A stretch of DNA of 64,000 nucleotides from a virus. Positions within the stretch are counted from its first letter, which is position 1, and each line of letters begins with the position of its first letter. Made by a program: the position numbers and the translations under genes. Positions 1 to 64,000 of the stretch are shown piece by piece. Below the pieces are notes generated by a model that was given only the letters and a program-made list of their open reading frames with translations, had not been told where the DNA came from and searched no databases. The stretch covers positions 20,166 through 84,165 of IMG/VR virus record IMGVR_UViG_3300027896_000023; one strand, written 5' to 3'.

Positions 1-382
1 TTCTTGGCCTGGGTGTTCTTGATGATTGTTCTGCAGGGCCACTTCACTGTTGGAGAAGACAACCTGTGGATCCGTTACTGCGAAGTTGCCTTGGTAATCT
101 ATGGGGCTTGCTACGCAGTTTTTCTCTGGGTATCTTTCATGCGTTATTATTCGGCGTAAAAAAAATTTTTAGGTTACAGGTGCTTGTAGATCCATTTGCC
201 AAACAAGTACCCAAGAACAGCAATCCACAACGCGATACCTGTCCACCCGGCTAAATCATTATAGTAGTTTGCCCCAACCATAAACAGCAAAGTGCCTACA
301 AGCAACAGCAGAATCAACACAGCATTCAATTTATCCATACGGTATGGTACCTACAAACAAAATATATATTTTGCGTCGACCA

Positions 383-492
383 AAAAAATTGCAGCAGGGG
401 CGAAGCATACCATCCGTTGCGATAGGACAGTTACTCCGATAGCCTGCTGCATCCACATTCCGCCATATCCAGTGGGGGACCAGACGGACTTC
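383..492 (-). ncRNA. Candidate ~110-nt small structured RNA
   Basis: On the minus strand: hairpin UCCGUC/GGCGGA, then a long stem UGCAGCAGG/CCUGCUGCA enclosing GGAGUA/UGCUUC and UGUCC/GGAUG. The mismatches are G-U only on this strand. Ends in a U7 tract; TATA-like TATATAG at ~523-517. Confidence 0.5.
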
Positions 493-599
493 AAAAGTTA
501 TTTACCTAAAAGAAAGCTATATACTTATTTCAAAGTTATTTACACCAAAAAAAAGTATATACGTCAAAAAAATTTTATAAAGGCATCGATCACGCCCAT

Positions 600-930
600 C
601 GATTTTACGTTCAACAACAAAATCTCAAGCAGTGTACAACACCAACAACAAACAAAACAGGCAGACAACAACAAACAACAACAAAGGCGCCCCAACCAGA
701 ACCCGCAAGGTTCTCCAAAGAGAACCAAAACCCCCAAACACACACACCCCAAACAAAGTGCCATGTATCTTATGTGATTTTGGCTTTATTTGACTGTTTG
801 ATTTTTGTTTATTGGGTGAACTGTTGGATTTTTGCGCGCGCTAGATTTTTGTTTATTGGTTGTTTTTTTATGGTTTTTGTGGTTATTATAATGTTATATT
901 ATTTTAAAGGCTAATTTAGGCTTATTTTAA
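600..930. other. Origin-like low-complexity region with A/C-rich to T/G-rich strand switch at ~760
   Basis: CAA/CAC-rich 615-755 followed by TTG/TTT-rich 775-910; no credible ORF. Confidence 0.4.
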
Positions 931-932
931 CG

Positions 933-969
933 TGTTACGCATAACACTTATTAAGGTGTATGCGTAACA
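933..969 (+). promoter_or_regulatory. TATA box (TTATTAA, 948-954) embedded in an 11-bp inverted repeat
   Basis: TGTTACGCATA (933-943) and TATGCGTAACA (959-969) flank the TATA element upstream of the large RNA candidate. Confidence 0.55.
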
Positions 970-979
970 TGGATTAACG

Positions 980-1790
980 AAAAAGGTGTGTGATCCAAAA
1001 AAGACAACTAAAAAAGCGTTGGGCGCGCGCGCGCGCCCAAACCAGCCTTAAAGGCTTGGTGAACGGAACAGCACCGTTTAATCAACTGCCAAACATCCCA
1101 ATACCATTACGGGAACGGATGGATGCTAAACTGAATGGCAAGGTCTACATGGTTAAACGGTGAAATAAAAATCTGTGGTGCTTCATCAAAAGATTTAGGA
1201 CGGTTGACGATTGCCTATCGTACCTTAACATATAGCTCCTGCTAGGTGTGTTGCCTCCAGATTAAGCTGGACGGTGCTAGTTAACCTGATGTACAAATAA
1301 GGGTTAATTTGAGAGACTGAGACAACAAAAAATCCGCTAATTATGAGTCCCAACTTTTACGGTTGCCTGCGGTATGTTAAGGAAAAACTGCGCAGAAATG
1401 GCAAAAGACTGATGCCAAAGGAACTTCAATGTTTCAATAAACCGCCCTAAATCGAGTAGGCAATCGGGACGGGCTAGCACCGTAACCCAACAACATAACT
1501 GCAAGTGAAACACGTACATAAATTTGAAAGGTAAATTGCAATAAACCGAGTATGGACACCCGCAAGATAGTCACGAAAGGGAGATTTACCGATTAAAGTT
1601 AAAACAGTTATGGCTTGGTAACGGTGCACCCGCACTACTGAAATTCTACAACACTTGCGTTATGGCTTAACAAGTCATGGCGCAGACACACACACGCAGG
1701 CTAATACTCGCCTGCCGACCGCAAGGTCGTACCCCTAGATCTTTTTTCTACGCAGTTATGCGCTCGAGTCGTTGCAAATTACGACGAGAG
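980..1790 (+). ncRNA. Candidate large (~800 nt) ornate structured ncRNA; ends approximate
   Basis: No credible ORF. Many helices, e.g. 1072-1081/1153-1162, 1192-1205/1440-1453, 1208-1217/1457-1466, 1271-1280/1474-1483, 1494-1502/1752-1760, 1656-1668/1672-1684 (3 G-U), and a GCAA tetraloop hairpin at 1716-1729. Confidence 0.7.
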
Positions 1791-1807
1791 AACTAGGAGG
1801 ATTAGTT

Positions 1808-2197
1808 ATGTCAACCAGTATTGAACGACTTTTAGATAGAAACGCCGATAAAATCTACTATCACCCTCGCACAGGCGAGAAGATGTCAACCTGCACCTGT
1901 GGAGACAAGGTACATTCAATGCCACCAATCTCCAACCTGCACACGAACGGATGCCCACGCACTACGTACCACCGAATGGTCAACGCCCAGTGGATAGGCG
2001 ACACGCCGATTCCGACAGGGCAACTCAAGACATTCTGGGGAGAACGTAAGCATGGATACGTCAGCAAGCACCAACACGCACAGCATGGCGCAGGCAGATT
2101 CCTACCTCCGCAGATGCCAGAACGCAAAGTGAGGATACTCTGCAGACACATAGACCGCGCAATCAAAGAGACCAAGACCACTGTACAAGTTGCCTAA
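1808..2197 (+). CDS. Hypothetical protein with Cys/His motif
   Basis: ORF; GGAGGA RBS 5' of ATG 1808. Confidence 0.7.
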   Translation: MSTSIERLLDRNADKIYYHPRTGEKMSTCTCGDKVHSMPPISNLHTNGCPRTTYHRMVNAQWIGDTPIPTGQLKTFWGERKHGYVSKHQHAQHGAGRFLPPQMPERKVRILCRHIDRAIKETKTTVQVA

Positions 2198-2361
2198 TCC
2201 TCCCAGTAATAACGTAAAAGGAGTGTGAAAGAAAAATGGAACATCAACCATCCATCCAACAGCGAGTACAAACCGTCTACGACTCTCTACAGGGAAGTAG
2301 CAAAACCGTGACCTCAGACATCAGAACAGCACTATACATAGTGCGAACGGTGGGAGTCTAA

Positions 2362-2580
2362 ATGGGACACATGCACTCACCATGCGAAAACTGCTTGGGA
2401 GTCGGGTGTGAATCATGCCCGAAATACATCCAAGCCAAGCAACTAGCAGAGTTCGAAGCCAAGCAGTGTGAGGATCAGCTCAAATGGGAACAAGCCCAAG
2501 ATGTACTCGTCGATCCAATCCAGCGGTCTGATTCACCTAAAGGTTGGAAACAATATACAGAAAGGCTACGTCATCAGTAG
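2362..2580 (+). CDS. Small Cys-rich hypothetical protein
   Basis: ORF with CxxC..CxxC, abutting an upstream small ORF (2236-2361). Confidence 0.6.
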   Translation: MGHMHSPCENCLGVGCESCPKYIQAKQLAEFEAKQCEDQLKWEQAQDVLVDPIQRSDSPKGWKQYTERLRHQ

Positions 2581-2589
2581 CCTCTTTTT
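2563..2589 (+). terminator. Hairpin plus T-tract
   Basis: AGGCTAC-gtcatca-GTAGCCT-CTTTTT. Confidence 0.5.
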
Positions 2590-2666
2590 CTCAGTGACCA
2601 ATATGACTCAATTACTAAATCTCGGAGAAGATGGGCGGTCTAACAAGACTCGTGCTATCACTGAGT

Positions 2667-2689
2667 CGGTGCAGAAATGCACCGTTTTT
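2667..2689 (+). terminator. Hairpin (GAAA loop) plus T-tract
   Basis: CGGTGCA-GAAA-TGCACCG-TTTTT. Confidence 0.5.
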
Positions 2690-2726
2690 CTCAGTCACAG
2701 AATGACAAACCTATGGAGGTGTATTT

Positions 2727-3044
2727 ATGGATGAAAATGAAGATGAACGGCGACTTATCGCTTTTCTCAACAACACAGGATTAGGAGTAAAGATTGAATC
2801 CACTGACGTCATTAACTCAGCACTCTACGCTTGGTCCACATTGCCAGTCTCGCATAACCCAACAATGACTCGATGTTTCATACAGGACTTCGCAGCATCA
2901 CTTGATCGGAAACACTTCTTTCAAAGCTACGAACAACTTCAGGAGTTCTGGGATCTCGCTGGCAAAAGAGTCCAGGGCATGCATGAACTCAGCAAAGTTG
3001 GCGCAGCACTCACTGTTAGTCGCAGGGAGGTGAAAGAAATATGA
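2727..3044 (+). CDS. Hypothetical protein
   Basis: ORF with GGAGGTG RBS. Confidence 0.7.
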   Translation: MDENEDERRLIAFLNNTGLGVKIESTDVINSALYAWSTLPVSHNPTMTRCFIQDFAASLDRKHFFQSYEQLQEFWDLAGKRVQGMHELSKVGAALTVSRREVKEI

Positions 3045-3288
3045 TAAGCACAGTATCACGTAAAGAAGCGTTGAAAGCAATCTGCACTTTATGCAAGCCA
3101 CATGCTTGCAGTGTATGTTATGATCCGCTTGAAACTTCAGGCGTTACAATGGAACAGTTACAAAAATACTTCAATCCTTAATCTCCGTTTCTTTGGAGAC
3201 AAACCATGTTTAGCAGCGAAGGGTTACACAACGGCTGCACCTGTAGCTTCCACAATTGACAGGCCCATGGCGATGTAACCTATAAAAA

Positions 3289-3654
3289 TTGGAGGAAAAA
3301 TCTTTGCGAAAACCCGCAAACATAGAACTGCTCGAACACTTCAAGCTTGATGACCTTGGGTCTCAGTTTGAAATGGTCGAACGTAAATCTCCCGTGATAG
3401 AGAAAAGTAAAAGGAAAGTCGAATGGCACGCTGTTTTTCCAATGCATATTCCACAACAGGACTACATGGATAAAATGGCTTCAACAGCAATCGCTAAAGA
3501 CAACTGCATCAGACTCGAACCAGGACACACACATGTCTTAGACGTCGCAATATGCTTCAGATGCACTCCACAGGAATGCCTCAGCAACCATGCATGTGTT
3601 CGCAAGCAAGCGGTACACTCAACCCTTGCACACATGAACAGGGCTAAGTGGTAG
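3289..3654 (+). CDS. Hypothetical protein (start may be TTG 3304)
   Basis: ORF with GGAGG RBS, overlapping the AAA gene start. Confidence 0.6.
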   Translation: MEEKSLRKPANIELLEHFKLDDLGSQFEMVERKSPVIEKSKRKVEWHAVFPMHIPQQDYMDKMASTAIAKDNCIRLEPGHTHVLDVAICFRCTPQECLSNHACVRKQAVHSTLAHMNRAKW

Positions 3655-5372
3655 ATATGACAGCTTCAGATATAACCGGCGCAAGCAACAACTGGCTTGT
3701 CGAAGATGCAATCCGAAGACGTGCACAGTGGACCTGCAGCCCAATCAAAGTAACTGAAGACAAGAAACGCATCGACCAACTCATAGACAGCGCAGCAACA
3801 GGCGGCCAAGCATTACTCCTTGGACAAGTCAAAGGATACCGCAAGATCTTAGAGTGGAATCTCCAACGCAATGAACTAAAAGAAATCAGCAAGCCAGGCA
3901 GAGAAATCATAAGAGTACCAGTCGCAGATCAAGACCAGCCAGTAATACAATTGATCGACAAGGAACTACATAACACGAGTCCATTAGGATCCGACGGCTT
4001 ACCAACACAACCGCAGTCAGCACTTGTAATCATCCACAACGTAATGACTAAACCGCAGGCAGATGCAATCGCTAATTGGTTAGTGGCATGGAGTAAAGAC
4101 AACAGCTTATTCGTCAACCAAGGAACAGTCTATACTTTCACTACAGACGAATCATTGTTCATTGAACCAGTGCGACGCGCATGCAACGTCCAGTATATAC
4201 CAACAGGATCAGTAGAGGAAATCCGTGCGCAGATACAAAACCTCGTTGACAAAATCAACAAGAACAACAGGGAAATGCGGCTACGAGTAGACGAACAGGA
4301 AGTCCAAGCAGCTAAAGGATTAGATCTCACACAGACAGTCACATCATATCTCTATGGCCTATCAATCTCAAAGACAACGCCGAAACGATGTGGAGTTGAA
4401 CCCTTCACAGAGATGAAGATTCAACAGTTGAAGACTATCGGATTGAACTTGAAGACACCAGAGATTGGCCCCGACGACTTAGGCGGATACCAAAGTCTCA
4501 AAGCAGAAATCAACTTCATCGCATCGCTAGTGCAAGATCCAGCGAAGACAGCTCATTATGGCCTATCATTGCCAAGAGGATTCTTGCTGGATGGCCCACC
4601 TGGAACCGGCAAGACAAGGATCGCTGAAGTATTAGCTTGGATATTGAAGATGCCGTTTGTGAAGCTGGAGAACAACAACTTGTACAAAGGAATCGTTGGA
4701 GAGTCAGAAGCAACTGTCAACAAGATCTTCCGCGCATTAGAAGCCCTAAGCCCACTGGTGCTGTTCATAGATGAAGCAGATGCAGTGTTTCCACGCAGAG
4801 ACAAACAGGTCTCTACAGATTCAGGTGTAGGACGACGTGTATTCAACGACATGCTGGATAAACTGGCAAGTCCAAAGAGAGGCTACCTTGTGATGATGGC
4901 TACCAATCTCGTAGAAGACATAGATGAAGCAGCAATCAGACCTGGAAGAATTGGCGCATGTTACTACGTTCCATATCCCGATATGGCAGCGAGACAACAG
5001 ATATTCCAAGTGCAATGCACACGTCTGCATCATTACTTGATGGATCCACAGATCGACTACAGCTATCTTGCAAAGCAATCATGTATGATGAGTGGCGCTG
5101 AAATAGAGAAGTGGTGCGAACTTGCATCCCAACAAGCATTGAGACAAAACAGCGAACCAGTAACACAAGGGCACTTCGAAGACGTAGAAGAACAAGTCAC
5201 AGTTAACATCGACGAACGCATCGCAGACATGCGTAAGAAAATCGAAGTACGCAAACACATCATGAACTTCAACGTACCACAGATGGATCGTGACATCCAA
5301 GGATTAATGGCGGAGATCACAGGCAGACAAGGCAGCAGCATCGACACCTTCACACAAAATCTAGGAAAATAA
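3648..5372 (+). CDS. AAA+ ATPase, Ycf46-like
   Basis: Walker A GPPGTGKT, Walker B LFIDEAD, sensor ATN, SRH IRPGRI; degenerate N-terminal domain; DLGGYQSLK. Confidence 0.9.
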   Translation: MVDMTASDITGASNNWLVEDAIRRRAQWTCSPIKVTEDKKRIDQLIDSAATGGQALLLGQVKGYRKILEWNLQRNELKEISKPGREIIRVPVADQDQPVIQLIDKELHNTSPLGSDGLPTQPQSALVIIHNVMTKPQADAIANWLVAWSKDNSLFVNQGTVYTFTTDESLFIEPVRRACNVQYIPTGSVEEIRAQIQNLVDKINKNNREMRLRVDEQEVQAAKGLDLTQTVTSYLYGLSISKTTPKRCGVEPFTEMKIQQLKTIGLNLKTPEIGPDDLGGYQSLKAEINFIASLVQDPAKTAHYGLSLPRGFLLDGPPGTGKTRIAEVLAWILKMPFVKLENNNLYKGIVGESEATVNKIFRALEALSPLVLFIDEADAVFPRRDKQVSTDSGVGRRVFNDMLDKLASPKRGYLVMMATNLVEDIDEAAIRPGRIGACYYVPYPDMAARQQIFQVQCTRLHHYLMDPQIDYSYLAKQSCMMSGAEIEKWCELASQQALRQNSEPVTQGHFEDVEEQVTVNIDERIADMRKKIEVRKHIMNFNVPQMDRDIQGLMAEITGRQGSSIDTFTQNLGK

Positions 5373-5397
5373 AAGAAAGAAAACCGGAGGAAAATGT

Positions 5398-5796
5398 ATG
5401 AGTCATTTCACCGTGTATAGAATATGTAAAATCAATGGCCTTACAGAAGGCTTTTTGATCCGTGCTGTAGAGTTCTGGGCTAAACAGTTAGGTGCCCAGA
5501 TCTTCTATGGCAAAATCCCCTTCGCCTTTGGCGAAGCACAGAAAGTTGTTGTTGGTTTCCAAACCGAAGACATGCGGTCTCCCATCGGCTTCAAAGTAAC
5601 GGCTGATGGAGGATTGCAGGTCTGTGGAGACAGCTACATGCAGCAAGACGAGTTTGCTAAATACAAGATGATGGCTGAGTCAGGCGTCTTAACGAACAGC
5701 TATCTCGTTGCACAGAAGGCAAAGTCTGAAGGCATGACCTTCACGCTGCAGGTACAGGAGACCCAAGTGCACATGGAAGTGGATTATAATGCCTAA
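5398..5796 (+). CDS. DUF1257/Ycf35-like protein
   Basis: MSHFT N-terminus, IGF...GD motif, position after a Ycf46-like ATPase. Confidence 0.6.
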   Translation: MSHFTVYRICKINGLTEGFLIRAVEFWAKQLGAQIFYGKIPFAFGEAQKVVVGFQTEDMRSPIGFKVTADGGLQVCGDSYMQQDEFAKYKMMAESGVLTNSYLVAQKAKSEGMTFTLQVQETQVHMEVDYNA

Positions 5797-5974
5797 AGTT
5801 AAAATCGATTTCAAGTTCGATGGAACAATGAAGACTGAAGCTGAAGGATTCGAAGGCGGCAAATGCGTGACAGCAACCAACAACCTGATTGAAGCTATAG
5901 CTAAACGTCAGACCGATCAACGATTCAAGACTGATTATTATGTCAACGAAAACGCGGTTAATATTGGTAATTAA
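5789..5974 (+). CDS. DUF2997-like small protein
   Basis: DG...EGFEGGKCVTAT..L...KTDYY pattern. Confidence 0.75.
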   Translation: MPKVKIDFKFDGTMKTEAEGFEGGKCVTATNNLIEAIAKRQTDQRFKTDYYVNENAVNIGN

Positions 5975-6116
5975 AACCGATGGCACGATCGAGACTGGAC
6001 AGAAGGAAAGCGGAGAAGCTTTCCATTTTCCATGTGTAGATCAACCTCAAGATGACGCAGCTGATAAGTTACTCTCAGACATAGCGAAAACTAAGCAGTC
6101 AAGTTGGTGTGGATAA
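5964..6116 (+). CDS. 50-aa hypothetical protein ending WCG (not in ORF track)
   Basis: TTG-start ORF filling the gap between the DUF2997-like gene and 6117. Confidence 0.55.
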   Translation: MVIKTDGTIETGQKESGEAFHFPCVDQPQDDAADKLLSDIAKTKQSSWCG

Positions 6117-7373
6117 ATGCCAAGTAAAAGAGAAGTAGATATTCCCGATGCTTTAGACATCGCATTGCAAGGTATCAACTTTAGCAGTCCTACTGTAGAT
6201 ATAGATATTCCAACGCCATGCATTGAAGATGACAGGAAAATTCAAAGCTTCACGCAAAGCCTACCTGAACCTGAAGAAACTGAACTGCAACTGCTTATGT
6301 CCAGTAAACCCGTAGTGTTGCAGGGCTTCTTGTTCTCCATGCATTTCAGTGGAGATGACTTGCTGAAGCTACAGGTGAATAATCTGGATGACAGCCACTT
6401 CAACGAGATGAAAGATTGGCTTGAAGATACTATGCTGGAGATTGACAAGTCACATACCGAACGACATAACAGCGGTGCATCCAGCTGGGAAGGATCAGGT
6501 ACTCGTCTCAAAGACTTTGTTGATACAGGTGAAGCAGAGAATACGCCTGATAGATCACGCAGCATCAAGATCAGAATGTTTCCGCGTTCATTCAGCAACA
6601 GCTTAGCACGCATCAAAGAAGACTTAGTGTATGAACGACTCCGCAAATGCATCAGCATCACCACGTATAGCAGTGGCAGATTCAAACAGATGATCTTCGT
6701 CTTGCCCTTCAGCAAAGCAACTGAGATGGTAACAAAGATCGCTGAAGCCAACGTGAAAGTAGATGCAGTCAACGCAGAAATCAAAGAGTATGTGCAAAGC
6801 AAAGACTACACTAAGCTACATGAAATCCTAGAGAACTACAAACTTGAGAAGCTTGCAGACGAACGCAGCTGGAAGATACCTCACATCAGATATGAATTGC
6901 AACCCTTCAACCTAGACACCAAAGCAGTTATGGACATCATGAAAGTTGGAAACAAAAACGTCAAAGAAGAACTGAAAGAAAAGTACAACGCTGGCTTAAA
7001 AGAAATCGAGGCAACTCTCAACGAGAAAAACAAAACCATGAGTACACAAATCATGCAGGTATTCAAATCTGAAATCGACAAGCAAGTAGGGCAGATCGTA
7101 GCACGTGCAAAGATGGAGACTAAAACTGCAGCTGAAACTTCTGAGTCTCTGAAGCAGGAACTAGATGACCTCAAAGAGAAAGCAACATCGATTGGTATGG
7201 AAGCGTTAGCTGGCACAGTGATTGATCCCTTGACAGCACTTATAGATAATCCAAGTAAGGCAGCTGAACTCTTCGGTGTCTCTGTGATGAGTGACTTGCA
7301 ATATGAAGTAGACGATAGGATCGTAGCGTTCCTACGTACTCAAGCTACAGGTGTAGAAGATGCCAAGCTGTGA
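6117..7373 (+). CDS. Coiled-coil protein, possibly DUF3150-like
   Basis: 418-aa ORF with helical C-half; in the Ycf46/DUF1257/DUF2997 context. Confidence 0.55.
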   Translation: MPSKREVDIPDALDIALQGINFSSPTVDIDIPTPCIEDDRKIQSFTQSLPEPEETELQLLMSSKPVVLQGFLFSMHFSGDDLLKLQVNNLDDSHFNEMKDWLEDTMLEIDKSHTERHNSGASSWEGSGTRLKDFVDTGEAENTPDRSRSIKIRMFPRSFSNSLARIKEDLVYERLRKCISITTYSSGRFKQMIFVLPFSKATEMVTKIAEANVKVDAVNAEIKEYVQSKDYTKLHEILENYKLEKLADERSWKIPHIRYELQPFNLDTKAVMDIMKVGNKNVKEELKEKYNAGLKEIEATLNEKNKTMSTQIMQVFKSEIDKQVGQIVARAKMETKTAAETSESLKQELDDLKEKATSIGMEALAGTVIDPLTALIDNPSKAAELFGVSVMSDLQYEVDDRIVAFLRTQATGVEDAKL

Positions 7374-7623
7374 GTGCGGATGGGAAGGAACATGGTACGA
7401 GACAGAGAAGTCTTGTTGCCCAGTATGTAGCAAACCGTTAGGAGATAAGAAACATGAATCGTAAAGTGCAGATCACCCGCAAATATAATCTTGGCTGTAT
7501 CGGCAAGCAGTACGAGTCAGTTGAATTCTGCGTAAGTGGATGCAATACAGCTGAAGTAATTGCGGAAATTGAACACGCCTATGTAGATTACATAGCTTCA
7601 ATCACGTCAGGGGTGATACATTA

Positions 7624-7845
7624 ATGGCAACTAAACAACTGCCTAAGAAGTTTAGTGAGTGGACAGATGAACAACTCATCAACTACTACAAGGAATTGCA
7701 TAGCTGCATCAACATCTCAGAATGCTTCAGCACTTCAGACCTTATGAACTATGATAACATGGAGATTGAACTCATTAAACGAGGCTACGAAGTAAAAGAA
7801 ACCACGCATATAACAGTGCAGAAAAAGATTGAAGAGGAGGGATAG
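7624..7845 (+). CDS. Hypothetical protein
   Basis: ORF with GGTGA RBS. Confidence 0.65.
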   Translation: MATKQLPKKFSEWTDEQLINYYKELHSCINISECFSTSDLMNYDNMEIELIKRGYEVKETTHITVQKKIEEEG

Positions 7846-7846
7846 T

Positions 7847-8245
7847 ATGGCAAGATACTACATACGTCAAGTAAACGTTGCGTCTCAGACGGATCGCCTA
7901 GATGAAGACGGAAATCCACAGGTGTACAAAGTTTCTCAAGCGCAGGATGGACATTGGGAGTGCAGTTGTAAGGCATGGATATTCCAACGGGCACATCTAC
8001 TCGATGGACGACGAGCTGATGAATGGGAGACTCCAAATGGAGTATGTAAGCACGCTTGGTGGGTGATCCAGAACGAAGGACGCATGGCTACAGCTGTAGC
8101 TGCTGGTGGAACACACAGGATCGAATCAGAAGGACTCTTCGTGGACATAGCAGATGGACAGATCATTGGATTCCTTGCGCATCTTGGTGCGCCACCTCAA
8201 GTACCCACGGTTGCCCGTGATGTTTTCCATCCACGGCGCCGCTAA
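7847..8245 (+). CDS. SWIM zinc-finger protein
   Basis: Y.V......WECSCKAW...CKH motif; GGAGG RBS. Confidence 0.75.
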   Translation: MARYYIRQVNVASQTDRLDEDGNPQVYKVSQAQDGHWECSCKAWIFQRAHLLDGRRADEWETPNGVCKHAWWVIQNEGRMATAVAAGGTHRIESEGLFVDIADGQIIGFLAHLGAPPQVPTVARDVFHPRRR

Positions 8246-8404
8246 ATAAACGATCTACAGGTGAAGTTTCTATGGGAACAATAGACATCTTAGCTTTAGC
8301 TTCGGGCTTGATCCCGATGACTGCCTTGCAAGCTTGTGACAAGATGCAAAGCAGCGGCAAATGCGAGAACAATTGCCGTACATGTGCCATTATAATACAG
8401 TTAA

Positions 8405-8671
8405 GTGGACAAACTCTGCTTGGCAAAGGACAGAAAACACTTGAACCATGATGACGGGTGCTTTAACTGCGACAACTGTAGTGCATCTACACCTACAGCT
8501 TGGATGAAGGTAGAGAACAACCATAAACTCTGCCCCAAATGCGCTCAACATCTAGGTTGCCACTGTACTACACGTAGATGTGTACCTTACGAAGCTTGGC
8601 TCAACAGTAGTTCCTTATGTGGAGCATGCACTAGCGTTTGCATCTGGATAAAACTACAGGTGAAGCAGTAA
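8405..8671 (+). CDS. Cys-rich zinc-finger protein
   Basis: Multiple CxxC pairs. Confidence 0.5.
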   Translation: MDKLCLAKDRKHLNHDDGCFNCDNCSASTPTAWMKVENNHKLCPKCAQHLGCHCTTRRCVPYEAWLNSSSLCGACTSVCIWIKLQVKQ

Positions 8672-8823
8672 TGCCAACATTAACATGTGCTCGCTGCAAA
8701 GCCACAGAAGAATATGATGAGCCGAAAACTCTACAGGATTTGCCTGATGGTTTATGGATGAATGGTAAATGGTACTGTAGCAGATGCGCTAACAGAGTAG
8801 CCATTCAACATCCTCCCCACTAA
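8671..8823 (+). CDS. Small zinc-ribbon protein
   Basis: CARC...WYCSRC; TAATG overlap with upstream gene. Confidence 0.55.
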   Translation: MPTLTCARCKATEEYDEPKTLQDLPDGLWMNGKWYCSRCANRVAIQHPPH

Positions 8824-8876
8824 ACTACAGGTGAAGAAGATGAAGAAGACCAAGCGGATCAGAGGACACCTCTACA

Positions 8877-9080
8877 ATGATGGGACTCCAAGCGAAGTTG
8901 GACCCGATGGTGAACGTTACTATGGGTAAACTACAGGTACAGTTAGAAGGAAACTTTGAAGATATGAGTCGCATCTACGAATTCATGAAACTCCATACCA
9001 AATCTGCCTCGAAAGCAACGTGGCTAAGCAAACCAGATGACGCACTCGTCTCCGCCGTCTCCTTCTCCGTCACAATCTAA
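8877..9080 (+). CDS. Hypothetical protein
   Basis: ORF in a dense + strand gene run. Confidence 0.45.
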   Translation: MMGLQAKLDPMVNVTMGKLQVQLEGNFEDMSRIYEFMKLHTKSASKATWLSKPDDALVSAVSFSVTI

Positions 9081-9221
9081 ACTACAGGTGCAACCTCAAT
9101 GGAGAATCCCTTCTGGTTCTACGATGGCGGCGTCGGCATGTGCAAATGGATATGGTTCTGGGTGGAGATGGCTGGTATCCCAACCAGAGATTGTCCCCGT
9201 GACTACTAACTACAGGTGTAG

Positions 9222-9698
9222 ATGATGCCGAAGATAGATTCGCTGCAAGTTTTCATGCAAAACAATGGACTGCTGAAGCCCAAGCCCCCTCAACCTCCAC
9301 GTAAAAAACGTGAACCTACACCTGAACTTAGCTGGGAAGGCGGAAGCGAAGATGGAGACTCAGCGGAGTGGGAATGGGAAGACCTCATGACGAATCTTTC
9401 AGCTGTACTTAAGCAACTTCAGAAGCGCAACAACCATGAAGGCTACTGGAAAGCCAGCGTCACAGGCTTCGGATGGAGAAAGCAGGATGGAACGAAGGAC
9501 TTCAAAGCATATACAGCTGTAGAATTCCTCCGTACAATCCTGCCAGATACCGATTGCCACTTCGACATCTACGTAGACAAAGTAAAACATCAGCTTCGCA
9601 TCCACAACTTCCACCATGATGCACCAACAGGCGAATGGCACACGGTCAAGCCCATGACGTACCGTGAAGCAGACAAGTTCTACTCCACTGACAACTAA
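9222..9698 (+). CDS. Hypothetical protein (GFGWR / HHDAPTGE motifs)
   Basis: 158-aa ORF with typical codon usage. Confidence 0.7.
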   Translation: MMPKIDSLQVFMQNNGLLKPKPPQPPRKKREPTPELSWEGGSEDGDSAEWEWEDLMTNLSAVLKQLQKRNNHEGYWKASVTGFGWRKQDGTKDFKAYTAVEFLRTILPDTDCHFDIYVDKVKHQLRIHNFHHDAPTGEWHTVKPMTYREADKFYSTDN

Positions 9699-9857
9699 AA
9701 CAGGGGAGGGGTGAGTGAAAGTGAACAAACGAATTAAATGTCCAGCTTGCAAAGGCACAGGAAACGGCGCGTCTACAGATGTAGATTGCGATGAATGTAG
9801 AGGAAGCGGGTACATCTATATACCCGTGACCATAACACCATCAAGGATGTGAGTAAC

Positions 9858-9992
9858 ATGGTAACAGAAACAAGAAGAATAACAAACCGCAGAAACCAAG
9901 CAGTCATCAGAAAGAAACGCAAACAACTTGGCTTATGCCAACGATGCGGACAACCCCTACCAAAGAAACCTACAGGTGAAGCCACATCATAA
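9858..9992 (+). CDS. Small basic CxxC protein (not in ORF track)
   Basis: MVTETRR...RKQLGLCQRCGQPL; similar to the N-terminus of the convergent gene 9987-10283. Confidence 0.5.
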   Translation: MVTETRRITNRRNQAVIRKKRKQLGLCQRCGQPLPKKPTGEATS

Positions 9993-10283
9993 CCTACGTT
10001 GACTCCTACAATCTACACATCGCCCAAGCGAATCAAACTTTACAGCATCAGAAGATTTGCCACAGTACAGGCAACGCTTCAACACTACTACAGGTGAAAC
10101 CTGACTTGCTGTCGCCGCCACAGCAACTGCAGCAGCACGCCCCCGTCGAACAGGCGAAAGCTTCTTCTTTTCTACAGGTGCAGATGACTCGCCCAAAGAG
10201 TGCCCGCATTTTGTACAACAGTTCCTCGCTTTCCTTTCAGCGTACAAACGACGCATCAATTCAGCCTTAGTAAGCCTTACCAT
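9987..10283 (-). CDS. Basic zinc-finger putative DNA-binding protein
   Basis: Basic helix followed by CxxC and a second CxxC..CxxC; only minus-strand gene in this arm. Confidence 0.65.
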   Translation of the reverse strand: MVRLTKAELMRRLYAERKARNCCTKCGHSLGESSAPVEKKKLSPVRRGRAAAVAVAATASQVSPVVVLKRCLYCGKSSDAVKFDSLGRCVDCRSQRRL

Positions 10284-10372
10284 ACAGCATCAATTCAGCC
10301 TTAGTAAGCCTTACCATACAGCATCAATTCAGCCTTAGTAAGCCTTACCATACAACAGAGTAAGCCTTACCA
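10253..10372. repeat. Three perfect tandem 34-bp repeats plus a partial copy
   Basis: GCATCAATTCAGCCTTAGTAAGCCTTACCATACA at 10253, 10287 and 10321; partial AGTAAGCCTTACCA at 10359. Confidence 0.95.
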
Positions 10373-10419
10373 CAAGATAAGAGTAACGTTACCGCCAATA
10401 GTAACAGTTACTACACCTA

Positions 10420-10590
10420 TAGAAAGAACCAAACCCCCAACCAACCACCCACCCAAACATCAACGGCACTTTTTTGTATGTTGTTTTTGGTTGTGCGGAT
10501 TGTTTGTTTGTTGTTTGTTGTTGGAGTGGGTTGTTGATGGGCACGGCTGGTATATGTTGGGGTTCTCTGGGCATATTGTTCTTGTTGTTA
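10420..10590. other. Second A/C-rich to G/T-rich switch region, similar to 720-800
   Basis: AGAACCAAACCCCCAA..CCCAAACA followed by TTG-rich sequence. Confidence 0.45.
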
Positions 10591-10838
10591 CAGGTGTAGA
10601 TGTCATAGCATCATTTGGCACTGCTGAATTTGCTGGTGTCTATCATTCAAGAAAAAATGTTGAAGCATCAATGCGTACTCCGTTTCAAGCGGCATCACCA
10701 TGACAACATACATACTTTACGTTTGACAACACGTTTAAAAGACGGTTGCTCTTGTACAGTACAGGTGTAAGTGAGTGATATGCGGATGGATAGATGGGGT
10801 TGCAAGGGGAAGGAAGGAAAAGTTACAGGTGAAATTGT

Positions 10839-11024
10839 ATGGGTAAGTACGGTAGAAAACCTGAACAGGTAAAGCAAGACACGCATCCACGTCTCTGCCG
10901 AAAATGTGGAAAGCGAACCTACAGTTGGAGTTGTTGCGGTCAACAGACTGCACGAGTTAATGACAAAGCGTTTACCAAGAACAGGCTTAGCCAAAATCTC
11001 GGTGACAAAGCAGATTACAGGTGA
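10839..11024 (+). CDS. Small zinc-finger protein
   Basis: CRKC..CC; AGGTGA RBS. Confidence 0.55.
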   Translation: MGKYGRKPEQVKQDTHPRLCRKCGKRTYSWSCCGQQTARVNDKAFTKNRLSQNLGDKADYR

Positions 11025-11187
11025 AGAGGTGAAAATGAAATGAGTGAACCAAAGATTTACTGGCGAGACATCGGGGAACATGGTGCAATAACACAGCGCG
11101 ACGGATGCTACTACTGGGAGGCATGGCGAAGAAGCTACACCTGCACAACAATACCTGATGGGTGAAGCTAAAGTAAAGAATCGGTAA

Positions 11188-11213
11188 CCACGTGTGCCAT
11201 TTGGCAAACATGG
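11188..11213. promoter_or_regulatory. 26-bp palindromic site, copy 1 (parS-like)
   Basis: CCACGTGTGCCATTTGGCAAACATGG; near-identical copies at 34319 and 58411. Confidence 0.6.
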
Positions 11214-11220
11214 ATGCAAG

Positions 11221-11320
11221 CCATACTCCCGCCGAGTGTGGAAGAGTAACTCTCTTGTTCCGAAGGTTCGTCGGAAGACATTCACCGAACTGCAAAGCGG
11301 TCTGGTGACAAAGAGTTTAC
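11221..11320 (+). ncRNA. Candidate structured leader RNA upstream of the Ku-like gene
   Basis: Hairpin 11221-11241, then a multi-branch element closed by 11248-11258/11308-11317 with inner stems TTCCGA/TCGGAA and TCACC/GGTGA. Confidence 0.4.
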
Positions 11321-11344
11321 ATGAAAAATACAGGTGAAGAATGA

Positions 11345-12208
11345 ATGCGAATAGCATTAGCAGGATTTGAAGCCGACGTTTCCACTGAGTTAGTGAAGTC
11401 GGCTAAGCTGATTGATGAACCATTGATTGTTGAACTCATCAACGGCTACCAAGAAGTGTGTAAGTCATGCGTTTCTTGCGCTGGCTGCACGAAATATCCG
11501 TTCTGTTCCTCCATCGAGGTTAAGGAACGGAGTGTACCCTTGTATCCTACAGGTGAAACTTTTGTGGATGACGAGGGCGAAACCAAACCCGTCATGCGAC
11601 AGGGCGAACCCTACAAGCAAAGCATGAAAACCAAAGGCGTAGAAGATTGCAACGGCGTGTTTCGACAGGTGAAGAAAGGCGAGTACAAAGGATACGAAGT
11701 AGTAGCAGACCCATCTGACCCCACCAAGATACTGCTTGAAGAACGAGTCATGTTCGAGGAAGGCACAAAGATTCTTGACATCACTGAAGAAGACCTGTTC
11801 CCTGCAGGTGTAGAAACAAACTTCTTAATTGAGAAGCTCTACGAAATCTATCCGCACCATGACAAAAGCATCGAGAAGGATAACCGCAACAAACAGAAAC
11901 TCTACGAGATACATCAGCTACTCTCCGAGAAAAAGAAAGTAGCAATCAAGAATGGATTCGTGTGGCGTGGAGGCACGTATCAAGCGTGGGCTGCAATCAT
12001 TGAAGCTATGACTTTTGAAGATGGCAAATGGTTACTCACGTTGAAGACCACCCAAGCACAGCTTAGTTGGATTCATCCACAGGAAGTACCCGTTGTGTTG
12101 ACTGAACTACAGGTGAAGAAAGCGCCAACCGTGAACAACCTGACGGCGATTACAAGTTTCCTCAGCAAAGTAAAGGCTGAACAGAAGCCGCAACTGCAGG
12201 TGAAGTAA
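11345..12208 (+). CDS. Ku-like DNA end-binding protein with Cys-rich insertion
   Basis: Ordered Ku-like motifs: KGYE, TKILDI, EKLYEIYP, KLYEI..LL..KKKVAI, FVWR, LLTL. Confidence 0.6.
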   Translation: MRIALAGFEADVSTELVKSAKLIDEPLIVELINGYQEVCKSCVSCAGCTKYPFCSSIEVKERSVPLYPTGETFVDDEGETKPVMRQGEPYKQSMKTKGVEDCNGVFRQVKKGEYKGYEVVADPSDPTKILLEERVMFEEGTKILDITEEDLFPAGVETNFLIEKLYEIYPHHDKSIEKDNRNKQKLYEIHQLLSEKKKVAIKNGFVWRGGTYQAWAAIIEAMTFEDGKWLLTLKTTQAQLSWIHPQEVPVVLTELQVKKAPTVNNLTAITSFLSKVKAEQKPQLQVK

Positions 12209-12432
12209 GTTGGCTGACGACTTTCAGTTGATTGAACTGCGCAACCAACGACATGGATGAGGAAGAGTATGACCCCGAAGGAAAGAAAGTTAACTAGAGA
12301 ATTCGATGCCATCCTCAGAAATACAGCTGAAGATTTAGAGACAGGCGCAGAATCCATCAAGAATCTTCGGGATGCACATGGCAAATACTCTGTGGATATA
12401 CAGGAATCAAAACTTATGGAACGTGTTCAAAC

Positions 12433-12720
12433 ATGATGTATGAATCAGATGACTTCAAAGTTACACGCAACAAAGCTACACCTGAAAACCCCTTCAGCTT
12501 TACAACCAAAAGCAAATGCAAGAAGGGTTGGGTTTCAGCTAACTTCTTTTGGAAACCAAGCAACGTGACCATGCGAATCATCGGCGACAAGATACCATGC
12601 ATGGAGATAGCGTATCCATTCGTGAACCACAACGGCGGCGGAGTGCTGGCGGACATGGCACCGCAGGAACTCCTACGTACGCTGGTTAATCGACTGAACA
12701 TACAGGTGAAGAATCAATGA
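12433..12720 (+). CDS. Hypothetical protein
   Basis: ORF with overlapping start/stop codons. Confidence 0.6.
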   Translation: MMYESDDFKVTRNKATPENPFSFTTKSKCKKGWVSANFFWKPSNVTMRIIGDKIPCMEIAYPFVNHNGGGVLADMAPQELLRTLVNRLNIQVKNQ

Positions 12721-13133
12721 GTGAACAAGACGAATGTGAAGATTGCAACGGCACAGGCTACGAGAAACATGGTAGCGCAGATGAGAAGAAATGTACCACG
12801 TGTAAAGGCACAGGCAAAGTACCCCACACCTACACTGAAGAAGAGATAAACAAAATCATAAACTTCCATGGCGCCAACGGAAAACTCATCGACATCTTCT
12901 CCTTGCATGGCGTACTCTTTGTTGGCAATACTACACCTATAGTTACCTTAGAGAATGGACAAATCAAACACTGCAATGGATGGGACTTGAGTCACGAGGG
13001 ACAGTACACACGGTTCAGCACAGGCAACCTTGCAGTTTCCATAGATGACTTTTGGGATTGCCATACACCTGAAGAAGTACATGATACGTTCGGCGAACTG
13101 CTGGAAGAACGAGTCAAGGAGAATCTAGTATGA
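12717..13133 (+). CDS. Protein with DnaJ-type CxxCxGxG zinc finger
   Basis: CEDCNGTG...CTTCKGTG. Confidence 0.7.
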   Translation: MSEQDECEDCNGTGYEKHGSADEKKCTTCKGTGKVPHTYTEEEINKIINFHGANGKLIDIFSLHGVLFVGNTTPIVTLENGQIKHCNGWDLSHEGQYTRFSTGNLAVSIDDFWDCHTPEEVHDTFGELLEERVKENLV

Positions 13134-13318
13134 GTTGCCCTAATTGTGGAACTAAAGTAGTAGACGTCTTCGTCACCAGCAACTACACGTTAACCAAAGA
13201 TGGTGATGATTGGGTGCGAACAGACATCGAGAACCCAGTTGACGATTCAACCTACAGGTGTACCAAATGCCGTAAGGTGTTACCACCTGAACTGCTGGAA
13301 GAATTAGGAGTGACCTAA
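13130..13318 (+). CDS. Small zinc-ribbon protein
   Basis: CPNCG...CTKC. Confidence 0.65.
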   Translation: MSCPNCGTKVVDVFVTSNYTLTKDGDDWVRTDIENPVDDSTYRCTKCRKVLPPELLEELGVT

Positions 13319-13319
13319 G

Positions 13320-13520
13320 ATGAAAGAGTACACCGTGTACCTGAAAGAAATCATGGATGAAACCAGCGTGGATGCAGATGACGAGGCACAAGCGAAACGT
13401 ACAGCTGCAGATTTGTTTCTGGATTTTCACCCTGACCTGACCAGAGAATTTGTTGAGGCGCACATGGAGATAATCGAGACACGAGAACTGACAGCAGAGG
13501 AGGAGAAGGAAATTGGGTGA
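13320..13520 (+). CDS. Hypothetical acidic protein
   Basis: ORF; GGAGTGA RBS. Confidence 0.6.
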   Translation: MKEYTVYLKEIMDETSVDADDEAQAKRTAADLFLDFHPDLTREFVEAHMEIIETRELTAEEEKEIG

Positions 13521-14025
13521 CCATAGAACAAACGGTGAGAAACTTTACGATGAGTTCGACGGCTTGATTGACAGCGCCGAAGCGTATGGATTCCATGTGA
13601 TTGCAGAAAAGCTACGCAAGATTCGAGACCACACACCGAAGTATCCTACAGCTGTAGATGAAGGCATCAGTATGTTGAGGAAAGGAAAGAAGCCTCCTGC
13701 ATGGATAGAGAAGCTGGATGATGATGCATTGAAGGAGACACTTCAAGATTGTAAAGAAGCATTGAAGTCACAGAAGTGTGGGTGGGATACGCATACTGTT
13801 GAGGAACTGCAGCAGCTTGAGGCAGAAACTACAAGGCGCAAAGGCTTACGGTTCTTAGACCCAGCAGCCTACGACCAAGAACAGCTAAAGAAATACTTCG
13901 TGCAACCTACAGCTGCAGAGAATCCGAAGTGCCCCAACTGCAAGAACATCATGGTGATAGATACCACAGGTAAGTCACACTGCGAATACTGTGAGAAGGA
14001 GGCGAAGCAAGATGGCAGAACCTAA
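13513..14025 (+). CDS. Hypothetical protein with C-terminal zinc ribbon
   Basis: CPNC...CEYC. Confidence 0.65.
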   Translation: MGDHRTNGEKLYDEFDGLIDSAEAYGFHVIAEKLRKIRDHTPKYPTAVDEGISMLRKGKKPPAWIEKLDDDALKETLQDCKEALKSQKCGWDTHTVEELQQLEAETTRRKGLRFLDPAAYDQEQLKKYFVQPTAAENPKCPNCKNIMVIDTTGKSHCEYCEKEAKQDGRT

Positions 14026-14353
14026 ACAAAAATTTGTCATAAGAGTTCACTTCACCAACAACGATACCTACGCAGACTGGAGTACAATCTACATCAAAGG
14101 CAAGATACCTGACAAAGCATGGCTGAAGAGTTTGTACGATGGAGTGAATGAACCCAAAGACATGACGGTGCTGGGAACTATTCTTCCGCGACACCCGAAG
14201 ATTCCAGTTGTTAGTCTTGACAACATTGCAGGAACATACGACGACCCGTATGATGCAGCGAATTGTATACAAGACCTGTCTTCAGCTGAAGATAGAAAGC
14301 TAGGACAGTACACGAATGGACAAGGAGTCATTGTAGTTTACTACAAAGATTGA
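14012..14353 (+). CDS. Hypothetical protein
   Basis: AGGAGG RBS before ATG 14012. Confidence 0.65.
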   Translation: MAEPKQKFVIRVHFTNNDTYADWSTIYIKGKIPDKAWLKSLYDGVNEPKDMTVLGTILPRHPKIPVVSLDNIAGTYDDPYDAANCIQDLSSAEDRKLGQYTNGQGVIVVYYKD

Positions 14354-14363
14354 GGAATGAAAG

Positions 14364-14567
14364 TTGAGTAAGAAAAAGCAAGGACAAGTCATCGCCAATG
14401 GCGTACCTGTGTATGGCTTCGACGAATACAACGAGGCGGGTGCACGTATGGTAGCTGGCGGCGAGTTGAAAAAGATACTCCGTTTGAAGCGGAGTCTTGG
14501 AGAAATCCGAGTACAGTATCCATCGGGGCGAGAAGTCCTGATAAAAATATCAGAGGTAAACGAGTAA
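14364..14567 (+). CDS. Hypothetical protein
   Basis: ORF, translationally coupled to next gene. Confidence 0.55.
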   Translation: MSKKKQGQVIANGVPVYGFDEYNEAGARMVAGGELKKILRLKRSLGEIRVQYPSGREVLIKISEVNE

Positions 14568-15127
14568 TGAAAGTGTTTAGTTTTGACAAGGAAACATTGT
14601 TGGAAGAATTGAAGACTAACCCGAAGTGGAGTAAGTACCTCAGCATCTACAACAAAGAAGATGGAGACGGAGACCTGTCACAAAAGTTCAATGAAGACTG
14701 TACGGGCTGCTGCAACCCAAGCACATTGATGTTTGTGTTGGCTGACACAGAAGAGGAAGCAAAAGAAATGACCTTCAAAAACGAAGCTGGAATGTGCGGC
14801 GACTGCATGGCAACTGAACTGGCTAACACTGAAGGCGGGACCTACGAACTTCATTACCATAAAGATACAACTGCACCTGCAGGAAAAATCTACAAAGTCC
14901 CAGCGTGCGAATCCTGTGGGGAACCTTTAGAGAAAGTTCAGTTCAACGACTACACCACGTACACATTCAACGCGAAGATAGGACAGTATGAGAACACAGG
15001 CGGCGATGCTGAAAGCAAATGCAACGAGTGTGAAGCAAAACTGGGAGATGAAGTGGGCGACTTCGTTGGCGACTACCAAGCTACCAAGCTAATTAAAGAA
15101 AAGAAACCTACAGGTGAAACCAAATGA
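14567..15127 (+). CDS. Cys-rich zinc-binding protein
   Basis: Four CxxC motifs. Confidence 0.7.
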   Translation: MKVFSFDKETLLEELKTNPKWSKYLSIYNKEDGDGDLSQKFNEDCTGCCNPSTLMFVLADTEEEAKEMTFKNEAGMCGDCMATELANTEGGTYELHYHKDTTAPAGKIYKVPACESCGEPLEKVQFNDYTTYTFNAKIGQYENTGGDAESKCNECEAKLGDEVGDFVGDYQATKLIKEKKPTGETK

Positions 15128-15576
15128 ACAACAGCATTGTCACATCAATCATGGCAGAGATAACTCCTGATGACATCGACCCAACAACTGAAGCTATAAT
15201 CTTCCTTATCGATAATCGCTACAAAGAACTAGGCATCGAAACAAAATACGGCAAAACCATCACACTTGACACAACACCTAAACCTGAACGGCATGGCTAC
15301 AGCAGTTACTTTGAACCTCTTAACAAACAAGTTGCAACCTTAGACATCCGTAAGAAAGGAGCTATCAATGGCAAAGCTGAACTGCAATTCACAGCCCGCC
15401 CTGAAACCATTGGAGACGAAGACAATGAAGAGGAAGTATTCATTGTCACTGTGGAAGAACGAGGGATGCTAGATGCAACTGGAAACTACAAGCAGTTCAA
15501 GACGCCACGTGGAACCTACACAATCAAGGGTACAGAGAAAGCTGAGTTCAAAATTATCAACGAGGTGCTACCATGA
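15124..15576 (+). CDS. Hypothetical protein
   Basis: ORF with ATGA overlaps. Confidence 0.7.
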   Translation: MNNSIVTSIMAEITPDDIDPTTEAIIFLIDNRYKELGIETKYGKTITLDTTPKPERHGYSSYFEPLNKQVATLDIRKKGAINGKAELQFTARPETIGDEDNEEEVFIVTVEERGMLDATGNYKQFKTPRGTYTIKGTEKAEFKIINEVLP

Positions 15577-16256
15577 CCGAACTACAGGTGAAGAAACAGA
15601 ACCTCCGCCAACAGTTTGAACATTTCCTACTGACCGACTATCCTTCTGATGCAGGAGAAACATTGAAGGAAGCCCAGAAGTACGCTAAAGAAATGTACTT
15701 CAGTGACCCAGACGGCAGCATACCTGACCAATACATAGGCGAAGATATACTGAATGACATCAACAGCAAATTCTACCGTGTGCTTTCATTCATCCGCAGC
15801 CTATTCGAAGCGAAGCATCCAGAAGCTAAAGACGTCTTTATCAACGTAGACCCAAGCTACGAAGACCACACCTGCTATGTGGTACATCAATACAGCAGCC
15901 ACAAAGTTCTACTCAGTGGCAACGACAAAGCATGGAACTTCTGGTGGCGTAACGTGTATGAATTCAAACGGTTCGTAACGTCTACGCTTGAGGCGATGGA
16001 AGAAATCTACAAGCCCCAAACATTGCACGTAGTCATCAACAACTACGGCGGAGTTCTGAATGACATTGACCCATTCGTTGATGAAGCAGATGCATTGAAA
16101 CAGTTTGAAGTGTACGCTGAAATTCCCTATGCTACATACGCCAAACGCAAAGCAGCTTACGACAAAGGCAAACGCGGCAACCTCTGGGATGATGAAGACA
16201 CAGATGTACAGGTGTGGGAAATCAAAGTGATACCCAAAGGAGGCAAGCCTGAGTAA
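15573..16256 (+). CDS. Hypothetical protein
   Basis: 227-aa ORF; GAGGTG RBS. Confidence 0.75.
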   Translation: MTELQVKKQNLRQQFEHFLLTDYPSDAGETLKEAQKYAKEMYFSDPDGSIPDQYIGEDILNDINSKFYRVLSFIRSLFEAKHPEAKDVFINVDPSYEDHTCYVVHQYSSHKVLLSGNDKAWNFWWRNVYEFKRFVTSTLEAMEEIYKPQTLHVVINNYGGVLNDIDPFVDEADALKQFEVYAEIPYATYAKRKAAYDKGKRGNLWDDEDTDVQVWEIKVIPKGGKPE

Positions 16257-16355
16257 TGCCGTACCTTGTGAAAGCTAAGATAACAGGAGAGAGACAAAAG
16301 GTGAAGCGTCTTCTGGAAGAAGTAGACTTGCTTGCCCAACAACTACACGTGAAGG

Positions 16356-16628
16356 TTGAGTACGATGCCGTTGAATGATAACCTGCAAGAGTGGTACAAC
16401 GAACACATGAAGACACTCGTTGACCAAGCATCTAAAGAACAGCCCCTTCCCAAAGGAAGCAACATGTTAGAGATGGTGAACCGCCTGATAGCACGAAACA
16501 AAATCCATGCCAAGACACTGATACTCAAAGACCTACAGGTGCAGTTCAACCTGACACCTTACCCTGAAGAAGTGAAACTTGTCTGTCCCATTTGTGACAG
16601 AGAAATATCGGAGGAACATCCAGTATGA
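16356..16628 (+). CDS. Hypothetical protein
   Basis: ORF with C-terminal CPIC. Confidence 0.55.
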   Translation: MSTMPLNDNLQEWYNEHMKTLVDQASKEQPLPKGSNMLEMVNRLIARNKIHAKTLILKDLQVQFNLTPYPEEVKLVCPICDREISEEHPV

Positions 16629-17005
16629 AAGTTGAGATGAAAGAACAGAAACATTTGTGGATAGTCTTTGGAGACCAAGCTACCCGCAACCAAGCAGAGG
16701 TCATCATAGACCTTGAACACAACGATGTACGCATTTGCGATTATCGTAGCCAAGTAGTCAAGGTGCGGCTGAAACCAGACCTACAGGTGAAGGACATCTT
16801 AGTCAACGACGTATTCCAAGCAGTCGAACAGCCATCAACGCTTTTATTGCATTGCGTGGTGGCGGATTGTCGCCGCCGAGTAACAAGAAGTATTCGCAGC
16901 CATAAAAATGGGTACACCCAGGAGAATTTTACCAAGAGTTATGTTGCTATGTTCGAGGTTTACATTGGCGGATTTCGATATGAAAAGAAAACCGAAAAGA
17001 CCTAG
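16625..17005 (+). CDS. Hypothetical protein
   Basis: ORF; GGAGG RBS. Confidence 0.6.
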   Translation: MKVEMKEQKHLWIVFGDQATRNQAEVIIDLEHNDVRICDYRSQVVKVRLKPDLQVKDILVNDVFQAVEQPSTLLLHCVVADCRRRVTRSIRSHKNGYTQENFTKSYVAMFEVYIGGFRYEKKTEKT

Positions 17006-17281
17006 ATGCTTTCAGAAAGCGCACAGTGGAACAGAAGAGTTTGAGAAATGCCAACTGTGTCTTTGGCAAGATTGCTGTGAAGCACATTACCAACTCACTT
17101 AGGCTCTCTTAAGTTGGTTTACGATTAAAGATGCATCAGTTGTTATCCGCTTCCGCATCGACGGCAAAGTGCACCAAGAAATTGTGGACTATCCAATGAT
17201 CGAAGTCTCTGCAGACATATCCGCATTGAAGACGTACCTGCACAAAGCAGTAGCAGACTTCAACAGCAGGGGGAACAAGCA

Positions 17282-17893
17282 ATGACTGAAGCTACAGCTG
17301 CAGTTAAACCAAGCCGCTGCGACAACTGCACCGTTGATCCAGAAGTCAGACGCAACACCCATTGTTGTGAACAGTGCACTCCAGAGAATCCGCAAAGCCA
17401 AACAGAAAACAGCAGAGTCTTCCTCGTCGGCAGCCATTCAACAACAATACCAAACCTATCTTCATACCGCGTAACCAAGTATCCGAACGGAACCTACAGG
17501 TGCACCTGCAGAAACTTCATCTTCAACCGTGACAAACCAGACCAACCTGAAGACAAACACATCGCAGACGCCAAAGCCAAATCAGATAACGTATCTGAAA
17601 TCACCAACCTCGACATGAAAGCTGTACTGATTCATCTAGAGAACGTAGCCTCCATCATTGAGAAACATGCTGACTTACCAGACCAGCCGACAGTATGGTT
17701 TGGCCACGTGCGTGATACCCTGCGTGCCCACGAGTACAAACTTACAGGTGCAGATCAAGCGTACCTGATGACGGAGATCACCGGCGCCGAAACTTTCTGG
17801 ATGCGATTCGATCAGAAGCGCAGGCAAATAGACCATCCTGAAGTGAAAGCTTCAGGTGAAGAAAAGAAGAAGACAGGAGTGTATTTCTTATGA
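17282..17893 (+). CDS. SWIM-like zinc-finger protein
   Basis: YRV......YRCTCRNFIF...DKHI. Confidence 0.7.
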   Translation: MTEATAAVKPSRCDNCTVDPEVRRNTHCCEQCTPENPQSQTENSRVFLVGSHSTTIPNLSSYRVTKYPNGTYRCTCRNFIFNRDKPDQPEDKHIADAKAKSDNVSEITNLDMKAVLIHLENVASIIEKHADLPDQPTVWFGHVRDTLRAHEYKLTGADQAYLMTEITGAETFWMRFDQKRRQIDHPEVKASGEEKKKTGVYFL

Positions 17894-18027
17894 CCGAGAG
17901 AACAGCACACACCCAGTTACCTGGAGACAACCTTCTTCCAAAGAAGAAAGTAAAGTGCCCCTTCTGTCCCAAAGAGTTTGACACCGTTATAGAAATGATA
18001 AAGCATGATGATGAGGCGCATGAGTAA
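17890..18027 (+). CDS. Small C2H2 zinc-finger protein (not in ORF track)
   Basis: KCPFCPKEF.....MIKHDDEAH. Confidence 0.6.
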   Translation: MTERTAHTQLPGDNLLPKKKVKCPFCPKEFDTVIEMIKHDDEAHE

Positions 18028-19028
18028 TGCCTAAAGAAAGATGTATGTTAGGATATGACAGCGACTTATCTGCACTCCACATGGAGAACATCCATGAGTA
18101 TCTCGTGCAGGTAAAGTGGGATGGCAACCGTGCCGTAACAGAATTCAACAGAGGCACAGTGCACATCGTTGGCAGAAGCGGAGAAGATTGGACAGACCGC
18201 CTGCCTGAAATGGTAGAGGCCCTTCAGCAATTAGCCAAAGCTACAGCTGCAACTTACTTCAAAATTGACGGAGAGATTGTAGTGTTCAAGGATGGACACA
18301 GCCACCTGCCAAGCGCCAACGCACGAGTCCACACTAAAGATAGGCAACGCATCAAGCTGATCCTGCGACGCACCCTCCCCGTAACCTACATGATATTCGA
18401 CGTACTCAACTGGAACGGCAACGATTTTACAGGTGCATCTTTAACAAGACGCGACGAAATCCTGGAGAACATCTTCCAAATTCCACACATGTTACCAGAC
18501 GGAACCCGCCTAGACGGTCGCAGCCTACAGCTGCAGATTCCCGGCTTACAGAAAGTTCCAACGTACAGCAACCCTGACGAATGCTGGGAAGAGTGGGTAA
18601 TGAAACGTAAAGAAGAAGGAGTTATGCTGAAGAAAAAGGACAGCATCTACATGTTCGACCGCAGCAGAGATTGGTTGAAAATCAAAGCACGAGACAAAGG
18701 AACATTCAAAGTAGTAGGATACACTGCTGGCAATGGCAACCGAGAAGAACTCTATGGTGCACTGGTGATTGCTAATCCAACTACAGGTGCGTACTGTGGA
18801 CGGTGTGGTGGCGGCTTTTCACAGGAGATGGCTGAAGACATAATTACAGTTCTAAAGCATGAACCGCAAACGGGGTTACCTTTTACGGAGAGTGAAGTGG
18901 GTAGACCATACACTGCAGTTGATACACATATGTTGGTTGAGGTTGCTTTTCAAGCTACGGACAATTATAGTACAACTGGAAAGCTTCGAAGCCCACAATT
19001 AATACGCTGGTGGATACCTGAATCCTAA
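18027..19028 (+). CDS. lig: ATP-dependent DNA ligase
   Basis: Motif I KWDGNR, III DGEIV, IIIa FDVL, IV EGVMLK, V WLKIK, VI LRSP. Confidence 0.95.
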   Translation: MPKERCMLGYDSDLSALHMENIHEYLVQVKWDGNRAVTEFNRGTVHIVGRSGEDWTDRLPEMVEALQQLAKATAATYFKIDGEIVVFKDGHSHLPSANARVHTKDRQRIKLILRRTLPVTYMIFDVLNWNGNDFTGASLTRRDEILENIFQIPHMLPDGTRLDGRSLQLQIPGLQKVPTYSNPDECWEEWVMKRKEEGVMLKKKDSIYMFDRSRDWLKIKARDKGTFKVVGYTAGNGNREELYGALVIANPTTGAYCGRCGGGFSQEMAEDIITVLKHEPQTGLPFTESEVGRPYTAVDTHMLVEVAFQATDNYSTTGKLRSPQLIRWWIPES

Positions 19029-19091
19029 AACCAAATACTTCACAAACCTTATTAATGGATTCAACCATTAGGAAAACGATGTGAAATAACA

Positions 19092-19877
19092 ATGTCAACT
19101 CATAAGTATAGCAAAAGGCGAACAGAAAATAAACGAAAGCAAGATACAGAAAAAGCAATTTCGTTATTCGATGATGGCTTTACTCTTAGAGAGATAGCGA
19201 AGAAACTTGGGTTAACATTCAATCAGTTGTATGAAGACTTATCCCAGAATTACCCAGACAAAACAATGTGGCAAATACTTAGACGCAATTCCTACACCTG
19301 CAGAATACACACAGAACTTAGAGTGACAAAAGAAAAAGTGTTGCGTGCAAGAAAGCTTCTGGAAAAATATCCTGTACAAACTGTTGCTAACATTATTGGC
19401 ATTCCGCATGGCAGATTGAAACACCTTCCAGAAGGAAAACGTAGTATGGAACTTGGATACAACTGCAACCTGTTACTGTTTGCATTGGCAGGTGAACATC
19501 TTCTTGGACGATACCTATACGAAATAAAACCGCAACAATGGCACATTAGAGAGAACTTACCTAACTCAAATCTTGCACCCGACTTCTGGACTGAAGAAGA
19601 ATTCTGGGATTCAAAAGCTAGATGTTACGGAACAAGCGCACACAAACGTATAGTCAAAACGGAACTAGCAAAGTATTCGAAGCTATTCAAGAAAGGCTAC
19701 GTTGTCTACTGGTTTGGCGTACCTGATAATGTAAAATCAAGTTTGTCCAACATAGAACTAATAGATGGACGAAAACTGAAACCGACAAGCGTTACGTTAC
19801 AAAAAGACATACAAGATTTTCTAAATGGTAACATAACCAAAATCATAACACAGATGTTCACAGGTGAAATGGTATGA
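19092..19877 (+). CDS. HTH plus TPD/C15orf41(CDIN1)-like PD-(D/E)XK nuclease; putative free-standing homing endonuclease
   Basis: N-terminal HTHs (GFTLREIAKKLGL); GEHLL..YL, APDF, WDSKA, Y...F..GYVVYWFG; AT-richer than flanks; own TATA (TTATTAA ~19049). Confidence 0.65.
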   Translation: MSTHKYSKRRTENKRKQDTEKAISLFDDGFTLREIAKKLGLTFNQLYEDLSQNYPDKTMWQILRRNSYTCRIHTELRVTKEKVLRARKLLEKYPVQTVANIIGIPHGRLKHLPEGKRSMELGYNCNLLLFALAGEHLLGRYLYEIKPQQWHIRENLPNSNLAPDFWTEEEFWDSKARCYGTSAHKRIVKTELAKYSKLFKKGYVVYWFGVPDNVKSSLSNIELIDGRKLKPTSVTLQKDIQDFLNGNITKIITQMFTGEMV

Positions 19878-20104
19878 TAGGCAGAGTAGGCGGAGGATTC
19901 ACGTTGGAGACAGCACAGCAGATCATAGATGTGTTGGAGAATGAACCGCGCACAGGCTTGCCTTATCCAGAAAGCGAAGTAGGTAGACCGTATACAGCTG
20001 TAGATACCAAGATGATTGTTGACGTAGCATTCCAGGCGACAGACAACTATAGCACAACAGGCAAGCTGCGGAGTCCCCAGTTGATAGGATGGCGAATGGC
20101 ATGA
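19860..20104 (+). pseudogene. Displaced duplicate of the ligase 3' end
   Basis: 55/71 aa identical to the ligase C-terminus by manual alignment. Confidence 0.9.
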
Positions 20105-20361
20105 GTGAAGTTAAGCAGCCAGAGAACAGATACACCATATACATTGAACCGCAACGTGGACTCTTCGGTCTCATCAAGGGAGACAACATGGGCGTAGCAT
20201 TACACAACGGGCACGACTCAACACCATACGACAGTGATCCAAAACATCGGACACTTGAGTTTCAACTGTTCGGAGAAACAGGAGAACATTGGAAGGTCAC
20301 CAAGCTGACGCTTACCGAGTTATCTTTGGATGTTGAAGTAGAACTACAGGTGAAGAAGTAA
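20101..20361 (+). CDS. Hypothetical protein
   Basis: ATGA overlap with the ligase remnant stop. Confidence 0.65.
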   Translation: MSEVKQPENRYTIYIEPQRGLFGLIKGDNMGVALHNGHDSTPYDSDPKHRTLEFQLFGETGEHWKVTKLTLTELSLDVEVELQVKK

Positions 20362-20570
20362 TGCCAAAGATAATAGCTGAACTTGAAAAGCATGGGGCAT
20401 TAGATCGCTTACGCAAATGGCTTGAGGATCACCCAGCACAATCATCACTAACGCTTGCAGCACGAGAAACATTCCTATCCGTAACCAACACCAAAGCAGC
20501 CCTGCGATACTTAGGCTACACAATTTCTAAAGACAACAGTTACAGGTGGAGTGACCGCAATGACAGATGA
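20361..20570 (+). CDS. Small putative HTH protein
   Basis: ORF, coupled to neighbours. Confidence 0.55.
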   Translation: MPKIIAELEKHGALDRLRKWLEDHPAQSSLTLAARETFLSVTNTKAALRYLGYTISKDNSYRWSDRNDR

Positions 20571-20814
20571 AGAAACAATCAAGAAAGCAATCCATGATTA
20601 CGCCTCCATGTGGCACAGCGACCGCGCAAAACGAACCACAGTAGAGAAAGCATTAGACCGCAAAGTATCCCGACACGGCTACGGATTAGAGAATGCACAT
20701 GATAAAGTAGAAGCACTCATCAAGGCCGGCATCCTGGTCCACGATCCAACAGGCAAGTTTCTCTTAGATACAGCTGTAGCTTCACCATCAAAGCTGGGGC
20801 CTGGATTCAGATGA
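20560..20814 (+). CDS. Small putative winged-helix protein
   Basis: VEALIKAGIL...G.FLL. Confidence 0.55.
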   Translation: MTDEETIKKAIHDYASMWHSDRAKRTTVEKALDRKVSRHGYGLENAHDKVEALIKAGILVHDPTGKFLLDTAVASPSKLGPGFR

Positions 20815-21053
20815 CTGAACCTACAGGTGAAGTAAAGATTTACATGCGCCTTAAGCTCGAGGGATTCACAAAGGAAGAACTCAAATCAATCTTGGCCAAC
20901 ATCAAATCTACGGAAGGCGGACGCAAAGACCGATTGATTCTAGTGGATATTGGAACTGCACCGGAACTGAAACGTGAAGAAGCAACAGCGCTACTCAAAG
21001 AACTGATGCCTGGACTCAAGGTTCGGGATCAGCGGCCAGTGTACGCAAGCTAA
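20811..21053 (+). CDS. Hypothetical protein
   Basis: ORF, ATGA overlap. Confidence 0.6.
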   Translation: MTEPTGEVKIYMRLKLEGFTKEELKSILANIKSTEGGRKDRLILVDIGTAPELKREEATALLKELMPGLKVRDQRPVYAS

Positions 21054-21060
21054 GATACAG

Positions 21061-21471
21061 GTGAAGAACATGACAAGCGGTAGACAAGGATTCCTTAAAG
21101 GCAATCTACACCAGTATCTTCTGGCGCATAAGCGACCGATGCGACCACGAGATTTAATCCGCGCAGGCTTCGCAGCAAGTAATGTAGCAACATATCTAAA
21201 GCAGCTAGTGCAAGAAGGCAAAGTCACACGTAAAGAGATGCCGAAAGAAACAAACGGATTAGGGCGCAAGCACAAGGGAAATGGCCGTCCACCAGTTTTC
21301 TATCAAGCAGTACCTACAGGTGAAGCTATGATTAGTTTGGGGAACAATATGTTGATTCCTGAAAGCGTTTGGAATAATGCCTGGGCAGAAGCAGCCAAGA
21401 AACAATTACCTGTTACTGATGGTAGAGGCAGAGTTATTGGTAGACTACTTGAGGGAGGAGAACGTGGGTAG
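21061..21471 (+). CDS. Winged-helix transcription regulator
   Basis: SNVATYLKQLVQEGKVTR...GRPPVFY. Confidence 0.75.
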   Translation: MKNMTSGRQGFLKGNLHQYLLAHKRPMRPRDLIRAGFAASNVATYLKQLVQEGKVTRKEMPKETNGLGRKHKGNGRPPVFYQAVPTGEAMISLGNNMLIPESVWNNAWAEAAKKQLPVTDGRGRVIGRLLEGGERG

Positions 21472-21472
21472 C

Positions 21473-21667
21473 ATGGATAAAATGGATGTTAGAATCTTAG
21501 AGGAATATGACCGAATCAAAGGTAGTTATGAAGTGTTGGGAAAGAAGTACCGGGCTGCTGTGAAGCGTGGCGATGAAGTTGCAGCTGCAGAAATAGAGAA
21601 GCAGATGATGGCTATTGATAAAAAGAATGCTGCTATTTCCAGCGGTGAAGGTTTTCGACAAGCGTAA
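21473..21667 (+). CDS. Small coiled-coil protein
   Basis: ORF with GGAGGAG RBS. Confidence 0.5.
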   Translation: MDKMDVRILEEYDRIKGSYEVLGKKYRAAVKRGDEVAAAEIEKQMMAIDKKNAAISSGEGFRQA

Positions 21668-21702
21668 AATATATATGTTCAAAGGTACAGTACAAAGTAC
21701 GG
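21666..21702 (+). promoter_or_regulatory. TATA box with downstream GGTACAGTACAA operator
   Basis: AAAATATATA followed by GGTACAGTACAA; same 12-mer after the TATA at 36894-36932 (minus strand). Confidence 0.55.
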
Positions 21703-21718
21703 AGATTAATTATGGAGA

Positions 21719-22270
21719 GTGAAAGAAACGTCAAGCCAAAACTTGACCTACCTTATAGACCCGCAACCTGACACAGCTAAATGTGTCATGTGTGGGAGCC
21801 AAGTACCCACTGGTAATGCGCTGCATTCTTGCAGTGACGGCCAGCTTAGAGATAGTTTAGGAAGATTGCCATTACCTACACCTGCAGAAGAACCAGAACA
21901 GATAGGTGGATCCATTGACCTTAGCCCGAAACATAGATCAGGTGACCAACCGCTACGTGCAGCAGCACTTATTTTTTCGCTTGTGATCTGCCTACCAGGA
22001 TTTCTAATCTGTGCTGCAATGATCTCATTAACAGACTACTTCAACTGGTGGTGGCCATCGTTGGGCTTCGGCATCTTAGGATGGTTCAGTTTCTGGTATG
22101 CATTAGGCGGACTCAAACAATCAAACACCATCTCAAGAATCCTTGGCGCCAAACATATCTCAACAAGTAAACCATCTCAAAGTTCTCCATGGTATATTCA
22201 AAATCAACAAGTCCAGCAAAACTGGCGAGAGAACTATAGACGTAGTTTAAAATCAAAAGGAGGAAAATAA
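21719..22270 (+). CDS. Membrane protein with N-terminal zinc ribbon
   Basis: CVMC; two hydrophobic segments. Confidence 0.65.
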   Translation: MKETSSQNLTYLIDPQPDTAKCVMCGSQVPTGNALHSCSDGQLRDSLGRLPLPTPAEEPEQIGGSIDLSPKHRSGDQPLRAAALIFSLVICLPGFLICAAMISLTDYFNWWWPSLGFGILGWFSFWYALGGLKQSNTISRILGAKHISTSKPSQSSPWYIQNQQVQQNWRENYRRSLKSKGGK

Positions 22271-22272
22271 AA

Positions 22273-22680
22273 TTGAGTGAGAAAACATTTGTAGACAACA
22301 TAGAAGGCAAACCCGTTTACTATCTCAAAGGCAAATTTATAGTGGAAGTAGATGGTGTTTGGCAAGAAGCCACATCCATAGCAAACTTGAAAGCTAAGAT
22401 GCAGGGCTTAACAGGCAAACCAACAAAAGTCATAGACTATAACCTATGGATTGCAGGCGACTACGGCAACGGCAAACTGAAGATTTTAACTGTTGTTGCC
22501 CCAAACAAAAAAATGGTTTACAAAATAACGGATGCTGGCAAGAAGGAACGTTACAGCAGCGATCACCTATACATCTACACGCCTGAAATAGAACAGAAAC
22601 TTATCGCAATCAGCAAGAAAGCAAACGACCTACGAACAGAATTAACGGAAGCTATGAAAACAGCGAGGGTTTTTCCATGA
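22273..22680 (+). CDS. Hypothetical protein
   Basis: AGGAGG RBS. Confidence 0.7.
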   Translation: MSEKTFVDNIEGKPVYYLKGKFIVEVDGVWQEATSIANLKAKMQGLTGKPTKVIDYNLWIAGDYGNGKLKILTVVAPNKKMVYKITDAGKKERYSSDHLYIYTPEIEQKLIAISKKANDLRTELTEAMKTARVFP

Positions 22681-24257
22681 GTCAAAACCAAATTGTTTTA
22701 GGACATATAGCAGAAGGCCCACACAGAGGCGAACGTTTCTGTATCCCATTGGAACATACAGTTTTCACCGGCATGAGTCACATCTCAGGGAAAACTACAG
22801 CTGAAGAAGCAGCGTTCAGTCGACTACCTGCAGCGGATCCACCGTACCGCATCCTCGTGTTCTTAACGAAACGTGGGGAGAAAACATTCCACAACAGCCA
22901 CAACATCCAACCCTACTTCAAAGTGAACTTCAGCTGGGAATACCTTGCATCTCTGATGGAGTCAGCTATGAAGGAGAAGCTGAAGTTTGAACGCGCATGG
23001 ATCATCAAACTGGCAAAGATGACACAGCAAGACATGGCACTACGCAAAGCACCAGAAGACGCAGCGCTTCCGATCGCACGAGAAATCCTTGGCAAGATGA
23101 TAGCAGACAAGAAGACACGAGACTACGATCGCAACGTCTACATTGTTTTAGCAGCGTACCTGGACAAAGTATTACCAACGTTACGTGCAACCCAGTGGAG
23201 TAAAGAACTACAGCTGCAGCCAGGCATCAACGTCATGGACCTAACCGCATGGTACACCAAAGAAGAAATCCAAATGCTAATCATCCGCAGCTGCATGGAA
23301 CAAATCCTTGAACACGAGAACAACGTCATCGTTGGCTTGCCTGAATGCTGGAAGATGCTACCTCAGAACCGCAACACCCCAGTGAAACTATACTTCGAGA
23401 AGTACGTTCGAGAAGGTGCAACCAACGGCAACTATCTAGATCTGGATGCACAAGACTTAGGCGGCATGGACAAGACAGAACTACGACAAGTAAGCGTCTG
23501 GGTTATGGGCAGAATGCAAGAAGCCAACGAAGTGCAGCGACTCTTGAAGTCAATGCTTGGCGCAGACATCGAAGCAAGCACCATTCAAACGTTACCGCTT
23601 GGACACTTTATGGTAGCAGCGGGAACAGCAGTCACTAAAGTTTACGTGTGGCCGTACCGGGTGCCAGAGGAAATGAGTATCGCTGTAGCTAAAGGAGAAA
23701 TCCCACCTGAAGAAGTCAAGGAGTATCTGAAGAACCTGGACAAGACAACAACAACTATTACTATAATTGATGAAGCAGCAAACTTTCCTCCTACACCTAC
23801 AGAACTAACCAAAGAGGATGCCGATTTACTGTGTATAGAATATGCGAGGAAAGCTCATGCGCGTATGCTGGACTTTGAGTTACGCCTCAAGGCAATCGAA
23901 GACAAGATGAATACACCTGTAGCTTTTCCAGAACTGCCACAAGAAGAAGTTGAGAAGATCCGCCTGGCACGTCTTGACCAAACAATAACGCAAGTACGGA
24001 TTAATCCTATGGTCAAAACATACGTGATGAACACTAATAACGCAGACGGCAAGCTGATGTGGCTGGCGAAGGAAGACTTCTTCAACACATGGCACACCCA
24101 AACCGAGATCGAGAAGGCACTGCAAGCTTATCACTGGACGATGCCCCGCATCACATTATACAAAGCACTGGAAAGACTAGAGAAGATGGGATACCTGGGC
24201 AAGCAAGAAGGCAAACCAGTACGGTATGCACTGGCAAAGTTTGTGGAGGTGCGATAA
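22677..24257 (+). CDS. HerA/VirB4-like P-loop ATPase with C-terminal winged helix
   Basis: HTVFTGMSHISGKT Walker A variant, PECW Walker B variant, REG, DAQDL, LPLGHF; C-terminal YKALERLEKMGYL. Confidence 0.75.
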   Translation: MSQNQIVLGHIAEGPHRGERFCIPLEHTVFTGMSHISGKTTAEEAAFSRLPAADPPYRILVFLTKRGEKTFHNSHNIQPYFKVNFSWEYLASLMESAMKEKLKFERAWIIKLAKMTQQDMALRKAPEDAALPIAREILGKMIADKKTRDYDRNVYIVLAAYLDKVLPTLRATQWSKELQLQPGINVMDLTAWYTKEEIQMLIIRSCMEQILEHENNVIVGLPECWKMLPQNRNTPVKLYFEKYVREGATNGNYLDLDAQDLGGMDKTELRQVSVWVMGRMQEANEVQRLLKSMLGADIEASTIQTLPLGHFMVAAGTAVTKVYVWPYRVPEEMSIAVAKGEIPPEEVKEYLKNLDKTTTTITIIDEAANFPPTPTELTKEDADLLCIEYARKAHARMLDFELRLKAIEDKMNTPVAFPELPQEEVEKIRLARLDQTITQVRINPMVKTYVMNTNNADGKLMWLAKEDFFNTWHTQTEIEKALQAYHWTMPRITLYKALERLEKMGYLGKQEGKPVRYALAKFVEVR

Positions 24258-24260
24258 ACT

Positions 24261-24497
24261 TTGAGTCACAACATAACTTTAACTCCAGAAGATCACGGCT
24301 ACACTATACGACTTGAAAAACGCACATTCACAGACGGAGGCAAAAAGGAAGTCTCAGAAACAGTTGCCACATTAGCTATCATTTGGGACTACAAAGAAGC
24401 ACACGCTGCATTCGACGCATTAAATACATTAGTAAGTGTTTGCGTTGAAAACAAAATTTTAGCTAAAGACCAATTCAGATACAGGAAGTCAAAGTAA
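24261..24497 (+). CDS. Hypothetical protein
   Basis: GGAGGTG RBS. Confidence 0.6.
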   Translation: MSHNITLTPEDHGYTIRLEKRTFTDGGKKEVSETVATLAIIWDYKEAHAAFDALNTLVSVCVENKILAKDQFRYRKSK

Positions 24498-24752
24498 ATG
24501 TACGTAATTACTATACTTGACAACAAACTCGTGCTGTTAGATTTCTCGTTACCCTGGCCAAAAGAAGAGTTCTCTTTCACAGATACTCAAGCAGTAAAGT
24601 TCGGCGATGAATGTAGACAAAAAATGTTGGATCACCTGAAGGAGTTACACCTGCAGTTTATTGTGTTACCCTGGATAGGCGATGCTGGTATGATGGAACC
24701 AGTGAAGATCCGCATGGACGATTGGGTGAAACAGATGGGGCGTGAGTGGTAA
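24498..24752 (+). CDS. Hypothetical protein
   Basis: ORF abutting its neighbours. Confidence 0.55.
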   Translation: MYVITILDNKLVLLDFSLPWPKEEFSFTDTQAVKFGDECRQKMLDHLKELHLQFIVLPWIGDAGMMEPVKIRMDDWVKQMGREW

Positions 24753-25114
24753 TGGAGATTTCTTTAGATGAGTTTCTTAAACGGGCAAAGGCACTCTATG
24801 GCGAAGATCTTACACAAATCAAATTCAAATGTCCGCACTGTAAGCAAATCCAAACAGGACAAAGCGTCTACGCTAAAGTCAAAACAAAAGAGAAGACAGC
24901 ACGCTACGGAATCTTACATGACCACGTACATTACTTCATAGAATCGGAATGTTACTCAGCAACATGCGACTGGGTTGCCTATGGATTATTCACCAGCAAC
25001 ATCCTACTCATACGTGATCCAACGAAGCCACATAACAAAGACACCAAAGAAAACTGCATGTACATTTTCCCATTAGCTGATGACAAAGAAATGCTTGCTG
25101 CAGCAGGAGTCTAA
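24752..25114 (+). CDS. VVA0879-like zinc-binding phage protein
   Basis: AKALYGED..KFKCPHC..Q...CDWVAYGLF. Confidence 0.6.
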   Translation: MEISLDEFLKRAKALYGEDLTQIKFKCPHCKQIQTGQSVYAKVKTKEKTARYGILHDHVHYFIESECYSATCDWVAYGLFTSNILLIRDPTKPHNKDTKENCMYIFPLADDKEMLAAAGV

Positions 25115-25116
25115 AC

Positions 25117-25305
25117 ATGAAGAAGCCGTTTCGTTGGACAGGTAAAAGAAAGAACCCACAGACCTACGTCGACGTACGTGTGGACTCCGATCGCTTCGAC
25201 GGCAAGCCCGATCGCTACCACATAACAGTCTGGGCAGGGTTCATCTTCAAAGTTTTAACCTATGAACTGGAGGGCTTCAATGGTAAAGATCATAGTTCAA
25301 GTTGA
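25117..25305 (+). CDS. Hypothetical protein
   Basis: ORF; AGGAG RBS. Confidence 0.5.
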   Translation: MKKPFRWTGKRKNPQTYVDVRVDSDRFDGKPDRYHITVWAGFIFKVLTYELEGFNGKDHSSS

Positions 25306-25489
25306 ACCCAAAGACGTCTACGAACAGTTCCCACCTAAACTCAAAGAAGCATGTGACTCCCTCGTCAAATCACTCATGGAGTTCGAATGCTTCGACACTG
25401 AACAGCAAGCACGAGACTGGGCAACAATTCAATTCTGGAATACAATGAAGAAGTTAGCTGAGGATGAAAAGAAAAATGGGCGAACCTAA
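25280..25489 (+). CDS. Hypothetical protein
   Basis: GGAGGG RBS before ATG 25280. Confidence 0.55.
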   Translation: MVKIIVQVEPKDVYEQFPPKLKEACDSLVKSLMEFECFDTEQQARDWATIQFWNTMKKLAEDEKKNGRT

Positions 25490-25775
25490 GTGCACATCGT
25501 ACACTGAAGATGATGACTATTCAGATAGACCATGCAGTTGCCCTGTCTGCGGCGGCTGGATCAAATGGGATGAGAACGGAGAACCGACCTGCAACAAATG
25601 TGGTGCTGAGTTAGCTAAACTCCCAGACGTCGACGAGGAAACCAAAGAACCGCTTGAGTACGAAAAGATCTGCGCTTTGTCCGGACGCAAGAAAACAAAG
25701 GAAACTACAGCTGAAGAAAGAAAAACAAATCGCTTAGTGAAAGCAGGCCGCAAAGCCTGGAAGGGATGGTTATGA
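25476..25775 (+). CDS. Zinc-ribbon protein
   Basis: CPVC...CNKC. Confidence 0.6.
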   Translation: MGEPKCTSYTEDDDYSDRPCSCPVCGGWIKWDENGEPTCNKCGAELAKLPDVDEETKEPLEYEKICALSGRKKTKETTAEERKTNRLVKAGRKAWKGWL

Positions 25776-26057
25776 ATATGGATATAGCAGACCCGCATAG
25801 AGGAAGAAAAATGCAAACAGATGAAGTCTTCGATATTCTCTGGATGACTAATAATGAGTGTGCTTTGAACTTAACTTTGCTGCATCATTTTGAATCATTA
25901 GGTTGGAGGTTTAGTGATTGAAAACACCTGAACAATTAGCTAAAGAACATGCCGATTGGGAAACGGAATTAATACAAACTATTATAATTCCCATAATCCG
26001 CAAGGTAGCCTACGACAATTTCCTTCACGGATACAAACATGGAAAGGAGGCAAAGCA

Positions 26058-26741
26058 ATGAACGCTACAAAGATCGAGTATCTACATTTTACCTGGAGTC
26101 CATGTGTTGGATGTACAGGTGCAGGTTGCGCTGTTTGGGCGAAGTGCTGGGCAAAGTACCAAGCAAAACGACGTCTTCATAAATGCGAGAAATGCTACGC
26201 CTTCAAACCTCACACACACTTTGAACGATTAACTCAACCACTTGCTGTGAAGTCTACGAAACGGATCGGTGCTTGTTTCTCAGCTGACTTCTGGGATAAG
26301 GGCTTCAACGACTTCGATCATCAATCAGTAATGCATTATGCATCCTTAGCAAATTGGCATTGGTTCATCAACTTAACAAAGCAGCCACATAATATCCCTA
26401 AAGACTTTACGTTCCCAAAGAACTGGGTGCAAGGGGTAAGCGTCAACAAACAAATAGACTTATGGAGAATAGACAAACTTAGAGAACACCCATTGGTTCT
26501 GAAGATGATCTCGTTCGAACCACTCTACGAACACTTAGGTAACGTGAACCTGGAAGGCATCAACTGGATAATCATTGGTGCACAAACACATCCACTTCTA
26601 CATGTTAACCCTGATGCTGTTCTGTCGCTTATTATGCAGGCACGGCTACTGAAAATTCCAATCTTTGTCAAGAACAACATACCGAACCCAGCCTTCCAAA
26701 TCAAAGAGTTCCCAGCGTTTCTACAGGTGAAACCAACATGA
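26058..26741 (+). CDS. DUF5131 / phage Gp37-Gp68 family protein
   Basis: TKIEY...TWSP.VGC..GC...CWA, LTKQP, GVSV, SFEPL, WIIIGAQT, PIFVK; AGGAGG RBS before ATG 26058. Confidence 0.85.
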   Translation: MNATKIEYLHFTWSPCVGCTGAGCAVWAKCWAKYQAKRRLHKCEKCYAFKPHTHFERLTQPLAVKSTKRIGACFSADFWDKGFNDFDHQSVMHYASLANWHWFINLTKQPHNIPKDFTFPKNWVQGVSVNKQIDLWRIDKLREHPLVLKMISFEPLYEHLGNVNLEGINWIIIGAQTHPLLHVNPDAVLSLIMQARLLKIPIFVKNNIPNPAFQIKEFPAFLQVKPT

Positions 26742-27121
26742 GTGAACTCCCACGCAGAGACTTAATTGTAGATGCCACAAGACCACGTGTTTCACAAGAA
26801 GACCTTGACCAATGGCATAAGGATATGCAAGAACGCGCTGACGCTATTGAAGGACCAGCTGGATGGCAAGATGAACATGGAGAATGGCATTGGAAACAAA
26901 CCATGAAAGAACCGCAAATTGGAGACATCCGAAACCACAATGGAAAAACTCAGCGCCTAAAAACAATCGATCGCATCATCAACAAAGATGGCACAACTAT
27001 AACGTATGGATGGGAAGATTGGCCTGACCTACTTGCGCTTGCTTGGCAATCAAGACAGGTTGATGTAGACCCCATAGATGTTTTCGTTAGAACGTTGAAA
27101 GAGGAAAAGAAAGATGAGTGA
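26738..27121 (+). CDS. Hypothetical protein
   Basis: ORF, ATGA overlap. Confidence 0.6.
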   Translation: MSELPRRDLIVDATRPRVSQEDLDQWHKDMQERADAIEGPAGWQDEHGEWHWKQTMKEPQIGDIRNHNGKTQRLKTIDRIINKDGTTITYGWEDWPDLLALAWQSRQVDVDPIDVFVRTLKEEKKDE

Positions 27122-27341
27122 AGGCGAATTTAAAAAGCGGTTAGTTTTCTTAAAACCACAATCTGATATTGAAGCAATGATAGGCCATGCTTTAAGAGTA
27201 AACGTAAGCACCGTTGAACAGGTTTTGGATGAAGCCGAAGCAAAGATTCCATCAGCGTTTACAGGGGCTATGTGGTATTCTGATAGTGACGTTCAAGAGA
27301 TGCGCGAATGGGTTAGAAAATATTTTGGTGAAAAGAAATGA
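27114..27341 (+). CDS. Hypothetical protein
   Basis: ORF, coupled to neighbours. Confidence 0.55.
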   Translation: MSEGEFKKRLVFLKPQSDIEAMIGHALRVNVSTVEQVLDEAEAKIPSAFTGAMWYSDSDVQEMREWVRKYFGEKK

Positions 27342-27507
27342 ATGAACAACTTCACCCCAGGTTTTTCTGCAGAAAAGTCCAGCATGACATCACAGCTGAC
27401 GATGTACGAAACCATCATTGCCGCAGCCTAAGACGAAGAAACAGTAAGAGAACCTACAGGTGTAACATGCTAATCATTCTTCCGCCAGCAGCACAGGAGA
27501 TAAAGAA

Positions 27508-27924
27508 ATGACAGAACCATTGCCTACAGAAGAAGAGTTGGTTGAAGCTTTGAACTTTCTACGTGTACATGGTGTCCTGCTTCGTGACGGAGAAATCGAT
27601 GGAAAACCTGCTTACATCTTTGGCAAAGGCGTTAGGCAAAGCTTCCTGAAAATATACGACTTACTATCCAAAGTTGAGGAACGCCCCAAGCAACCATTGA
27701 TTGGTGCATTGATGTTGATTGTTATGGGCTACACAAAGTCACAGTTGACAGTTGAACAGCTGCGTGCAGCATGTGTTGTGCTGAAAGGTTTCGCTGAACG
27801 AACCGTGTTAGATAGAGATGGCTTGGAGAGAAAAGCATCTTTCAAAAGAAGTATGGTTGCCTCAACGCTGAGACCTGGCCTCATGATATTCAAAGCGGCG
27901 CCAAGGAACTTTGGCGTACATTGA
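27508..27924 (+). CDS. Hypothetical protein whose 3' end overprints a methyltransferase remnant
   Basis: ORF with AGGAG RBS. Confidence 0.6.
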   Translation: MTEPLPTEEELVEALNFLRVHGVLLRDGEIDGKPAYIFGKGVRQSFLKIYDLLSKVEERPKQPLIGALMLIVMGYTKSQLTVEQLRAACVVLKGFAERTVLDRDGLERKASFKRSMVASTLRPGLMIFKAAPRNFGVH

Positions 27925-28133
27925 AACCTGGAGGGATATTGTTGTTTAAATGGAATGAACATGACATCGGTTGGAGAAAAGTAATCAAACTGTTTCCTCA
28001 TCCGCCGATTATCTGTAACGTAAGCAGTGGTGCTAAGCGAGATAAACATGGCAAAGCCAGTACCACACGTTGGTTCTGCTTCTACAAACCAGAAAAAAGA
28101 TCTGAGAACTACGCGGAGATGCAGGATAAGTGA
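27816..28133 (+). pseudogene. C-terminal remnant of a DPPH-type DNA methyltransferase
   Basis: WLGEKSIFQKKYGCLNAETWPHD...ELWRTLKPGGILLFKWNE...TRWFCF aligns to the 31279-31791 product; SAM-binding and DPPH motifs are missing. Confidence 0.8.
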
Positions 28134-28555
28134 GCCACGTTAGCCCGAAAAAACAAGGTTGGATTCCGTGTGAGTTTGCAGCTATGCACGACTGTAATAA
28201 CTCAGACGATGAAGAGTTCTGTCGAACTTACAAAGACCCTGGAGATTGTGAGAAGTATCACCGCAAGATGGTTCTTGAAGGTGAAGAAACAGCTGAAGAA
28301 TTTAAGACCTGGCAACGTAACAGAGTGCTACATTATTACAGCGGACGCCGCTATAGCCACGCTTCAAAAGAAGATCCTGAACAAGCAGGGCAGAAAACAT
28401 TATGCGGAATGTCTGTAGGCTTCGCAAATCATAACGATGGTAGAATTTGGAATGAGATCACAAAAGAAGGTTTCGAGTACAACCCATGCCCAAAATGTAA
28501 ACAATTAGCCGTTAGTGTAAACACAAACATTACTGGTAAACAGGTGACGCTATGA
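28130..28555 (+). CDS. Cys-rich hypothetical protein
   Basis: H..TLCG...CPKC. Confidence 0.6.
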   Translation: MSHVSPKKQGWIPCEFAAMHDCNNSDDEEFCRTYKDPGDCEKYHRKMVLEGEETAEEFKTWQRNRVLHYYSGRRYSHASKEDPEQAGQKTLCGMSVGFANHNDGRIWNEITKEGFEYNPCPKCKQLAVSVNTNITGKQVTL

Positions 28556-28746
28556 CAGGATGTGTTGAAGCAGATCTAGAACGCACCAAAGAAATGTTAC
28601 TATCCATCGCTAAGCGCCCCGACTGTGTAGCCCTTCTAGGTTATGATAGTTGGCAAGTGAAGCATTTCATTGAAGGCGGCATCGACCGGGCACTTATTCA
28701 CTACCGCAAAGAAGCAAACAGAAAAAAGAAGAAGGCGAACCGATAA
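28552..28746 (+). CDS. Hypothetical protein
   Basis: AGGTGA RBS, coupled. Confidence 0.55.
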   Translation: MTGCVEADLERTKEMLLSIAKRPDCVALLGYDSWQVKHFIEGGIDRALIHYRKEANRKKKKANR

Positions 28747-29201
28747 TGCCACTGCTTGGATTCTCGGTCTTCATTGACAAGGTAGAAGCTGGCTTACGTG
28801 GTGAACCTGCACCTGTAGGCAAACGCCAAACTATACGAAAAGTAAGAAAACTCAAAGGTAAATTTCACCCAATCAAAGTCTGCGACAAACTCTACCTATA
28901 CACAGGATTACGCACCAAACACTGCCGTAAACTAGGCGAAGCTGTCTGTAATGAAGCATACTTTATTTTCATAGACTGCAATGGCCCAGGCATGGAAACC
29001 AAAGTTTTCGAAGTAAACAAAAAATCGCTACCAGAAATGGTGTACAGCACACCAAGGTTCCATAAGCTTACAGCAGCAGAAGGCAACAGCTTAGCAATAC
29101 GAGATGGCTTCAAAGATGCATGTGAAATGCTTACCTGGTTCATGCGAACTCATGGCAATCATGGGGCATTACATGAAGTCTTTCAGGTGATCCGGTGGTA
29201 A
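28746..29201 (+). CDS. ASCH-domain protein
   Basis: GKRQTIR, LYLYTGLRTK.C..LG, AIRDGF, VIRW. Confidence 0.8.
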   Translation: MPLLGFSVFIDKVEAGLRGEPAPVGKRQTIRKVRKLKGKFHPIKVCDKLYLYTGLRTKHCRKLGEAVCNEAYFIFIDCNGPGMETKVFEVNKKSLPEMVYSTPRFHKLTAAEGNSLAIRDGFKDACEMLTWFMRTHGNHGALHEVFQVIRW

Positions 29202-29342
29202 ACTGTGAGTGGTTCATCACAGCTGGAGAAGAGAAAGGTGGATGCAACGAACCCGACGTTCGCGGAGGGCTACATGCCCCGCTTTGCGGCGTCGTTAAAC
29301 CAACAGATTGTGGCGTGTATAAAGTAAAAGAGAAGAAAAAGA

Positions 29343-30356
29343 ATGAACGAAAAAGAAACAAAACCAGATCCCAAACAAGAAACACTACAGACAGTAGTGG
29401 CACCCGAAAAGAAAGAGGAGACCGCAGCACTGTCAAGCAGTGCAACAGTAAAGGAAAAAGAAAGAGAAGTACCACCAAAAATGCTGCAGCCAAAGATGAC
29501 GCCCACAAGAATCATAGTGACCATGGGAAGAACCATACCGGGACCAAGCCAGTACACCAGCGAAAGAATAGATTACACTGTAGAAGTAGACCTAGACCCG
29601 CCAAGATACGCAGTCATCGGACACCCGCTTCCAGACATGATGGCGTTCCTGGAAGAAGCACGCAAGCAACTAACCGAAAGAATGGCAACATGGCTACCGA
29701 AGCTACCCGATCCACCAAAGCAACCAGAAGCACCCAAGCCTGCATCAACAGCTACACCTGCAGCAACAACAGCTTTCCTAGACCAAACCCTTCCATTCGC
29801 AGACGCAGTAAAACAAAGAGTCATAGCTGACCTCGTAGGCACGGACGTCGCAGAAAAGATACAGTTTGAATTAGACAGACAAGGAAACGTACTCATAGAA
29901 CCAACAGCATTTCTCGGCAGCGAACGGTTCAAATCAATAGTAAACATCGTGAATGCATTCAAGAACAAAGACTTCAAAACAGATTACGTCGGCGAAGGAC
30001 AGAAGAAACATTGGATCATCTTCAACCCGAAACCAACCAATGGACAGACAGCATCGTCAACACAAGGACAACCTACAGGTGCATCTACGCCACCGGGCAC
30101 GCTTGATCCGGAGGAACTAAACAAGCTACCCTGGAAAGCCTATCATGGCAGTGACGCATCTAAAGCAGGTTGGATCTTCGTTAATGCCCCAGGAGCTGAA
30201 TCACTCTACACAATGTTGAAGCAGCAACGTGATGAACAACATATCGAAGAAGTCCCTGTGCTTATGGGTGCAACAATGTATGACTGCAAAATCGGCAAAG
30301 ATAAAGAGAAGATTACTGAAGACAAATTCATCAGCCGCACCATCCAGAAGAAGTAA
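29343..30356 (+). CDS. Hypothetical multi-domain protein with Pro-rich linkers
   Basis: 337-aa ORF with typical codon usage. Confidence 0.75.
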   Translation: MNEKETKPDPKQETLQTVVAPEKKEETAALSSSATVKEKEREVPPKMLQPKMTPTRIIVTMGRTIPGPSQYTSERIDYTVEVDLDPPRYAVIGHPLPDMMAFLEEARKQLTERMATWLPKLPDPPKQPEAPKPASTATPAATTAFLDQTLPFADAVKQRVIADLVGTDVAEKIQFELDRQGNVLIEPTAFLGSERFKSIVNIVNAFKNKDFKTDYVGEGQKKHWIIFNPKPTNGQTASSTQGQPTGASTPPGTLDPEELNKLPWKAYHGSDASKAGWIFVNAPGAESLYTMLKQQRDEQHIEEVPVLMGATMYDCKIGKDKEKITEDKFISRTIQKK

Positions 30357-30358
30357 AC

Positions 30359-30592
30359 TTGAAACAATCTGACTTCTACAAGCCATGCTTTGGCAAATAT
30401 AAATGCTGGAACCAAGTGAAAGCAAAATGCCCGGATGCAGTTGCATGTCGACTGAAACGTATAGCTGAAGATCAGAAGTTAATAGGAGCAGGGCAGCAAC
30501 ACCCGTGTTGCAAAAAACTGCGGATGTTGCCGCTGGAACTGGGGAGACTCGGATGCCCCTACCCTTTTTTATTACAGAGAATAATTTGGTGA
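30359..30592 (+). CDS. Small Cys-rich protein
   Basis: PCFGKY..C..C...C motif. Confidence 0.5.
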   Translation: MKQSDFYKPCFGKYKCWNQVKAKCPDAVACRLKRIAEDQKLIGAGQQHPCCKKLRMLPLELGRLGCPYPFLLQRIIW

Positions 30593-30597
30593 CTGAA

Positions 30598-30936
30598 ATG
30601 AAGCTGTATGCGTTTATGTATCGTTCTGTGGGTTGGAAGCCTCTGGTTATTTTGGCTACAGCTGTAGCTTTTCTGCAGTTTGCTGATATGGTAAGCACCG
30701 CAATCGGGTTGTCTCGTGGTGCTGTTGAACTGAATCCTTTAGGATTTATTCCGTTGTTAAAACTGGCTTCAGCTTTCGTTCTGTTTGCAGCAGTTGTTCT
30801 GCTTTATCATGAATCTGAAAAGGAAAAGAAGTATTGGGCACAATGGGTGATGCTAATTTTTTTGGTAACAATAATTGTGTGCCTGGTCTTTGTTGTGATT
30901 AATAATTTACTCGTGATACATAGTTACAGTATATAG
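30598..30936 (+). CDS. DUF5658-like membrane protein
   Basis: D..ST.IGL..GAVELNPL...K...V.NN; three TM segments. Confidence 0.7.
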   Translation: MKLYAFMYRSVGWKPLVILATAVAFLQFADMVSTAIGLSRGAVELNPLGFIPLLKLASAFVLFAAVVLLYHESEKEKKYWAQWVMLIFLVTIIVCLVFVVINNLLVIHSYSI

Positions 30937-30964
30937 ATAAAATATCTATTTTACGTATATATTA

Positions 30965-31282
30965 TCAATCTCTAAGGATACCAGTCCAGACTGGTTGATT
31001 GAAAATTGCGCTTATTCTGTTGAGTTTATTGCATTTGTACTGTCGACATAGAGTCGGTTGATGCTTGTAATTTGTGCAGTATCCAAAAGCTGAGAAGCTG
31101 CAGCAGCCGTGACCGTATTGTCTCCAGGGTTTATCTATGATTGCAGTGTTGGTTTTCACACCGTCTTTTAGTAGGCGTTTGAAACGGAACATGTAAACGT
31201 AGTTGGTGCTTCCGCAGCAGGCGCCTCGGCAGATCCCAACACACAGCAATATGGAGATACAGCTGTAGATAAAACGCTTCAA
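30965..31282 (-). CDS. YkgJ-like cysteine-cluster protein
   Basis: C...C..ACC...CSF...CTNY..QP.LCRQYKC. Confidence 0.55.
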   Translation of the reverse strand: MKRFIYSCISILLCVGICRGACCGSTNYVYMFRFKRLLKDGVKTNTAIIDKPWRQYGHGCCSFSAFGYCTNYKHQPTLCRQYKCNKLNRISAIFNQPVWTGILRD

Positions 31283-31791
31283 GTGTCGTCACCTTTCTGG
31301 AAGCAGAACCACCATGTTTGGCTACGTGGCTGTGTGGATCCGCGTCGACGTACTCCTCGTGAACCGCCAACGATGGATCCGAACTTGTATTGTACCGGGA
31401 ACAACGCCAGCACTTTCTTAGCTGGTATGTGGTTGTCGTTCCATTTGAAGAGTAATACACCTGTAGGTTTCAGCACCCTCCAGATCTCCAGGAACGCCAG
31501 GGCGAGATCACGTGGCCAGGTTTCACGCTGCAGCAGCCCGAACTTTTCTGTCATGAAACTGGGTTTACCTTCTACCGTGTAGACCATGTGAGGCGGATCC
31601 CAGTTTACCGTTTGGAAGGTTCCAGATGCAAAAGGCAGATAGGCCCACACGGCAACAATGTCCGGGTGCACCTCTCGGCGTTGATCCATGAACACTGCAG
31701 CAGGATCATGTTTGTCACGCCACATTGCCCTGTAACTACAGGCGCAGTCTAGGATCTTGGGGTTAGCGCCAAAAGACGCTGAGTCACCCAG
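31279..31791 (-). CDS. Small DNA amino-methyltransferase (DPPH type); probable CTG start
   Basis: In-frame extension KILDCACSYRAMW upstream of the track ATG; WDPPH; WRVLKP.G.LLFKWN. Confidence 0.8.
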   Translation of the reverse strand: MGDSASFGANPKILDCACSYRAMWRDKHDPAAVFMDQRREVHPDIVAVWAYLPFASGTFQTVNWDPPHMVYTVEGKPSFMTEKFGLLQRETWPRDLALAFLEIWRVLKPTGVLLFKWNDNHIPAKKVLALFPVQYKFGSIVGGSRGVRRRGSTQPRSQTWWFCFQKGDDT

Positions 31792-31945
31792 GGGTGTGCA
31801 ACTCCTGTTTTTCGTTTTCTTTCAGCCGTTGCAAACCATATTCAACTGCATGTGTTAAGCTTGCAAATCGTTTCAGATCAACCATTTTATCTACCCATAC
31901 AATCAATTCTGAATCTAAGGCAATGCTGGTTTTCTTTTTACTCAT
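31784..31945 (-). CDS. Ribbon-helix-helix regulator
   Basis: KKTSIALDSEL..WVD..V...FASLTHAVEYGL. Confidence 0.8.
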   Translation of the reverse strand: MSKKKTSIALDSELIVWVDKMVDLKRFASLTHAVEYGLQRLKENEKQELHTPG

Positions 31946-32126
31946 TGAACTCAACCTTGTCAAAAACTTGTAGATCCCAGCGAACAACTATCATGCCGCC
32001 GAAGCGAGATACTCCAGTTGACTTGAAGCCTTTAGATCGTAGCTTCCGGGCTTTCACTGCGAAGATGTCTTTTGTTGGTTTGCAGGTTATGTCGTAACGT
32101 AGAAGCTTCATGAATCTACTCATCAT
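31938..32126 (-). CDS. Hypothetical basic protein
   Basis: ORF, coupled to neighbours. Confidence 0.5.
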   Translation of the reverse strand: MMSRFMKLLRYDITCKPTKDIFAVKARKLRSKGFKSTGVSRFGGMIVVRWDLQVFDKVEFNE

Positions 32127-32320
32127 TCTTCACCTGTAGCAAACTCTATGTCTCCGTCTTCACATGGGCTTGGGCAGGTTCTGCAGTCCTCAATTTTATA
32201 GGTATCCATATCGTCACAGGGAACCTTCACTGGCTGGTCACCATACACGTTTGTTCGTGCTTTTCGTAGGGCCTGAACTCGCTTGAGTAAGTTATCTTTC
32301 TCAGTCCAGAAGTTACTCAT
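32123..32320 (-). CDS. Small Cys-containing protein
   Basis: ORF, coupled to neighbours. Confidence 0.55.
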   Translation of the reverse strand: MSNFWTEKDNLLKRVQALRKARTNVYGDQPVKVPCDDMDTYKIEDCRTCPSPCEDGDIEFATGEE

Positions 32321-32913
32321 TGTGGTTTCCTCTCAAAAATTACAGCGAAGTTAGTTATGCCGTCTGTTTCTTTTTTTATTTGAGACCCAAAGATTTTGAA
32401 TTTATGCATGGTGAATTGGGTTTTCCACCAGGAGTCAGGTAGAATACTAACATGTGATCCATCTCGACCGTTGTCGATTATTGGAACTTGCACCAATATA
32501 TTGCGCTTAGCTATCCTGCAGATATGATCTATTGTTTTTGGGAGTTTCGTTTTCTCAATGTGTTCCAGAACATCTACAGCTGTAACTAAATCAAACTCGC
32601 GGTCTTTGTAGTCGCCCAGGCAAACTGTGATGTCACCCTGTTTTAGAAACTGCTTGACCTGTGAATCACCATGTTCAATTGCCCATGTGCTGATGTCAAT
32701 ACCGTATGACTCTATTCCCAGATTGCGGAGTGCACGTGTGAAGTATCCTCTGGCGCAGCCAAGTTCAAGTGTTGTTTTAGGATGTAACCAATTGAATGTT
32801 GTTTTAGCCATTGGTTCAAGACGAAGCATCTGTATATCTGTATATGGAAAGTATACTCCACCGTAACCGCTTTTGTTGCCAGTCATGTAGTAGTCTTCAT
32901 CGTAGTAACTCAT
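32317..32913 (-). CDS. Class I SAM-dependent methyltransferase
   Basis: LELGCARG, GIDIS, FDLV...DVLEHI. Confidence 0.9.
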   Translation of the reverse strand: MSYYDEDYYMTGNKSGYGGVYFPYTDIQMLRLEPMAKTTFNWLHPKTTLELGCARGYFTRALRNLGIESYGIDISTWAIEHGDSQVKQFLKQGDITVCLGDYKDREFDLVTAVDVLEHIEKTKLPKTIDHICRIAKRNILVQVPIIDNGRDGSHVSILPDSWWKTQFTMHKFKIFGSQIKKETDGITNFAVIFERKPQ

Positions 32914-33521
32914 CGCCATCCATACCTCGCAAAACTATCTATCGATCGACTGCCTTCATTCATTCCAGTTAACCAGGATCTAGGAACAAGTATGAATGGA
33001 TCACCACTTGCTTCAGGACGCGGCTGCAGAGATACAGTCTCGAATGGCACTCGTGGAAAATTCAAATGAAGCGTCTGCATCATTTGCCTTTCAAAGTAAA
33101 TCTCATGGTTTTTCGGTACAAGTATTTTGCAGAGATCACAGAACGGTTGGCGATCGGGCCTGATTAGGAACATGCCAAGTTTCGGATCGTCAACAACGTA
33201 GAGGTAACGCACATTGATTTTTTGAAGATGCCTAGCGATAAACCAGGGGATTGCTTCAACAGAGAAGTTGCCTGTTGAGTCTGCTGTTCTCGTGCAGTCT
33301 TTACATTCTAGAAGGTAGCATTCAGCGCCGCCTCGTGTGGCCAAGTAATCTGGTCTGGTTCGCACGTATAAGCTGGTGCTGTCGTAGACGCCTTGTAATG
33401 CTTCAACTACAGGTGTAGGATAATGTTCAACTCCGAATGGAGTTATGGTCCACCCGGCATCTGATAAGGCGTGAACCAGTTTGTCAGCTGTCGACGTGAA
33501 GTCTTCAGGTCTAAACGTCAA
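32910..33521 (-). CDS. PD-(D/E)XK restriction-endonuclease-like protein
   Basis: FGVEH, RTRPDYL...LLECKD, SGDPF; adjacent to the DNA methyltransferase. Confidence 0.6.
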   Translation of the reverse strand: MTFRPEDFTSTADKLVHALSDAGWTITPFGVEHYPTPVVEALQGVYDSTSLYVRTRPDYLATRGGAECYLLECKDCTRTADSTGNFSVEAIPWFIARHLQKINVRYLYVVDDPKLGMFLIRPDRQPFCDLCKILVPKNHEIYFERQMMQTLHLNFPRVPFETVSLQPRPEASGDPFILVPRSWLTGMNEGSRSIDSFARYGWR

Positions 33522-34722
33522 GATTACTCAGCCTCTGCTGCATTGTTTTGAATGTGTCAGAGTTCTGTTCGATACCTATAGATTTGCGTTTCAATCGTTT
33601 AGCTGCAGCAAGTGTTGTACCTGATCCAGCGCATGGATCTAAGATTACTCCGTTGGGTGGACAAAAGGTTCTGATGATGTGGTCAAGTTCTGCTTCTGCC
33701 TGTTGCCATTCATGGTGATTCTTTTCTAAGCCTGCACCGTTGATGACGTCGCCGAAGTAATCTGGCAAACTCAATGGCGGTTTATAGAACACTATGATAG
33801 GTTTCCAATCGCAGAATACGTGTCTCGAATGAACCAGAACATGTTGTTGCTGTGTGAGGGCAATGATCCAGAAATACTCCAGGTGTTTCTTCATCATCTC
33901 CAGAACAGTTGGCAAATAAAAGTGACCGCAATACGTCACTAAATATCCACCTGGTACCAAGACTCGTTTAGCAAACACCGCCAGGTCTTCCCACAGAGAC
34001 AGGTATTCTCCCATATATGGTGGGTCTGTTAAGACCAGCTGCACGCTATCGTCTGCTACCCCGGCTGTTCGGAAGTCTCCCAGCATCAAACTTATGTCAT
34101 CAGGCATCTTTTTTTTAATTTCTGCTAAGGAGTCATTTTTGGTTTCTTGTCGTTCTTTTTCGGTAACTATGTTGTATGCTGATCCGATAGTTCGTTTGCC
34201 ATTCTCAAGTTCTTTTATAGTGTGGGCATCGGCGTTCTTTCGGATCTTGATAACTCGTGCTACTGTTCGTGGGCTAACACCTGATTGCTGGGCTATGATC
34301 TCGTTAACTTGGAAGTTACCATCTTTGCCATTTGGCACACGTGGTTTAAACTGTCCTGTACCGTCGTCTCTTTCATGTTGTAACCGGGCTTTTTCCCGGT
34401 AGATCTCCAACCTTAAACATTCCAAGCTGACTCTTTGGAAATCATTTAGATGCCGACGTTTCAAGTTGACGTCAAGAATATACAGCTTGGTGTCAAGTTC
34501 ACTGTCGAAATGTTTGACGGTGATTTTGTCGTCAGGGATAGTTTGGTTTAGTTCACTGCAGATTTGCAATCGTGTGTGACCATCGATAACCGTCCCATCT
34601 TCCAACGCTTCCAAGTTAGACATCAAACCGTCGATCATTACGCTTAGTTTCAAAGCGTCATACTGTTCTTTTACTGGACGTGGCACAAGCGCCAAGTATT
34701 CGGGGTTTACTTTAAGTTGCAT
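33511..34722 (-). CDS. ParB/Srx-like N-domain, HTH and N6/N4 DNA methyltransferase fusion
   Basis: VIDGHTRL, N..RRHLN, HTH IAQQSGVSPRTVAR, LTDPPY, ILDPCAGSGTT. Confidence 0.9.
   Translation of the reverse strand: MQLKVNPEYLALVPRPVKEQYDALKLSVMIDGLMSNLEALEDGTVIDGHTRLQICSELNQTIPDDKITVKHFDSELDTKLYILDVNLKRRHLNDFQRVSLECLRLEIYREKARLQHERDDGTGQFKPRVPNGKDGNFQVNEIIAQQSGVSPRTVARVIKIRKNADAHTIKELENGKRTIGSAYNIVTEKERQETKNDSLAEIKKKMPDDISLMLGDFRTAGVADDSVQLVLTDPPYMGEYLSLWEDLAVFAKRVLVPGGYLVTYCGHFYLPTVLEMMKKHLEYFWIIALTQQQHVLVHSRHVFCDWKPIIVFYKPPLSLPDYFGDVINGAGLEKNHHEWQQAEAELDHIIRTFCPPNGVILDPCAGSGTTLAAAKRLKRKSIGIEQNSDTFKTMQQRLSNLDV
34319..34344. promoter_or_regulatory. 26-bp palindromic site, copy 2, inside the ParB-methyltransferase gene
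   Basis: CCATCTTTGCCATTTGGCACACGTGG, in the linker just before the HTH codons. Confidence 0.6.
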
Positions 34723-35061
34723 CTACATTTCTCCTACAAAGTCTTGTATTTGATTTGTTACTTTCTCCAGTTCCGCTTCAGTAAGCGGAGGATTATATGT
34801 TATACGCAATACACTCCAGCCTCTTATCTCAAGCAAATTCTTGATTTCTTCATCATACTCCTGCTTCTGCTGGTGCACCTGTTGACCATCAAGGTAAACA
34901 ACTTTACGTTTTTCATTCCACATAAAATCAGGGATAGTTAATTTAAGAACCACCGGCTGCTGAGTCACCATGCCTTTCGTTAATCCACGTTTGCTAAGTT
35001 CCTGGAACACTTGGATCTCTGCCTTGCTTACCGAAGGATGCATGTTTTTCTTATAGGACAT
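34723..35061 (-). CDS. DUF559/Vsr-like endonuclease
   Basis: SKAE...PDF....VVYLDG..H...D...L..RGWSVLRI. Confidence 0.8.
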   Translation of the reverse strand: MSYKKNMHPSVSKAEIQVFQELSKRGLTKGMVTQQPVVLKLTIPDFMWNEKRKVVYLDGQQVHQQKQEYDEEIKNLLEIRGWSVLRITYNPPLTEAELEKVTNQIQDFVGEM

Positions 35062-35427
35062 TTAATACATTTGTCCTGGCTGTGGGTTCTGGATGTTCCA
35101 ACGTTTCTGCCTGGCAGATTCAACTACTCGACGTAGTTGTTCTGTGAACTCTGCATCTTTCAGCAAAGCAGCTGTATCTTCCAGTTTCTTTAGGTAAGGC
35201 TGCACCCAGTCGACGTCAATGATAACATTTGGAGGAGTAACAAGCACAACGTATTGTGGTTCGTTGCCTGTACTTTTCAAAGCATCCTCCAGTTTTTGCA
35301 CCAGCTTGTTGGCTTCTTCTTGCTGCAGTGTATCGTTTAGAATGCGTACGTGGATAACTCGTATGTCTTTACGAATTACGCCAGTGTTTGGATCTCGAAG
35401 AGAATGCCCTTTGTTGTTGTCACTCAT
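35062..35427 (-). CDS. Hypothetical protein
   Basis: ORF abutting the next gene. Confidence 0.65.
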   Translation of the reverse strand: MSDNNKGHSLRDPNTGVIRKDIRVIHVRILNDTLQQEEANKLVQKLEDALKSTGNEPQYVVLVTPPNVIIDVDWVQPYLKKLEDTAALLKDAEFTEQLRRVVESARQKRWNIQNPQPGQMY

Positions 35428-35808
35428 CTTGATCTATTCTCCATCGAACAAAAGTTGATTCAGACAAGTCTTTGTAGACGTCTTTCGCCTGGTCGCCTGT
35501 GATTCCGTTACCTTTTTCATCACTCATTATTTCTGCACCTGTAGTTATCTTGCCCCTACAACAGAGGCGCTCGTCAACACCTTGATGTATCAGAGTAAGC
35601 CTCGTATTTGCAGAGGTTTCAAGACTAAGTTAAAGTTGTACTTGTTTACCGCCTTTCTCAGCAACATACTCTTCTTCTTTCACAGCTGGAGTTGCTGGTA
35701 CAGAGGGCTCAAGGATTGTAGTTTTCTTCTTGATAATGACCGTTTGTCCGCAGCTGGGGCATTTGACATCGCAGATGTATTTTTCTCTTTTTATTGGTTT
35801 ATCCGGCA

Positions 35809-36135
35809 TTACTTCACCCCCTGTCTTTTCTTAAGAAAAGTGTTCACAAGATCCGCTGCTTTAGTGCGTAATGTGTTGGGTGGAGAATGAACGTACGCTT
35901 TAGAGACCACTACCTGTTCTGTCAGTAACCCGCCTGTTTCGCTTTTCTCCATTATAAATACAGCGACGTCGCCCTCCTGCATACCCAGGGCTTCAGACAA
36001 CTCGATTGTAGCTTTGTTCTTCTTATCTACAGGTGGAGGATTGTTGTCTTCGAAGAAGTTTGGTTTAGGATACTTTGCTTCAACCATTAAGTTGGCCCCC
36101 GCAATGCCTTCATTTTCATAGCTGTCAGCTGGCAC
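35809..36135 (-). CDS. Hypothetical protein
   Basis: ORF. Confidence 0.55.
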   Translation of the reverse strand: MPADSYENEGIAGANLMVEAKYPKPNFFEDNNPPPVDKKNKATIELSEALGMQEGDVAVFIMEKSETGGLLTEQVVVSKAYVHSPPNTLRTKAADLVNTFLKKRQGVK

Positions 36136-36479
36136 ACTATTGTGTCGCCGATTGTTGGTCTACCCATAGTTTCGTACTCGTCAGGCGGCATGTTAAAAAC
36201 TATTGTAGACGTCATGCATTCACGTCGCATCATACCTGGTCCGAAACTCAATATGCCCGGCGGCAACATTTTCTCAAAGGATTTTCCAATTTTTTCGGCT
36301 ACGAGGTCTTCATCAGTTTTAAAATTATCTTCTAAAGAATTTTTCTTTTCAAGTCCATTTTGAAGATGGCAATGAAGCATTATTTTTCCACAGTCGTTGC
36401 AGATGCCTGATCCTTTAACAGTGAATCGCATTGTTACTTTCATGGGCGTTTTCCTCCCATAGCTACATACTCTTGCCAT
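36087..36479 (-). CDS. Hypothetical protein (start probably ATG 36443)
   Basis: ORF with CxxC and EYE.MGRPTIGD. Confidence 0.6.
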   Translation of the reverse strand: MARVCSYGRKTPMKVTMRFTVKGSGICNDCGKIMLHCHLQNGLEKKNSLEDNFKTDEDLVAEKIGKSFEKMLPPGILSFGPGMMRRECMTSTIVFNMPPDEYETMGRPTIGDTIVCQLTAMKMKALRGPT

Positions 36480-36751
36480 TCAGCCTCAGTCTGTGGGCCC
36501 GCTGGTCCGAAGCGTTCAATTGCTTTTCTTGCAACCTCAAAAGGATTTGGTTTCTCTGGTGCAGCTGCTACGATTTCTCGTTCCATGTTAACGTAGAAAC
36601 TTATGGTTGTCTCGATTGTTCGGTCGTTTTCAATAGCTAGTTCTTTGCGGCATGGCCATTGACCTATAACAGCGTAGCCTTCTCGTGCACGCAAGTTCAG
36701 GTACTCTTCCAGTTTGGAAGCTTCAACAGATATGAATGAGTAGCCTTTCAC
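36440..36751 (-). CDS. Hypothetical protein
   Basis: GGAGGG RBS, GTG start. Confidence 0.6.
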   Translation of the reverse strand: MKGYSFISVEASKLEEYLNLRAREGYAVIGQWPCRKELAIENDRTIETTISFYVNMEREIVAAAPEKPNPFEVARKAIERFGPAGPQTEAEWQEYVAMGGKRP

Positions 36752-36753
36752 GT

Positions 36754-36882
36754 TTACCCCTCCTTTGTAACTAAAATAACAAGGTATTCAGGGATAGCAA
36801 CGTTCATTGCTTTCGCCTTTTTCTTGATTTGTTCAAAGAATTCTTGGCGAACTGTTATTGCTTTATAGCCTTTTCTTGGCAT
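36754..36882 (-). CDS. 42-aa RHH-like regulator (not in ORF track)
   Basis: MPRKGYKAITVRQEFFEQIKKKAKAMNVAIPEYL; first gene after a TATA plus operator. Confidence 0.7.
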   Translation of the reverse strand: MPRKGYKAITVRQEFFEQIKKKAKAMNVAIPEYLVILVTKEG

Positions 36883-36893
36883 AATCTCCCTCG

Positions 36894-36932
36894 TTGTACT
36901 GTACCGTTGTACAGTTCGCCTTATATATTTTT
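36894..36932 (-). promoter_or_regulatory. TATA box with GTAC-repeat operator
   Basis: AAAAATATATAAG...TGTACAACGGTACAGTACAA on the minus strand. Confidence 0.6.
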
Positions 36933-36935
36933 GGC

Positions 36936-37226
36936 TTAAGCAGTAACAAGCACGAATGAACCATCTTGTTTAGATGGACGACTTTCAAAAAGGGCAGAAA
37001 AAATATAGAAATACGTTCCTTTGGGTAACCCGCTTGTATCGAAATATGCTTGAAACGTGCCTGTCCGTATTTTTTCCACGATCAGATTTGTTTGAATTAC
37101 ACGTCCACGATTATCATGGACTTCGCATAAAGGTGTAGTGTCTGGATCCATAAGCTGGTTGCCTTCACTGAAGTATTGTGCTTCCAGAACTACGGTATCT
37201 CCAACTAAATAATCTGTCACATTCAT
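36936..37226 (-). CDS. Small Ig-like putative virion protein
   Basis: GDTV.L...DP....TGTFQAYF......GTY beta-sandwich pattern. Confidence 0.6.
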   Translation of the reverse strand: MNVTDYLVGDTVVLEAQYFSEGNQLMDPDTTPLCEVHDNRGRVIQTNLIVEKIRTGTFQAYFDTSGLPKGTYFYIFSALFESRPSKQDGSFVLVTA

Positions 37227-40200
37227 CGCCTCTTAGTATGAAGCTTAGCCTTTACAAGTCTCTCCGTATGTGTCCGTTTGTATTTAACTATTCTCCTGAT
37301 GTGAAAACTGCAAGGCATGTTACTCCAAGGTGGGCTAAGTTTAAAGATGTTAGATAGATCTGCGGACCCGACGTTTCGAACAGTAAATTCTTCCAGGAGA
37401 TCTTCAGCTGCAGATTTACGGATAGTGAAGCTACTGTGGACTTCAGCCTGGTTACTGTTTTGGATTGTTAGGCTGGATTGCAAGTTGCGTTGACCAATGT
37501 TTCGTACAATGAATTCTTCTTCCAGGTCAACTGCACTGTGGTATCTTGGCAGGAAACTACCGCTGAGGTCTCGGCTGGCTGGATGCCGCACAATAAACTT
37601 GCATGATTCGTTCTTGCTGGAAGCTTTCTGTATAGTAAAGCTCGAGGAGGCGTCTTTGGTTTTTTGAGTTCTGACTGCGAAGCTACAGCTGAAGTTCACG
37701 CTTGCGGATCTGCGGATCGTAAAGTTAGCTGACCTGTCTTTGCTGCTGGATTTCCGTAGAGTTATGGATGATGATAAGTTTTTGATGCCTTTGTTCTGTA
37801 CTGTTATGTTGCTGGAACAATCTTTGCTGCTGCTGCAGCGTATGGTGAAACTAGAGGACAAGTCTTTGGTTGATGTTTTGCGTATTGTGTAGCTGCAAGA
37901 TAGCTGTTTTGTAGCTACTTTACGGATGGTGCAGCTCGAGGAGAGATCCTTACTAACGGCTTTTCTACAGGTGAAGCTTGATGAAAGGTCTAAGCTTGCG
38001 GATCTGCGGATTGTGAAACTTACTGAGTGATCTTTGCTGGTTGATTTTCTAATTGTCCAGGATGATGAAAGCTTCTTGCTGCTGTTGTTCTTGACTGTAA
38101 CTGATGTGTGTACGCCGTCTGCGTATGATGTTCCGCCTAACGTGAAGTTACAGCTTAAGTCTATGCTGATGATGCGTAGGTTGAAGCTGCTTGATAGATT
38201 CTTAGTAGCCGGTGTTCGTATGGTGAAGCTACTGTGGAGATCTTTGCTGGTGGCTTTACGTAATGTTACGTTTGACGATAAGTCTTTAGCGGTAGATTTT
38301 CTAATTGTGAAACTGCTGGAGAGATCTTGGAGACTTGTTCTTCTGAGAGTAACGCTTGTACTGACATCAGTGTATGTGGATTTACGTAAAGTCCACGACG
38401 ATGATAGGTCTCGGTTGGATGGTTGGCGAACTGTGAAGCTTGAAGATATGTCCTGGCCAACTGCTTCTCTGACGTCGAATGAAGCGCTTAAGTTTCTGCT
38501 TGCTGAACGCTGAATTGTGAAGGAACAGCTTGCATTTGCAAGTGATTGTTTTCTGCAGGTGAAACTTGAGATAAGGTTAATGCCGGCTGGGATGGCAACT
38601 TCGAAGCTTGACTGCAGGTCTCGTGATCCGTGATTACGGATTGTAACTGAGGTGTGTTCATCTTGGCTACTGGTTTTGCGGATAGAAAAGCTGGAGTGCA
38701 ATTGGGCGATGGTTGATTTTCTACAGGTGAAGCTACAGCTTAGTTCTCGGCTGGAGTTGTTGCGGACTGTAACTGATGCAGACAGATCAGCGGTTGAGAA
38801 TTTGCGGATAGTAAATGAAGAAGAAATATCACAGGTAGAGGATTTTTCGATAGCGAATGATGAGGAAAGGTCTTCGTATATTCCGACTTTTTCAATGGTG
38901 AATGATGAGAACACATCGACGTAGCTGGTTTTTCTTATAGTGCAGTTGGAGGAAAAATCTTGGCTGCTTGATTTGAGAAGGGTAACACTGGAGGAGAGAT
39001 CAATTGAAGATGCCTTACGTATAGTAAACGAAGATGATAATTCCCAGGAGGAGAACCAGTAAACTCCGAACGAGCTACCAAGGTTTGTGCTTGAGGTCTT
39101 TCTACATATAAAGGATGATGGCATGTTCATGCTGTTCGGGCTGGTAACGAACATGCTGGATGAGAGGGCTTTGGATCCACGGTTACGGATAGTGACTGAT
39201 GATGAGAGATAGATTGCTGCAGATTTACGGAGAGTAACACTTGCACTGATGTCCGCATATACTGATTTACGTATAGTAACTGAAGATGATAGATTAGCAG
39301 ACGTAGCTTTTCTTACGGTGAAAGATGATGAGACCGCTTTCGCTGAGGATTTACGCAGAGTTACTGAACTGGAACAATCTATACCGGCTATTTTGCGAAG
39401 AGTAAATGATGATGAAACGTCAGCTGTCTTCTCTTTCTCCAGGGTAAAGCTTGATGAAAGATCTACAGTCGCGGATTTTCTTAAAGTAACCGAGACACTA
39501 AGCTGTTTAGAGGATACTTTCCGTATTGTGAAGCTACCAGATAAATCGGTTGATGCTGGTTTTCTACAGGTGAAGCTACCAGATAAGTCTCGGCTGGCTG
39601 ATCGACGAATTACAAACGAAGAAGTCAGATTTTGAGATGATGATTTCTCTATAGTGAATGATGAGGACAGATCTAATAGGCTTGATTTTCTTACAGTAAA
39701 GCTGGATGATAGGTTTTTGCTGTTTACTTTACGAATTGTGAAACTGGAAGACAGAACAGTAGTTGATTTGTTGCGTATGGTGACGCTGCTTTGTTGGTCG
39801 CAGCTGGTTGCTTTTCGCAGTGTGATGCTGCCGCTGAGGTCTATAGTTGACGTTTTTCGAATTGTGCATGAAGCAGATAATCTAACGTAAGCAGATTTCC
39901 TGATGGTGAAAGACGAGGATACGTCTACAGCTGCAGCTTTCAGTATTGTGAAGATCGAAGAAAGATCAGCGATAGTTGATTTTCTAATTGTCCAGGAAGA
40001 CGACAAGTCTACACTGGCAGCCTTGCGAATCGTGAAGCTTGATGAAAGATTCACACTGCTGCTTTTTCTAATGGTGAATGATGTAGAGAGGTCTTTGAGA
40101 CTGGTTTTGCGGATGGAAAAGCTTGAGGATAAGTCGCTGATTGATTTGTTCCGTATAATTGTGCTACACGATAAGTTACTAACACTGACGTTACGAATGG

Positions 40201-41821
40201 TTACACTACAAGAGAGGTCTTTAGATGTTGATTTCCTAATAGTAAATGATGAAGAAAGCGGTGTTGAGGATGATCGTCTGATTGTGGAGCTGGATGAAAG
40301 ATCTTTGCTGTTGACCTTACGAATTGAGAAAGATGATGGCAACTCGATGGAAGATGTTTTTCTGCAGGTGAAGGAAATAGAGAGGTTGATGCTGCTGCTG
40401 TTCTGTATGGTTGTGCTTGATGACAGATCGTGTGTAGAGGATTTGCGAACTGTAAAGCTGCAGGATAAATTCTGGCTGCTGGATCGACGGATAGTGAATG
40501 ATGATGAAAGGTTCTGTGGTGATCCAACTTTGCGGATAGTGAATGAGACTGACAGGTCTTTGGTAGTTGATTTTCTAATTGTGAAACTGGAACTAAGGTC
40601 TTTTGTACCCTTATTGCGGACTATAACTGATCCAGAGAGATCTCTGGGAGTTCCCGTTCGGCGGATCGTGAAACTAGACGACGCATCTTTTGGCGTTCCA
40701 ACTTTTCTGATTGTGAAACTGGAGGAGAGTGCTTTTGTGCCCTTTTTCTCGACAGTGACGCTGCTTGACAGGTCTTTAGCTACAACCGCTTGCAGTTGAT
40801 ACCAGGTGAAGTTACTGATTTGACTAAGGTTAGTTGAGGAACCATAGCTGAAACGCATACGAGTAGCCGTAGAGTTCACGTTGAAAGCATATCGATAGTT
40901 GAATGTCCACGTGTCTGTTCCGATAGATTTAGCGTTGGTAAATGCAGCAGTGATCCATGCAGCGTTGACGAAGGTTGCTGCAGCATTCACTTTTACGTTA
41001 GTGATGATGGCGTCGTTTAGGTTTAAGGTAGTTGTTCCAGCAGGCGTCCACGTTGCTGTATAATACGCGATCGCAGCGTTAGCGGCAATGCCGGAAGCGC
41101 CAACGTTTGTGCCTATCTGAGTGTTCGCGCCAACTCCACCTGTGTTGCTTCGTACAAAAATGTTAACGCAGATGTTTCCTGTGTTGGTGCCTGATGCGGC
41201 GTTAGCGTTCATGTAGCAGACCGTTGTTGCAGGAGATGTGGTTGAAAGGTTCGGGAGAGTTAAACCGTGAGTTACTACAGTGGTGCCGTTGTTTGAGAAG
41301 TACCGGGTTTCAACTGGATCATGTATATCGAAGCCAAAGTCAGATGTTGCTTTCACGTCATATTCACGTGTGTCCTCTGGGTCCACAAGCAATGAACGCA
41401 TGATCTCGTCGAATTCAACGTCGTCGTTCACCATGGATTTCTGAATCATTTTCTTGTGGAGAATTGGGTGTTCCTGGAAGAGACTTTCCCATTTCCAGTC
41501 ATCATCCATAAACTCTTGGACACCAGCTGAATCAATTATGATTGGTTCGTCTGAGTCTACTCGAACAATGCAGAATTCGTATGGGCTTGGACCGTATTGA
41601 TCTCGGTTTTTGTCTAGTTCGTAAACTATGCTGAATGACGCATTATATTTTGGTACACCTGTAGCTTTGTCCCATTCTTCGTTTACACGTGCGATTGATG
41701 GGCGGTAGGGTTCTTCGTAGCCGTTGCCAACTACAGCGCATTTTATCCATTGAGAGTATTTTCTGTCGACTGCTTGGCGCCATGGAATAATCAGTGATGA
41801 AGTTAACAGTAAATCAGACAT
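37223..41821 (-). CDS. Giant 1532-aa protein with roughly 80 copies of a ~14-aa repeat (DLSSSFTIRKSSSK); putative virion fibre
   Basis: Long ORF; repeat from ~aa 345 to the C-terminus (count estimated). Confidence 0.85.
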   Translation of the reverse strand: MSDLLLTSSLIIPWRQAVDRKYSQWIKCAVVGNGYEEPYRPSIARVNEEWDKATGVPKYNASFSIVYELDKNRDQYGPSPYEFCIVRVDSDEPIIIDSAGVQEFMDDDWKWESLFQEHPILHKKMIQKSMVNDDVEFDEIMRSLLVDPEDTREYDVKATSDFGFDIHDPVETRYFSNNGTTVVTHGLTLPNLSTTSPATTVCYMNANAASGTNTGNICVNIFVRSNTGGVGANTQIGTNVGASGIAANAAIAYYTATWTPAGTTTLNLNDAIITNVKVNAAATFVNAAWITAAFTNAKSIGTDTWTFNYRYAFNVNSTATRMRFSYGSSTNLSQISNFTWYQLQAVVAKDLSSSVTVEKKGTKALSSSFTIRKVGTPKDASSSFTIRRTGTPRDLSGSVIVRNKGTKDLSSSFTIRKSTTKDLSVSFTIRKVGSPQNLSSSFTIRRSSSQNLSCSFTVRKSSTHDLSSSTTIQNSSSINLSISFTCRKTSSIELPSSFSIRKVNSKDLSSSSTIRRSSSTPLSSSFTIRKSTSKDLSCSVTIRNVSVSNLSCSTIIRNKSISDLSSSFSIRKTSLKDLSTSFTIRKSSSVNLSSSFTIRKAASVDLSSSWTIRKSTIADLSSIFTILKAAAVDVSSSFTIRKSAYVRLSASCTIRKTSTIDLSGSITLRKATSCDQQSSVTIRNKSTTVLSSSFTIRKVNSKNLSSSFTVRKSSLLDLSSSFTIEKSSSQNLTSSFVIRRSASRDLSGSFTCRKPASTDLSGSFTIRKVSSKQLSVSVTLRKSATVDLSSSFTLEKEKTADVSSSFTLRKIAGIDCSSSVTLRKSSAKAVSSSFTVRKATSANLSSSVTIRKSVYADISASVTLRKSAAIYLSSSVTIRNRGSKALSSSMFVTSPNSMNMPSSFICRKTSSTNLGSSFGVYWFSSWELSSSFTIRKASSIDLSSSVTLLKSSSQDFSSNCTIRKTSYVDVFSSFTIEKVGIYEDLSSSFAIEKSSTCDISSSFTIRKFSTADLSASVTVRNNSSRELSCSFTCRKSTIAQLHSSFSIRKTSSQDEHTSVTIRNHGSRDLQSSFEVAIPAGINLISSFTCRKQSLANASCSFTIQRSASRNLSASFDVREAVGQDISSSFTVRQPSNRDLSSSWTLRKSTYTDVSTSVTLRRTSLQDLSSSFTIRKSTAKDLSSNVTLRKATSKDLHSSFTIRTPATKNLSSSFNLRIISIDLSCNFTLGGTSYADGVHTSVTVKNNSSKKLSSSWTIRKSTSKDHSVSFTIRRSASLDLSSSFTCRKAVSKDLSSSCTIRKVATKQLSCSYTIRKTSTKDLSSSFTIRCSSSKDCSSNITVQNKGIKNLSSSITLRKSSSKDRSANFTIRRSASVNFSCSFAVRTQKTKDASSSFTIQKASSKNESCKFIVRHPASRDLSGSFLPRYHSAVDLEEEFIVRNIGQRNLQSSLTIQNSNQAEVHSSFTIRKSAAEDLLEEFTVRNVGSADLSNIFKLSPPWSNMPCSFHIRRIVKYKRTHTERLVKAKLHTKRR

Positions 41822-42545
41822 TTTTTGGCACCTGCAAATTCAAGACTTTACCGCCGAAGTTTCTCAGGTGCTTACATTTTACTCGCCTGTCAACCCACAG
41901 CATATAATTTCGGCGCAACGCGTTGTAACAGAAGCCGTGGTCTTCACTTAGGGCAAAGGGGGTGCCGTCAGGCATAGGGATATTCCAAATTTTAAAGGAT
42001 ACTTTTTTGTCATTCATCACCTGTTTTGTTAAGAACATGCAAGCTGTGTTTACAGCGTGCACTGAAAACAACTGTTCAGTCGGTAGCACATTGCTGAAGT
42101 CGTAGTATGGTTTAAAGTAGCCAAAGCCCAGGCGAATATTCATTTTATTGTCTGGAACTAACACGATACCGCCAACGATGTCCACTTCATCTTCCAAGAA
42201 GTTGTTTATGGTTTCAGGCGGTGGGCACACGTCGCTGTCTAGGAACCAGGCGTAATCATAGTTTCGTCCGTACTCCATGAGAAGATCGCGGATTTTACCT
42301 ATTTCGAAAAAACGGTTCTGTGTTGGCGTTGTGAAGTCTATGTCGACTGCTATTATCTGGTGTTTCAACTTGAAGTTCTGCATAACGTAGCTGCGTTTAG
42401 GAGATTTCGTGGGGATTGCAAAGAAGAACTTCAGCTTATCTTTTGGGTAATTGAGATGATACCAGCTGGCCCAGACGCTTTTAAGTGTACGTTCTGGATG
42501 TTCATGCATTGGAACCATAACAGCTATGTTGGGTGTGTCTGTCAG
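41814..42545 (-). CDS. GT-A fold glycosyltransferase (GT2-like); probable CTG start
   Basis: WFLDSD DxD motif, SEDHGFC, CKH; GGAGGT RBS 9 nt before CTG 42545. Confidence 0.85.
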   Translation of the reverse strand: MTDTPNIAVMVPMHEHPERTLKSVWASWYHLNYPKDKLKFFFAIPTKSPKRSYVMQNFKLKHQIIAVDIDFTTPTQNRFFEIGKIRDLLMEYGRNYDYAWFLDSDVCPPPETINNFLEDEVDIVGGIVLVPDNKMNIRLGFGYFKPYYDFSNVLPTEQLFSVHAVNTACMFLTKQVMNDKKVSFKIWNIPMPDGTPFALSEDHGFCYNALRRNYMLWVDRRVKCKHLRNFGGKVLNLQVPKNV

Positions 42546-44743
42546 TTTCGGTAGACCTCCGCTTTCACTGTGTATGCGCCTAGTTCTACGTTGTCATCTG
42601 GGTTCCAATCGTAAGCAGCATGGTAAGTTCCGGTTGAATCCTTCGTAACGATACCTATGTATGGACCATAGAGTACGCTGCTTGGGCTTACAGCGAATAA
42701 TCTGCAGGTGTAGCCGGAGGCATCGAGGTCGTTTGGATCTGTGAAGTCGCATCGCAAAGTCGACGTAGCTGATCCTGAACGCTGCACAGAAGAAGGACTA
42801 TTAGAAACAGAAGTAATTGTGAAAGCAACGATAGCTTTTAAAGTTATAATACAGCCTGAACCAAACATCCAACTGGCGGTTGATGAAGTAACATGTGTTT
42901 CAGCGGTACCAACACTTGAAACAATCTTTGTTAACAAACCTTGTATCTGGTATCCTTGTCCACTAGATGTGAATTGGATTACTGGACTATTTGTTAAAAT
43001 GAAACCATTCGTTGGGTTAGACAAAGTGCAGGATGTTGGAGTGAGGCAACCAGCTACACCTATCCATAATTCATTAGGCACAGTTGTGGTAGCTGTAGTT
43101 CCAGTATTCACTGGATTAGCTTCAGCGTCGGCTGTGGCAATTTTATCAACATAATTAATAGAGGCAATACCTGAATATTCAACAACTCCAAGTATCGCAA
43201 CAACGTTTCCATTATTTACCCAAGCAACAGAAGCTGTTACAGTTTTACTTGGGGTAGAGATAACTTTGCCAACCCAGATTTCTGATGTTCCAGTTGTGAA
43301 TTCGCCGCCTGACTCTGCCTTAGTCCATGAAACACCAGATTGAGTTATGTTGTCTATTTTTCCATTGTCTGTGTTACCGCCAGATAAAGAAAAAGTGGCA
43401 ATCAAAGTGTTGCCGACTACAGGTGTAGCGTTTAAAGTGACAGGCAGATCGAATGCCATGTCATCAGCATTTCCTTCAGCTGTAGCAAAAACTGGCCCTT
43501 GCACAGGCAAAATACCTGTTGGCAGATCAATGTCTACATCAGATAAAACAGCACCGTCGACATACAGGTCTGCTGCGTATGCGTTGTCAGCACTGAAATC
43601 AATCAAAGAATATTCAATGGATCCTGTTGCAGTGTTATCGAAGTCTTTACTCATAACGGATAATCCATCTATCCATGCTTCTACATGTCCTTCAACCGCT
43701 ACAGTGCAGCGAACTTTGATTATGTACCAACGATTAATGTCGATGCTTGACGGAGTATAGGTGATAACATGTTCAGCGTCATATCCCAGATACCAACTTA
43801 ATATGCCACCGTCGTTGCGTATGCCAATAGCTGCCAGCGACCAGTAACTTGAATTAGCGAGATATGGTCCACAAGTAATACTATGACCAGATGCTGGTAA
43901 AGCAGTTAAGCGAATAGCCGCCATCATGTAACGTGAATTAGCTGAACTTATGCTATGAACAAGAGTTGCACTTGGAGATACTACGGCTGGCAAAGATAAC
44001 TTAGCTGCGTAAGAACCTTGATGAACCAGAGACCCCTGAACAACCCATGTTCCATTATTGCCGCTAACTGAATCCCAGGCGTTAAAGTTTCCTTCAAGCA
44101 ACCCGATGTATGATGAATCAATAACGAAGTCATCGTATATTACTTCACCAAAATATGTAGAAGCTTCGTTGTACCAGACGCCAGCAAAAAGACATTGAAC
44201 AAAATAATTATCGTTGTATATGCTTGTGTTGCTTGCTTCCAGGTTACCGTCAATCCAGAGTTCAGCGACGCCATTGCCATGACCAAGTTTGCTATGTAAC
44301 TCAATAGTGTAGACTTGACCTGGCACAGCAGTGATAGCCGTTGTAATAGTGTGAGTGCCGCCGTCGTTGTCTTGCCACTCTAAATAAAACTTGTTGTTAA
44401 CTCCATCAAGCATTAAAGTGGCTAAATCAATAATCATGTCTTGGTATTCGATGCCAGCAAGATAGGTGCCGTTTACTCCAGTGATTGACCCTATTTTGAT
44501 TTTGCATCGCATGTAGGCTTCGCTGCGGTCACTAACGAATTTATTAACATAGTAATGTTGATCGTAGCCACCTGGATTTAACACCTTTAGACTTCTTGTA
44601 CCTGTGATTGGGCTGTCTGTGGTGATTGATACGCTTCCAACTACATGGGTGTATGACGTTAAGAGGTTGTCTTCGAAGTCATGTTTGAACACTGGATTCT
44701 GTTTCTCTATACCTTCGAAGCCATCTTGGAAAAGAACGGTCAT
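42542..44743 (-). CDS. Multi-domain lectin/LamG-like putative receptor-binding protein with C-terminal Ig-like domain
   Basis: F.DGFE/F.HDFE starts, LWIDG/WIDG, YDDFVI/YVDGAV; shares a domain with the N-terminus of the 2729-aa protein. Confidence 0.75.
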   Translation of the reverse strand: MTVLFQDGFEGIEKQNPVFKHDFEDNLLTSYTHVVGSVSITTDSPITGTRSLKVLNPGGYDQHYYVNKFVSDRSEAYMRCKIKIGSITGVNGTYLAGIEYQDMIIDLATLMLDGVNNKFYLEWQDNDGGTHTITTAITAVPGQVYTIELHSKLGHGNGVAELWIDGNLEASNTSIYNDNYFVQCLFAGVWYNEASTYFGEVIYDDFVIDSSYIGLLEGNFNAWDSVSGNNGTWVVQGSLVHQGSYAAKLSLPAVVSPSATLVHSISSANSRYMMAAIRLTALPASGHSITCGPYLANSSYWSLAAIGIRNDGGILSWYLGYDAEHVITYTPSSIDINRWYIIKVRCTVAVEGHVEAWIDGLSVMSKDFDNTATGSIEYSLIDFSADNAYAADLYVDGAVLSDVDIDLPTGILPVQGPVFATAEGNADDMAFDLPVTLNATPVVGNTLIATFSLSGGNTDNGKIDNITQSGVSWTKAESGGEFTTGTSEIWVGKVISTPSKTVTASVAWVNNGNVVAILGVVEYSGIASINYVDKIATADAEANPVNTGTTATTTVPNELWIGVAGCLTPTSCTLSNPTNGFILTNSPVIQFTSSGQGYQIQGLLTKIVSSVGTAETHVTSSTASWMFGSGCIITLKAIVAFTITSVSNSPSSVQRSGSATSTLRCDFTDPNDLDASGYTCRLFAVSPSSVLYGPYIGIVTKDSTGTYHAAYDWNPDDNVELGAYTVKAEVYRN

Positions 44744-47700
44744 TGATTTTCCTCCAGCCACGTTGACACTTTAGCCCTGGTTGTAACACAGAAAGAAGTC
44801 CGCACAACCGAGTGAGTTGCCAAATGCACATAGCCGAATTTGCCTGGACCAATGCTGAAGTTGCTGCGGAGGTTATCTGATTTCACAACGCAGACGCTGC
44901 TTGATAAGTTCCTGGCATTTTGACCTCTAACTGTGAAGTTGCTGCGGAGACGTTGGCGGCTGCTACGTCGTATAGTGAAACTGCAAGAGAGATCAACTCT
45001 TGGCCGGTATACAATAAAGCTGCAACTGCAATCTGCTTCCGTGCGTTTCCGAAGAGAAACTGATGAACGCAGGTCTTTCTTGGAGACTTTGCGTATGGTA
45101 ACGTTGCTGGGCAGTGATGGCGCCACGAGGACAAAGAAGCTGCTGGAGAGGTCTACAGCTGTAGGTTTCTTGAGGTTAAAACTGGATCTCAGATCTTTAG
45201 CGATTTGGTGCCGAACTGTGAAACTGCATTTGAAATCTTTCAATCCGGATTTTTTAATGGTGACGTTTGAGTGTAGGTTAGCTGCTGCAGGTCTACGCAC
45301 TGTGAAACTTGATGAGACCTCAGTGCTTGTTGAATGGGTAATTCTGAAGCTGGAACGTAAACTTACGCTTCCGCTTATGCGCAAGGTTAAGCTGGATCTT
45401 AAGTTTGCTTTTGCGATGTAGCCTATTGTGAAGCTACTGCCCAGATCTTTGGCGCTGCGGTTTCTTACAGTGAAGGTACACCTGTAGTTTGCATGCAGCC
45501 GCTGTGGTGTGAAGCTTCCTGAACAATCTCGGCTGCTACGTTTTCTGATCACTAGTTTTGCTGAGACATCTGCTGCACCGATTCTTCTAACGTAGAAGCT
45601 GGATGATAGGCGTCGGCTGCTGACTTTTCGTGTTTGGAAACTGCTGGATAAGTTGCGTTGAGGGGGAACATAGAAGCTACAGCTGAGTGCACGTGTGGAT
45701 CTGCCACGTATGGTGAAGCTGCATTTGGAGTTTTTCACTGCTACACTGCGCACTGTGAAGTTTGATGAGACCGCTGCGGATACCCGGCTTCTGATGCTGA
45801 AGCTGGAGGATACGAAAACTGTTGATTGGTGACCGATTCTGAAGCTAGATCTGCAGGCTGCTGCAGCTTTGTTTCTGACTGTAACGTTTGAGGATAACCG
45901 TTTGTAACTTCTTCTAGTTAAAGTGAAGCTGCTGGAAATAGCTTTGCTTGAGAATTGTCGTACTGTGAAGCTGCATCTGCAGTTGGCTGATAGACGCTTC
46001 GGTGTGACGCTACAGGAGAGGTCTACGCCTGATCGCTTTCTAACGGTGAATTTTCCTGATGCTTCAGCCTGACCAAGTTTTCGTACATACACTGAAGACC
46101 GCAGATCTTTGCTTGTGGATCTGCGATTGGTGAAGCTGCTTGACAGGTCTCGTTGAAGCTTCAAGTAGAAACTGCTGGATAATGCAGCTGATCCTTTGTT
46201 GCGTACCGTTACGCTGCATCTGCAGTTTGTACTTAGCCGTTTTGGAGTGATGCTGCTTGAGAGGTATAGGCTGCCTCGTGATCGAATAGTAAATTTGCAG
46301 GAGACAGATGCTGAACCAAGTTTTCGCACGTACACTGAAGACCGCAGATCTTTAGCAGTTGACTTGCGGAGAGTGAAATTGCTGGATAGGTTACGCTGTG
46401 GCTTCAAATAGAAATTGCTGGAGAGTGCACGTGTGGATCTGCTGCGCACTCGGAAGCTGCTGCGGCAGTCTTTGGATGTTTGATGGCGCAAAGTTATGCT
46501 GCAGGAAGTGTCCTGAGATAATGCTTTTCTGAGAGAGAAGCTGGAAGATAAATCAACTGTGAATGGATTACTTATTCTGAAGCTGGAACGTAGGGTTGTT
46601 GTAGCTTTATTTTGTACAGTGAAGTTTGAGGATAACCGTTTGTAACTTCTTCTAGTTAAAGTGAAGTTACCATGCATATCTTTGGTTGATGCTTGTCTTA
46701 CTGTGAAACTGCAGCGGCAATTAGCTGATATTCGCTGTGGTGAAACACTGCTGGATAACGCCTGGCTGCCACGTTTTTTAATGATAAATTTGCTTGAGAG
46801 ATCACTGAAGCCTAACTTACGCACGTAGAATGATGATCGCAGAGTTTTGCTGTTAGACTTGCGGAGAGTGAAATTGCTGGATAGGTTACGCTGTGGCTTC
46901 AAATAGAAATTGCTGGAGAGTGCACGTGTGGATCTGCTGCGGACAGTAAAGCTGCATTTGGAAGTTCTGCTTGTTGACTGGCGAACCGTAATATTTGCTG
47001 AAGCATCTGCAGCTGTAGCTTTTCTTAAAGTAAACTTGGAAGAAACGTCAGCTGCTGCAGAATGGCCAATTTTGAATTTGCCCCGGTTGTAAGCTGAGGA
47101 TCCGCTGCGAACAGTAAAGGATGAGGAAAGACTGTTTTTGGTTCTACGGGTTAAAGTGACGCTACTGCTAACTTCACTGGTGTTTTTGCTGCGCACTGTG
47201 AAGCTAGATCTACAGTTTGCACTGATGTGTTTAGGCGTGAAACTGCCAGATAAATCTGCAGTGCTGCGGGATCTAACAGTGAAGCGCCCTAAGAGGTCTC
47301 TAGAAAAGGATTGCTTGTTTACGTAGATACTGCTGGATAACCGTTTAGAGGAAGCTTTTCGCACAGTGCAGCTGCTGGAGAGATTGTTTTTGATAACGCT
47401 GAAGCTACTGCTTAAAGCCCGGCTGCCACGGTTACGGATTCTGATGTTGCTTCGGCAATCTTTGGAACGGGAAGTTCTGATAGTTACGGATCCATGGGCG
47501 TTTGCTGTGTTAGGTAGTCTAATTGAAAAGCTGCTTGAAACACCAGATTTTGAACCGGCTTTACGGAGAGTGAATTTGCTACGCAGTTGCCTAAAGCCAG
47601 GTTTCGATATTACAAATTTGCTTGATAAATTGGTCTTTCCAGGTGTGTTGTGAACTGTGAAGCTTTCGCTTAAATCAGCAAAGTTTCTGATGGTGAAGTT

Positions 47701-50700
47701 GCAGCGGACGTCGCCTGTTCCAGCACCCTGGATTGTTATGCTGGTTGGCATGTTTTTGCTGCTGCGGTTCCTGCAGAGGAAAGCATGAGATAGGAAAGCG
47801 TTGCCATGTAGGTGCACATAGAAGGCTTCGCTGAAGTCCGCTGCGCTGTGCAGGTGCACATAGAAGGCTTCGCTTGTACCTGTTTTGCTGGCGCTTCTCC
47901 GTATCGAGAAGCTGCTTGACAGATTTTTTGAAGTTGTCTTGCGTATGGTGAATGATCCGCTTATCGTTAATGTCCCTGGAAAACCCGTGCCAGACTCTGC
48001 AGACCAAGTGATGTTTTGCGGTTCAGGACTAACGTATTTGCGTACACGTAAATTATCGAAGTATGCCTCAATAGATCCATAGCCAGTGTTGCTGTCAGAT
48101 CCTCCTGCAACACCAACGTAGACGTCGCTGATAGCGTTGGCGCCAGCATAAGTTATGCTATTGATTGACTTGGAATACCACGTTTGAAGTGCATCGCCAG
48201 TCAAAACAGTTGTACTGTTTGGCCCTTGAGGGAAAACTGCACCAGTTAAAAACTGGTTGAAACGGTACTGGTAGCCACCTTGATACTGGTCTTTAACCCT
48301 GACCAAATAATAACTGGATCCATATTTGAAAGCAACGAAAGCGTAGATGTCCCACCAACCTACAGGTGTACCTAACGTTTGAAGGTAATAATCAAAGTCA
48401 ACAGCTATTGTTTGCGCATTGAAAAAGTTTGATCCATAATGAAGTTCACTGACTCCAGCAACGTAGATGCTGCTTTGCCCCACGTATGGCCTAAGCGCTT
48501 TAAGGTCTCCAACTCCGGATCTGCCGCCTCCAGTTTCTGCAGGTGTAACACCGACGGTTACATCGTAGTAGCTGCCGACAGCTGTACCGTCGTTTGTGTC
48601 TAGAGTAGCTGGCCAAGCATCACCTGCAAGACTGCTGTCGAATGATTCGAAAGCTAAGAATGTGGCTGGACCATTGCTGAGGGAAGTGAAGTTTGGAATG
48701 CCATAGTAGATGTAGATTGTTCGGTCAATAGAAGTTAAATCAGCAACGACGTTTACCCATAGTTCTTTCGGGTTAGCTGTATCGTTGATCCAGTATGAAA
48801 GTGGTGTTACTCCGTCGGATGCTGTAACGTAGAGATCCCATGGGAAGTTTATGCAGTGATTGTTAAGGTAGAGATCACTTGTTGTTGATGCGCCAACACC
48901 GCTGTGTAGGTTAATTTTTATTTGGTAGTTTGCACCGGCGCCAGTTGTATGTTGGATAACATGTGTTTGATAATATGGAAGTGCTGGCAGATCTGAAGAG
49001 GATGATTTCCGTATTGTCCATGAGGAAGAAAGATCCTTGCTGCTGCGTGTACGGACAGTAAAACTGCATCGCAGATCTTTAGTTGATTTGTTTCGAACTG
49101 AAAACTTCTCTGACAGGTCTTTTGTGAGTATCCGCAGGTTCATGCTGGAAGATAAATCAACTGTGAGTATGCGTAGGTTGAAGCTTTCAGACAGGTTAGC
49201 GTAGCGGGATACGCCGAATTTGCAGCTTAAATCCTTTGAAGATGACAAGCGAACAGTAACATTGCAGGAGAGATCTTTAGATGACGCCTTACGTAGTGTG
49301 AAACTGCTGCGCAATGTTTTGCTGCTGTAATCCCGAATGCTAAAGTTGCTTCGGAGATTTACTGCGACAGATTCTCGGAGTTCAAATGAAGATGACAGAT
49401 CATTCACAGTTGTTTTTCTACAGGTGAAACTGCCTGAGAGATCTTTCGCTGTTGATTTTTTTATGGTGAAGCTTGCCGATAAATTAGCAGCGGTTCCTAA
49501 AGACAGATGGAAGCTTGAAGATAAGTTAACGTTGCTTTGATGGGTAACTATGAATTTGCAGGATATGTTTTTGCTGTTGCTTTTGCGGATCTTGAATGAC
49601 GATGAAACATTTTTGGATGCGCTTCTGCGAATGGCAAAGCTGGAGGATATATTTTTGCTTATAATTGCGATCGTAAGAGTGACTGATGCAGATAGATTCT
49701 TAGAGGCGTTTTTACGGATTCTGAAACTGGATGCTAAATTAGCGATCGTTATTGGAATAAAGAAGCTAGATGATAAGTCAGGATGCCGAACGCCTAAGCC
49801 TAATATGTCATAAAGTAGGTCCCAACCGGTGAAGACGCCGCCCCAAGTTGCACCTTGATCGTAACTTGCAGCCACGCCCATTCCGCCGCCAGTGTTCATT
49901 CCAAAGAACATGTAGCCGGCTGAAGGTCTCAAAGAGAAACCGTAACTGTGCCCCGAAAGCAAAGTGTATGGCGTGTTGAAATAATATGTAATAGCATCAG
50001 GATTGTTGTTTGGCGCTGATATTGCTGGGCTTACAGCTAAATCTGCACCTGTAGGACGCCCTGCTGCTGCGTTTTGAAGGGCAACATAGACTGTTTGCCC
50101 ACTATTGCTGAAGTTTACAATTTTAAAAGTTATGCCAAGTATCTGTTTTGTCCATGGGGCATTGAAGATTGTTGCCAGCCACCATCCAGGATTGGTGTTT
50201 GAGTTGCTAATGTACTTGGATTGTGAATAGATAGCGCATGGCACGATGGTTGACCATGAACATCCAGGTACAATAAAGCTGCAGGATAATGTGGCTGCGC
50301 CATGAGGGCCAACAGTGAAGTTGGAAGGAAGATCGTTAACTGCGCATGCTGAGAAACTTGAGGATAAGTCAGGGTTAGCAATGCCGAAGAGAGTTACGCT
50401 TACATCGTAAGTTGGTCCTGGCTGAGACCAGGTTCCTCCATCATAACTTGAAGACCAAGTGTTTGTACCTTCTGGCAAACTGCATATTTGGTGGGTAAGG
50501 TTTTTTCCTGAGAGATACCTGTCGACAGCTACGTATTCAACGCCAGCGGTTAATGTGTAGGGCGACGCGAAATATCCAACATAGATGTCTTGGCCTGAAT
50601 CAGAAACATACGGTGCAACAATTACAGATGCCAGGTCAGGGCCTGTTGGTTCATGGTTTATGTCAGCTGCCCTGATTGAGAATTTACGGTTGGAAATTCC

Positions 50701-52929
50701 TGCTTGGCCACCGTAGGCTTGCAGGTAGAAGCCTACTCCATATACTTTGAGGTTTGATGTTGGAGTAAATGGTTGTGCAGTAAAGGGATCGACAGCCCAG
50801 CCGCCTATATTATTAATTTTTGTACTGAAAACTGGAATGATTGCTGTGCCAGAGTAATGAGGCATAATGAAAGCGGTTGAAACACCATCAATACTATACT
50901 GTGGTGGCAACGTAAAGTCTGAAGACATGTCTGCAAAACGCCAGCGAACAAAGAAGCTGCTGGATAACTCTGGCTTATGTACGCCGTATACTGTTTCGCT
51001 GTCGCATCTAACGGTGAAATTGGATCCGCAGTTTTTGCTTGCATAACTAGGCAGTTCAAAGCTGGATGAAAGGTCTGTTGAACTTTCGCTTCTAACAGTG
51101 AAGCTGGATTGTATGTCTGTAGAAGATTGTTCTGGAAGGGAAACACTGCAGGATAAATCGTTGAGGCCGTCGAACCAATGCACATAAACACTGGTGCTTA
51201 AGTCAGCGGCACCATGTTCATGCACAAAGAAAGCGGTACTTAACTCAACTGATCCTGTTGGCACAATGAAGCATTCGCTTAAATCCGCTGATCCTGATTG
51301 TGATAGTTGCAGTTTTAAAAGAACACGGTTATCTACTGGGAGGTAAAGAAAACCGTCGCTGATTGTGATAGCTTCTGCACCATAGTATTCTGGAGGTAAT
51401 GCTATTGCGCCGCCGACTTCTTTTTGCAGCAAAGATGCCACGTCGACTAACTGTAGGTCAGCATGATCGTTGTACCAGTCGGAAAGGTATAATGTTCCAT
51501 TAGAAACTAGTAAACTACCGTAGTCATCCATGTTTACGGATTGAACTTCTATAACGGCTATTTCAGTGAATGCTGCTTTGTCAACTACACTGATGTAGTT
51601 TGGCTGAACCCAGTCGCCATTGGTTGAAAATATGTAGGTGTCATCTGCGCAGCCAGTCCAACATCGACGGATACGAACGTCTAAAGTTATTTGTTCATAA
51701 CTATCAAGTGACGCTGGAAGCTTCAGCAAAATAGTGTTATTTTCGTTATCAATAACGGTGGTGTAAATGTATCCATCGCTGTAAATTGTAAAGCCAGAGG
51801 AAGAAACAAATGATGAAAGATCTATGCCGCCAGTAACAGTGAAGGAAGCTAAATCAATTTTAGCGATACCGTCATTGAAACTCATGTATATTGAAGATCC
51901 ATCGAAGGCAGTGTCATTCACATACTCGTTTGTGCCAAGGTCTAAGCTGTCAACGTAAAAATCTGATAATCGCACTCTCATAAGAAAAGTGTTGTATGGT
52001 GAATTGTTATCTTCGTCATCATAATACATGTAGCCTCCAGCAAACCATATTCGAGCTGGGCTACGTCCCATACATAGTTGTTGCCATACTACAGAGAAAC
52101 TTGATTTCTCAACCAAACAAACTATCGGGCCATCATTTCCATATCCGCCAAGACCAATGTAATCTGCGTTTTGCCCAATAGCATACGCACTCATCGGAAC
52201 TGGAACTGAGTTAACGATGCTTGCTTGGACATAAAATGGATTATTTACATTAAATGAACTGGACAGGTCATCAGCTAAAGCACCGTAATCTCCATTGAAA
52301 GTTATAGTAATGGCATCGTAATGTCCCCACGGCATAGTTGTGCCTGAGTTTGCGTTACCTTTACTACTAACTATGTTATCCAGGTAGGCAAGACTCTTGT
52401 TTCCTTCTCGTGCACCATCAATCAATGTGAAACCATTTTGTGGATCTGTCTGTGCGCCTGACCCAATGTTTGTAGCAAAAATAATTCCCACCCATAACTC
52501 GTTATCCTGTGAAGTAAGGTCTATCCAAGGAGTAGTGGGGTTAGTTCCATTTCCGCCTCCTGTGCCATATTTGTCAAGATACCCTTTGTACGGTAATCCA
52601 GAGTATTCCCAGAGGTCTACTATACATGTACCAGTTGGATCACCTGACATGTTAATAGTAATCTCAGCATTAGCATCTGCGCCGACAGCGCCAACCCATA
52701 CTTCAAGAACGCCATCCCATTGATTGAAACCGGGTGGCATTTTTGTCCAGGTTACGCCTGTTTGAGAAATAGAAGCAACTGTTGGCGGAGGCGGAGTGTA
52801 AGTTACTTCGTCACCGCGCAGGGCAATAGCTGCAACAATGAGGTTCCATTCAGTAGGCGGATCGTCCAAGGTAACAGTAAGAGGATTAGATGATGATGTA
52901 CCTCGAGCGTTCTGGACTCGTGTAATCAT
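44740..52929 (-). CDS. Giant 2729-aa repeat protein with beta-propeller, two paralogous beta-rich modules, DUF2341-like domain and >100 14-aa repeats
   Basis: Long ORF; DUF2341-like DG.TPLSYWI..LWV.V..IYIYYG; Arg/Ser-rich repeats (count estimated). Confidence 0.85.
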   Translation of the reverse strand: MITRVQNARGTSSSNPLTVTLDDPPTEWNLIVAAIALRGDEVTYTPPPPTVASISQTGVTWTKMPPGFNQWDGVLEVWVGAVGADANAEITINMSGDPTGTCIVDLWEYSGLPYKGYLDKYGTGGGNGTNPTTPWIDLTSQDNELWVGIIFATNIGSGAQTDPQNGFTLIDGAREGNKSLAYLDNIVSSKGNANSGTTMPWGHYDAITITFNGDYGALADDLSSSFNVNNPFYVQASIVNSVPVPMSAYAIGQNADYIGLGGYGNDGPIVCLVEKSSFSVVWQQLCMGRSPARIWFAGGYMYYDDEDNNSPYNTFLMRVRLSDFYVDSLDLGTNEYVNDTAFDGSSIYMSFNDGIAKIDLASFTVTGGIDLSSFVSSSGFTIYSDGYIYTTVIDNENNTILLKLPASLDSYEQITLDVRIRRCWTGCADDTYIFSTNGDWVQPNYISVVDKAAFTEIAVIEVQSVNMDDYGSLLVSNGTLYLSDWYNDHADLQLVDVASLLQKEVGGAIALPPEYYGAEAITISDGFLYLPVDNRVLLKLQLSQSGSADLSECFIVPTGSVELSTAFFVHEHGAADLSTSVYVHWFDGLNDLSCSVSLPEQSSTDIQSSFTVRSESSTDLSSSFELPSYASKNCGSNFTVRCDSETVYGVHKPELSSSFFVRWRFADMSSDFTLPPQYSIDGVSTAFIMPHYSGTAIIPVFSTKINNIGGWAVDPFTAQPFTPTSNLKVYGVGFYLQAYGGQAGISNRKFSIRAADINHEPTGPDLASVIVAPYVSDSGQDIYVGYFASPYTLTAGVEYVAVDRYLSGKNLTHQICSLPEGTNTWSSSYDGGTWSQPGPTYDVSVTLFGIANPDLSSSFSACAVNDLPSNFTVGPHGAATLSCSFIVPGCSWSTIVPCAIYSQSKYISNSNTNPGWWLATIFNAPWTKQILGITFKIVNFSNSGQTVYVALQNAAAGRPTGADLAVSPAISAPNNNPDAITYYFNTPYTLLSGHSYGFSLRPSAGYMFFGMNTGGGMGVAASYDQGATWGGVFTGWDLLYDILGLGVRHPDLSSSFFIPITIANLASSFRIRKNASKNLSASVTLTIAIISKNISSSFAIRRSASKNVSSSFKIRKSNSKNISCKFIVTHQSNVNLSSSFHLSLGTAANLSASFTIKKSTAKDLSGSFTCRKTTVNDLSSSFELRESVAVNLRSNFSIRDYSSKTLRSSFTLRKASSKDLSCNVTVRLSSSKDLSCKFGVSRYANLSESFNLRILTVDLSSSMNLRILTKDLSEKFSVRNKSTKDLRCSFTVRTRSSKDLSSSWTIRKSSSSDLPALPYYQTHVIQHTTGAGANYQIKINLHSGVGASTTSDLYLNNHCINFPWDLYVTASDGVTPLSYWINDTANPKELWVNVVADLTSIDRTIYIYYGIPNFTSLSNGPATFLAFESFDSSLAGDAWPATLDTNDGTAVGSYYDVTVGVTPAETGGGRSGVGDLKALRPYVGQSSIYVAGVSELHYGSNFFNAQTIAVDFDYYLQTLGTPVGWWDIYAFVAFKYGSSYYLVRVKDQYQGGYQYRFNQFLTGAVFPQGPNSTTVLTGDALQTWYSKSINSITYAGANAISDVYVGVAGGSDSNTGYGSIEAYFDNLRVRKYVSPEPQNITWSAESGTGFPGTLTISGSFTIRKTTSKNLSSSFSIRRSASKTGTSEAFYVHLHSAADFSEAFYVHLHGNAFLSHAFLCRNRSSKNMPTSITIQGAGTGDVRCNFTIRNFADLSESFTVHNTPGKTNLSSKFVISKPGFRQLRSKFTLRKAGSKSGVSSSFSIRLPNTANAHGSVTIRTSRSKDCRSNIRIRNRGSRALSSSFSVIKNNLSSSCTVRKASSKRLSSSIYVNKQSFSRDLLGRFTVRSRSTADLSGSFTPKHISANCRSSFTVRSKNTSEVSSSVTLTRRTKNSLSSSFTVRSGSSAYNRGKFKIGHSAAADVSSKFTLRKATAADASANITVRQSTSRTSKCSFTVRSRSTRALSSNFYLKPQRNLSSNFTLRKSNSKTLRSSFYVRKLGFSDLSSKFIIKKRGSQALSSSVSPQRISANCRCSFTVRQASTKDMHGNFTLTRRSYKRLSSNFTVQNKATTTLRSSFRISNPFTVDLSSSFSLRKALSQDTSCSITLRHQTSKDCRSSFRVRSRSTRALSSNFYLKPQRNLSSNFTLRKSTAKDLRSSVYVRKLGSASVSCKFTIRSRGSLYLSSSITPKRLSTNCRCSVTVRNKGSAALSSSFYLKLQRDLSSSFTNRRSTSKDLRSSVYVRKLGQAEASGKFTVRKRSGVDLSCSVTPKRLSANCRCSFTVRQFSSKAISSSFTLTRRSYKRLSSNVTVRNKAAAACRSSFRIGHQSTVFVSSSFSIRSRVSAAVSSNFTVRSVAVKNSKCSFTIRGRSTRALSCSFYVPPQRNLSSSFQTRKVSSRRLSSSFYVRRIGAADVSAKLVIRKRSSRDCSGSFTPQRLHANYRCTFTVRNRSAKDLGSSFTIGYIAKANLRSSLTLRISGSVSLRSSFRITHSTSTEVSSSFTVRRPAAANLHSNVTIKKSGLKDFKCSFTVRHQIAKDLRSSFNLKKPTAVDLSSSFFVLVAPSLPSNVTIRKVSKKDLRSSVSLRKRTEADCSCSFIVYRPRVDLSCSFTIRRSSRQRLRSNFTVRGQNARNLSSSVCVVKSDNLRSNFSIGPGKFGYVHLATHSVVRTSFCVTTRAKVSTWLEENQ

Positions 52930-53028
52930 TTAGATTCAAATAAGAATAGCCTGTTGTGTGGTTTTTAGTCTTACGGTTTAGCGTGTACTATACATGACTG
53001 AAGAGGAAACGGTTGAACGAAAAATAGT

Positions 53029-53412
53029 TTATGGGAACCCGTTTTCAGTAGCGCGATCAACTTTCTTTGTGGTGCACATAACATTGCCAGTGCGTGGGTC
53101 ACAGTCAAGTTCTATTCGGTAAATATTTGGCGCTTCACCCACGTGGAAACCAAGCGATAAAGCTTCAATTGTTGCCGGGTGATCCATAAATGCTGCCTGG
53201 TGTCTGTTGATTAAAATGCCCAGGTCTTTGCTTTCAGAAGCCTTCACATAGATATTGTGGACGTCATCGCTGGCTTTAACAGCAATAATTTTTCCATTCA
53301 CCGTACGTTCTACAGAAGTGATAACTTCACCTGCAGGAATAGTCCACGGGTAACAGTCTACATCCGTGTAGGTTTTACCGCTTTTAGTATGAATCATCCA
53401 TCTATTAGCCAA
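53029..53412 (-). CDS. Hypothetical protein
   Basis: ORF downstream of a TATA-like element. Confidence 0.65.
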   Translation of the reverse strand: MANRWMIHTKSGKTYTDVDCYPWTIPAGEVITSVERTVNGKIIAVKASDDVHNIYVKASESKDLGILINRHQAAFMDHPATIEALSLGFHVGEAPNIYRIELDCDPRTGNVMCTTKKVDRATENGFP

Positions 53413-53462
53413 ATTCTTCGCTCCACAGAAAAGTATGGGGTAGTTTATGTTTAAGCTTTTCG

Positions 53463-53693
53463 TTAAGGGTTAACGGCCACAGTAATTGACGCAGATAAAG
53501 ATGAAGAAAGCACTTGTTTCTTAGCTTCTAACTCTGCAACTTCCTGCCGAAGCGCCTCAGCTTTCTTCTGCAGATCCTCATTTGCTTTCTCAAAATTGAT
53601 AGCTTTACCTGCTGCTGGAAACAGCTTCATCATATCAATAAACTGTTGTAGCTCTTCCAAATTGTTAATGCGTAATAACAGATTAATTTCCAT
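53463..53693 (-). CDS. Small coiled-coil protein
   Basis: ORF; the motif CTACAGGTGTAA sits at the RBS position. Confidence 0.6.
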   Translation of the reverse strand: MEINLLLRINNLEELQQFIDMMKLFPAAGKAINFEKANEDLQKKAEALRQEVAELEAKKQVLSSSLSASITVAVNP

Positions 53694-53786
53694 AGATTAC
53701 ACCTGTAGTTTTAGGAATAAAAAACTTACCATACTGAACTCCCAGGGGAGAACACTATGGAACCAAGGGGAGATCTGAACCCGATT

Positions 53787-54173
53787 TTAACCAGTGTACT
53801 GGTATCTGACGTGATGCTTGAACAGAACTGTGCCTGACGTTGTTGGCGATGCTGGAACTTTGACCTTTGTCCTGACGTTGATGCTGTTGCCGTATCCTGC
53901 TGCAACCGAAGCGGCTGCTGCTTCTACGCCTGATCCAACTGATTTGACGTACGCGCCTTCTTTGCTTGTGCTTTCATAGACCCATGAACCTGTCTTGGCC
54001 TCTGAAGCATTCGTTGATCCCATGTAGCTGATGCTGACGTTGACCGCTGAAGCATAGCCACCTGTCTTGTTTCGAATGTGGTAGGATTTTGTTGCTGTCG
54101 AAGTTCCGACGTCCACGACGCCGAAGCTGATACTGGTTGGGTTAAAACTGATTGACGGAGCTGAGTTTACCAT
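53787..54173 (-). CDS. Small Ig-like (ASH/PapD-like) putative structural protein
   Basis: P.SISFG.V.VG....SY.IRN; Ser/Thr/Ala-rich; own TATA-like promoter ~54210. Confidence 0.65.
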   Translation of the reverse strand: MVNSAPSISFNPTSISFGVVDVGTSTATKSYHIRNKTGGYASAVNVSISYMGSTNASEAKTGSWVYESTSKEGAYVKSVGSGVEAAAASVAAGYGNSINVRTKVKVPASPTTSGTVLFKHHVRYQYTG

Positions 54174-54235
54174 ATATGGTCACGTTAAGAGTTGTTTGGG
54201 GGTTCTATGTTTTTAAGCGTTCTTATCTTGCGAGT

Positions 54236-54856
54236 TCAGAGTTTTTCTCCGGCTAAGAAAGTGTGGTGTTGTATGTGGCTTTTCTGCACCTGTAGATTGA
54301 ATTCAGGCTTGAAAGCCTCCTGGTAAAAAGAAACTGGTCGACAGGTGATGTGAGAGTATTCTTCCCAGGTAATAGCATCCATCATGAATTCGTGAATGTA
54401 AAGCATACCGCCTTTCTTGACTAGCTGCTTAAGATTCAACACTGCCTGATTGAATTCTTTCGGATCTAAGATGTGCTGCAGCACCATGTTTGATACAGCG
54501 GCATCCATAACTTCAGGTTTAATTGTGAGACCGCCTCGTGCAGCAAGAGGAAGAGAAAGATTTGCCTGGAGAAGAAAATCGAATTTGCGCCGTTTATGAT
54601 GTTTAGCAAACAGCTTCAGCATCTCAGCACTGAAGTCAACTCCCCAGTATTGCTTGCAGTGATTGGATAGTGTACTATACAGTCTTCCTGTGCCGCAGCC
54701 GAAATCAAGAAGCATTTCAAATTGGCCAATCTGATCGATTGTTTTGAGGGTTACATCATCTTTCATTGCTGTGCCTGCTTGGCCTGGCGATGTGATACCT
54801 GATGCCTTTGCACGGTCGTCCCAGTATTTCGTGGGATTAGAATACTCGCCGGTCAC
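54236..54856 (-). CDS. Class I SAM-dependent methyltransferase
   Basis: YWD.RA, LDFGCGTGR, GVDFS, VLQHI. Confidence 0.9.
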   Translation of the reverse strand: MTGEYSNPTKYWDDRAKASGITSPGQAGTAMKDDVTLKTIDQIGQFEMLLDFGCGTGRLYSTLSNHCKQYWGVDFSAEMLKLFAKHHKRRKFDFLLQANLSLPLAARGGLTIKPEVMDAAVSNMVLQHILDPKEFNQAVLNLKQLVKKGGMLYIHEFMMDAITWEEYSHITCRPVSFYQEAFKPEFNLQVQKSHIQHHTFLAGEKL

Positions 54857-55296
54857 GTTTTTGCCTCTGGAGACTTCACGATTATTGCTGTTGCTTTCAT
54901 AATGTGTTCTACTGCTTGGCTGAGGGCTTGTTTGGCAATTAAAAGATTATTGATTACATCAATGTTTACTGTGGCGCCATCTAAGCTGATTTCCAAAAGA
55001 ACCGTGCACCCCGGTACAAGAACAGAATTATCCAGTTCCTCCAGTTTCATCACAACTTCCGCTATAAGCTGTTCCTTAACAGCAGAAGCCGGGCTGAAAA
55101 GTTCAGGATGCAGGGGTTTAAAATTGTCAGGCGGCGCTAAGAGTGACTCTTGGTTTCTACGGTATTTGTTACGTATGCAGTTTTCACAGTATTCGCCCCA
55201 TCGTTCTGTGTTAGCGAAAACGTTTGCACATTTAGCATAGTCGATGCAGCTGACTAATCCATGTTTAGACTGGATGGTGAATGGTTGGGCACTCAT
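54853..55296 (-). CDS. Hypothetical protein with Cys cluster
   Basis: ORF, coupled to neighbours. Confidence 0.6.
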   Translation of the reverse strand: MSAQPFTIQSKHGLVSCIDYAKCANVFANTERWGEYCENCIRNKYRRNQESLLAPPDNFKPLHPELFSPASAVKEQLIAEVVMKLEELDNSVLVPGCTVLLEISLDGATVNIDVINNLLIAKQALSQAVEHIMKATAIIVKSPEAKT

Positions 55297-55568
55297 AGTT
55301 TTTTCTCCGCTTTACGCATCTTCTCATCCAGCTTTTTCTGTTCTTCATCAAGCCATCTCTTGTAGGCTTCACGGTTCAAACTGTACTCTACGTGTTTGTA
55401 ATCAATCTGTTCCCGGTCCACAAGCCCTTCATTCTGCAATAGATGAAGTTCCTGGCTGAAGTGACTCTTGCTTGGTCTACCAGTCTCGTTGTAGAGATCA
55501 GTAAACCGCAGGTTCACTGGTGAATCCAGAAGCGCTTTGATTACTTTTTCACGTAGAGACTCAGACAC
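55293..55568 (-). CDS. Winged-helix (HxlR/ArsR-like) regulator
   Basis: LRFTDL...SKSHFSQEL..LQNEGLVDR...VEYSL. Confidence 0.8.
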   Translation of the reverse strand: MSESLREKVIKALLDSPVNLRFTDLYNETGRPSKSHFSQELHLLQNEGLVDREQIDYKHVEYSLNREAYKRWLDEEQKKLDEKMRKAEKKL

Positions 55569-55697
55569 GTTTAGGTAACTCCTGTAACTCCTCTTTCTTC
55601 GGGTCTTTCACATGGATGGTGCACGGATTATTTTTTTCTGGGCATCCTTTCCTGTGTATGCAGTTGTGGCAGCCGTTAATTTTCATTTGGTGGTTCA

Positions 55698-56786
55698 TCA
55701 TTTCACCTCGTTTTGTACCTTCCGCAGGATCTCCACAACTTGCGCTGCGGTCTTGCGAATGTCGTAATACTGTTCAGCGATCTGTCGGCACTCATTTCGC
55801 ACTGCTTCTTTGTTTGCCCGGACTCGATCGTATGTCTTAGCTATAGCTTCTGAGAGTGATATAGGATCTAGTGCGTCAGCGTGCATGAATGCGTGGCTAT
55901 CATTGTACCTGGAGGATGAGTCGAAGTCTATACATGGGCAACCTGTAGCCATGCTTTCAAGGTTCACGCGGCTTGGATCGCCGTATAAGCTGGGGCTGAT
56001 AGTCATGTCGACAGCGCGGTACCAGTCTTCCGGGAAGTCCTGGAAGCCACGTAATCTGTGGTCTCCAAGAAATTTGTCGAAGCGGGCTTTGTACAGCATC
56101 ATCTCTAAGATTGGTTTTTCATCTCCGACACCCCAGTGGTAAAGCCGAACTTTCTCATTCTGTTTGTAATACTCGTTTATGGCCCAGTAAGGAAGAATAG
56201 GAAGTTTAACTCCGCCGCCTCTTTGTACTTCACCCATGCCGATTTTTGGTTCGCCGAATGTTGCATGGCGTTTGCCTTTAGGATTAAACCTGTCTATATC
56301 GACGCCTTTCGGGACATTGTAGTGTGTGCCTCGTTGGTCAAACTGTTTCCAGAATGTGCTTTGGCGGTTGCTGAAAACTATGGTAGCGTCTAGATTCTCG
56401 ATGCCGCCGACTACTGCGCTGAACGCACCGCTTTCTGCTTCAGCTTCATAGCATGCTTCAGGTGTTCCATGAATAAACATTACTCGTGGGCGCTGTTCAC
56501 AGGCGTAGCCGTTCATGAAGTAGCTGCTGCAGTGAATTGTAGCTTGATCGATAGCCCAGTCCTGGCTTTGTGTGGTTATGAAACCGTCAGCTTTGCCGCC
56601 GACTTTATCGTTTGGATCCACAATGCCTGCGATCACACCAGGTATTTCCATTTCTGCAATACAGAGTTCTTTCACGGTTTCATACATACCTGATCTGCCT
56701 GGCGCAAACATGCACCAATGGGCAATAACCAAGTCGATGTCTTCTTTTTCTTTTCCAGGAGGAACAGCTGCTGATTTTAAACTCAT
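55698..56786 (-). CDS. GT-B glycosyltransferase (GT4-like)
   Basis: SGMYE, HGTPE, GVDIDRF, PSLY...NLESMATGCPCI. Confidence 0.85.
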   Translation of the reverse strand: MSLKSAAVPPGKEKEDIDLVIAHWCMFAPGRSGMYETVKELCIAEMEIPGVIAGIVDPNDKVGGKADGFITTQSQDWAIDQATIHCSSYFMNGYACEQRPRVMFIHGTPEACYEAEAESGAFSAVVGGIENLDATIVFSNRQSTFWKQFDQRGTHYNVPKGVDIDRFNPKGKRHATFGEPKIGMGEVQRGGGVKLPILPYWAINEYYKQNEKVRLYHWGVGDEKPILEMMLYKARFDKFLGDHRLRGFQDFPEDWYRAVDMTISPSLYGDPSRVNLESMATGCPCIDFDSSSRYNDSHAFMHADALDPISLSEAIAKTYDRVRANKEAVRNECRQIAEQYYDIRKTAAQVVEILRKVQNEVK

Positions 56787-56959
56787 GTTAAAAACTTCCG
56801 TTTTTTAGTTACTATAACATTGGTAAGTTCAGGTGTCGGAGGGCCTAATCCTCGGTTGTTCTCTAAGCTCCCTTTCGTAATTAAATATTTGAGTTCTTCT
56901 GGCGCCAGAGAGTTAGGGTCATTCACCCATATTTCAACGTTGAAATTTAATTTAGCCAT
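56783..56959 (-). CDS. Hypothetical protein
   Basis: Short ORF between the two glycosyltransferases. Confidence 0.5.
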   Translation of the reverse strand: MAKLNFNVEIWVNDPNSLAPEELKYLITKGSLENNRGLGPPTPELTNVIVTKKRKFLT

Positions 56960-56960
56960 G

Positions 56961-57971
56961 CTATACACCTAAGATTACGTCAACTGCTTGTTTAGCTAAT
57001 ATGTTTTCGTCGTGGTTTTCTTTTACGATGTTCTGCACCTGTAGACTGATCTTCTGTTTCTGCTTCAAAGGTAAGTTACCCCATTCAATCATCATGTCAA
57101 CGAGTTCACGTTGAGTTGTAAACAATGATTGAGATGGGTAGATATGGTCTGCACCTAACCATCGGTGCACAAAAGGCATAGCGCCATAAGACATAGCTTC
57201 CAATGTTGATAGGTGATAGCCTTCCTGCATACTATTGCTGATTACTGCGTCCATACCTCCAAGAAAATGCTGCCACTGGGCATCATCCATGTGGTCGTAG
57301 AAGAACAGATGACCTTCAAGAATTGGGTTTGAATCTTCAAGTTCGTAGATGAACTTTACATATTCGTTTGCTTCTGCCTGGCGGAAACTGCTGCCGACGT
57401 CTATACCGCGAATATGCAGCATCCAAGCTTTGTCTGGTGAATGCCTCAAAAGATCAATGAAAGATTCAATTGTGGTGTACAACCGTTTTCTGGGCAACGG
57501 AGTTGCAGCAGTTAAAGCAATATTGAAACCGAAAACTTCTTTTCGCTTAGCAGTTGGCGCTACATTTACTCCTAAGTTTATGGTGTTTTCGCTTGCACTC
57601 TTCACTTTTGTTTCTTCAGCCATTCTTTTCCAGCGAAGCATTTGAGGCGCAGACGTAATCAAGTGTACACCTGGCCAATTTATCCGCGTAATTGCAGGAT
57701 CATACACTTCTATTCCATGCAGCCTAGCAGTGATTCTGCAGTTTGCACTGGACAATGACGACGCCCATGTTAATGGAGTATGAAGAAAATCGAAGAAGGC
57801 GTAATCAGCCCAATGCAACAGATCAAGGGCAGCTGTGTAGTTGTAAGCATCATTGTTGGTACACGGAATCTGTTTCACTATCGTGTTTCTATTAGATAAT
57901 TCACGAAGTATAGGCCCGATAAAACTGTTGTTTTGCCAGGCGAAAACTGCAACCTTCTTATGTTCTGACAT
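56961..57971 (-). CDS. GT-B glycosyltransferase (GT4-like)
   Basis: RLHGIE, SNS..EGYHLSTLEAMSYG..P. Confidence 0.85.
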   Translation of the reverse strand: MSEHKKVAVFAWQNNSFIGPILRELSNRNTIVKQIPCTNNDAYNYTAALDLLHWADYAFFDFLHTPLTWASSLSSANCRITARLHGIEVYDPAITRINWPGVHLITSAPQMLRWKRMAEETKVKSASENTINLGVNVAPTAKRKEVFGFNIALTAATPLPRKRLYTTIESFIDLLRHSPDKAWMLHIRGIDVGSSFRQAEANEYVKFIYELEDSNPILEGHLFFYDHMDDAQWQHFLGGMDAVISNSMQEGYHLSTLEAMSYGAMPFVHRWLGADHIYPSQSLFTTQRELVDMMIEWGNLPLKQKQKISLQVQNIVKENHDENILAKQAVDVILGV

Positions 57972-58089
57972 TCACGTTTCCTCGTAAACCGTATAGCGTA
58001 TTTCTGAGAGTATTAATATAACTTGTGGGTTCTATTTTCGAACCCAAAATCTTTTTAACTAATCAACAATAAATGAAACTGGGATAATT

Positions 58090-58410
58090 ATGCCAACCAT
58101 AAAACGTTTCTGTAGTAAATGCGGATGCCAAACTGACCAAACAGTTGAAGACCTTGTTGTGCCAATGGCGCAGCCAGTACCAATTAACGGATCAGTAGAC
58201 CTGACAGGAGGCTTCTACAAAGGTCCAGGTGCAGGAAACGCACCGCCAGAAGGCAGAGTAATGAACACAATGCCGTACACCAAGATCTACAAATGTATGA
58301 GATGTGGCAGCAACGTGACAGCGATCGGAGACGACAACAATGGAGTGGGCGGACAGGACGATTTTTCATTGTTAGCTCGAGGCGTTGACTGGAAAGATCC
58401 CGGGCAATAA
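58090..58410 (+). CDS. Zinc-ribbon protein, divergently transcribed
   Basis: CSKC...CMRC; TTTTTAA promoter upstream. Confidence 0.65.
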   Translation: MPTIKRFCSKCGCQTDQTVEDLVVPMAQPVPINGSVDLTGGFYKGPGAGNAPPEGRVMNTMPYTKIYKCMRCGSNVTAIGDDNNGVGGQDDFSLLARGVDWKDPGQ

Positions 58411-58436
58411 CCACGTTTGCCATTTGGCACACATGG
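58411..58436. promoter_or_regulatory. 26-bp palindromic site, copy 3, filling a convergent intergenic gap
   Basis: CCACGTTTGCCATTTGGCACACATGG. Confidence 0.6.
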
Positions 58437-59186
58437 TTAACCAAAATTCGGGTAGATGTAGACTCGGCGAACTTTCTTCGGGAACAATTCATCGCGCATA
58501 GCAACAAGACGCGCTTCATATTTTTTGTAGAGTGCACTCCAGGGGCCTTTATCCAAGTTCAGGTTTATATTTTCTCTTGAAGCACGCTGCTCGAGGGCGC
58601 CCATTGCCGCTTTTTTTCCGACCCATTCACGTAGTAGTGCACGGTCAATATTCATGCCGTATTCATATGTCATTTTGATTCTGCCGGGTCCAGGATAAGG
58701 CACGTTGCTGTAGATTACTATGGCTGATCCTGTTTGTTCTTTGAGTCGTGTGGATCTGCTAACAACGAAGTGAGTGCCACTGCCCGGTCCTTCTTTCACT
58801 TCAAGCCATAGTGGATCTGACCCTGGTGTGCCGCCGTTGTTGAAAAACAAGTGGATAACTCGTAGGATGTTCACGTGTCCTGGTATGAAGGACTGGGTAA
58901 ACATGCCCGTGTACCACCATTGAAAACTCATCAGCTCGTAGCTGCTGTTCAGGATCTCGTCGGTTTGTACGTAGCGTCCCCATTCTTTACTGTCAACTTC
59001 TGCTTCTGCACCTTGTAATAAGCGAACGGCGCTGTCGACGTCTGGTGTGGTTTCTTCTGAGACTGAATATGTTAAGAAGTCTTTTTCGAATTCTTCCAGG
59101 GTGCAATATTTCGGTTTGTATTCTTGCTGTTGATAATGCGGGTTTACTCTGAAACTGGAAGAAATATTGATTGACCCTATGGTCAT
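58437..59186 (-). CDS. Putative head-tail adaptor/connector protein
   Basis: YCTLEE..., A.AEVD, IKMTYEYG pattern typical of tailed-virus adaptors. Confidence 0.55.
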   Translation of the reverse strand: MTIGSINISSSFRVNPHYQQQEYKPKYCTLEEFEKDFLTYSVSEETTPDVDSAVRLLQGAEAEVDSKEWGRYVQTDEILNSSYELMSFQWWYTGMFTQSFIPGHVNILRVIHLFFNNGGTPGSDPLWLEVKEGPGSGTHFVVSRSTRLKEQTGSAIVIYSNVPYPGPGRIKMTYEYGMNIDRALLREWVGKKAAMGALEQRASRENINLNLDKGPWSALYKKYEARLVAMRDELFPKKVRRVYIYPNFG

Positions 59187-59434
59187 TGGATGCCCCCAGC
59201 CACCACAACTATCGAATCGTTAAGAAGCCCAGGAGTGGCGACTGTGGCTATATTTCCTGAATAACTAAATGAAACTGGTGACCAATCTGACATACGCAGG
59301 CCAACCATTCCTTTGATAACACTAAGCTGTGTTACTTTAAAACTGTCTCCTGATGTGACGATTACTTCAAGTCGAACATATTGCCCAACGATGGCAACTT
59401 GACTTTCGATTACAGTAGGAGACTGGGTAGTCAT
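59183..59434 (-). CDS. Small beta-rich putative virion protein
   Basis: ORF coupled to the adaptor gene. Confidence 0.6.
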   Translation of the reverse strand: MTTQSPTVIESQVAIVGQYVRLEVIVTSGDSFKVTQLSVIKGMVGLRMSDWSPVSFSYSGNIATVATPGLLNDSIVVVAGGIQ

Positions 59435-59446
59435 TTTGTTTCCTGC

Positions 59447-60184
59447 CTATACCACGTTAGCTGCGTTTTGAACGAGATCTAATTCTCTGTCGACCATTTC
59501 TAAGAGACGTTGCCTTTCCATTTCGTTCTCTTCTTTCTCAGCTAGTTCCAGAAGCCTGTTTACTTTTTGCATTCGTTCTGGAGGAGAAAGATTTTCTTTC
59601 ACAATTAGAGGGTCGTACTTGCCGATCAGCTGCATGTTCGCTATAGCGGTGCTACTCATGACGTCGCACATTGGGGATGGTCCGCCTTTCTCTTCAGGTT
59701 TCTTGTCCATTCCTTTGTGGTCTGCGTCGATGCGTTTCGCCTGCGCCTCTGTTGTCCAGGGGTGCTCGACTTTTTCTTGCTGCCATGATTTGTCTTTTGC
59801 ATCTTTCGATTCAGCTGCGGGATTAACCCAGTTTTGCTTGATTAACCGGGCATCTTCAGCCATCTTAGCCAGTTTCTTGTATGATTCGCCGATTGTGCTT
59901 GACCCTATGTCTTTGCCGTTTACTTTCAACTGCCCATCTTTGTCAACTGTAGTTTTTACCTTGGCGCCAGTTTCCTCATAAACCCATTCAATCGTGGATT
60001 CATGTGAGTCAGGATCAACTTTGGTGTTCACTTTCACCCAGCCTTTAGAAAGAAAAGCGTCGTCAACTGATTTGCAAACTGTCCAGCCAGCAGGTTCAGA
60101 CTTGATGACGTCAAGCCAAGCTGACTCAGGTAGAAGAATAAAAGTGCTGCCGCCGTACAGGTAAAGTTTGTGCTCTTGTTCCAA
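59447..60184 (-). CDS. Hypothetical protein
   Basis: 245-aa ORF; EHPW....A.RI..DH motif. Confidence 0.7.
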   Translation of the reverse strand: MEQEHKLYLYGGSTFILLPESAWLDVIKSEPAGWTVCKSVDDAFLSKGWVKVNTKVDPDSHESTIEWVYEETGAKVKTTVDKDGQLKVNGKDIGSSTIGESYKKLAKMAEDARLIKQNWVNPAAESKDAKDKSWQQEKVEHPWTTEAQAKRIDADHKGMDKKPEEKGGPSPMCDVMSSTAIANMQLIGKYDPLIVKENLSPPERMQKVNRLLELAEKEENEMERQRLLEMVDRELDLVQNAANVV

Positions 60185-60234
60185 GTAAATGTACCTTCTG
60201 AATAAGCTTTAGTAGACTCATGTTAAAAGTCTTA

Positions 60235-60663
60235 TCATTTAGCGTCAACCGAAAGATATTTTTTAGCTGTGTTGCGTCGTGTTTTTGCACTGTAGACACG
60301 ATCGAATAGTATCGCTAAGGCTTCGTCAACGATGGAGTTTAAGAAATCTGTTTTCAGATGTGGCACTGCATTAATCAATCCTTCCTGGAGGATTTCTTGT
60401 TGGATAATTATGCCGATTAAATCTTCTGTAAGCATGTTGATTATAGCTTCGGGCACTTCCGATTTTATGTAGGAAGCTGCTGCAGCTTTGGCTATTTGGT
60501 CGACGTAAACTTCAATGATGAAGCGATGTTCGTTTTCGCTGTCTAAGAAATAGCTTAAGGCATGAATCAGTTCACCGCTGCTTATAGGCAGGTACTGTTC
60601 TACAAAGCCCCGGCGACCAACGAATGTTTTGTAGTCCCCGAAGATCGTGATGTATGTTTCCAA
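60235..60663 (-). CDS. Hypothetical protein
   Basis: ORF after a TATA-like element. Confidence 0.65.
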   Translation of the reverse strand: METYITIFGDYKTFVGRRGFVEQYLPISSGELIHALSYFLDSENEHRFIIEVYVDQIAKAAAASYIKSEVPEAIINMLTEDLIGIIIQQEILQEGLINAVPHLKTDFLNSIVDEALAILFDRVYSAKTRRNTAKKYLSVDAK

Positions 60664-60717
60664 CAGTCAGCCCTAACGGTATTGGTTGGTGTTTCTATTA
60701 AAATTTAATGGTGTCCG

Positions 60718-61053
60718 CTATATAGCGAGATGAAAGACCAGGTAGGTTATGCCTGAAACGGTAAGGGCGCTTATTGCACCAATAGCTATTGGTCTGATAA
60801 TGTTGATCCAGCTTTTTTGAACTCGTTGTGATTCATTTAACTGGTCTATTTTTACCATAATTGTATGAATGATACCGCCGTTTAGGCCAGTGCAATCTTC
60901 TCCGAGTAAACCAAGTATTCCTTTTGCTAATGTACAGATCGCGTTTGTGTTTTTGTTGATTTCAGTAACGTATGGGCATAGTGGATTTTTGTACGCAACT
61001 TCGCAGTCTTTAGATTCGCCATCACAATCTCTATCTTTTATAGGTTTACTCAA
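60718..61053 (-). CDS. Coiled-coil protein with C-terminal TM helix
   Basis: Probable TTG start at 61053; hydrophobic C-terminus. Confidence 0.55.
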   Translation of the reverse strand: MSKPIKDRDCDGESKDCEVAYKNPLCPYVTEINKNTNAICTLAKGILGLLGEDCTGLNGGIIHTIMVKIDQLNESQRVQKSWINIIRPIAIGAISALTVSGITYLVFHLAI

Positions 61054-61129
61054 TGAAAGTCCCTGAAGTAGATTGTTAGTTGAACGTAATTTAAGCCTTC
61101 TTACGATACGATAAAAAAAGAAAGAGAAA

Positions 61130-61384
61130 TTATTTTTTCTTTGATGTTGGCGCAGGCGGTGTTGGTGCTGGCGGAGTCGGCACGGGCACTGGTGGTGTTT
61201 CTGCTTTAATGATTGCACCTAAGACCACAAGGATTATGCCAACGATGACTGCTACTGTTAATTCATAGTTCATGCTTTGCCAGTAGGTTAGGGCTGCAAT
61301 GACGATCGTGATAATTGCTACAACTGTAGCGCTGGGAACGCTTAGAGTTAGGTCGTAGGTTTTTTCGCTTAGTTTAAATTTCAT
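61130..61384 (-). CDS. Small 2-TM holin-like membrane protein with Pro-rich tail
   Basis: Two TM helices, basic C-terminus, AGGAG RBS. Confidence 0.65.
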   Translation of the reverse strand: MKFKLSEKTYDLTLSVPSATVVAIITIVIAALTYWQSMNYELTVAVIVGIILVVLGAIIKAETPPVPVPTPPAPTPPAPTSKKK

Positions 61385-61521
61385 TGTTTTTTCTCCTGGA
61401 CTGTACTATTATGCGTTATCTTCTTAAGTTTTCTGCCTGTTTTTTGGTTGAACGAAATATTTAAGTGGTACTTTAACTTAAACAGTTAGGTATACAGTAA
61501 AATATGTATGAGGTTATGTGA

Positions 61522-61794
61522 ATGACAACCGTGACAAGAACCCAAGTTCTCAAAGTGATACCGCACTTAACAAAGAACGATCGTGAATTTCATACACCTG
61601 AACTGGCAGAAGCATTAACAATTGAACTCGGCGCAGAAATCAAGTCTGACACAGCCCGGTACTGGGCTAACCAGCTTTGTTTACCGCCAGACGCAGTATT
61701 GGCACGCAGACCAATCAGTGCACGACTTTTTGTTTATAGTCTCCCAAAATCCAAGAACTTATCGGCTTCAGTAACTCTTCGAAAGAAGAATTAA
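61522..61794 (+). CDS. Winged-helix protein ending in one copy of the giant-protein repeat
   Basis: F.TPELAEAL...TARYW..L...R.FVY; C-terminal SKNLSASVTLRKKN. Confidence 0.7.
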   Translation: MTTVTRTQVLKVIPHLTKNDREFHTPELAEALTIELGAEIKSDTARYWANQLCLPPDAVLARRPISARLFVYSLPKSKNLSASVTLRKKN

Positions 61795-63905
61795 GGCGAA
61801 ACATAAAGGCACTGTATACCAGTGTAGTGACTGCCTTGTGCCCCAAATTGATTTGTGTTGGAAATTCTTGTAGGCACACCTGTTCCCTGATAAGCATACA
61901 CGTATGTACCAGTAGTGTAGTTCTCGTGGTATCGATAGCCTGTGCCAAAATAAAGAGTGTTGCCTGCTATAGCCATAGAAATAATTGCTTCAACATTTGA
62001 CGTAATTGTTACAAATGAAGATCCGTCGTATGATAGGAGTTTTCCCAAAGAAGGTGCTTCGGAGTTCCCTTGTGTTGCGCCGAGGTATAGTTTATTGTTT
62101 AGAACACCCAATGTGTATATCCAGTAAACATCGGTATTAGTTACAACTGAATCAAAATTTATTCCGTTTGTTGAATATCGAAGCTTTTGGTAACATGCGG
62201 CGTAAAGTTTGTTATTGTATACTTTGAGGTCATTAACACCGTAACTACTATTGTAGGTTCCGTCATATACCCATCCTTCATTGACGGATCTTCCGAATCT
62301 TTCACGGCTATAGTCAGCAAGATTTATCCAATTAGGAAACAGCGTACTTGTTGAGACAGCCCCGATTACGCCTAAAAATGATGACGCGGTAAATACAGGT
62401 GTCCATGTGGTTCCGCCGTCCAAACGCCACAGAGTTTTGCTTCTTGCAGCGTACAGTTTATCCTGGTATATTACGAAGGCATGTGTTTGATTTTCGTCAT
62501 TAGTAAGCATAGTCCATGTAAAATCGTTGTTGTATCTATAAGTGCCATAAGCGCCGCCAGCATACAAAACACCATGATACTGCACTATAGCAAAGATAGC
62601 GCCTGATGGTTCAATGCCTTCTGCAGGCCCTAATCTTTGCCAAGAAGTCCCATTGTTGTATCTCCAGACGTTGCCAGGTATAGAAGTGCCAGCGTACAAT
62701 ACCGGGGCAACTGGATTTATTATTACAGGATCGCCAACATAAACCACTGGTGCTTGAGAATTAATAGCTATACCACTTTTAGGCGGATAAGCACGGACAT
62801 TTAATCTTTGGGTTCCCACGGTTACGTGTTTTGACGTGTCAACATTAGAAAGGGCTACTGGTTTGTTTGGGTCGCCGTTTATGTAAGCTACTAAAAGGTT
62901 GTCTCCAGGTGTTGCGCCTAAACCTTCGACGCAGGGTACATTAGTTAGTCTCTGGCGTGGAGTAGTTACTGTAGCTTTGTTGGTTGTGCTGAGGCGTCCG
63001 GCAAACATTGGGGCATTAGCGTTACCGTTTTGGTGAACGAGAACCACTTGGTCACCTTCATTTAAAACTACACCTGTAGTCAATGGGTAATCTATGTAGG
63101 TAGGAGACTCAGATGTTCCTCCTTTGTAAACTCGTACAGCAACTCTTTGGTATGGTTGAGATGGCTTTTCAATGTGGAAGCTGCTGGGAAGGTTCTTGAG
63201 GCTTTGTTTGCCCCGAAAGAAACTTGAGTGTAAATCAACAGACCTTCTGTTTCGGACAGTGAATTTCTCAGATAGACGTGCTGAGAGTGAGGTACTGCGG
63301 AAGAAGACTTGTGGGTTTGGGCATTGTTCAAAGTAGTAAAAAAGTCCATCGCATGGAACTGCGTAGACTACTCCCGAACCAGTGTTATATGTTGTTTTAA
63401 GCGCAAGATTGTATCCGGCGCCAGTTCCCAGAAGTTGATAGCCTGAACCGGAAAAGCCTGTGCCATCCCAGGCTGTGGTGAGACTAGAGAATTCCGTCCA
63501 GAAAGGATCGCCACTCATGCCTGATGCAGGAACCATTGTGGCTACTCCGCTGATTTGTCCTGTCCACCTGAAGTTGAAAGCTGAGGTGAAGTCAAGTCCG
63601 TGTGGTGCTGGGTTGCCGTAATCGGTGTCGCCGCCGACGATCAGCATGTTGCCATGTTGAACCCAGCTGACTATACTGGATATTTCAGCTGAGGATAAAA
63701 CATGATGCTGCAGTCCACTTACTACAAAAATATTGTATGGCGCTAACAAGGCATCGTTTATGATCGGGTACTGCCCGCCATAAGCGCCGCCGTAAGTGGT
63801 GTTGATGCCTAACGCATTCATTCTTGTAACTACATTGTAAGGCGGTCGAAATGGTGCAGTATCAGATTGATAAATGCCTATGTATAATACCTTACCTGCA
63901 ACCAT
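61791..63905 (-). CDS. 704-aa putative virion protein: GATase-like/DUF4350-like N-domain, 3 repeat units, C-terminal beta-propeller
   Basis: LS.AEI..I.SWVQ.G..LIV.GD; repeats LSEKFTVR/LHSSFF/LPSSFHI; Y.G.LYA blades. Confidence 0.75.
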   Translation of the reverse strand: MVAGKVLYIGIYQSDTAPFRPPYNVVTRMNALGINTTYGGAYGGQYPIINDALLAPYNIFVVSGLQHHVLSSAEISSIVSWVQHGNMLIVGGDTDYGNPAPHGLDFTSAFNFRWTGQISGVATMVPASGMSGDPFWTEFSSLTTAWDGTGFSGSGYQLLGTGAGYNLALKTTYNTGSGVVYAVPCDGLFYYFEQCPNPQVFFRSTSLSARLSEKFTVRNRRSVDLHSSFFRGKQSLKNLPSSFHIEKPSQPYQRVAVRVYKGGTSESPTYIDYPLTTGVVLNEGDQVVLVHQNGNANAPMFAGRLSTTNKATVTTPRQRLTNVPCVEGLGATPGDNLLVAYINGDPNKPVALSNVDTSKHVTVGTQRLNVRAYPPKSGIAINSQAPVVYVGDPVIINPVAPVLYAGTSIPGNVWRYNNGTSWQRLGPAEGIEPSGAIFAIVQYHGVLYAGGAYGTYRYNNDFTWTMLTNDENQTHAFVIYQDKLYAARSKTLWRLDGGTTWTPVFTASSFLGVIGAVSTSTLFPNWINLADYSRERFGRSVNEGWVYDGTYNSSYGVNDLKVYNNKLYAACYQKLRYSTNGINFDSVVTNTDVYWIYTLGVLNNKLYLGATQGNSEAPSLGKLLSYDGSSFVTITSNVEAIISMAIAGNTLYFGTGYRYHENYTTGTYVYAYQGTGVPTRISNTNQFGAQGSHYTGIQCLYVSP

Positions 63906-64000
63906 TTTATCAGCTCGTAGATACTACTGTTCCAAGCATAGGGCTAGTTGTTTTTGTATTGTTTAATGTGCCGCCGCCTGACATTTTCTGGGCTTGGCTG

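Follow-up and report, generated by a model that had tools for sequence, protein, structure and literature searches.

A putative untranslated leader with a hammerhead-derived junction ahead of the first early gene of an uncultured tailed virus

The region at positions 980-1790 of the DNA analysed here (the window, 64,000 nt in all) is best explained, with a probability that we put at about one half, as an untranslated leader or control region of a rightward early operon, structured on the + strand and bearing a clamp derived from a hammerhead ribozyme. Its preference for the + strand is moderate. Judged by comparison with its relatives, the region does not emerge as a conserved giant RNA, and its upstream 750 nt appear to be lineage-specific filler that folds. 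In the mechanism proposed here, the leader would be transcribed on the + strand; its upstream 750 nt would provide two structured ends and several mutually exclusive long-range pairings without a conserved architecture; and the basal helix of a three-way junction at the 3' end would run on into a CCCCUAG:CUAGG.GG pairing that covers the Shine-Dalgarno (SD) sequence of the gene at 1808-2197.

Genomic setting and coding content

The window is the final 64 kb of an 84,165 bp IMG/VR virus record (G000; other G labels and all L labels denote relatives and contigs recovered in the scans), which originates from a freshwater metagenome and has an estimated completeness of 68%. The uncultured virus is tailed, with PHROGs calls for a major head protein, a maturation protease, a portal and a large terminase (TerL) upstream of the window. 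Look-alikes of its major capsid protein (MCP) belong to Uroviricota of the SU10 type, and those of an AAA ATPase (3648-5372) are bacterial or from phages. Nothing was found that points to archaea, although the sequence-only reading of this DNA had assumed an archaeal virus; moreover, hammerheads with the same hairpin as the one described below occur in phage contigs and in MAGs of Patescibacteria, Clostridia and Cyanobacteria. A search of sequencing runs for the region listed one DNA run, probably the source, which carries it in a single contig, and no RNA run; no inversions, rearrangements or joints were seen in the contigs of that one DNA run.

The gene-free interval within which the region lies (Table 1) is flanked on the left by genes on the - strand, the nearest at 174-338, and on the right by genes on the + strand, and the cumulative GC skew has a shallow minimum near this strand switch. 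Among 5.8 billion clusters, just two homologues of the protein encoded by the first rightward gene were found, 56% and 50% identical to it. A search for tRNA and tmRNA genes returned none.

That the region is free of ORFs, as had been claimed from the letters alone, is borne out. The longest ORFs within it encode 60, 57 and 53 aa, and no single stop reassignment yields more than 95 codons, so that it is non-coding under any such reassignment. When 48 six-frame peptides from 340-1810 were compared with the relatives and with the remainder of the virus's own genome, only the 3' motif was matched (E 4e-4), all others having E values of at least 0.02. The Infernal comparison with Rfam that the same reading had recommended matched no known family at gathering scores anywhere in the window. 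Relaxing the threshold to E<=10 gave six weak, chance-level matches in 300-2000, all far below the cut-off and none of them to GOLLD, ROOL, OLE, HEARO, group I or II introns or RNase P; a search of 1725-1815 gave one irrelevant match.

Several sequence features precede or enter the region. The direct repeats at 494-571, which lie outside it, are possibly iterons or promoter boxes, and a promoter-like match on the - strand is located at 581-554. Within the AC-rich and GT-rich block, nhmmer aligns window positions ~691-851 with 5448-5598 of L004 and 5445-5604 of L003, two viral contigs, while the metagenome contig L005 begins within the GT-rich half of the block. The (CG)n palindrome is unusual for this virus, GCGCGC-type words being nearly missing from the remaining genome. 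It belongs to a strong terminator-like hairpin with a T run on the - strand (1040-1019), which suggests leftward transcription through the region, a feature that the proposed leader does not explain. No convincing + strand promoter was found, the scan gave no + strand terminator-like site between the region and the gene at 1808-2197, and neither sigma-70 promoters nor intrinsic terminators were enriched in 300-2300 or 1800-20000.

Table 1. Features of the gene-free interval and its right-hand border, in window coordinates
Feature	Position	Strand	Remarks
Whole gene-free interval	340-1807	.	From ORF lists; exceeds 980-1790 on both sides
Four AT-rich direct repeats, AAAGTTATTTAC type, 19-nt spacing	494-571	+	Repeat families D1, D2
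AC-rich then GT-rich block	600-900	.	From nhmmer; part of the interval common to distant relatives
37-nt near-palindrome, 18-nt arms	933-969	.	Arms 83% complementary; shortly after TATAAT word 887-892
(CG)n palindrome TTGGGCGCGCGCGCGCGCCCAA, then T run on - strand	1010-1040	-	Terminator-like, for leftward transcription
13-bp helix, one G-U	1072-1084/1150-1162	+	Closes small domain (1072-1162); pair probability 0.99
Helix A:A', 13/14	1192-1205/1440-1453	+	Single mismatch A-C (G-U on - strand)
Helix B:B', 10/10	1208-1217/1457-1466	+	2-3 nt from A and A', parallel order
Complementarity C:C', 10/10	1271-1280/1474-1483	+	One of several GCACCGT/ACGGTGC word copies
"Domain-closing" stem, 9/9	1494-1502/1752-1760	.	
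"Domain-closing" stem, 7/7	1501-1507/1652-1658	.	
Stem, 7 bp, 2 G-U	1545-1551/1613-1619	+	
Hairpin, 14 bp, 4 G-U	1655-1685	+	Clearest + strand-specific stem; probability 0.93
Two neighbouring hairpins	1696-1729	+	From folds; second (1716-1729) with GCAA loop
Anti-SD strand CCCCUAG + UCUUUU	1732-1745	+	5' strand of basal helix; MFE of 1690-1812
Three-way junction	1741-1800	+	Stem I 1751-1754/1759-1762; stem II 1768-1772/1781-1785; stem III U-run/AGAGAA
SD UAGGAGG of gene 1808-2197	1794-1800	+	From sequence; paired in folds
First rightward early gene, 129 aa	1808-2197	+	From ORF lists

Relatives and the conserved 3' junction

Relatives of this part of the genome are few. A blastn search of phage GenBank gave no match, single-protein scans of viral contigs gave no relative, and a genome scan with alignment A1 gave none; alignment scans recovered only L003 and L004, at 34% identity, and the metagenome scan only L005, a contig of 1,678 nt whose neighbour protein is 55-56% identical. 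The 84,303-bp record behind L004 (G005) is a syntenic, more distant relative, which 58 six-frame ORF queries from G000 match at E<1e-5 with 25-75% identity. L005 is the only relative with an equivalent of the region: its GT-rich block and the gene are separated by an ORF-poor spacer of ~850 nt. In G005 and L003 this spacer is missing, and the genes follow the AC-rich/GT-rich block (~690-850) within ~300 nt.

Between L005 and the region, the sole alignable part is window 1742-1805 (84% identity over 64 nt by blastn; nhmmer E 8e-7). Window 900-1740 and L005 60-875 have no more 6- to 9-mers in common than shuffled sequences do; for this reason, the words TTTAGG and TAGGCAA of boxes A and B, which the two have in common, were set aside as chance. 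Since the alignment with L005 is confined to the 3' end and the spacer is missing from G005 and L003, the 750 nt at 980-1740 are probably lineage-specific. The L005 spacer has more Watson-Crick stems of 9 bp or longer than expected (4 against 1.0; 0 of 60 shuffles as high). It folds without strand bias (z -2.55 on the + and -2.65 on the - strand), and its centroid lies far from the MFE structure.

The 3' junction, the sole conserved element, was overlooked by the sequence-only reading, which took part of it for a domain-closing stem. It shares 90% of alignment columns with L005 876-934. In the folds, three helices surround a junction that is open at stem III, as in type III hammerheads. An 18-mer of its hairpin (1766-1783) was found in four other IMG/VR contigs, where it forms stem II of canonical type III hammerheads and always lies inside CUGAUGAG...CGAAAC. 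RF00008 scores these hammerheads at 45.9-49.8 bits (gathering score 48.5); among the five records searched, it matched four, two of them over the cut-off, and gave no match in G005. The whole genomes of two of the hammerhead-carrying phages (G001 and G004, GC 37.5%) have no protein in common with G000. The longer 22-mer GAG...CGA occurs in four contigs of bacterial MAGs as well, two from Patescibacteria, one from Clostridia and one labelled Cyanobacteria. Three of these four contain a CUGAU or CUGAC box, the fourth (L055) being without a CUGA box, and CUGAUGAG...CGAAA words are visible in L052 and L053. RF00008 reached its gathering score in none of the four MAG genomes; two had significant sub-threshold matches of 36.8 and 31.6 bits, which are values for the genomes as a whole. 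A further pattern, TTCTACGCAGNNATGCGC, had 14 viral matches, all without the downstream hairpin, and was rejected as chance.

The window and L005 were used to build a model (R1), which aligns over its whole length to the hammerheads of L052 (32.6 bits), L053 (30.2 bits) and L018; these carry an inserted "ga" exactly at the place of G5-A6. R1 finds no second copy of the junction elsewhere in G000, G005 or L003. The likeness to true hammerheads thus extends over a 22-nt stem II and loop identical in four IMG/VR and four MAG contigs, GA...GA words round stem II, a stem I loop that is GUUA or GCAA across the window and L005 (GUUA as in L052), and CUA at the would-be cleavage site. Unlike type III hammerheads, the junction has no G5-A6 and gave no match to RF00008 at the thresholds tried (E<=10, in its own genome and in a 91-nt cmscan), which places it outside the family by covariance score. 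Its stem I-II strand reads C-U-C-G-A in the window and C-U-U-G-A in L005, departing from the CUGANGA core box, and the strand after stem II is GAG in both, in hammerhead-like register but in place of the hammerhead GAA. We take the junction to be probably a type III hammerhead by descent, and not one by its defining features.

In the hammerhead core, G5 and A6 of the CUGANGA box are essential for cleavage. As these two nucleotides are missing, GAG stands for GAA, and the consensus is near-invariant, the junction is predicted not to cleave itself. On the last point, a passage of Perreault et al. 2011 (PMC3088659) describes hammerhead cores as fitting the consensus "almost without exception"; type III hammerheads in intergenic regions of phages and prophages are reported there too, along with a few inactive hammerhead-like RNAs, of which the legend of Figure S7 names a Xanthomonas phage example. 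As far as that legend allows a comparison, the junction resembles these inactive RNAs in its hammerhead shape with a non-consensus core. According to the same passages, hammerheads and inactive look-alikes ahead of phage genes were already known, and like type III hammerheads (RF00008) the present three-way junction lies directly 5' of a phage gene. That the same core changes are found in two diverged phages argues for a retained, non-catalytic role.

Folding of the region and of the ribosome-binding site

All helices named in the sequence-only reading lie at the positions listed in Table 1, including the G-U-containing + strand stems 1655-1685 and 1545-1551/1613-1619 and a GNRA loop, the only one present (GCAA, hairpin 1716-1729); predicted hairpins are mostly of 3-5 bp. 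The description of the region as packed with helices holds for its excess of long stems over shuffles but not for its centre (1200-1600), which is unremarkable. The region has 4 Watson-Crick stems of 10 bp or longer, where 0.27 are expected and none of 100 dinucleotide shuffles has as many, and 6 of 9 bp or longer (1.0 expected). With G-U pairs allowed, there are 10 stems of at least 11 bp on the + strand (2.7 expected; 0 of 100 shuffles as high) and 11 on the - strand (6.7 expected; 9 of 100 as high). The MFE of the 811 nt has a z-score of -6.04 (20 shuffles) or -6.24 (12 shuffles) on the + strand and of -2.87 and -2.23 on the - strand, corresponding to a stabilisation relative to shuffles of about -40 and -20 kcal/mol, respectively. 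Among 16 strand-windows of 811 nt, the + strand value is the lowest. Seven equally long control windows, on either strand, ranged from +2.64 to -5.14, the latter antisense to a repeat-rich gene of 1532 aa, which means that a z near -5 is possible without an RNA gene. In 200-nt windows, the signal is confined to 801-1200, where it is present on both strands and driven by the palindromes, and to 1601-1900 on the + strand; the centre has no excess structure (z -1.0 to +1.4).

The three complementarities that had been singled out as parallel and non-nested are real as to position, but such an order is in itself common, two or more mutually crossing triples occurring in 31 of 300 shuffles. What is rare is the adjacency of A with B and of A' with B' (3 of 300 shuffles). 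A:A' has a pair probability of 0.91 when folding starts at 980 and of 0.06 when it starts at 590, B:B' of 0.01 and 0.69, respectively, and C:C' of 0.00 in both folds. In these ensembles, A:A' and B:B' would be alternatives, with a balance set by the assumed start of the RNA. The stem at 1545-1551/1613-1619 has a probability near 0. The two stems proposed to close domains likewise have pair probabilities of about 0, contrary to that proposal, and the longer of them is in competition with stem I of the 3' junction. When folding starts at 590, a pairing of 1188-1199 with 1734-1745 reaches 0.88 and stem III falls to 0.03, this pairing and B:B' displacing A:A' and stem III. Spacer and junction are no more complementary to each other than chance would allow (9 observed, 5.5 expected, 9 of 100 shuffles as high; 5 against 5.3 in L005), and a long-range switch onto the junction was rejected on this ground.

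At the 3' end, the fold of 1690-1812 has a z-score of -4.03, none of 200 shuffles being as stable, and the SD is paired. The basal helix joins UCUUUU (1740-1745) with GAGAGA (1786-1791) and continues through CCUAG (1734-1738) with CUAGG (1793-1797) and CC (1732-1733) with GG (1799-1800); in the ensemble of 980-1830, the probability of being unpaired is <=0.05 at 1793-1797 and 1799-1800. SD pairing depends on the assumed 5' boundary, 980 or 590. In L005, an analogous CUUCC:GGAAG pairing appears only in an MFE structure of low frequency (0.04) and is missing from the centroid.

RNA thermometers and the expression platforms of riboswitches are cis leaders that hide an SD. The junction would resemble them, according to these folds, in that the ribosome-binding site is paired with an anti-SD strand lying 5' of it; it differs from them in having a hammerhead scaffold and no recognised ligand-binding or thermometer motif. 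The clamp would then act in cis to block translation of the gene at 1808-2197. An active ancestor would have freed the anti-SD strand by cleaving itself between stems III and I, whereas the present junction may be opened by heat, by a factor or by competing pairings of the leader. Active ribozymes in the 5' UTRs of RNA viruses of fungi and plants, with cleavage required for translation, are reported by Lopez-Galiano et al. 2026 (PMC13725137). To the extent that this account covers them, they are likewise hammerhead-type motifs in viral gene leaders that are tied to the initiation of translation, and they differ from the present case, which concerns a DNA virus and a junction whose core is predicted to be inactive.

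Alternative explanations and known large RNAs

Weinberg et al. 2017 is the work said to deal with the large ornate RNAs GOLLD, ROOL and OLE, and the region had been taken for a new member of this class. It is long and ORF-free and folds above shuffles on one strand, and in the part of the account by Kretsch et al. (10.1101/2024.12.08.627333) that bears on the comparison, these RNAs too are non-coding, of ~0.6-0.8 kb and with helices that cannot all be nested, GOLLD and ROOL sharing a phage context with it. The families are defined by deep conservation and covariation, whereas the region shares nothing with L005 outside the last 60 nt. The collection of homologues gave this single comparable spacer, so that the absence of conserved blocks concerns one relative and counts against the class without being final. 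A stand-alone novel RNA of ~800 nt, whose non-nested helices are pseudoknots, alternative conformers or inter-molecular contacts in the manner of GOLLD, ROOL and OLE, is in our estimation quite unlikely. The folding score (z about -6 for the + and -2 to -3 for the - strand), the excess of long stems, the parallel adjacency of A-B and A'-B', the maintenance in L005 of an ORF-poor spacer with a mild excess of stems, and the use of inter-molecular pairs by those RNAs in the cited portion of 10.1101/2024.12.08.627333 all argue for it. They are opposed by an L005 spacer that has no likeness to the region in sequence or k-mers and folds weakly, without strand bias and with an ill-defined centroid; by relatives (G005 and L003) that have no spacer; by a centre without local structure signal, a single GNRA loop and mostly short hairpins; and by the lack of both a + strand terminator before the gene and an Rfam match. 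Very doubtful is a fast-evolving, lineage-specific riboregulator of 0.8 kb that toggles the clamp, or a new multimeric phage RNA in which A/B and A'/B' make pseudoknot or inter-molecular contacts. In such a riboregulator, box A (1188-1205) would mimic the region bound by the ribosome and have two possible partners, A' and the anti-SD strand at 1734-1745, while B:B' would form only with box A on 1734-1745, whereby translation of the early gene would be gated.

The position of the region at the switch from - to + genes, near the GC-skew minimum, would suit an element acting as DNA, such as a replication origin, a packaging site or a set of operators, with GCACCGT, CAGTTATG and (CG)n as protein sites or cruciforms. 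Four of the 12 genomic copies of GCACCGT fall within the region, in both orientations; some of the stem excess is found on both strands; 19-nt-spaced repeats and palindromes are present (494-571, 933-969 and 1019-1040); and the AC-rich block of G005 contains CGCCGT/CACCGT repeats. We consider such an element unlikely, given that stabilisation on the + strand is about twice that on the - strand and G-U pairs lengthen + strand stems, that the motifs are not common to L005, that the block conserved across relatives (600-900) lies outside 980-1790, and that the one DNA run shows no inversion or rearrangement. It is rather improbable that the region is mostly unconstrained spacer, whose inverted repeats arose by chance or as by-products of mutation, with function confined to the last 60-110 nt. 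The complete turnover of sequence relative to L005 beside a junction that is 84-90% identical, the lack of a spacer in G005, and the repeat-rich coding control, which reaches a z of -5.1 and is not a structured RNA, speak for this possibility; a number of long perfect stems reached by none of 100 shuffles, similar lengths of ORF-free spacer in two diverged phages, and the rare adjacency of A and B speak against it. The leader with a hammerhead-derived clamp has its own difficulties, namely the loss of stem III and the SD clamp in the fold from 590, the weak pairing in L005, the chance-level complementarity of spacer and junction, the lack of a convincing + strand promoter, and the terminator-like hairpin on the - strand at 1040-1019.

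For the recognition of large RNAs, the case indicates that a z of -6 together with perfect long-range complementarities does not suffice for claiming a new ornate RNA if none of this recurs in the one comparable relative. If the leader proposed here is correct, a self-cleaving ribozyme would have been disarmed, with its scaffold retained as a translational clamp before the first early gene of a phage. It would then provide a concrete case for the role of hammerhead-shaped phage leaders, in which a ribozyme has become a structural regulator.

Palindromes, repeats and hairpins in and around the gene-free interval

GCGCGC is nearly absent from the rest of the genome, whose rate would predict 0.02 canonical copies in the 811-nt hairpin-rich segment (980-1790); there are five. 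Together with its T run, the larger of two (CG)n palindromes (see table) has the appearance of a strong intrinsic terminator acting on - strand transcription. The four direct repeats lie in the lowest-GC portion of the interval. Iterons are one possible identity for them, stacked promoter boxes serving the leftward genes another. The word TTTTTCT that follows both downstream hairpins also opens the conserved hammerhead-derived junction (1741-1749), and likewise stands at the start of its counterpart in the metagenome contig L005. As a control for MFE z-scores (MFE versus shuffles), we used the + strand of 38000-38810, a repeat-rich coding region whose 1532-aa gene lies on the opposite strand; its z-score of -5.1 shows that internal repeats can mimic RNA structure signals.

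Features of the window, its relatives and other phages
Feature	Position	Strand	Detail
Direct repeats (4), AT-rich	494-571		19-nt spacing; AAAGTTATTTAC / AAAGCTATATAC type
Abrupt change from strongly AC-rich to GT-rich	600-900		counterparts: L004 5170-5650, L003 5445-5604, L005 1-60
(CG)n palindromes (2)	1010-1040 (larger); 835-846
Terminator-like hairpins (2)	2563-2583; 2667-2684	+	each followed by TTTTTCTCAG
Hammerheads of L018	G003 17896-17952; 19781-19839	-
Hammerheads of L017	G001 6870-6928		weaker: 6147-6206, 8283-8342

Hammerheads in other phages, and their stem II block in bacterial contigs

The unrelated low-GC phages L018 and L017 carry two or three hammerheads each, in a single orientation and 0.7-1.9 kb apart, every one followed by an ORF-poor stretch of 0.6-1.1 kb. 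The 22-nt stem II block of these hammerheads is found again, identical, in contigs of Patescibacteria, Clostridia and 'Cyanobacteria' MAGs (L052-L055), and also in phages without any protein in common. For a stem-loop whose sequence is normally free to vary, such identity is unusual.

The AC-rich/GT-rich block

What the distant relatives have in common is the AC/GT-rich block, not the hairpin-rich segment; shared words include TTATTTGNC...TTTGG and AACTGTTGG. The transcripts leaving in either direction would each have a GU-rich 5' end.

What the first reader, a model, noticed from the sequence alone, without database searches (positions are those of the whole stretch)
3235..63079. Pervasive 12-bp quasi-palindrome CTNCA-SS-TGNAG that rewrites proteins
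Seen: CTACAGGTGAAG/CTACAGGTGTAG/CTACAGCTGTAG-type sites occur dozens of times in both orientations, e.g. 3235, 6369, 7345, 8088, 8255, 8654, 8825, 9210, 9970, 10172, 12107, 13646, 15582, 16781, 20344, 20821, 21314, 26721, 30656, 32128, 33407, 37965, 38721, 39564, 43417, 45153, 49418, 63068. They force recurrent peptides (LQVK, PTGE, TAV), and in the giant repeat proteins convert FTIRK/FTVRK to FTCRK. Known analogues: cyanobacterial HIP1, DNA uptake sequences, nucleoid-protein sites. Inference: a genome-wide self mark, such as a binding site for a condensing or packaging protein, or a site generated by methylation-directed repair (methyltransferases and a Vsr-like nuclease are encoded at 31279-35061).
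Basis: partly seen in the sequence, partly recalled or inferred. Interest (0 to 1): 0.8.

Follow-up and report, generated by a model that had tools for sequence, protein, structure and literature searches.

The report
Iterated dyad DNA motif, archaeal virus
An 84-kb tailed virus of an unidentified archaeon carries over a hundred copies of one short mirror-symmetric DNA word, mostly inside its genes and far beyond what codon use allows, so some DNA-level process that we cannot yet name is shaping both the genome and its proteins.

Summary
CTNCASSTGNAG occurs 55 times in the window against 0.32 in shuffles. Inside genes there are 53 copies against 2.45 when proteins and codon use are kept.

- **Motif:** the conserved core is TNCASSTGNA, with 109 copies against 5.64 expected. 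It sits in a 16-bp dyad, A-n-C-T-N-C-A-S-S-T-G-N-A-G-n-T, with no conservation beyond it.
- **Genome:** an archaeal tailed virus.
- **Relatives:** two relatives with 75% capsid identity share the enrichment, although their DNA is almost unalignable. More distant relatives lack it.
- **Hosts:** none of about 960 sampled archaeal genomes has it at comparable density.
- **Placement:** sites crowd the early small-gene region. They sit mainly in one reading frame, in both orientations equally, and often in lineage-specific insertions. They turn FTIRK into FTCRK, and 12 of them double as ribosome-binding sites.

My best reading is an array of binding sites for a dimeric DNA-binding protein, at about 40%. 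Methylation-directed repair by the encoded methyltransferases is not supported, because the relative lacks those genes. The function remains unproven.

The parts
3235..63079 (.). Span holding the 55 exact 12-mers CTNCASSTGNAG and 109 10-mer cores TNCASSTGNA
   Evidence: Searches give the counts and the shuffle expectations (0.32 and 5.64). One search lists every 12-mer with its flanks.
6370..31465 (.). Early region of about 58 small genes, mostly on the + strand, with the highest site density (15, 25 and 20 cores per 6 kb, against 2-5 in the capsid and packaging module)
   Evidence: One search gives density per 6 kb. One search counts 72 sites with a mean spacing of 342 bp. One search gives the gene calls.
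8256..8265 (+). Site at a ribosome-binding position (CTACAGGTGAAG, 6 nt before the ATG of gene 8272-8451). It is one of 12 such sites; the others start at 9211, 11329, 12701, 15109, 20345, 20541, 20822, 21056 and 26722 (+), and 32129 and 53698 (-).
   Evidence: One search shows all 12 sites 1-12 nt before an ATG, with AGGTG in the sense orientation. One search shows the upstream sequences.
20345..20354 (+). RBS-position site that also forms the last codons of the upstream gene (CTACAGGTGAAG, 6 nt before the ATG at 20361)
37961..37975 (-). FTCRK codons (TTCACCTGTAGAAAA) in the 14-residue repeat of the 1532-aa protein. The same occurs at 38549-38563, 38717-38731, 39560-39574 and 40358-40372.
   Evidence: 5 FTCRK against 13 FTIRK and 3 FTVRK among 30 units. 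One search gives the coordinates.
37223..41821 (-). Gene for the 1532-aa serine-rich repeat protein, which carries 7 exact 12-mers
44740..52929 (-). Gene for the 2729-aa repeat protein (DUF2341), which carries 3 exact 12-mers and one FTCRK unit
31279..35061 (-). It holds a 148-aa PHROG DNA methyltransferase (31279-31725), a SAM methylase (32317-32919), a ParB-N6/N4 methylase (33511-34722) and DUF559 (34723-35061). I considered it as the cause and do not support it.
   Evidence: annotate the genes. One search finds no homologue in G001.
22677..24257 (+). 526-aa HerA/FtsK-superfamily ATPase with a C-terminal winged helix. I considered it as a reader of the motif and judge it unlikely.
   Evidence: Searches give the family. 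Searches show that the motif is missing in 30 of 31 viral loci with a homologue, including three whose ATPase is 55-56% identical to G001's.
55293..55568 (-). 91-aa HxlR-like winged-helix protein shared with G001. It is an untested candidate reader.
   Evidence: E 3.7e-4, 20.7 bits against a cut-off of 20.8; 36.8% identity to G001 over 87 residues.

Best explanation
The motif is a dyad-symmetric DNA recognition site of about 16 bp: A-n-C-T-[A>G,T]-C-A-[G>C][G/C]-T-G-n-A-G-n-T. This virus lineage keeps it at very high density, about 1 per 0.7 kb overall and 1 per 0.34 kb in the early region.

I think it most likely that it is bound by a dimeric sequence-specific DNA-binding protein. That protein could be encoded by the virus (two small winged-helix proteins are shared with the relative) or by the unknown host. 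The result would be a many-site array that marks, coats or globally regulates the viral DNA.

Because the core contains AGGTGA, copies that lie just upstream of a start codon also serve as Shine-Dalgarno elements. Protein-coding constraint decides where copies can sit. They fall in one permissive frame that encodes small residues, and in linkers and lineage-specific insertions.

**Shown:** the enrichment, its DNA-level and dyad nature, its restriction to this lineage, and its cost to proteins.

**Inferred:** that a protein binds it, which protein that is, and what binding achieves.
For: **Dyad form.**
- Symmetric information extends to -3 A and +12 T, then nothing beyond. No pair of sites shares more than 20 exact bases. 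This fits a dimer's operator and argues against a mobile element.

**Orientation is neutral where coding allows.**
- In the permissive frame (68 of 96 intragenic non-RBS cores), the centres on the coding strand are CC 21, GG 22, GC 24 and CG 1.
- The overall sense bias of TACAGGTG is 46 to 18 (G000 only). It follows from TAG and TGA stops in the other frames and from the RBS copies.

**Not explained by codon use.**
- 53 observed against 2.45 expected, and 103 against 13.7.

**Perfect sites are maintained.**
- There are 63 exact sites against 29 inner one-off variants, with shuffle expectations of 0.3 and about 10.

**The lineage keeps the density, not the positions.**
- G001 has 29 12-mers against a control of 2, and 76 cores, while only 5.3 kb of its DNA aligns to G000.
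- Of 27 G000 sites in genes with a G001 orthologue, 17 lie in gapped or unaligned stretches and 1 of the 10 aligned is shared. In the reverse direction 2 of 8 are shared.
- TerL keeps the peptide SAGVG but uses other codons in G001.

**Protein cost.**
- FTIRK becomes FTCRK.

**Candidate readers shared by both viruses.**
- An HxlR-like 91-aa protein and a TrmB-like 131-aa protein.

**Published phage precedents.**
- Phages with dozens of dispersed sites for one regulator, or with RBS-linked repeats whose flanks cannot pair with rRNA, exist in print. I read passages of PMC9283540 and PMC3203893.
Against: - No binding was tested, and no reader protein is identified.
- The two winged-helix matches are weak: 20.7 bits against a cut-off of 20.8, and E 0.015.
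- 79% of cores lie inside genes (96 of 122), which is unlike known operator arrays.
- A purely mutational or recombinational drive would also give maintained perfect sites and turnover of positions. The data do not separate selection from drive.
- Spacing is only weakly more even than random in G000 (CV 0.77 against a random 5% bound of 0.82), and not at all in G001 (CV 0.97).
- There is no helical phasing.
- Gene calls are from my own simple caller, so frame and RBS counts carry some error.
Confidence: 0.4

Rival explanations
1. Recombination or shuffling sites. The dyad would be a hot spot for site-specific or microhomology-mediated exchange that reshuffles the small early genes and leaves insertions in larger ones. 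Published parallels are the dispersed recombination sites and 12-bp indels reported for crenarchaeal viruses.
For: - Density is highest in the gene-variable early region.
- Only 44 of 132 G000 proteins have a G001 match.
- 17 of 27 sites in shared genes lie in insertions or unaligned stretches.
- Sites often sit at gene junctions.
- A passage of PMC4390879 reports 12-bp indels within ORFs of rudiviruses and lipothrixviruses, and recombination sites distributed along the HAV1 genome.
Against: - In the one close pair available (G001 and G002, 85-99% DNA identity), none of the 8 indel or replacement breakpoints lies within 100 bp of a core. That stretch is the site-poor structural module.
- Insertions that hold the motif vary in length (3-14 residues) and are not a fixed 12 bp.
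- No recombinase was found (Pfam).
Confidence: 0.15
2. Host-factor site. The virus accumulates sites for a host DNA-binding protein, such as a replication initiator or a transcription factor, to recruit or titrate it.
For: - Two viruses sharing only a third of their genes keep the same motif. A shared host factor would explain this.
- There is a loose likeness to archaeal origin recognition boxes. Half-sites such as TTACA, TTGCA and CTGCA followed by G/C-TGGAA appear in Table 2 of PMC4153887.
Against: - The ORB dyad has an odd centre (TTCCA-S-TGGAA), whereas this one has an even centre. ORBs cluster at origins, whereas these sites are dispersed.
- No host is known.
- No sampled archaeal genome is enriched. 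That does not exclude a factor with few chromosomal sites.
Confidence: 0.15
3. Mutational drive through modification-linked repair. A methylase plus a Vsr-like nuclease would convert near-sites into sites.
For: - G000 encodes DNA methylases and a DUF559 protein side by side.
- G001 encodes a Dcm-like methylase.
- HIP1 in cyanobacteria is linked in print to methylation of its inner CGATCG. I saw only the abstract start of PMC6604393, in the listing.
Against: - The G000 cluster has no homologue in G001.
- G000's fused methylase is of N6/N4 type. By established knowledge, that type leaves no T:G mismatch for a Vsr enzyme.
- G001's C5 methylase is unrelated to G000's 148-aa protein (E 0.025).
- C-to-T near-sites are the commonest inner variant, not depleted.
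- A 16-bp dyad is longer than I recall for usual methylase sites.
Confidence: 0.1
4. Translation signal only. The motif would be an extended ribosome-binding or start-associated sequence, and the other copies would be by-products.
For: - 12 cores lie 1-12 nt before an ATG with AGGTG in the sense orientation.
- The flanks TAC and AAG are conserved there although, from the usual archaeal 16S 3' end (recalled), they should not pair with rRNA.
- The start-associated sequences of Cluster K mycobacteriophages behave likewise (passages of PMC3203893).
Against: - Only 12 of 122 cores are at such positions.
- Antisense copies are as common as sense copies in the permissive frame.
- Centres such as CAGCTG carry no Shine-Dalgarno core yet are equally enriched.
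Confidence: 0.07
5. Guide or loading site for the viral HerA/FtsK-like ATPase, read by its C-terminal winged helix as FtsK reads KOPS.
For: - The 526-aa protein matches HerA by profile (4d2i, E 9.2e-6) and by Atlas model (TM 0.52-0.57).
- It ends in a winged helix (TrmB, E 5.9e-4).
- It is shared with G001, including the C-terminal block.
Against: - 30 of 31 viral loci with a homologue lack the motif; the one that has it is G001 itself.
- The motif-less loci include L234-L236, whose ATPase is 55-56% identical to G001's over its full length.
- The dyad has no polarity where coding allows. By recalled knowledge, KOPS are polar.
Confidence: 0.05

Closest known systems
HIP1 (highly iterated palindrome GCGATCGC) of cyanobacteria
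   Same: A short palindromic word, hugely over-represented, lying largely inside genes beyond what codon use predicts, with no settled function. The rest is recalled.
   Different: - HIP1 is an exact 8-mer and a feature of the host chromosome. This motif is a degenerate 10-16-bp dyad.
- This motif is found only in a narrow virus lineage and in none of about 960 sampled archaeal genomes.
- No cognate methylase is shared by the two viruses.
Start-associated sequences (SAS, GGGATAGGAGCCC) of Cluster K mycobacteriophages
   Same: - A 13-bp repeat that contains the Shine-Dalgarno core.
- It lies a few bases before start codons.
- Its conserved flanks cannot pair with 16S rRNA.
- It is confined to the non-structural half of the genome.
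- It is absent from the host genome.
- Its function is unknown.

All of this is from passages of PMC3203893. The 12 RBS copies here behave this way.
   Different: SAS is asymmetric, occurs in one orientation only, and is almost always at gene starts. Here 96 of 122 cores are inside genes, in both orientations.
Stoperators and operators of Cluster A mycobacteriophages (L5 repressor sites)
   Same: One phage protein binds more than twenty dispersed 13-mers across its own genome to silence it (passages of PMC9283540). This is the nearest known working model for a many-site array in a virus.
   Different: Stoperators are asymmetric, bound by a monomer, located in short intergenic spaces and oriented with transcription. 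The sites here are dyads, mostly intragenic, five times more numerous, and orientation-neutral.
KOPS/FtsK, DNA uptake sequences and Chi (genome-wide recognition words of bacteria; recalled, not read here)
   Same: Over-represented 8-12-mers recognised by a DNA-processing machine. A HerA/FtsK-like ATPase with a winged helix is encoded here.
   Different: Those words are chromosomal. KOPS and Chi are polar. The ATPase's close homologues occur in viruses without the motif.
Archaeal origin recognition boxes (ORB and mini-ORB)
   Same: A short dyad with T-N-C-A half-sites, for example TTACAGTGGAAAT in Table 2 of PMC4153887.
   Different: - ORBs have an odd centre rather than an even one.
- The outer bases differ.
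- ORBs cluster next to orc1/cdc6. These sites are dispersed.
- No Orc1/Cdc6 gene was found in this virus.

Membership tests
HIP1-type highly iterated palindrome | Short palindromic word over-represented inside genes beyond codon use | tested here: met
   53 against 2.45 and 103 against 13.7 in synonymous-codon shuffles
HIP1-type highly iterated palindrome | Abundant throughout the cellular (host) chromosome | tested here: inconclusive
   The host is unknown. No enrichment was seen in 401 + 401 + 151 genomes drawn from three archaeal phyla, in 10 genomes reached by handle, or in 80 archaeal loci.
HIP1-type highly iterated palindrome | Holds the target of a cognate DNA methylase | not testable with these tools
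   No methylation data are available. The methylases of G000 and G001 are unrelated.
Stoperator-type operator array | Dozens of dispersed copies of one site in the virus's own genome | tested here: met
   122 cores in G000 and 76 in G001
Stoperator-type operator array | Asymmetric site, intergenic, oriented with transcription | tested here: not met
   The site is a dyad. 96 of 122 cores are intragenic. Centres in the permissive frame are CC 21 and GG 22.
Stoperator-type operator array | Bound by a virus-encoded repressor | not testable with these tools
   Only weak winged-helix candidates were found.
Start-associated sequence (Cluster K type) | Repeat with a Shine-Dalgarno core a few bases before start codons | tested here: met
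   Met for 12 of 122 cores, 1-12 nt before an ATG
Start-associated sequence (Cluster K type) | One orientation only, virtually always at gene starts | tested here: not met
   96 of 122 cores are intragenic, in both orientations.
Dcm/Vsr-type repair-driven word | A C5 methylase and a Vsr nuclease present together in the genomes that show the bias | tested here: not met
   G000 has an N6/N4-type methylase plus DUF559 and no C5 methylase found. G001 has a C5 methylase and no homologue of the DUF559 gene.
Dcm/Vsr-type repair-driven word | Deamination-type near-sites (C to T) depleted | tested here: not met
   C to T at the inner C is the commonest inner one-off variant, 8 of 29.
KOPS-like guide for an FtsK/HerA translocase | Polar word with strand skew | tested here: not met
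   There is no orientation bias in the permissive frame. The + strand skew follows gene direction and RBS use.
KOPS-like guide for an FtsK/HerA translocase | Word co-occurs with the translocase lineage | tested here: not met
   30 of 31 homologue-bearing loci lack it.
Origin recognition box | TTCCA-S-TGGAA-type core clustered at an origin beside orc1/cdc6 | tested here: not met
   The centre is even and the copies are dispersed. The ORB consensus comes from PMC4153887 Table 2. No Orc1/Cdc6 family hit was found.

The most novel reading that the evidence does not exclude
A narrow lineage of archaeal tailed viruses carries its own 'self word'. This is a 16-bp dyad written more than a hundred times into an 84-kb genome, mostly through coding sequence. 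It is read by a viral dimeric protein that coats, compacts or globally switches the viral DNA. Selection for it is strong enough to insert linkers, choose codons and replace conserved residues in the virus's own proteins. That would be a virus-private, genome-wide recognition code with no host counterpart.
Probability: 0.3. Interest if true: 0.8.

Novelty: new variant of a known kind. Interest (0 to 1): 0.62.

Why it matters
Genome-wide iterated words such as HIP1, uptake sequences, Chi and KOPS are known from cells. Phages are known to hold arrays of tens of regulator sites.

This case differs in three ways. The array is very dense, mostly intragenic and dyad-symmetric. It is private to a small clade of uncultured archaeal viruses. 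It visibly overrides protein-level preferences.

If a reader protein exists, it would be a simple handle on how an archaeal virus marks or organises its own DNA. The motif itself would be a cheap signature for finding members of this clade, and perhaps their host, in metagenomes. If it is instead a mutational or recombinational drive, it would be a clean natural case of DNA-level pressure rewriting proteins.

Tried and rejected
1. **Recoded stop codons.** ORF lengths under TAG, TGA or TAA read-through showed no sign of another genetic code.

2. **Host search.**
   - A capsid-protein scan of genome contigs found no provirus.
   - A scan with AAA ATPases returned generic archaeal Cdc48-type loci, none enriched for the motif.
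   - Three phylum samples and ten single genomes showed no enrichment.
   - No tRNA gene was found in the window.

3. **More relatives.**
   - An AAA-ATPase alignment scan of viral contigs picked generic Walker motifs and hit unrelated viruses.
   - A metagenome-contig scan with the ATPase found nothing.
   - Closer capsid relatives (77-82% identity, on contigs of 14.7-92 kb) could not be fetched, because the look-up by identity is closed.

4. **Reads.** One DNA run is held, as contigs only. It may be the source of this record and is labelled a freshwater metagenome. No RNA holder is listed. Laying the run gave no variants at sites and cannot show molecule ends.

5. **Breakpoints.** The G001/G002 breakpoint test was negative, but it covers the site-poor structural module.

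6. **Spacing.** No helical phasing was seen. The evenness of spacing is weak: CV 0.77 in G000 and 0.97 in G001. Genes with at least one site number 40 of 58 against 34.8 at random (P about 0.05), and 23 of 36 against 18.6 (P about 0.04).

7. **HerA/FtsK-like ATPase as reader.** Rejected on co-occurrence.

8. **Own motifs in the homologue-bearing loci.** L243 and L245 turned out to be tandem arrays. L240 has 7 dispersed CAGGWCCTG sites. Nothing is comparable in density.

9. **PDB sequence searches.** The 526-, 418- and 287-aa proteins gave nothing useful as single sequences. The Atlas was uninformative for the 418-aa protein.

10. **Literature.**
    - Searching for the motif letters returned only primer hits, 751 papers.
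    - The magrovirus paper PMC5434244 has no occurrence of palindrom, repeat, motif, promoter or Shine.
    - I found no paper describing this motif in the searches.

11. **Incomplete script.** The script failed on G001, so the sense/antisense count is for G000 only.


Full report
**What the record is.** The window is bases 20166-84165 of a single 84,165-bp virus record.
- The first 20 kb encode a major capsid protein, a prohead protease, a portal, and large and small terminase subunits.
- By tblastn the capsid protein matches 9 phage records. Eight are tailed viruses of Haloarcula (29-30% identity over 98% of its length) and one is a virus assigned to Methanofastidiosa (25.7%).
- In the large protein collection it has 938 relatives at E <= 1e-10. 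Many are about 48-50% identical and come from marine surveys on contigs of 90-110 kb. I take these to be magrovirus-like viruses. That label is my inference, not a tool result.
- The window also encodes a Cdc48-like AAA ATPase, an ATP-dependent DNA ligase, glycosyltransferases, SAM methylases and two giant serine-rich repeat proteins.
- No alternative genetic code is indicated.
- The only run holding the DNA is labelled a freshwater metagenome and may be the record's source.

**The observation.** CTNCASSTGNAG occurs 55 times in the window, against a mean of 0.32 in 100 dinucleotide shuffles. It occurs 63 times in the whole record.
The other 3 have the last base off.
- TACAGGTG is the most over-represented 8-mer, at 64 against 2.3 expected.
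- Inside my called genes (132 genes, 88.6% of the record) there are 53 sites. Shuffling synonymous codons within each gene gives 2.45 +/- 1.53, and shuffling codon order gives 0.47.
- So neither codon use nor amino-acid use explains the count.

**The real shape of the motif.**
- One-mismatch copies number 82 against 9.7 expected, and 53 of them differ only at the outermost C/G.
- The core TNCASSTGNA occurs 109 times in the window against 5.64, and 122 times in the record.
- Inside genes the core occurs 103 times against 13.7 +/- 3.7 in synonymous shuffles.
- Aligning all cores shows further symmetric information at -3 (A, 60%) and +12 (T, 55%), and essentially none beyond. No two sites share more than 20 exact bases.
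- The unit is therefore a 16-bp dyad. It is not a piece of a longer repeat or mobile element.
- The free position prefers A, then T or G, and rarely C.

**Where the copies sit.**
- Density per 6 kb along the record is 3, 5, 4, 2, 15, 25, 20, 9, 9, 8, 8, 6, 4, 4. The early region of small genes has one core per 342 bp, and the capsid and packaging module has the fewest.
- Of the 122 cores, 96 are intragenic, 12 are at ribosome-binding positions and 14 are otherwise intergenic.
- 68 of the 96 intragenic cores share one frame, xxT NCA SST GNA, which encodes x-[T/A/S]-[G/A/P]-[E/V/A]. In that frame every fixed base of the dyad falls on a wobble or otherwise tolerant position.
- Within that frame the centres on the coding strand are CC 21, GG 22, GC 24 and CG 1, so the two orientations are equally used.
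- The overall sense excess of TACAGGTG (46 to 18, G000 only) is what one expects. The antisense reading hits TAG in one frame, the sense reading hits TGA in another, and 12 sense copies are RBS copies.
- The CG centre would encode Arg and a CpG, which may explain its rarity. That is inference.

**RBS copies.** Twelve cores of the form [C/A/T]TACAGGTG[A/T/G]A[G/A] lie 1-12 nt before an ATG, and several also form the last codons of the upstream gene.
- AGGTGA is complementary to the usual 3' end of archaeal 16S rRNA. This is recalled knowledge.
- The conserved TAC and AAG flanks are not complementary to it.
- Other genes of the virus use GGAGG-type sites.
- So about a tenth of the copies double as Shine-Dalgarno elements. 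RBS position does not explain the rest.

**Cost to proteins.**
- In the 1532-aa protein, built of 14-residue units, 13 units read FTIRK, 3 read FTVRK and 5 read FTCRK. All 5 FTCRK units are encoded TTCACCTG(T/C)AGAAAA, and 4 carry the full 12-mer.
- Of 27 G000 sites in genes that have a G001 orthologue, 17 lie in stretches that are gapped or unalignable. These are insertions of 3-14 residues in the portal, a metallo-beta-lactamase-fold protein and others.
- Of the 10 alignable sites, one is shared. In TerL the same peptide SAGVG is encoded by other codons in G001.
- The proteome also holds about five times more motif-compatible peptides than a codon-order shuffle gives (2.45 against 0.47).

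**Distribution among relatives.**
- Two IMG/VR records with 75% capsid identity were found. G001 (84,303 bp) has 29 12-mers against 2 for the backwards control, and 76 cores. G002 (23 kb) has 4 against 0.
- Only 5,319 bases of G000 align to G001, at 67-78% identity. Only 44 of 132 G000 proteins have a G001 match.
- G001 again shows its highest density in the early region, at 15 and 18 per 6 kb.
- G001 and G002 are 85-99% identical over the shared stretch. They share 7 of G2's 9 cores. I compared these by hand, and it is about what neutral decay would leave.
- In 78 loci (921,819 bases) of the more distant capsid relatives (46-52% identity) there are 8 12-mers against 3 controls.
- The motif is thus private to a narrow clade.

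**Hosts.** The host is unknown.
- 80 archaeal loci of mixed phyla hold at most 2 sites each.
- Five whole genomes hold 2-31 sites per 2-3.8 Mb, against controls of 3-6.
- CTACAGGTGAAG has 14 copies in G000. It occurs at most 5 times in any of 401 genomes drawn from the phylum of G005, whose locus is titled Candidatus Nitrosopolaris.
- It occurs at most 3 times in any of 401 genomes from the phylum of G408, whose locus is titled Thermoplasmatales archaeon.
- It occurs 0 times in 5 further genomes.
- TACAGGTGAAG has 19 copies in G000. It occurs at most 9 times in any of 151 genomes from the phylum of G003, whose locus is titled Methanosarcina.
- These are samples, not whole phyla. Other phyla, DPANN and Asgard among them, were not sampled.

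- The genes at 31279-35061 are real: a 148-aa PHROG DNA methyltransferase, a small-molecule-type SAM methylase, a ParB-fused N6/N4 methylase with CcrM-like matches far below cut-off, and DUF559.
- None has a G001 homologue at E <= 1e-5.
- G001 has a Dcm-like C5 methylase instead. It is unrelated to the 148-aa protein.
- The commonest inner near-site is a C-to-T variant.
- G001 is estimated to be 78% complete, so a missing gene cannot be excluded. As it stands the idea lacks support.

**Other candidates for a reader.**
- The 526-aa protein at 22677-24257 is a HerA/FtsK-superfamily ATPase with a coiled coil and a C-terminal winged helix. This invited a KOPS-like reading.
- It has 700 relatives. 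In 31 viral loci that encode one, only G001's own locus shows the motif.
- Three loci whose ATPase is 55-56% identical to G001's over its full length have 0, 1 and 1 cores in about 12 kb each. I therefore rate this candidate low.
- Two small winged-helix proteins are shared by G000 and G001. One is 91 aa and HxlR-like, just under the Pfam cut-off. The other is 131 aa and TrmB-like, at E 0.015. They are leads only.

**Reading.**
- What is settled: a dyad-symmetric, DNA-level word is kept at very high density by a small clade of archaeal viruses. Its positions turn over, and its own proteins pay a measurable cost.
- What is not settled: why.
- A site for a dimeric DNA-binding protein fits the 16-bp dyad, the orientation neutrality and the maintenance of perfect copies. 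I put it at about 0.4.
- The rivals, with their tests, are: a recombination hot spot (0.15), a host-factor site (0.15), a repair-type drive (0.1), a pure translation signal (0.07, refuted as the sole cause) and the ATPase guide (0.05).

**Comparison with what is known.**
- The RBS copies resemble the start-associated sequences of Cluster K mycobacteriophages (passages read).
- The array idea resembles the stoperators of Cluster A phages (passages read).
- The statistics resemble HIP1.
- It fails defining features of each, as the membership table shows. My searches found no description of such a motif in archaeal viruses.
- I therefore class it as a new variant of a known kind, a genome-wide iterated recognition word.

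Noticed in passing
window 22677-24257 (+): The 526-aa protein is a HerA/FtsK-superfamily ATPase with a coiled coil and a C-terminal winged helix. It belongs to a family of about 700 mostly viral proteins in which only the first 350 or so residues are widely conserved.
   Followed up: yes
window 37223-41821 and 44740-52929 (-): Two giant proteins (1532 and 2729 aa) are built of 14-residue serine-rich units (…SSSFT[I/V/L]RK…DLS). The larger has a DUF2341 domain. G001 has shorter counterparts.
   Followed up: partly
window 19874-20104 (+): A stand-alone 76-aa ORF matches the C-terminal (OB) region of ATP-dependent DNA ligases. It is 59% identical to the C-terminus of G001's ligase, and it lies 0.85 kb downstream of G000's own complete ligase gene.
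   Followed up: no
window 10252-10321: A contig of the holding run skips 68 bases here, with 34 bases fitting on either side. This looks like a repeat-mediated length variant.
   Followed up: no
window 1-3235: There is no copy of even the 10-mer core in the first 3.2 kb of the window. About 4-5 copies would be expected at the genome-wide density.
   Followed up: no
L009:2559-3512, L008:4468-4887, L008:1637-2374, L008:9291-10124 (relative G001): G001 encodes a Dcm-like C5 DNA methylase, a PAPS-reductase-domain protein, a SPASM-domain protein and a collagen-repeat protein. None has a counterpart in G000.
   Followed up: partly
L243:1-500; L245:330-1640: Unrelated viral contigs that encode a homologue of the ATPase carry long tandem arrays: a 12-bp unit repeated about 41 times, and 6/18-bp units.
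   Followed up: partly
L226; L240 and L254: L226 has GCGATCGC (the HIP1 word) 14 times, counting both strands, against 1.8 expected. L240 has 7 dispersed CAGGWCCTG dyads in 15 kb and L254 has 2. Other viruses with this ATPase therefore show their own, weaker, over-represented palindromes.
   Followed up: partly
L150, L161, L181, L196, L222 (marine capsid relatives): Several loci show CCCGG- or CCGGG-containing 8-mers at 5-7 copies against 0.1-0.25 expected in about 15-21 kb. I did not examine whether these are coding artefacts.
   Followed up: no

What the first reader, a model, noticed from the sequence alone, without database searches (positions are those of the whole stretch)
18781..20104. 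TPD/C15orf41-like nuclease invading the ligase gene with a recoded replacement 3' end
Seen: the ligase C-terminal ~75 codons occur twice (55/71 aa identical, many synonymous changes), flanking an HTH-nuclease ORF with its own TATA. The in-frame copy has T-ending codons unlike the rest of the gene, while the orphan copy keeps native usage and the ATGA coupling to the next gene. Both junctions begin at ACAGGTG (18783, 19860), the core of the genome-wide motif. Known: some free-standing homing endonucleases carry a resistant copy of the target 3' end. Inference: intronless homing by a nuclease resembling the CDIN1/TPD family, which I do not know as a homing endonuclease.
Basis: partly seen in the sequence, partly recalled or inferred. 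Interest (0 to 1): 0.8.

Follow-up and report, generated by a model that had tools for sequence, protein, structure and literature searches.

The report
Nuclease cassette replaced ligase gene tail
An uncultured freshwater virus carries a small foreign cassette, a nuclease gene plus a substitute end for the DNA ligase gene it interrupts, which looks like a selfish "homing" element built on a nuclease family (the CDIN1/TPD type) that is not known to behave this way.

Summary
The last ~71 codons of the ATP-dependent ligase gene occur twice, 18798-19010 and 19880-20092. They share 55/71 residues and 142/213 bases; third codon positions match at only 20/71. Between the copies lie a 63-bp AT-rich spacer and an intact 261-codon ORF (19092-19877).

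The in-frame copy has foreign codon usage (T3 35%, C3 11%; ligase 5' part 16% and 34%; p=6e-5). The orphan keeps the ATGA overlap with the next gene and is slightly closer to the nearest ligase relative. So the in-frame copy and the ORF came in together.

The ORF passes Pfam's cut-off for PF14811 (TPD/CDIN1), keeps E...PD...(D/E)xK, and has only four full-length homologues among 1.84 billion representatives.

The architecture matches the "mobile ORF" elements of fungal mitochondria: foreign in-frame C-terminus, endonuclease ORF, native C-terminus (PMC3630166). Homing is inferred, not shown.

Frames differ, and the 19860 copy is an ordinary ribosome-site/start module of this virus lineage. This scan noted the same stretch before, in another window of the same genome.

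The parts
18027..19028 (+). Hybrid ATP-dependent DNA ligase gene (333 aa): native 5' part plus foreign in-frame 3' end
   Evidence: PF01068 E 3.5e-30 and PF04679 E 3.7e-5. Relatives P0003-P0012 are 42-70% identical by BLASTP. All invariant C-terminal columns of the family are kept.
18750..19028 (+). Donor-derived tract: the replacement ligase 3' end. The left limit is approximate and lies somewhere in 18720-18785.
   Evidence: Cumulative C3-T3 peaks at the codon starting 18750. T3 is 35% and C3 11%, against 16% and 34% upstream (p=6.1e-5). Third-position identity to the orphan is 20/71.
18783..18789 (+). ACAGGTG heptamer inside the in-frame copy. It encodes the conserved Thr-Gly just before the GRCGGGF block.
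   Evidence: G254 is nearly invariant in alignment A3.
19029..19091 (+). AT-rich spacer (30% GC) upstream of the nuclease ORF, containing TTATTAAT. A promoter is possible but untested.
   Evidence: GC 0.302. No sigma-70-type site lies in the spacer. Neighbouring genes overlap or abut.
19092..19877 (+). HTH-HTH-PD-(D/E)xK nuclease ORF (261 aa) of the TPD/CDIN1 family. Predicted catalytic residues are E135, D164, D173 and K175.
   Evidence: PF14811 at 30.9 bits against a cut-off of 27. Motifs are conserved in the 4 homologues and in P0140. hhalign to the full TPD protein P0140 gives probability 97.8%. The top structural hit in the Atlas is the C15orf41/TPD cluster. GC is 38%, against 46-50% in the flanks.
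19860..19876 (+). Gene-junction module: ACAGGTGA (Shine-Dalgarno-like), a 7-base spacer and ATG. It overlaps the nuclease stop (ATGA). The right junction of the cassette lies within or just after it.
   Evidence: The layout matches the site at 10825 (16 of 17 bases) and other gene starts. The homologues' C-termini end at the aligned position.
19874..20104 (+). Orphan native ligase 3' end: 76 codons from the ATG, with the frame open from 19868 and no stop or frameshift
   Evidence: PF04679 E 8.9e-6. 58/75 residues are identical to P0003, against 52/75 for the in-frame copy. T3 is 16%, as in the native part. It ends in ATGA with the next gene.
20101..20361 (+). Downstream gene, formerly coupled to the ligase stop (alternative start at 20089)
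   Evidence: No Pfam or PHROG match.

Best explanation
A cassette of about 1.1 kb entered the ligase gene of this virus by double-strand-break repair from a diverged relative. The cassette consists of the 3' end of another virus's ligase gene, a short AT-rich spacer, and a free-standing nuclease gene of the TPD/CDIN1 PD-(D/E)xK family with two N-terminal HTH domains.

Proposed mechanism:
1. During co-infection the nuclease cuts the native ligase sequence at or beside the conserved OB-domain block (G-R-C/V-G-G-G-F).
2. The left end invades the donor's homologous ligase sequence at or upstream of about 18750. It copies the donor tail, the spacer and the nuclease gene.
3. The right side is joined back near the cut. 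The native tail therefore survives downstream as an orphan.

Consequences. The donor tail keeps the ligase whole, so the insertion costs the virus little. It differs most from the native sequence in the first ~45 bases after the junction, which would protect the invaded allele from re-cutting. The orphan and the downstream genes can serve as the right homology arm for the next round.

Shown: the duplication, the foreign origin of the in-frame tail and the ORF, the derived state of the insertion, an intact nuclease with catalytic residues, and family membership.

Inferred: site-specific DNA cleavage, the target site, immunity of the hybrid allele, and mobility.
For: 1. The two tails diverged under purifying selection in separate genomes. 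They share 55/71 residues, yet 39 of those 55 codons differ. Third positions match at 20/71, dN is 0.159 and dS is saturated.
2. The in-frame tail differs in codon usage from the 5' part of its own gene (p=6.1e-5). The orphan shares T3 with it and keeps the ATGA overlap with the next gene.
3. The orphan is closer than the in-frame tail to P0003, the nearest ligase relative (58 against 52 of 75). P0003 is 173/236 identical in the N-terminal part.
4. The cassette is a compositional island: GC 0.36-0.42 against 0.45-0.50 in the flanks, and it holds the only sizeable spacer in a tightly overlapping gene row.
5. The ORF is intact. All 5 full-length family members pass the PF14811 cut-off at 28.5-35.3 bits. 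GE..L, PD and (D/E)xK are conserved and align to a full TPD domain (hhalign 97.8%, E 9.5e-13). They correspond in kind to CDIN1's E166, D196, E214 and K216 (PMC13463051, passages).
6. Sequence-reading HTH domains fused to a nuclease are the usual build of free-standing homing enzymes (I-TevI example in PMC10055350, passage).
7. The family is rare and patchy. There are 4 full-length homologues among 1.84 billion representatives. There are none in IMG/VR, GTDB genomes, GenBank phages or plasmids. There is none in the one related virus record I could fetch, whose ligase is uninterrupted.
8. The junction abuts the most conserved block of the OB domain (R259, G261-G263 invariant), the kind of site homing enzymes favour.
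9. The same three-part architecture is documented, with biochemical proof of mobility, for fungal mitochondrial mobile ORFs (PMC3630166, passages). There the duplicated atp6 tails show 63.5% base identity and 91% residue identity; here the figures are 67% and 77%.
Against: - There is only one insertion event, and I obtained no DNA of a close uninvaded allele. The nearest fetched ligase locus (L002) is only 43% identical.
- The Pfam match covers only 45 of 138 profile positions, and the HTH matches are below their cut-offs.
- Human CDIN1, the only assayed family member I read about, is reported as an RNA nuclease acting on RNA:DNA hybrids, not a site-specific DNA endonuclease (PMC13463051). The family is also said to resemble Hjc resolvases (PMC7261414).
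- The low identity next to the junction coincides with a less conserved stretch of the protein, so it need not reflect selection for immunity.
- The right junction is not a clean homologous join.
Confidence: 0.55

Rival explanations
1. Ordinary mosaic recombination. In a relative, the nuclease gene simply lies downstream of the ligase and has another job, such as a resolvase-like repair or recombination nuclease, or an RNA or hybrid nuclease. One homologous crossover inside the ligase gene plus one illegitimate join moved both pieces across. The nuclease did not cause the event.
For: The structure needs only one homologous and one illegitimate crossover. The right junction is irregular, with a frame offset. 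The TPD family is compared with Hjc resolvases (PMC7261414), and CDIN1 is an RNA nuclease in vitro (PMC13463051). The gene sits in a replication and repair neighbourhood next to a ligase. I obtained no evidence of repeated mobility.
Against: The nuclease and spacer differ in composition both from the flanks and from the donor ligase tail (third positions: in-frame tail against nuclease p=0.036; ligase 5' part against nuclease p=3.5e-4), as expected of a gene foreign to the donor too. It has two DNA-reading HTH domains. It is extremely rare. The break falls inside a conserved coding block and is exactly compensated by a function-restoring tail, which is the hallmark of endonuclease-driven mobile ORFs.
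Confidence: 0.3
2. Motif-mediated cassette insertion. The genome-wide ACAGGTG quasi-palindrome acts as a recombination site, and the segment between two copies (18783 to 19860) was inserted by recombination at the heptamer, independent of the nuclease.
For: Heptamers stand directly 5' of both copies. The motif is strongly enriched in this virus (72 against 9.5) and in the related L002 (16 against 1.6).
Against: Removing the segment between the heptamers leaves the ligase out of frame: the orphan frame is offset by one base, with a stop three codons after the heptamer. T-ending codons already begin about 30 bases upstream of the first heptamer. With one plus-strand copy per ~420 bases in this region, and 14 of 37 copies followed at 3-12 bases by the start codon of an ORF of at least 40 aa, a heptamer before the orphan's ATG is what a normal gene border looks like here. 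The first heptamer encodes a conserved Thr-Gly.
Confidence: 0.08
3. Tandem duplication in place followed by drift of one copy, or an assembly chimera of two strains.
For: Two similar copies lie 1082 bases apart on one strand.
Against: Drift of a dead copy would not leave first and second codon positions at 57/71 and 65/71 identical while third positions fall to 20/71. Codon usage differs between the in-frame tail and its own gene. An unrelated ORF lies between the copies. Logan's separate assembly of the run bridges the whole stretch 17000-21500 in one contig with 0 differences at depth 21 (this is probably the source sample, so it is not independent). The same proteins are on record on a 96.5-kb contig.
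Confidence: 0.04

Closest known systems
Mobile ORF (mORF) elements of fungal mitochondria: Allomyces macrogynus atp6; Glomus sp. atp6, atp9, cox2, nad3; also the cob and atp6 C-terminal duplications of Endoconidiophora (PMC3630166 and PMC6279837, passages read)
   Same: The same three-part build: gene core, foreign in-frame C-terminus, endonuclease ORF, native C-terminus left downstream. The tails are diverged mostly at silent sites. The native tail groups with close relatives and the inserted tail does not.
   Different: Those are LAGLIDADG or GIY-YIG enzymes in organelle genomes. Here it is a TPD/CDIN1-type PD-(D/E)xK enzyme with HTH domains in a virus of prokaryotes, inside a ligase gene. 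The orphan also carries its own ribosome-site/start module.
Free-standing homing endonucleases of phages (intronless homing: T4 Seg and Mob proteins, F-CphI). PMC2988022 and PMC2790892 seen as search listing and abstract only; PMC6083498 abstract; PMC10055350 passages. Details of SegF and SegG are recalled, not read.
   Same: A nuclease gene with its own expression signals next to or inside a conserved replication gene. Spread by break repair with co-conversion of flanking markers. DNA-binding HTH modules fused to the nuclease.
   Different: The known phage cases use GIY-YIG, HNH, Endo VII-like or T5orf172 domains. I found no phage case described with a replacement 3' end plus orphan (one search returned only mitochondrial papers; that search does not prove absence).
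CDIN1 / C15orf41 and Pfam PF14811 (TPD)
   Same: Passes the family cut-off. Same domain order: two N-terminal HTH domains, then a PD-(D/E)XK domain (PMC7261414). The same class of catalytic residues (PMC13463051). The top structural neighbour in the Atlas is an archaeal C15orf41/TPD cluster (TM 0.50 over 175 residues; a lead only).
   Different: It is a viral, mobile-looking gene. There is no Codanin-1 partner. The spacing between PD and (D/E)xK is 9 residues, against 18 in CDIN1. The Pfam alignment is partial. CDIN1's reported substrates are RNA and RNA:DNA hybrids.
I-Ssp6803I, the known PD-(D/E)xK homing endonuclease (named in PMC6083498 abstract and the PMC10055350 reference list; structure recalled)
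   Same: A restriction-enzyme-like PD-(D/E)xK catalytic core used for homing.
   Different: It is intron-encoded, small and tetrameric (recalled). No sequence similarity was detected: the profile search of PDB chains with A5 returned only two HTH-region hits at E up to 10.
Archaeal and viral Hjc-type Holliday junction resolvases
   Same: PD-(D/E)xK fold. The literature notes similarity between C15orf41 and Hjc. One Atlas feature neighbour carries PF01870 Hjc (score 0.81; a lead only).
   Different: No Pfam Hjc match here. Resolvases lack the two HTH domains and are stable core genes rather than compositional islands inside another gene.

Membership tests
PF14811 TPD / CDIN1 (C15orf41) nuclease family | Score above Pfam's gathering cut-off | tested here: met
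   30.9 bits against 27 for the window protein. The four homologues score 28.7, 28.5, 30.0 and 35.3 bits. The match covers profile positions 83-127 of 138 only.
PF14811 TPD / CDIN1 (C15orf41) nuclease family | Catalytic E ... (T/A)PD ... (D/E)xK residues | tested here: met
   E135, D164, D173 and K175. The motifs are conserved in A4 and A5, except that one homologue (P0122) has Q at the E135 column. They align to the TPD motif of the full-length TPD protein P0140 (hhalign 97.8%). CDIN1's residues come from PMC13463051.
PF14811 TPD / CDIN1 (C15orf41) nuclease family | Two N-terminal HTH domains before the nuclease domain | tested here: inconclusive
   HTH matches at residues 22-52 and 82-110 are all below their cut-offs. 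One homologue reaches 24.3 bits for HTH_23 against a cut-off of 24.6. The exhaustive search hits tandem-HTH proteins with residues 5-54.
PF14811 TPD / CDIN1 (C15orf41) nuclease family | Restriction-endonuclease-like fold | tested here: inconclusive
   The Atlas's own model has pLDDT 0.73.
Free-standing homing endonuclease / mobile ORF element | Nuclease ORF inserted in or beside a conserved gene, with a foreign flanking tract (co-conversion) | tested here: met
Free-standing homing endonuclease / mobile ORF element | Gene core + in-frame foreign C-terminus + ORF + native C-terminus (mORF hybrid-gene layout) | tested here: met
   compared with PMC3630166.
Free-standing homing endonuclease / mobile ORF element | Presence/absence polymorphism among close relatives | tested here: inconclusive
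   The cassette is absent from the one related virus record (ligase 43% identical). Closer ligases (P0003 70%, P0004 60% by BLASTP) are full length as proteins, but their DNA could not be fetched. No variant lacking the cassette was seen in the source run's contigs.
Free-standing homing endonuclease / mobile ORF element | Site-specific cleavage of the empty allele and immunity of the occupied allele | not testable with these tools
   Needs protein and substrates.
Intron- or intein-encoded homing endonuclease | Self-splicing RNA or in-frame intein around the ORF | tested here: not met
   No Rfam family at E up to 1 in 18400-20400. The ORF has its own start, is separated from the ligase stop by 63 bases, and is in another arrangement.
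I-Ssp6803I-type PD-(D/E)xK homing endonucleases | Detectable sequence relationship | tested here: not met
   The profile of A5 against all PDB chain sequences gave 2 hits at E up to 10, both in the HTH region.

The most novel reading that the evidence does not exclude
TPD/CDIN1-type nucleases include true sequence-specific homing endonucleases. This cassette would then be the first member of a further homing-endonuclease family, and the first 'mobile ORF with replacement 3' end' element described in a virus of prokaryotes. The HTH-HTH-nuclease layout of human CDIN1 would then trace back to, or share ancestry with, a selfish DNA-cutting element.
Probability: 0.45. Interest if true: 0.7.

Novelty: new variant of a known kind. 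Interest (0 to 1): 0.58.

Why it matters
If the nuclease cuts the native ligase allele, several things follow.
- A new catalytic scaffold joins the short list of homing-endonuclease families. The PMC6083498 abstract lists six known families and proposes F-CphI as a further one.
- The mitochondrial "replacement C-terminus" strategy would also operate in viruses of prokaryotes.
- The poorly understood CDIN1/TPD family, mutated in a human anaemia, would gain a simple microbial member with a readable DNA target.
- For genome annotation, the case shows how such cassettes create hybrid genes and orphan gene ends that can mislead phylogenies and gene calls.

If the nuclease is only a passenger, this is an ordinary mosaic junction.

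Tried and rejected
- Structure prediction and contig look-up for the homologues and close ligases were closed. No model, fold search or gene neighbourhoods were therefore available.
- The ligase as a single query in IMG/VR gave nothing.
- The ligase alignment A3 in IMG/VR gave 23 loci, with only L002 close (43%).
- A3 in JGI metagenomes kept 80 of 429 hits. Only L025 (the same contig as L002) was close.
- A3 in GTDB genomes gave 80 loci, all cellular LigD-like at 32% identity or less.
- The nuclease alignment A5 found no confirmed relative in IMG/VR (26 pattern matches, 0 confirmed) or in GTDB genomes (348 pattern matches, 0 confirmed).
- The nuclease by tblastn found nothing in GenBank phages or plasmids.
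- The word-index protein search found only the window's own protein.
- A search for other orphan ligase tails among short proteins gave 3 hits. One is the window's own orphan. The other two are distant fragments.
- Sequencing runs: one DNA run holds the stretch, probably the source sample. Its contigs show the cassette in one 28,975-base contig, with no joint that skips it and no variant. This is neither independent support nor evidence that empty alleles are absent.
- The profile search of PDB sequences matched only the HTH region, to a designed 'CAP repeat' protein and an NMR structure.
- The HTH-only hits of the exhaustive search are mostly tandem-HTH proteins (8 of the 10 scanned are HTH arrays). 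None has a nuclease domain, so they say nothing about homing.
- The exact-seed repeat finder missed the duplication because the copies share few 9-mers.
- The sigma-70 and terminator scan was uninformative.
- I considered and rejected an intron or intein, duplication in place and an assembly chimera (see rivals).
- I considered that the nuclease recognises the genome-wide palindrome. Nothing tests it, and a site present 72 times in its own window would be self-destructive unless modified.
- Supplementary files of the papers were not opened. Those of PMC3630166 and PMC13463051 may hold alignments that bear on the comparison.
Full report
CONTEXT. The window is bases 20166-84165 of an 84,165-base IMG/VR virus record estimated 68% complete. 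The only run found to hold the stretch is a freshwater metagenome. Genes around the finding form a tight plus-strand row with overlapping stops and starts. The host is unknown. The ligase's cellular relatives are bacterial LigD-like at 32% identity or less, whereas the nuclease's Pfam family is mostly archaeal and eukaryotic in the Atlas clusters.

THE OBSERVATION. The ligase ORF 18027-19028 encodes 333 residues (PF01068 E 3.5e-30; PF04679 E 3.7e-5, below its cut-off). Its last 71 codons from 18798 align without gaps to 19880-20092.
- 55/71 residues are identical and 142/213 bases.
- 16 codons are identical, 39 differ synonymously and 16 change the residue.
- First, second and third codon positions match at 57, 65 and 20 of 71. 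dN is 0.159 and dS cannot be computed because it is saturated.
- In a self-tblastx of the whole window this pair scores 135 bits. It is the only close same-strand gene-piece duplication outside the giant repeat proteins and a short tandem repeat near 10.3 kb (the cut part of the output lies inside the repeat gene).

Between the copies lie the ligase stop, a 63-base spacer of 30% GC, and an intact ORF at 19092-19877. The second copy is open from 19868 and has an ATG at 19874 that overlaps the nuclease stop. It ends in a TGA that overlaps an ATG of the next gene.

WHICH COPY IS NATIVE.
- Third-position T and C are 35% and 11% in the in-frame copy, against 16% and 34% in the rest of the ligase gene (chi-square p=6.1e-5). 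The orphan has T3 of 16% and differs from the 5' part only marginally (p=0.044).
- The cumulative C3-minus-T3 curve along the ligase gene peaks at the codon starting 18750. The foreign tract therefore seems to begin some 30 bases before the heptamer at 18783.
- The nearest ligase relative, P0003, is 173/236 identical to the N-terminal part. It is 58/75 identical to the orphan and 52/75 to the in-frame tail.
- The orphan's extreme end resembles that of P0003. The in-frame end (RWWIPES) resembles the more distant clade and L002.
- GC falls to 0.36-0.42 across 18800-19850, against 0.45-0.50 on both sides.

Together these results say the virus once had an uninterrupted ligase gene coupled to the next gene. 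The tract from about 18750 to about 19873 then came in from a diverged relative.

THE NUCLEASE.
- The ORF scores 30.9 bits on PF14811 (TPD; cut-off 27) over profile positions 83-127 of 138. It has weak HTH matches at residues 22-52 and 82-110.
- An exhaustive HMMER pass over 1.84 billion representatives found 23 proteins at E up to 1e-3. Four are full-length homologues (36-37% identity, E 3.5e-36 to 1.4e-28). One is a 55-residue C-terminal fragment. One is a 374-residue protein (P0140) that carries a complete TPD domain (90.5 bits) fused to DUF488. The rest match only the HTH region.
- All five full-length members pass the Pfam cut-off.
- The alignment shows conserved GE..L, WH..EC, APDF.TEEE.W(D/E)SK and VVYWFG blocks. 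These are the E...PD...(D/E)xK signature, at E135, D164, D173 and K175.
- The family profile aligns to P0140's TPD domain with 97.8% probability.
- Human CDIN1 is described as two HTH domains followed by a PD-(D/E)XK domain (PMC7261414, passage), with catalytic E166, D196, E214 and K216 and RNA-nuclease activity in vitro (PMC13463051, passages).
- The ESM Atlas holds a model of this very protein (pLDDT 0.73). Its best structural neighbour is an archaeal C15orf41/TPD cluster (TM 0.50 over 175 residues), followed by restriction-enzyme families. These are leads, not proof.
- My own structure prediction could not be run.

DISTRIBUTION.
- The nuclease has no relative in IMG/VR, GTDB genomes, GenBank phages or plasmids. 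The virus genome holds one copy.
- The one related virus record I could fetch (L002/G001: 84,303 bases, partial synteny, ligase 43% identical) has an uninterrupted 323-residue ligase. It has no duplicated tail and no nuclease homologue.
- Closer ligases exist as full-length proteins (P0003 70%, P0004 60% by BLASTP), but their DNA was out of reach.

THE HEPTAMER.
- ACAGGTG occurs 72 times in the window, against 9.5 expected. It is equally enriched in L002, at 16 against 1.6, so it is a trait of the lineage.
- Of 37 plus-strand copies between 6000 and 21500, 14 are followed within 3-12 bases by the start of an ORF of at least 40 codons.
- The copy at 19860 has exactly that layout: seven bases, then ATG 19874. 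It is 16/17 identical to the gene-start module at 10825.
- The homologues' C-termini end at the aligned position of the Thr-Gly that the 19860 copy encodes. So this copy belongs to the end of the nuclease gene and to a gene border.
- The copy at 18783 encodes the conserved Thr-Gly before the invariant R259/G261-G263 block.
- The two copies are in different frames relative to the ligase reading. Deleting what lies between them leaves a stop three codons on.

I therefore read the two heptamers as a consequence of motif density and function, with microhomology at the join possible but unproven.

MECHANISM. The best reading (confidence 0.55) is a free-standing homing endonuclease cassette of the 'mobile ORF' type.
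1. The enzyme cuts the native ligase gene beside its most conserved OB-domain block.
2. Repair copies the donor's ligase tail, spacer and nuclease gene.
3. The native tail is retained downstream.

The hybrid ligase keeps every invariant residue of its family, so the host virus loses nothing. The donor tail differs most from the native one in the first 45 bases (14-16 of 30 identical, against 18-23 of 30 further on). That difference would protect the occupied allele, although that stretch of protein is also less conserved. The orphan has a ribosome-site/start module and ATGA overlaps on both sides, so it may still be translated and may preserve coupling to the next gene. This last point is inference.

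PRECEDENT. The architecture is not new in kind. Glomus and Allomyces mitochondria carry the same core, foreign C-terminus, endonuclease ORF and native C-terminus. Mobility of the Allomyces element has been shown biochemically, as cited in PMC3630166 (passages). Endoconidiophora shows cob and atp6 C-terminal duplications flanked by endonuclease ORFs (PMC6279837). What is new is the nuclease family and the setting. Searches for PF14811, for C15orf41 with 'homing endonuclease', and for CDIN1 with 'homing endonuclease' returned 0 papers each. A search for phage cases of the hybrid-gene layout returned only the mitochondrial papers. These searches cover open-access text only.

RIVALS.
- Passenger nuclease in an ordinary mosaic junction (0.30). 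It cannot be excluded with one event and no biochemistry, and the family's links to resolvases and RNA nucleases favour it.
- Motif-mediated cassette insertion (0.08). It conflicts with the frame offset and the upstream change point.
- Duplication in place or an assembly chimera (0.04). It conflicts with the codon-position pattern and with an independent assembly of the run that bridges the region (same sample, so weak).

VERDICT. This is a real and unusual feature. It is a new variant of a known kind of selfish element, with a candidate new homing-nuclease family. The claim of homing rests on architecture and analogy and needs the steps listed under decisive next steps.

Noticed in passing
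window 176-63077, densest on the plus strand at 6371-21322; L002 73-8756: The heptamer ACAGGTG is about 8-fold enriched in the window (72 against 9.5 expected) and about 10-fold in the related virus locus L002 (16 against 1.6). In 6000-21500, 14 of 37 plus-strand copies are followed within 3-12 bases by the start codon of an ORF of at least 40 codons. Its origin, and any role beyond ribosome binding, is unexplained.
   Followed up: partly
It had no Pfam match at E up to 0.001. It is conserved in the related virus L002 (tblastx 45% over 121 residues). If it is an end-joining factor, the ligase hit by the cassette would be part of a viral end-joining pair.
   Followed up: partly
protein P0140 (374 aa; not in the window): A complete TPD nuclease domain fused to a DUF488 domain, found on contigs up to 73.8 kb from NCBI and ENA sources. 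This domain pairing was not looked into.
   Followed up: no
protein P0130 (55 aa; ENA contig of 1633 bases): A short ORF 42% identical to the last ~50 residues of the nuclease. It could be a decayed copy of a related cassette or a gene cut at a contig end. Its context could not be read.
   Followed up: no
window 27825-27998 (+) and 31396-31569 (-): Two stretches on opposite strands encode peptides 50% identical over 58 residues (79 bits). They may be an inverted pair of small paralogous genes.
   Followed up: no
window 10238-10358: A short tandem repeat with a 34-base offset, seen in the self-comparison.
   Followed up: no
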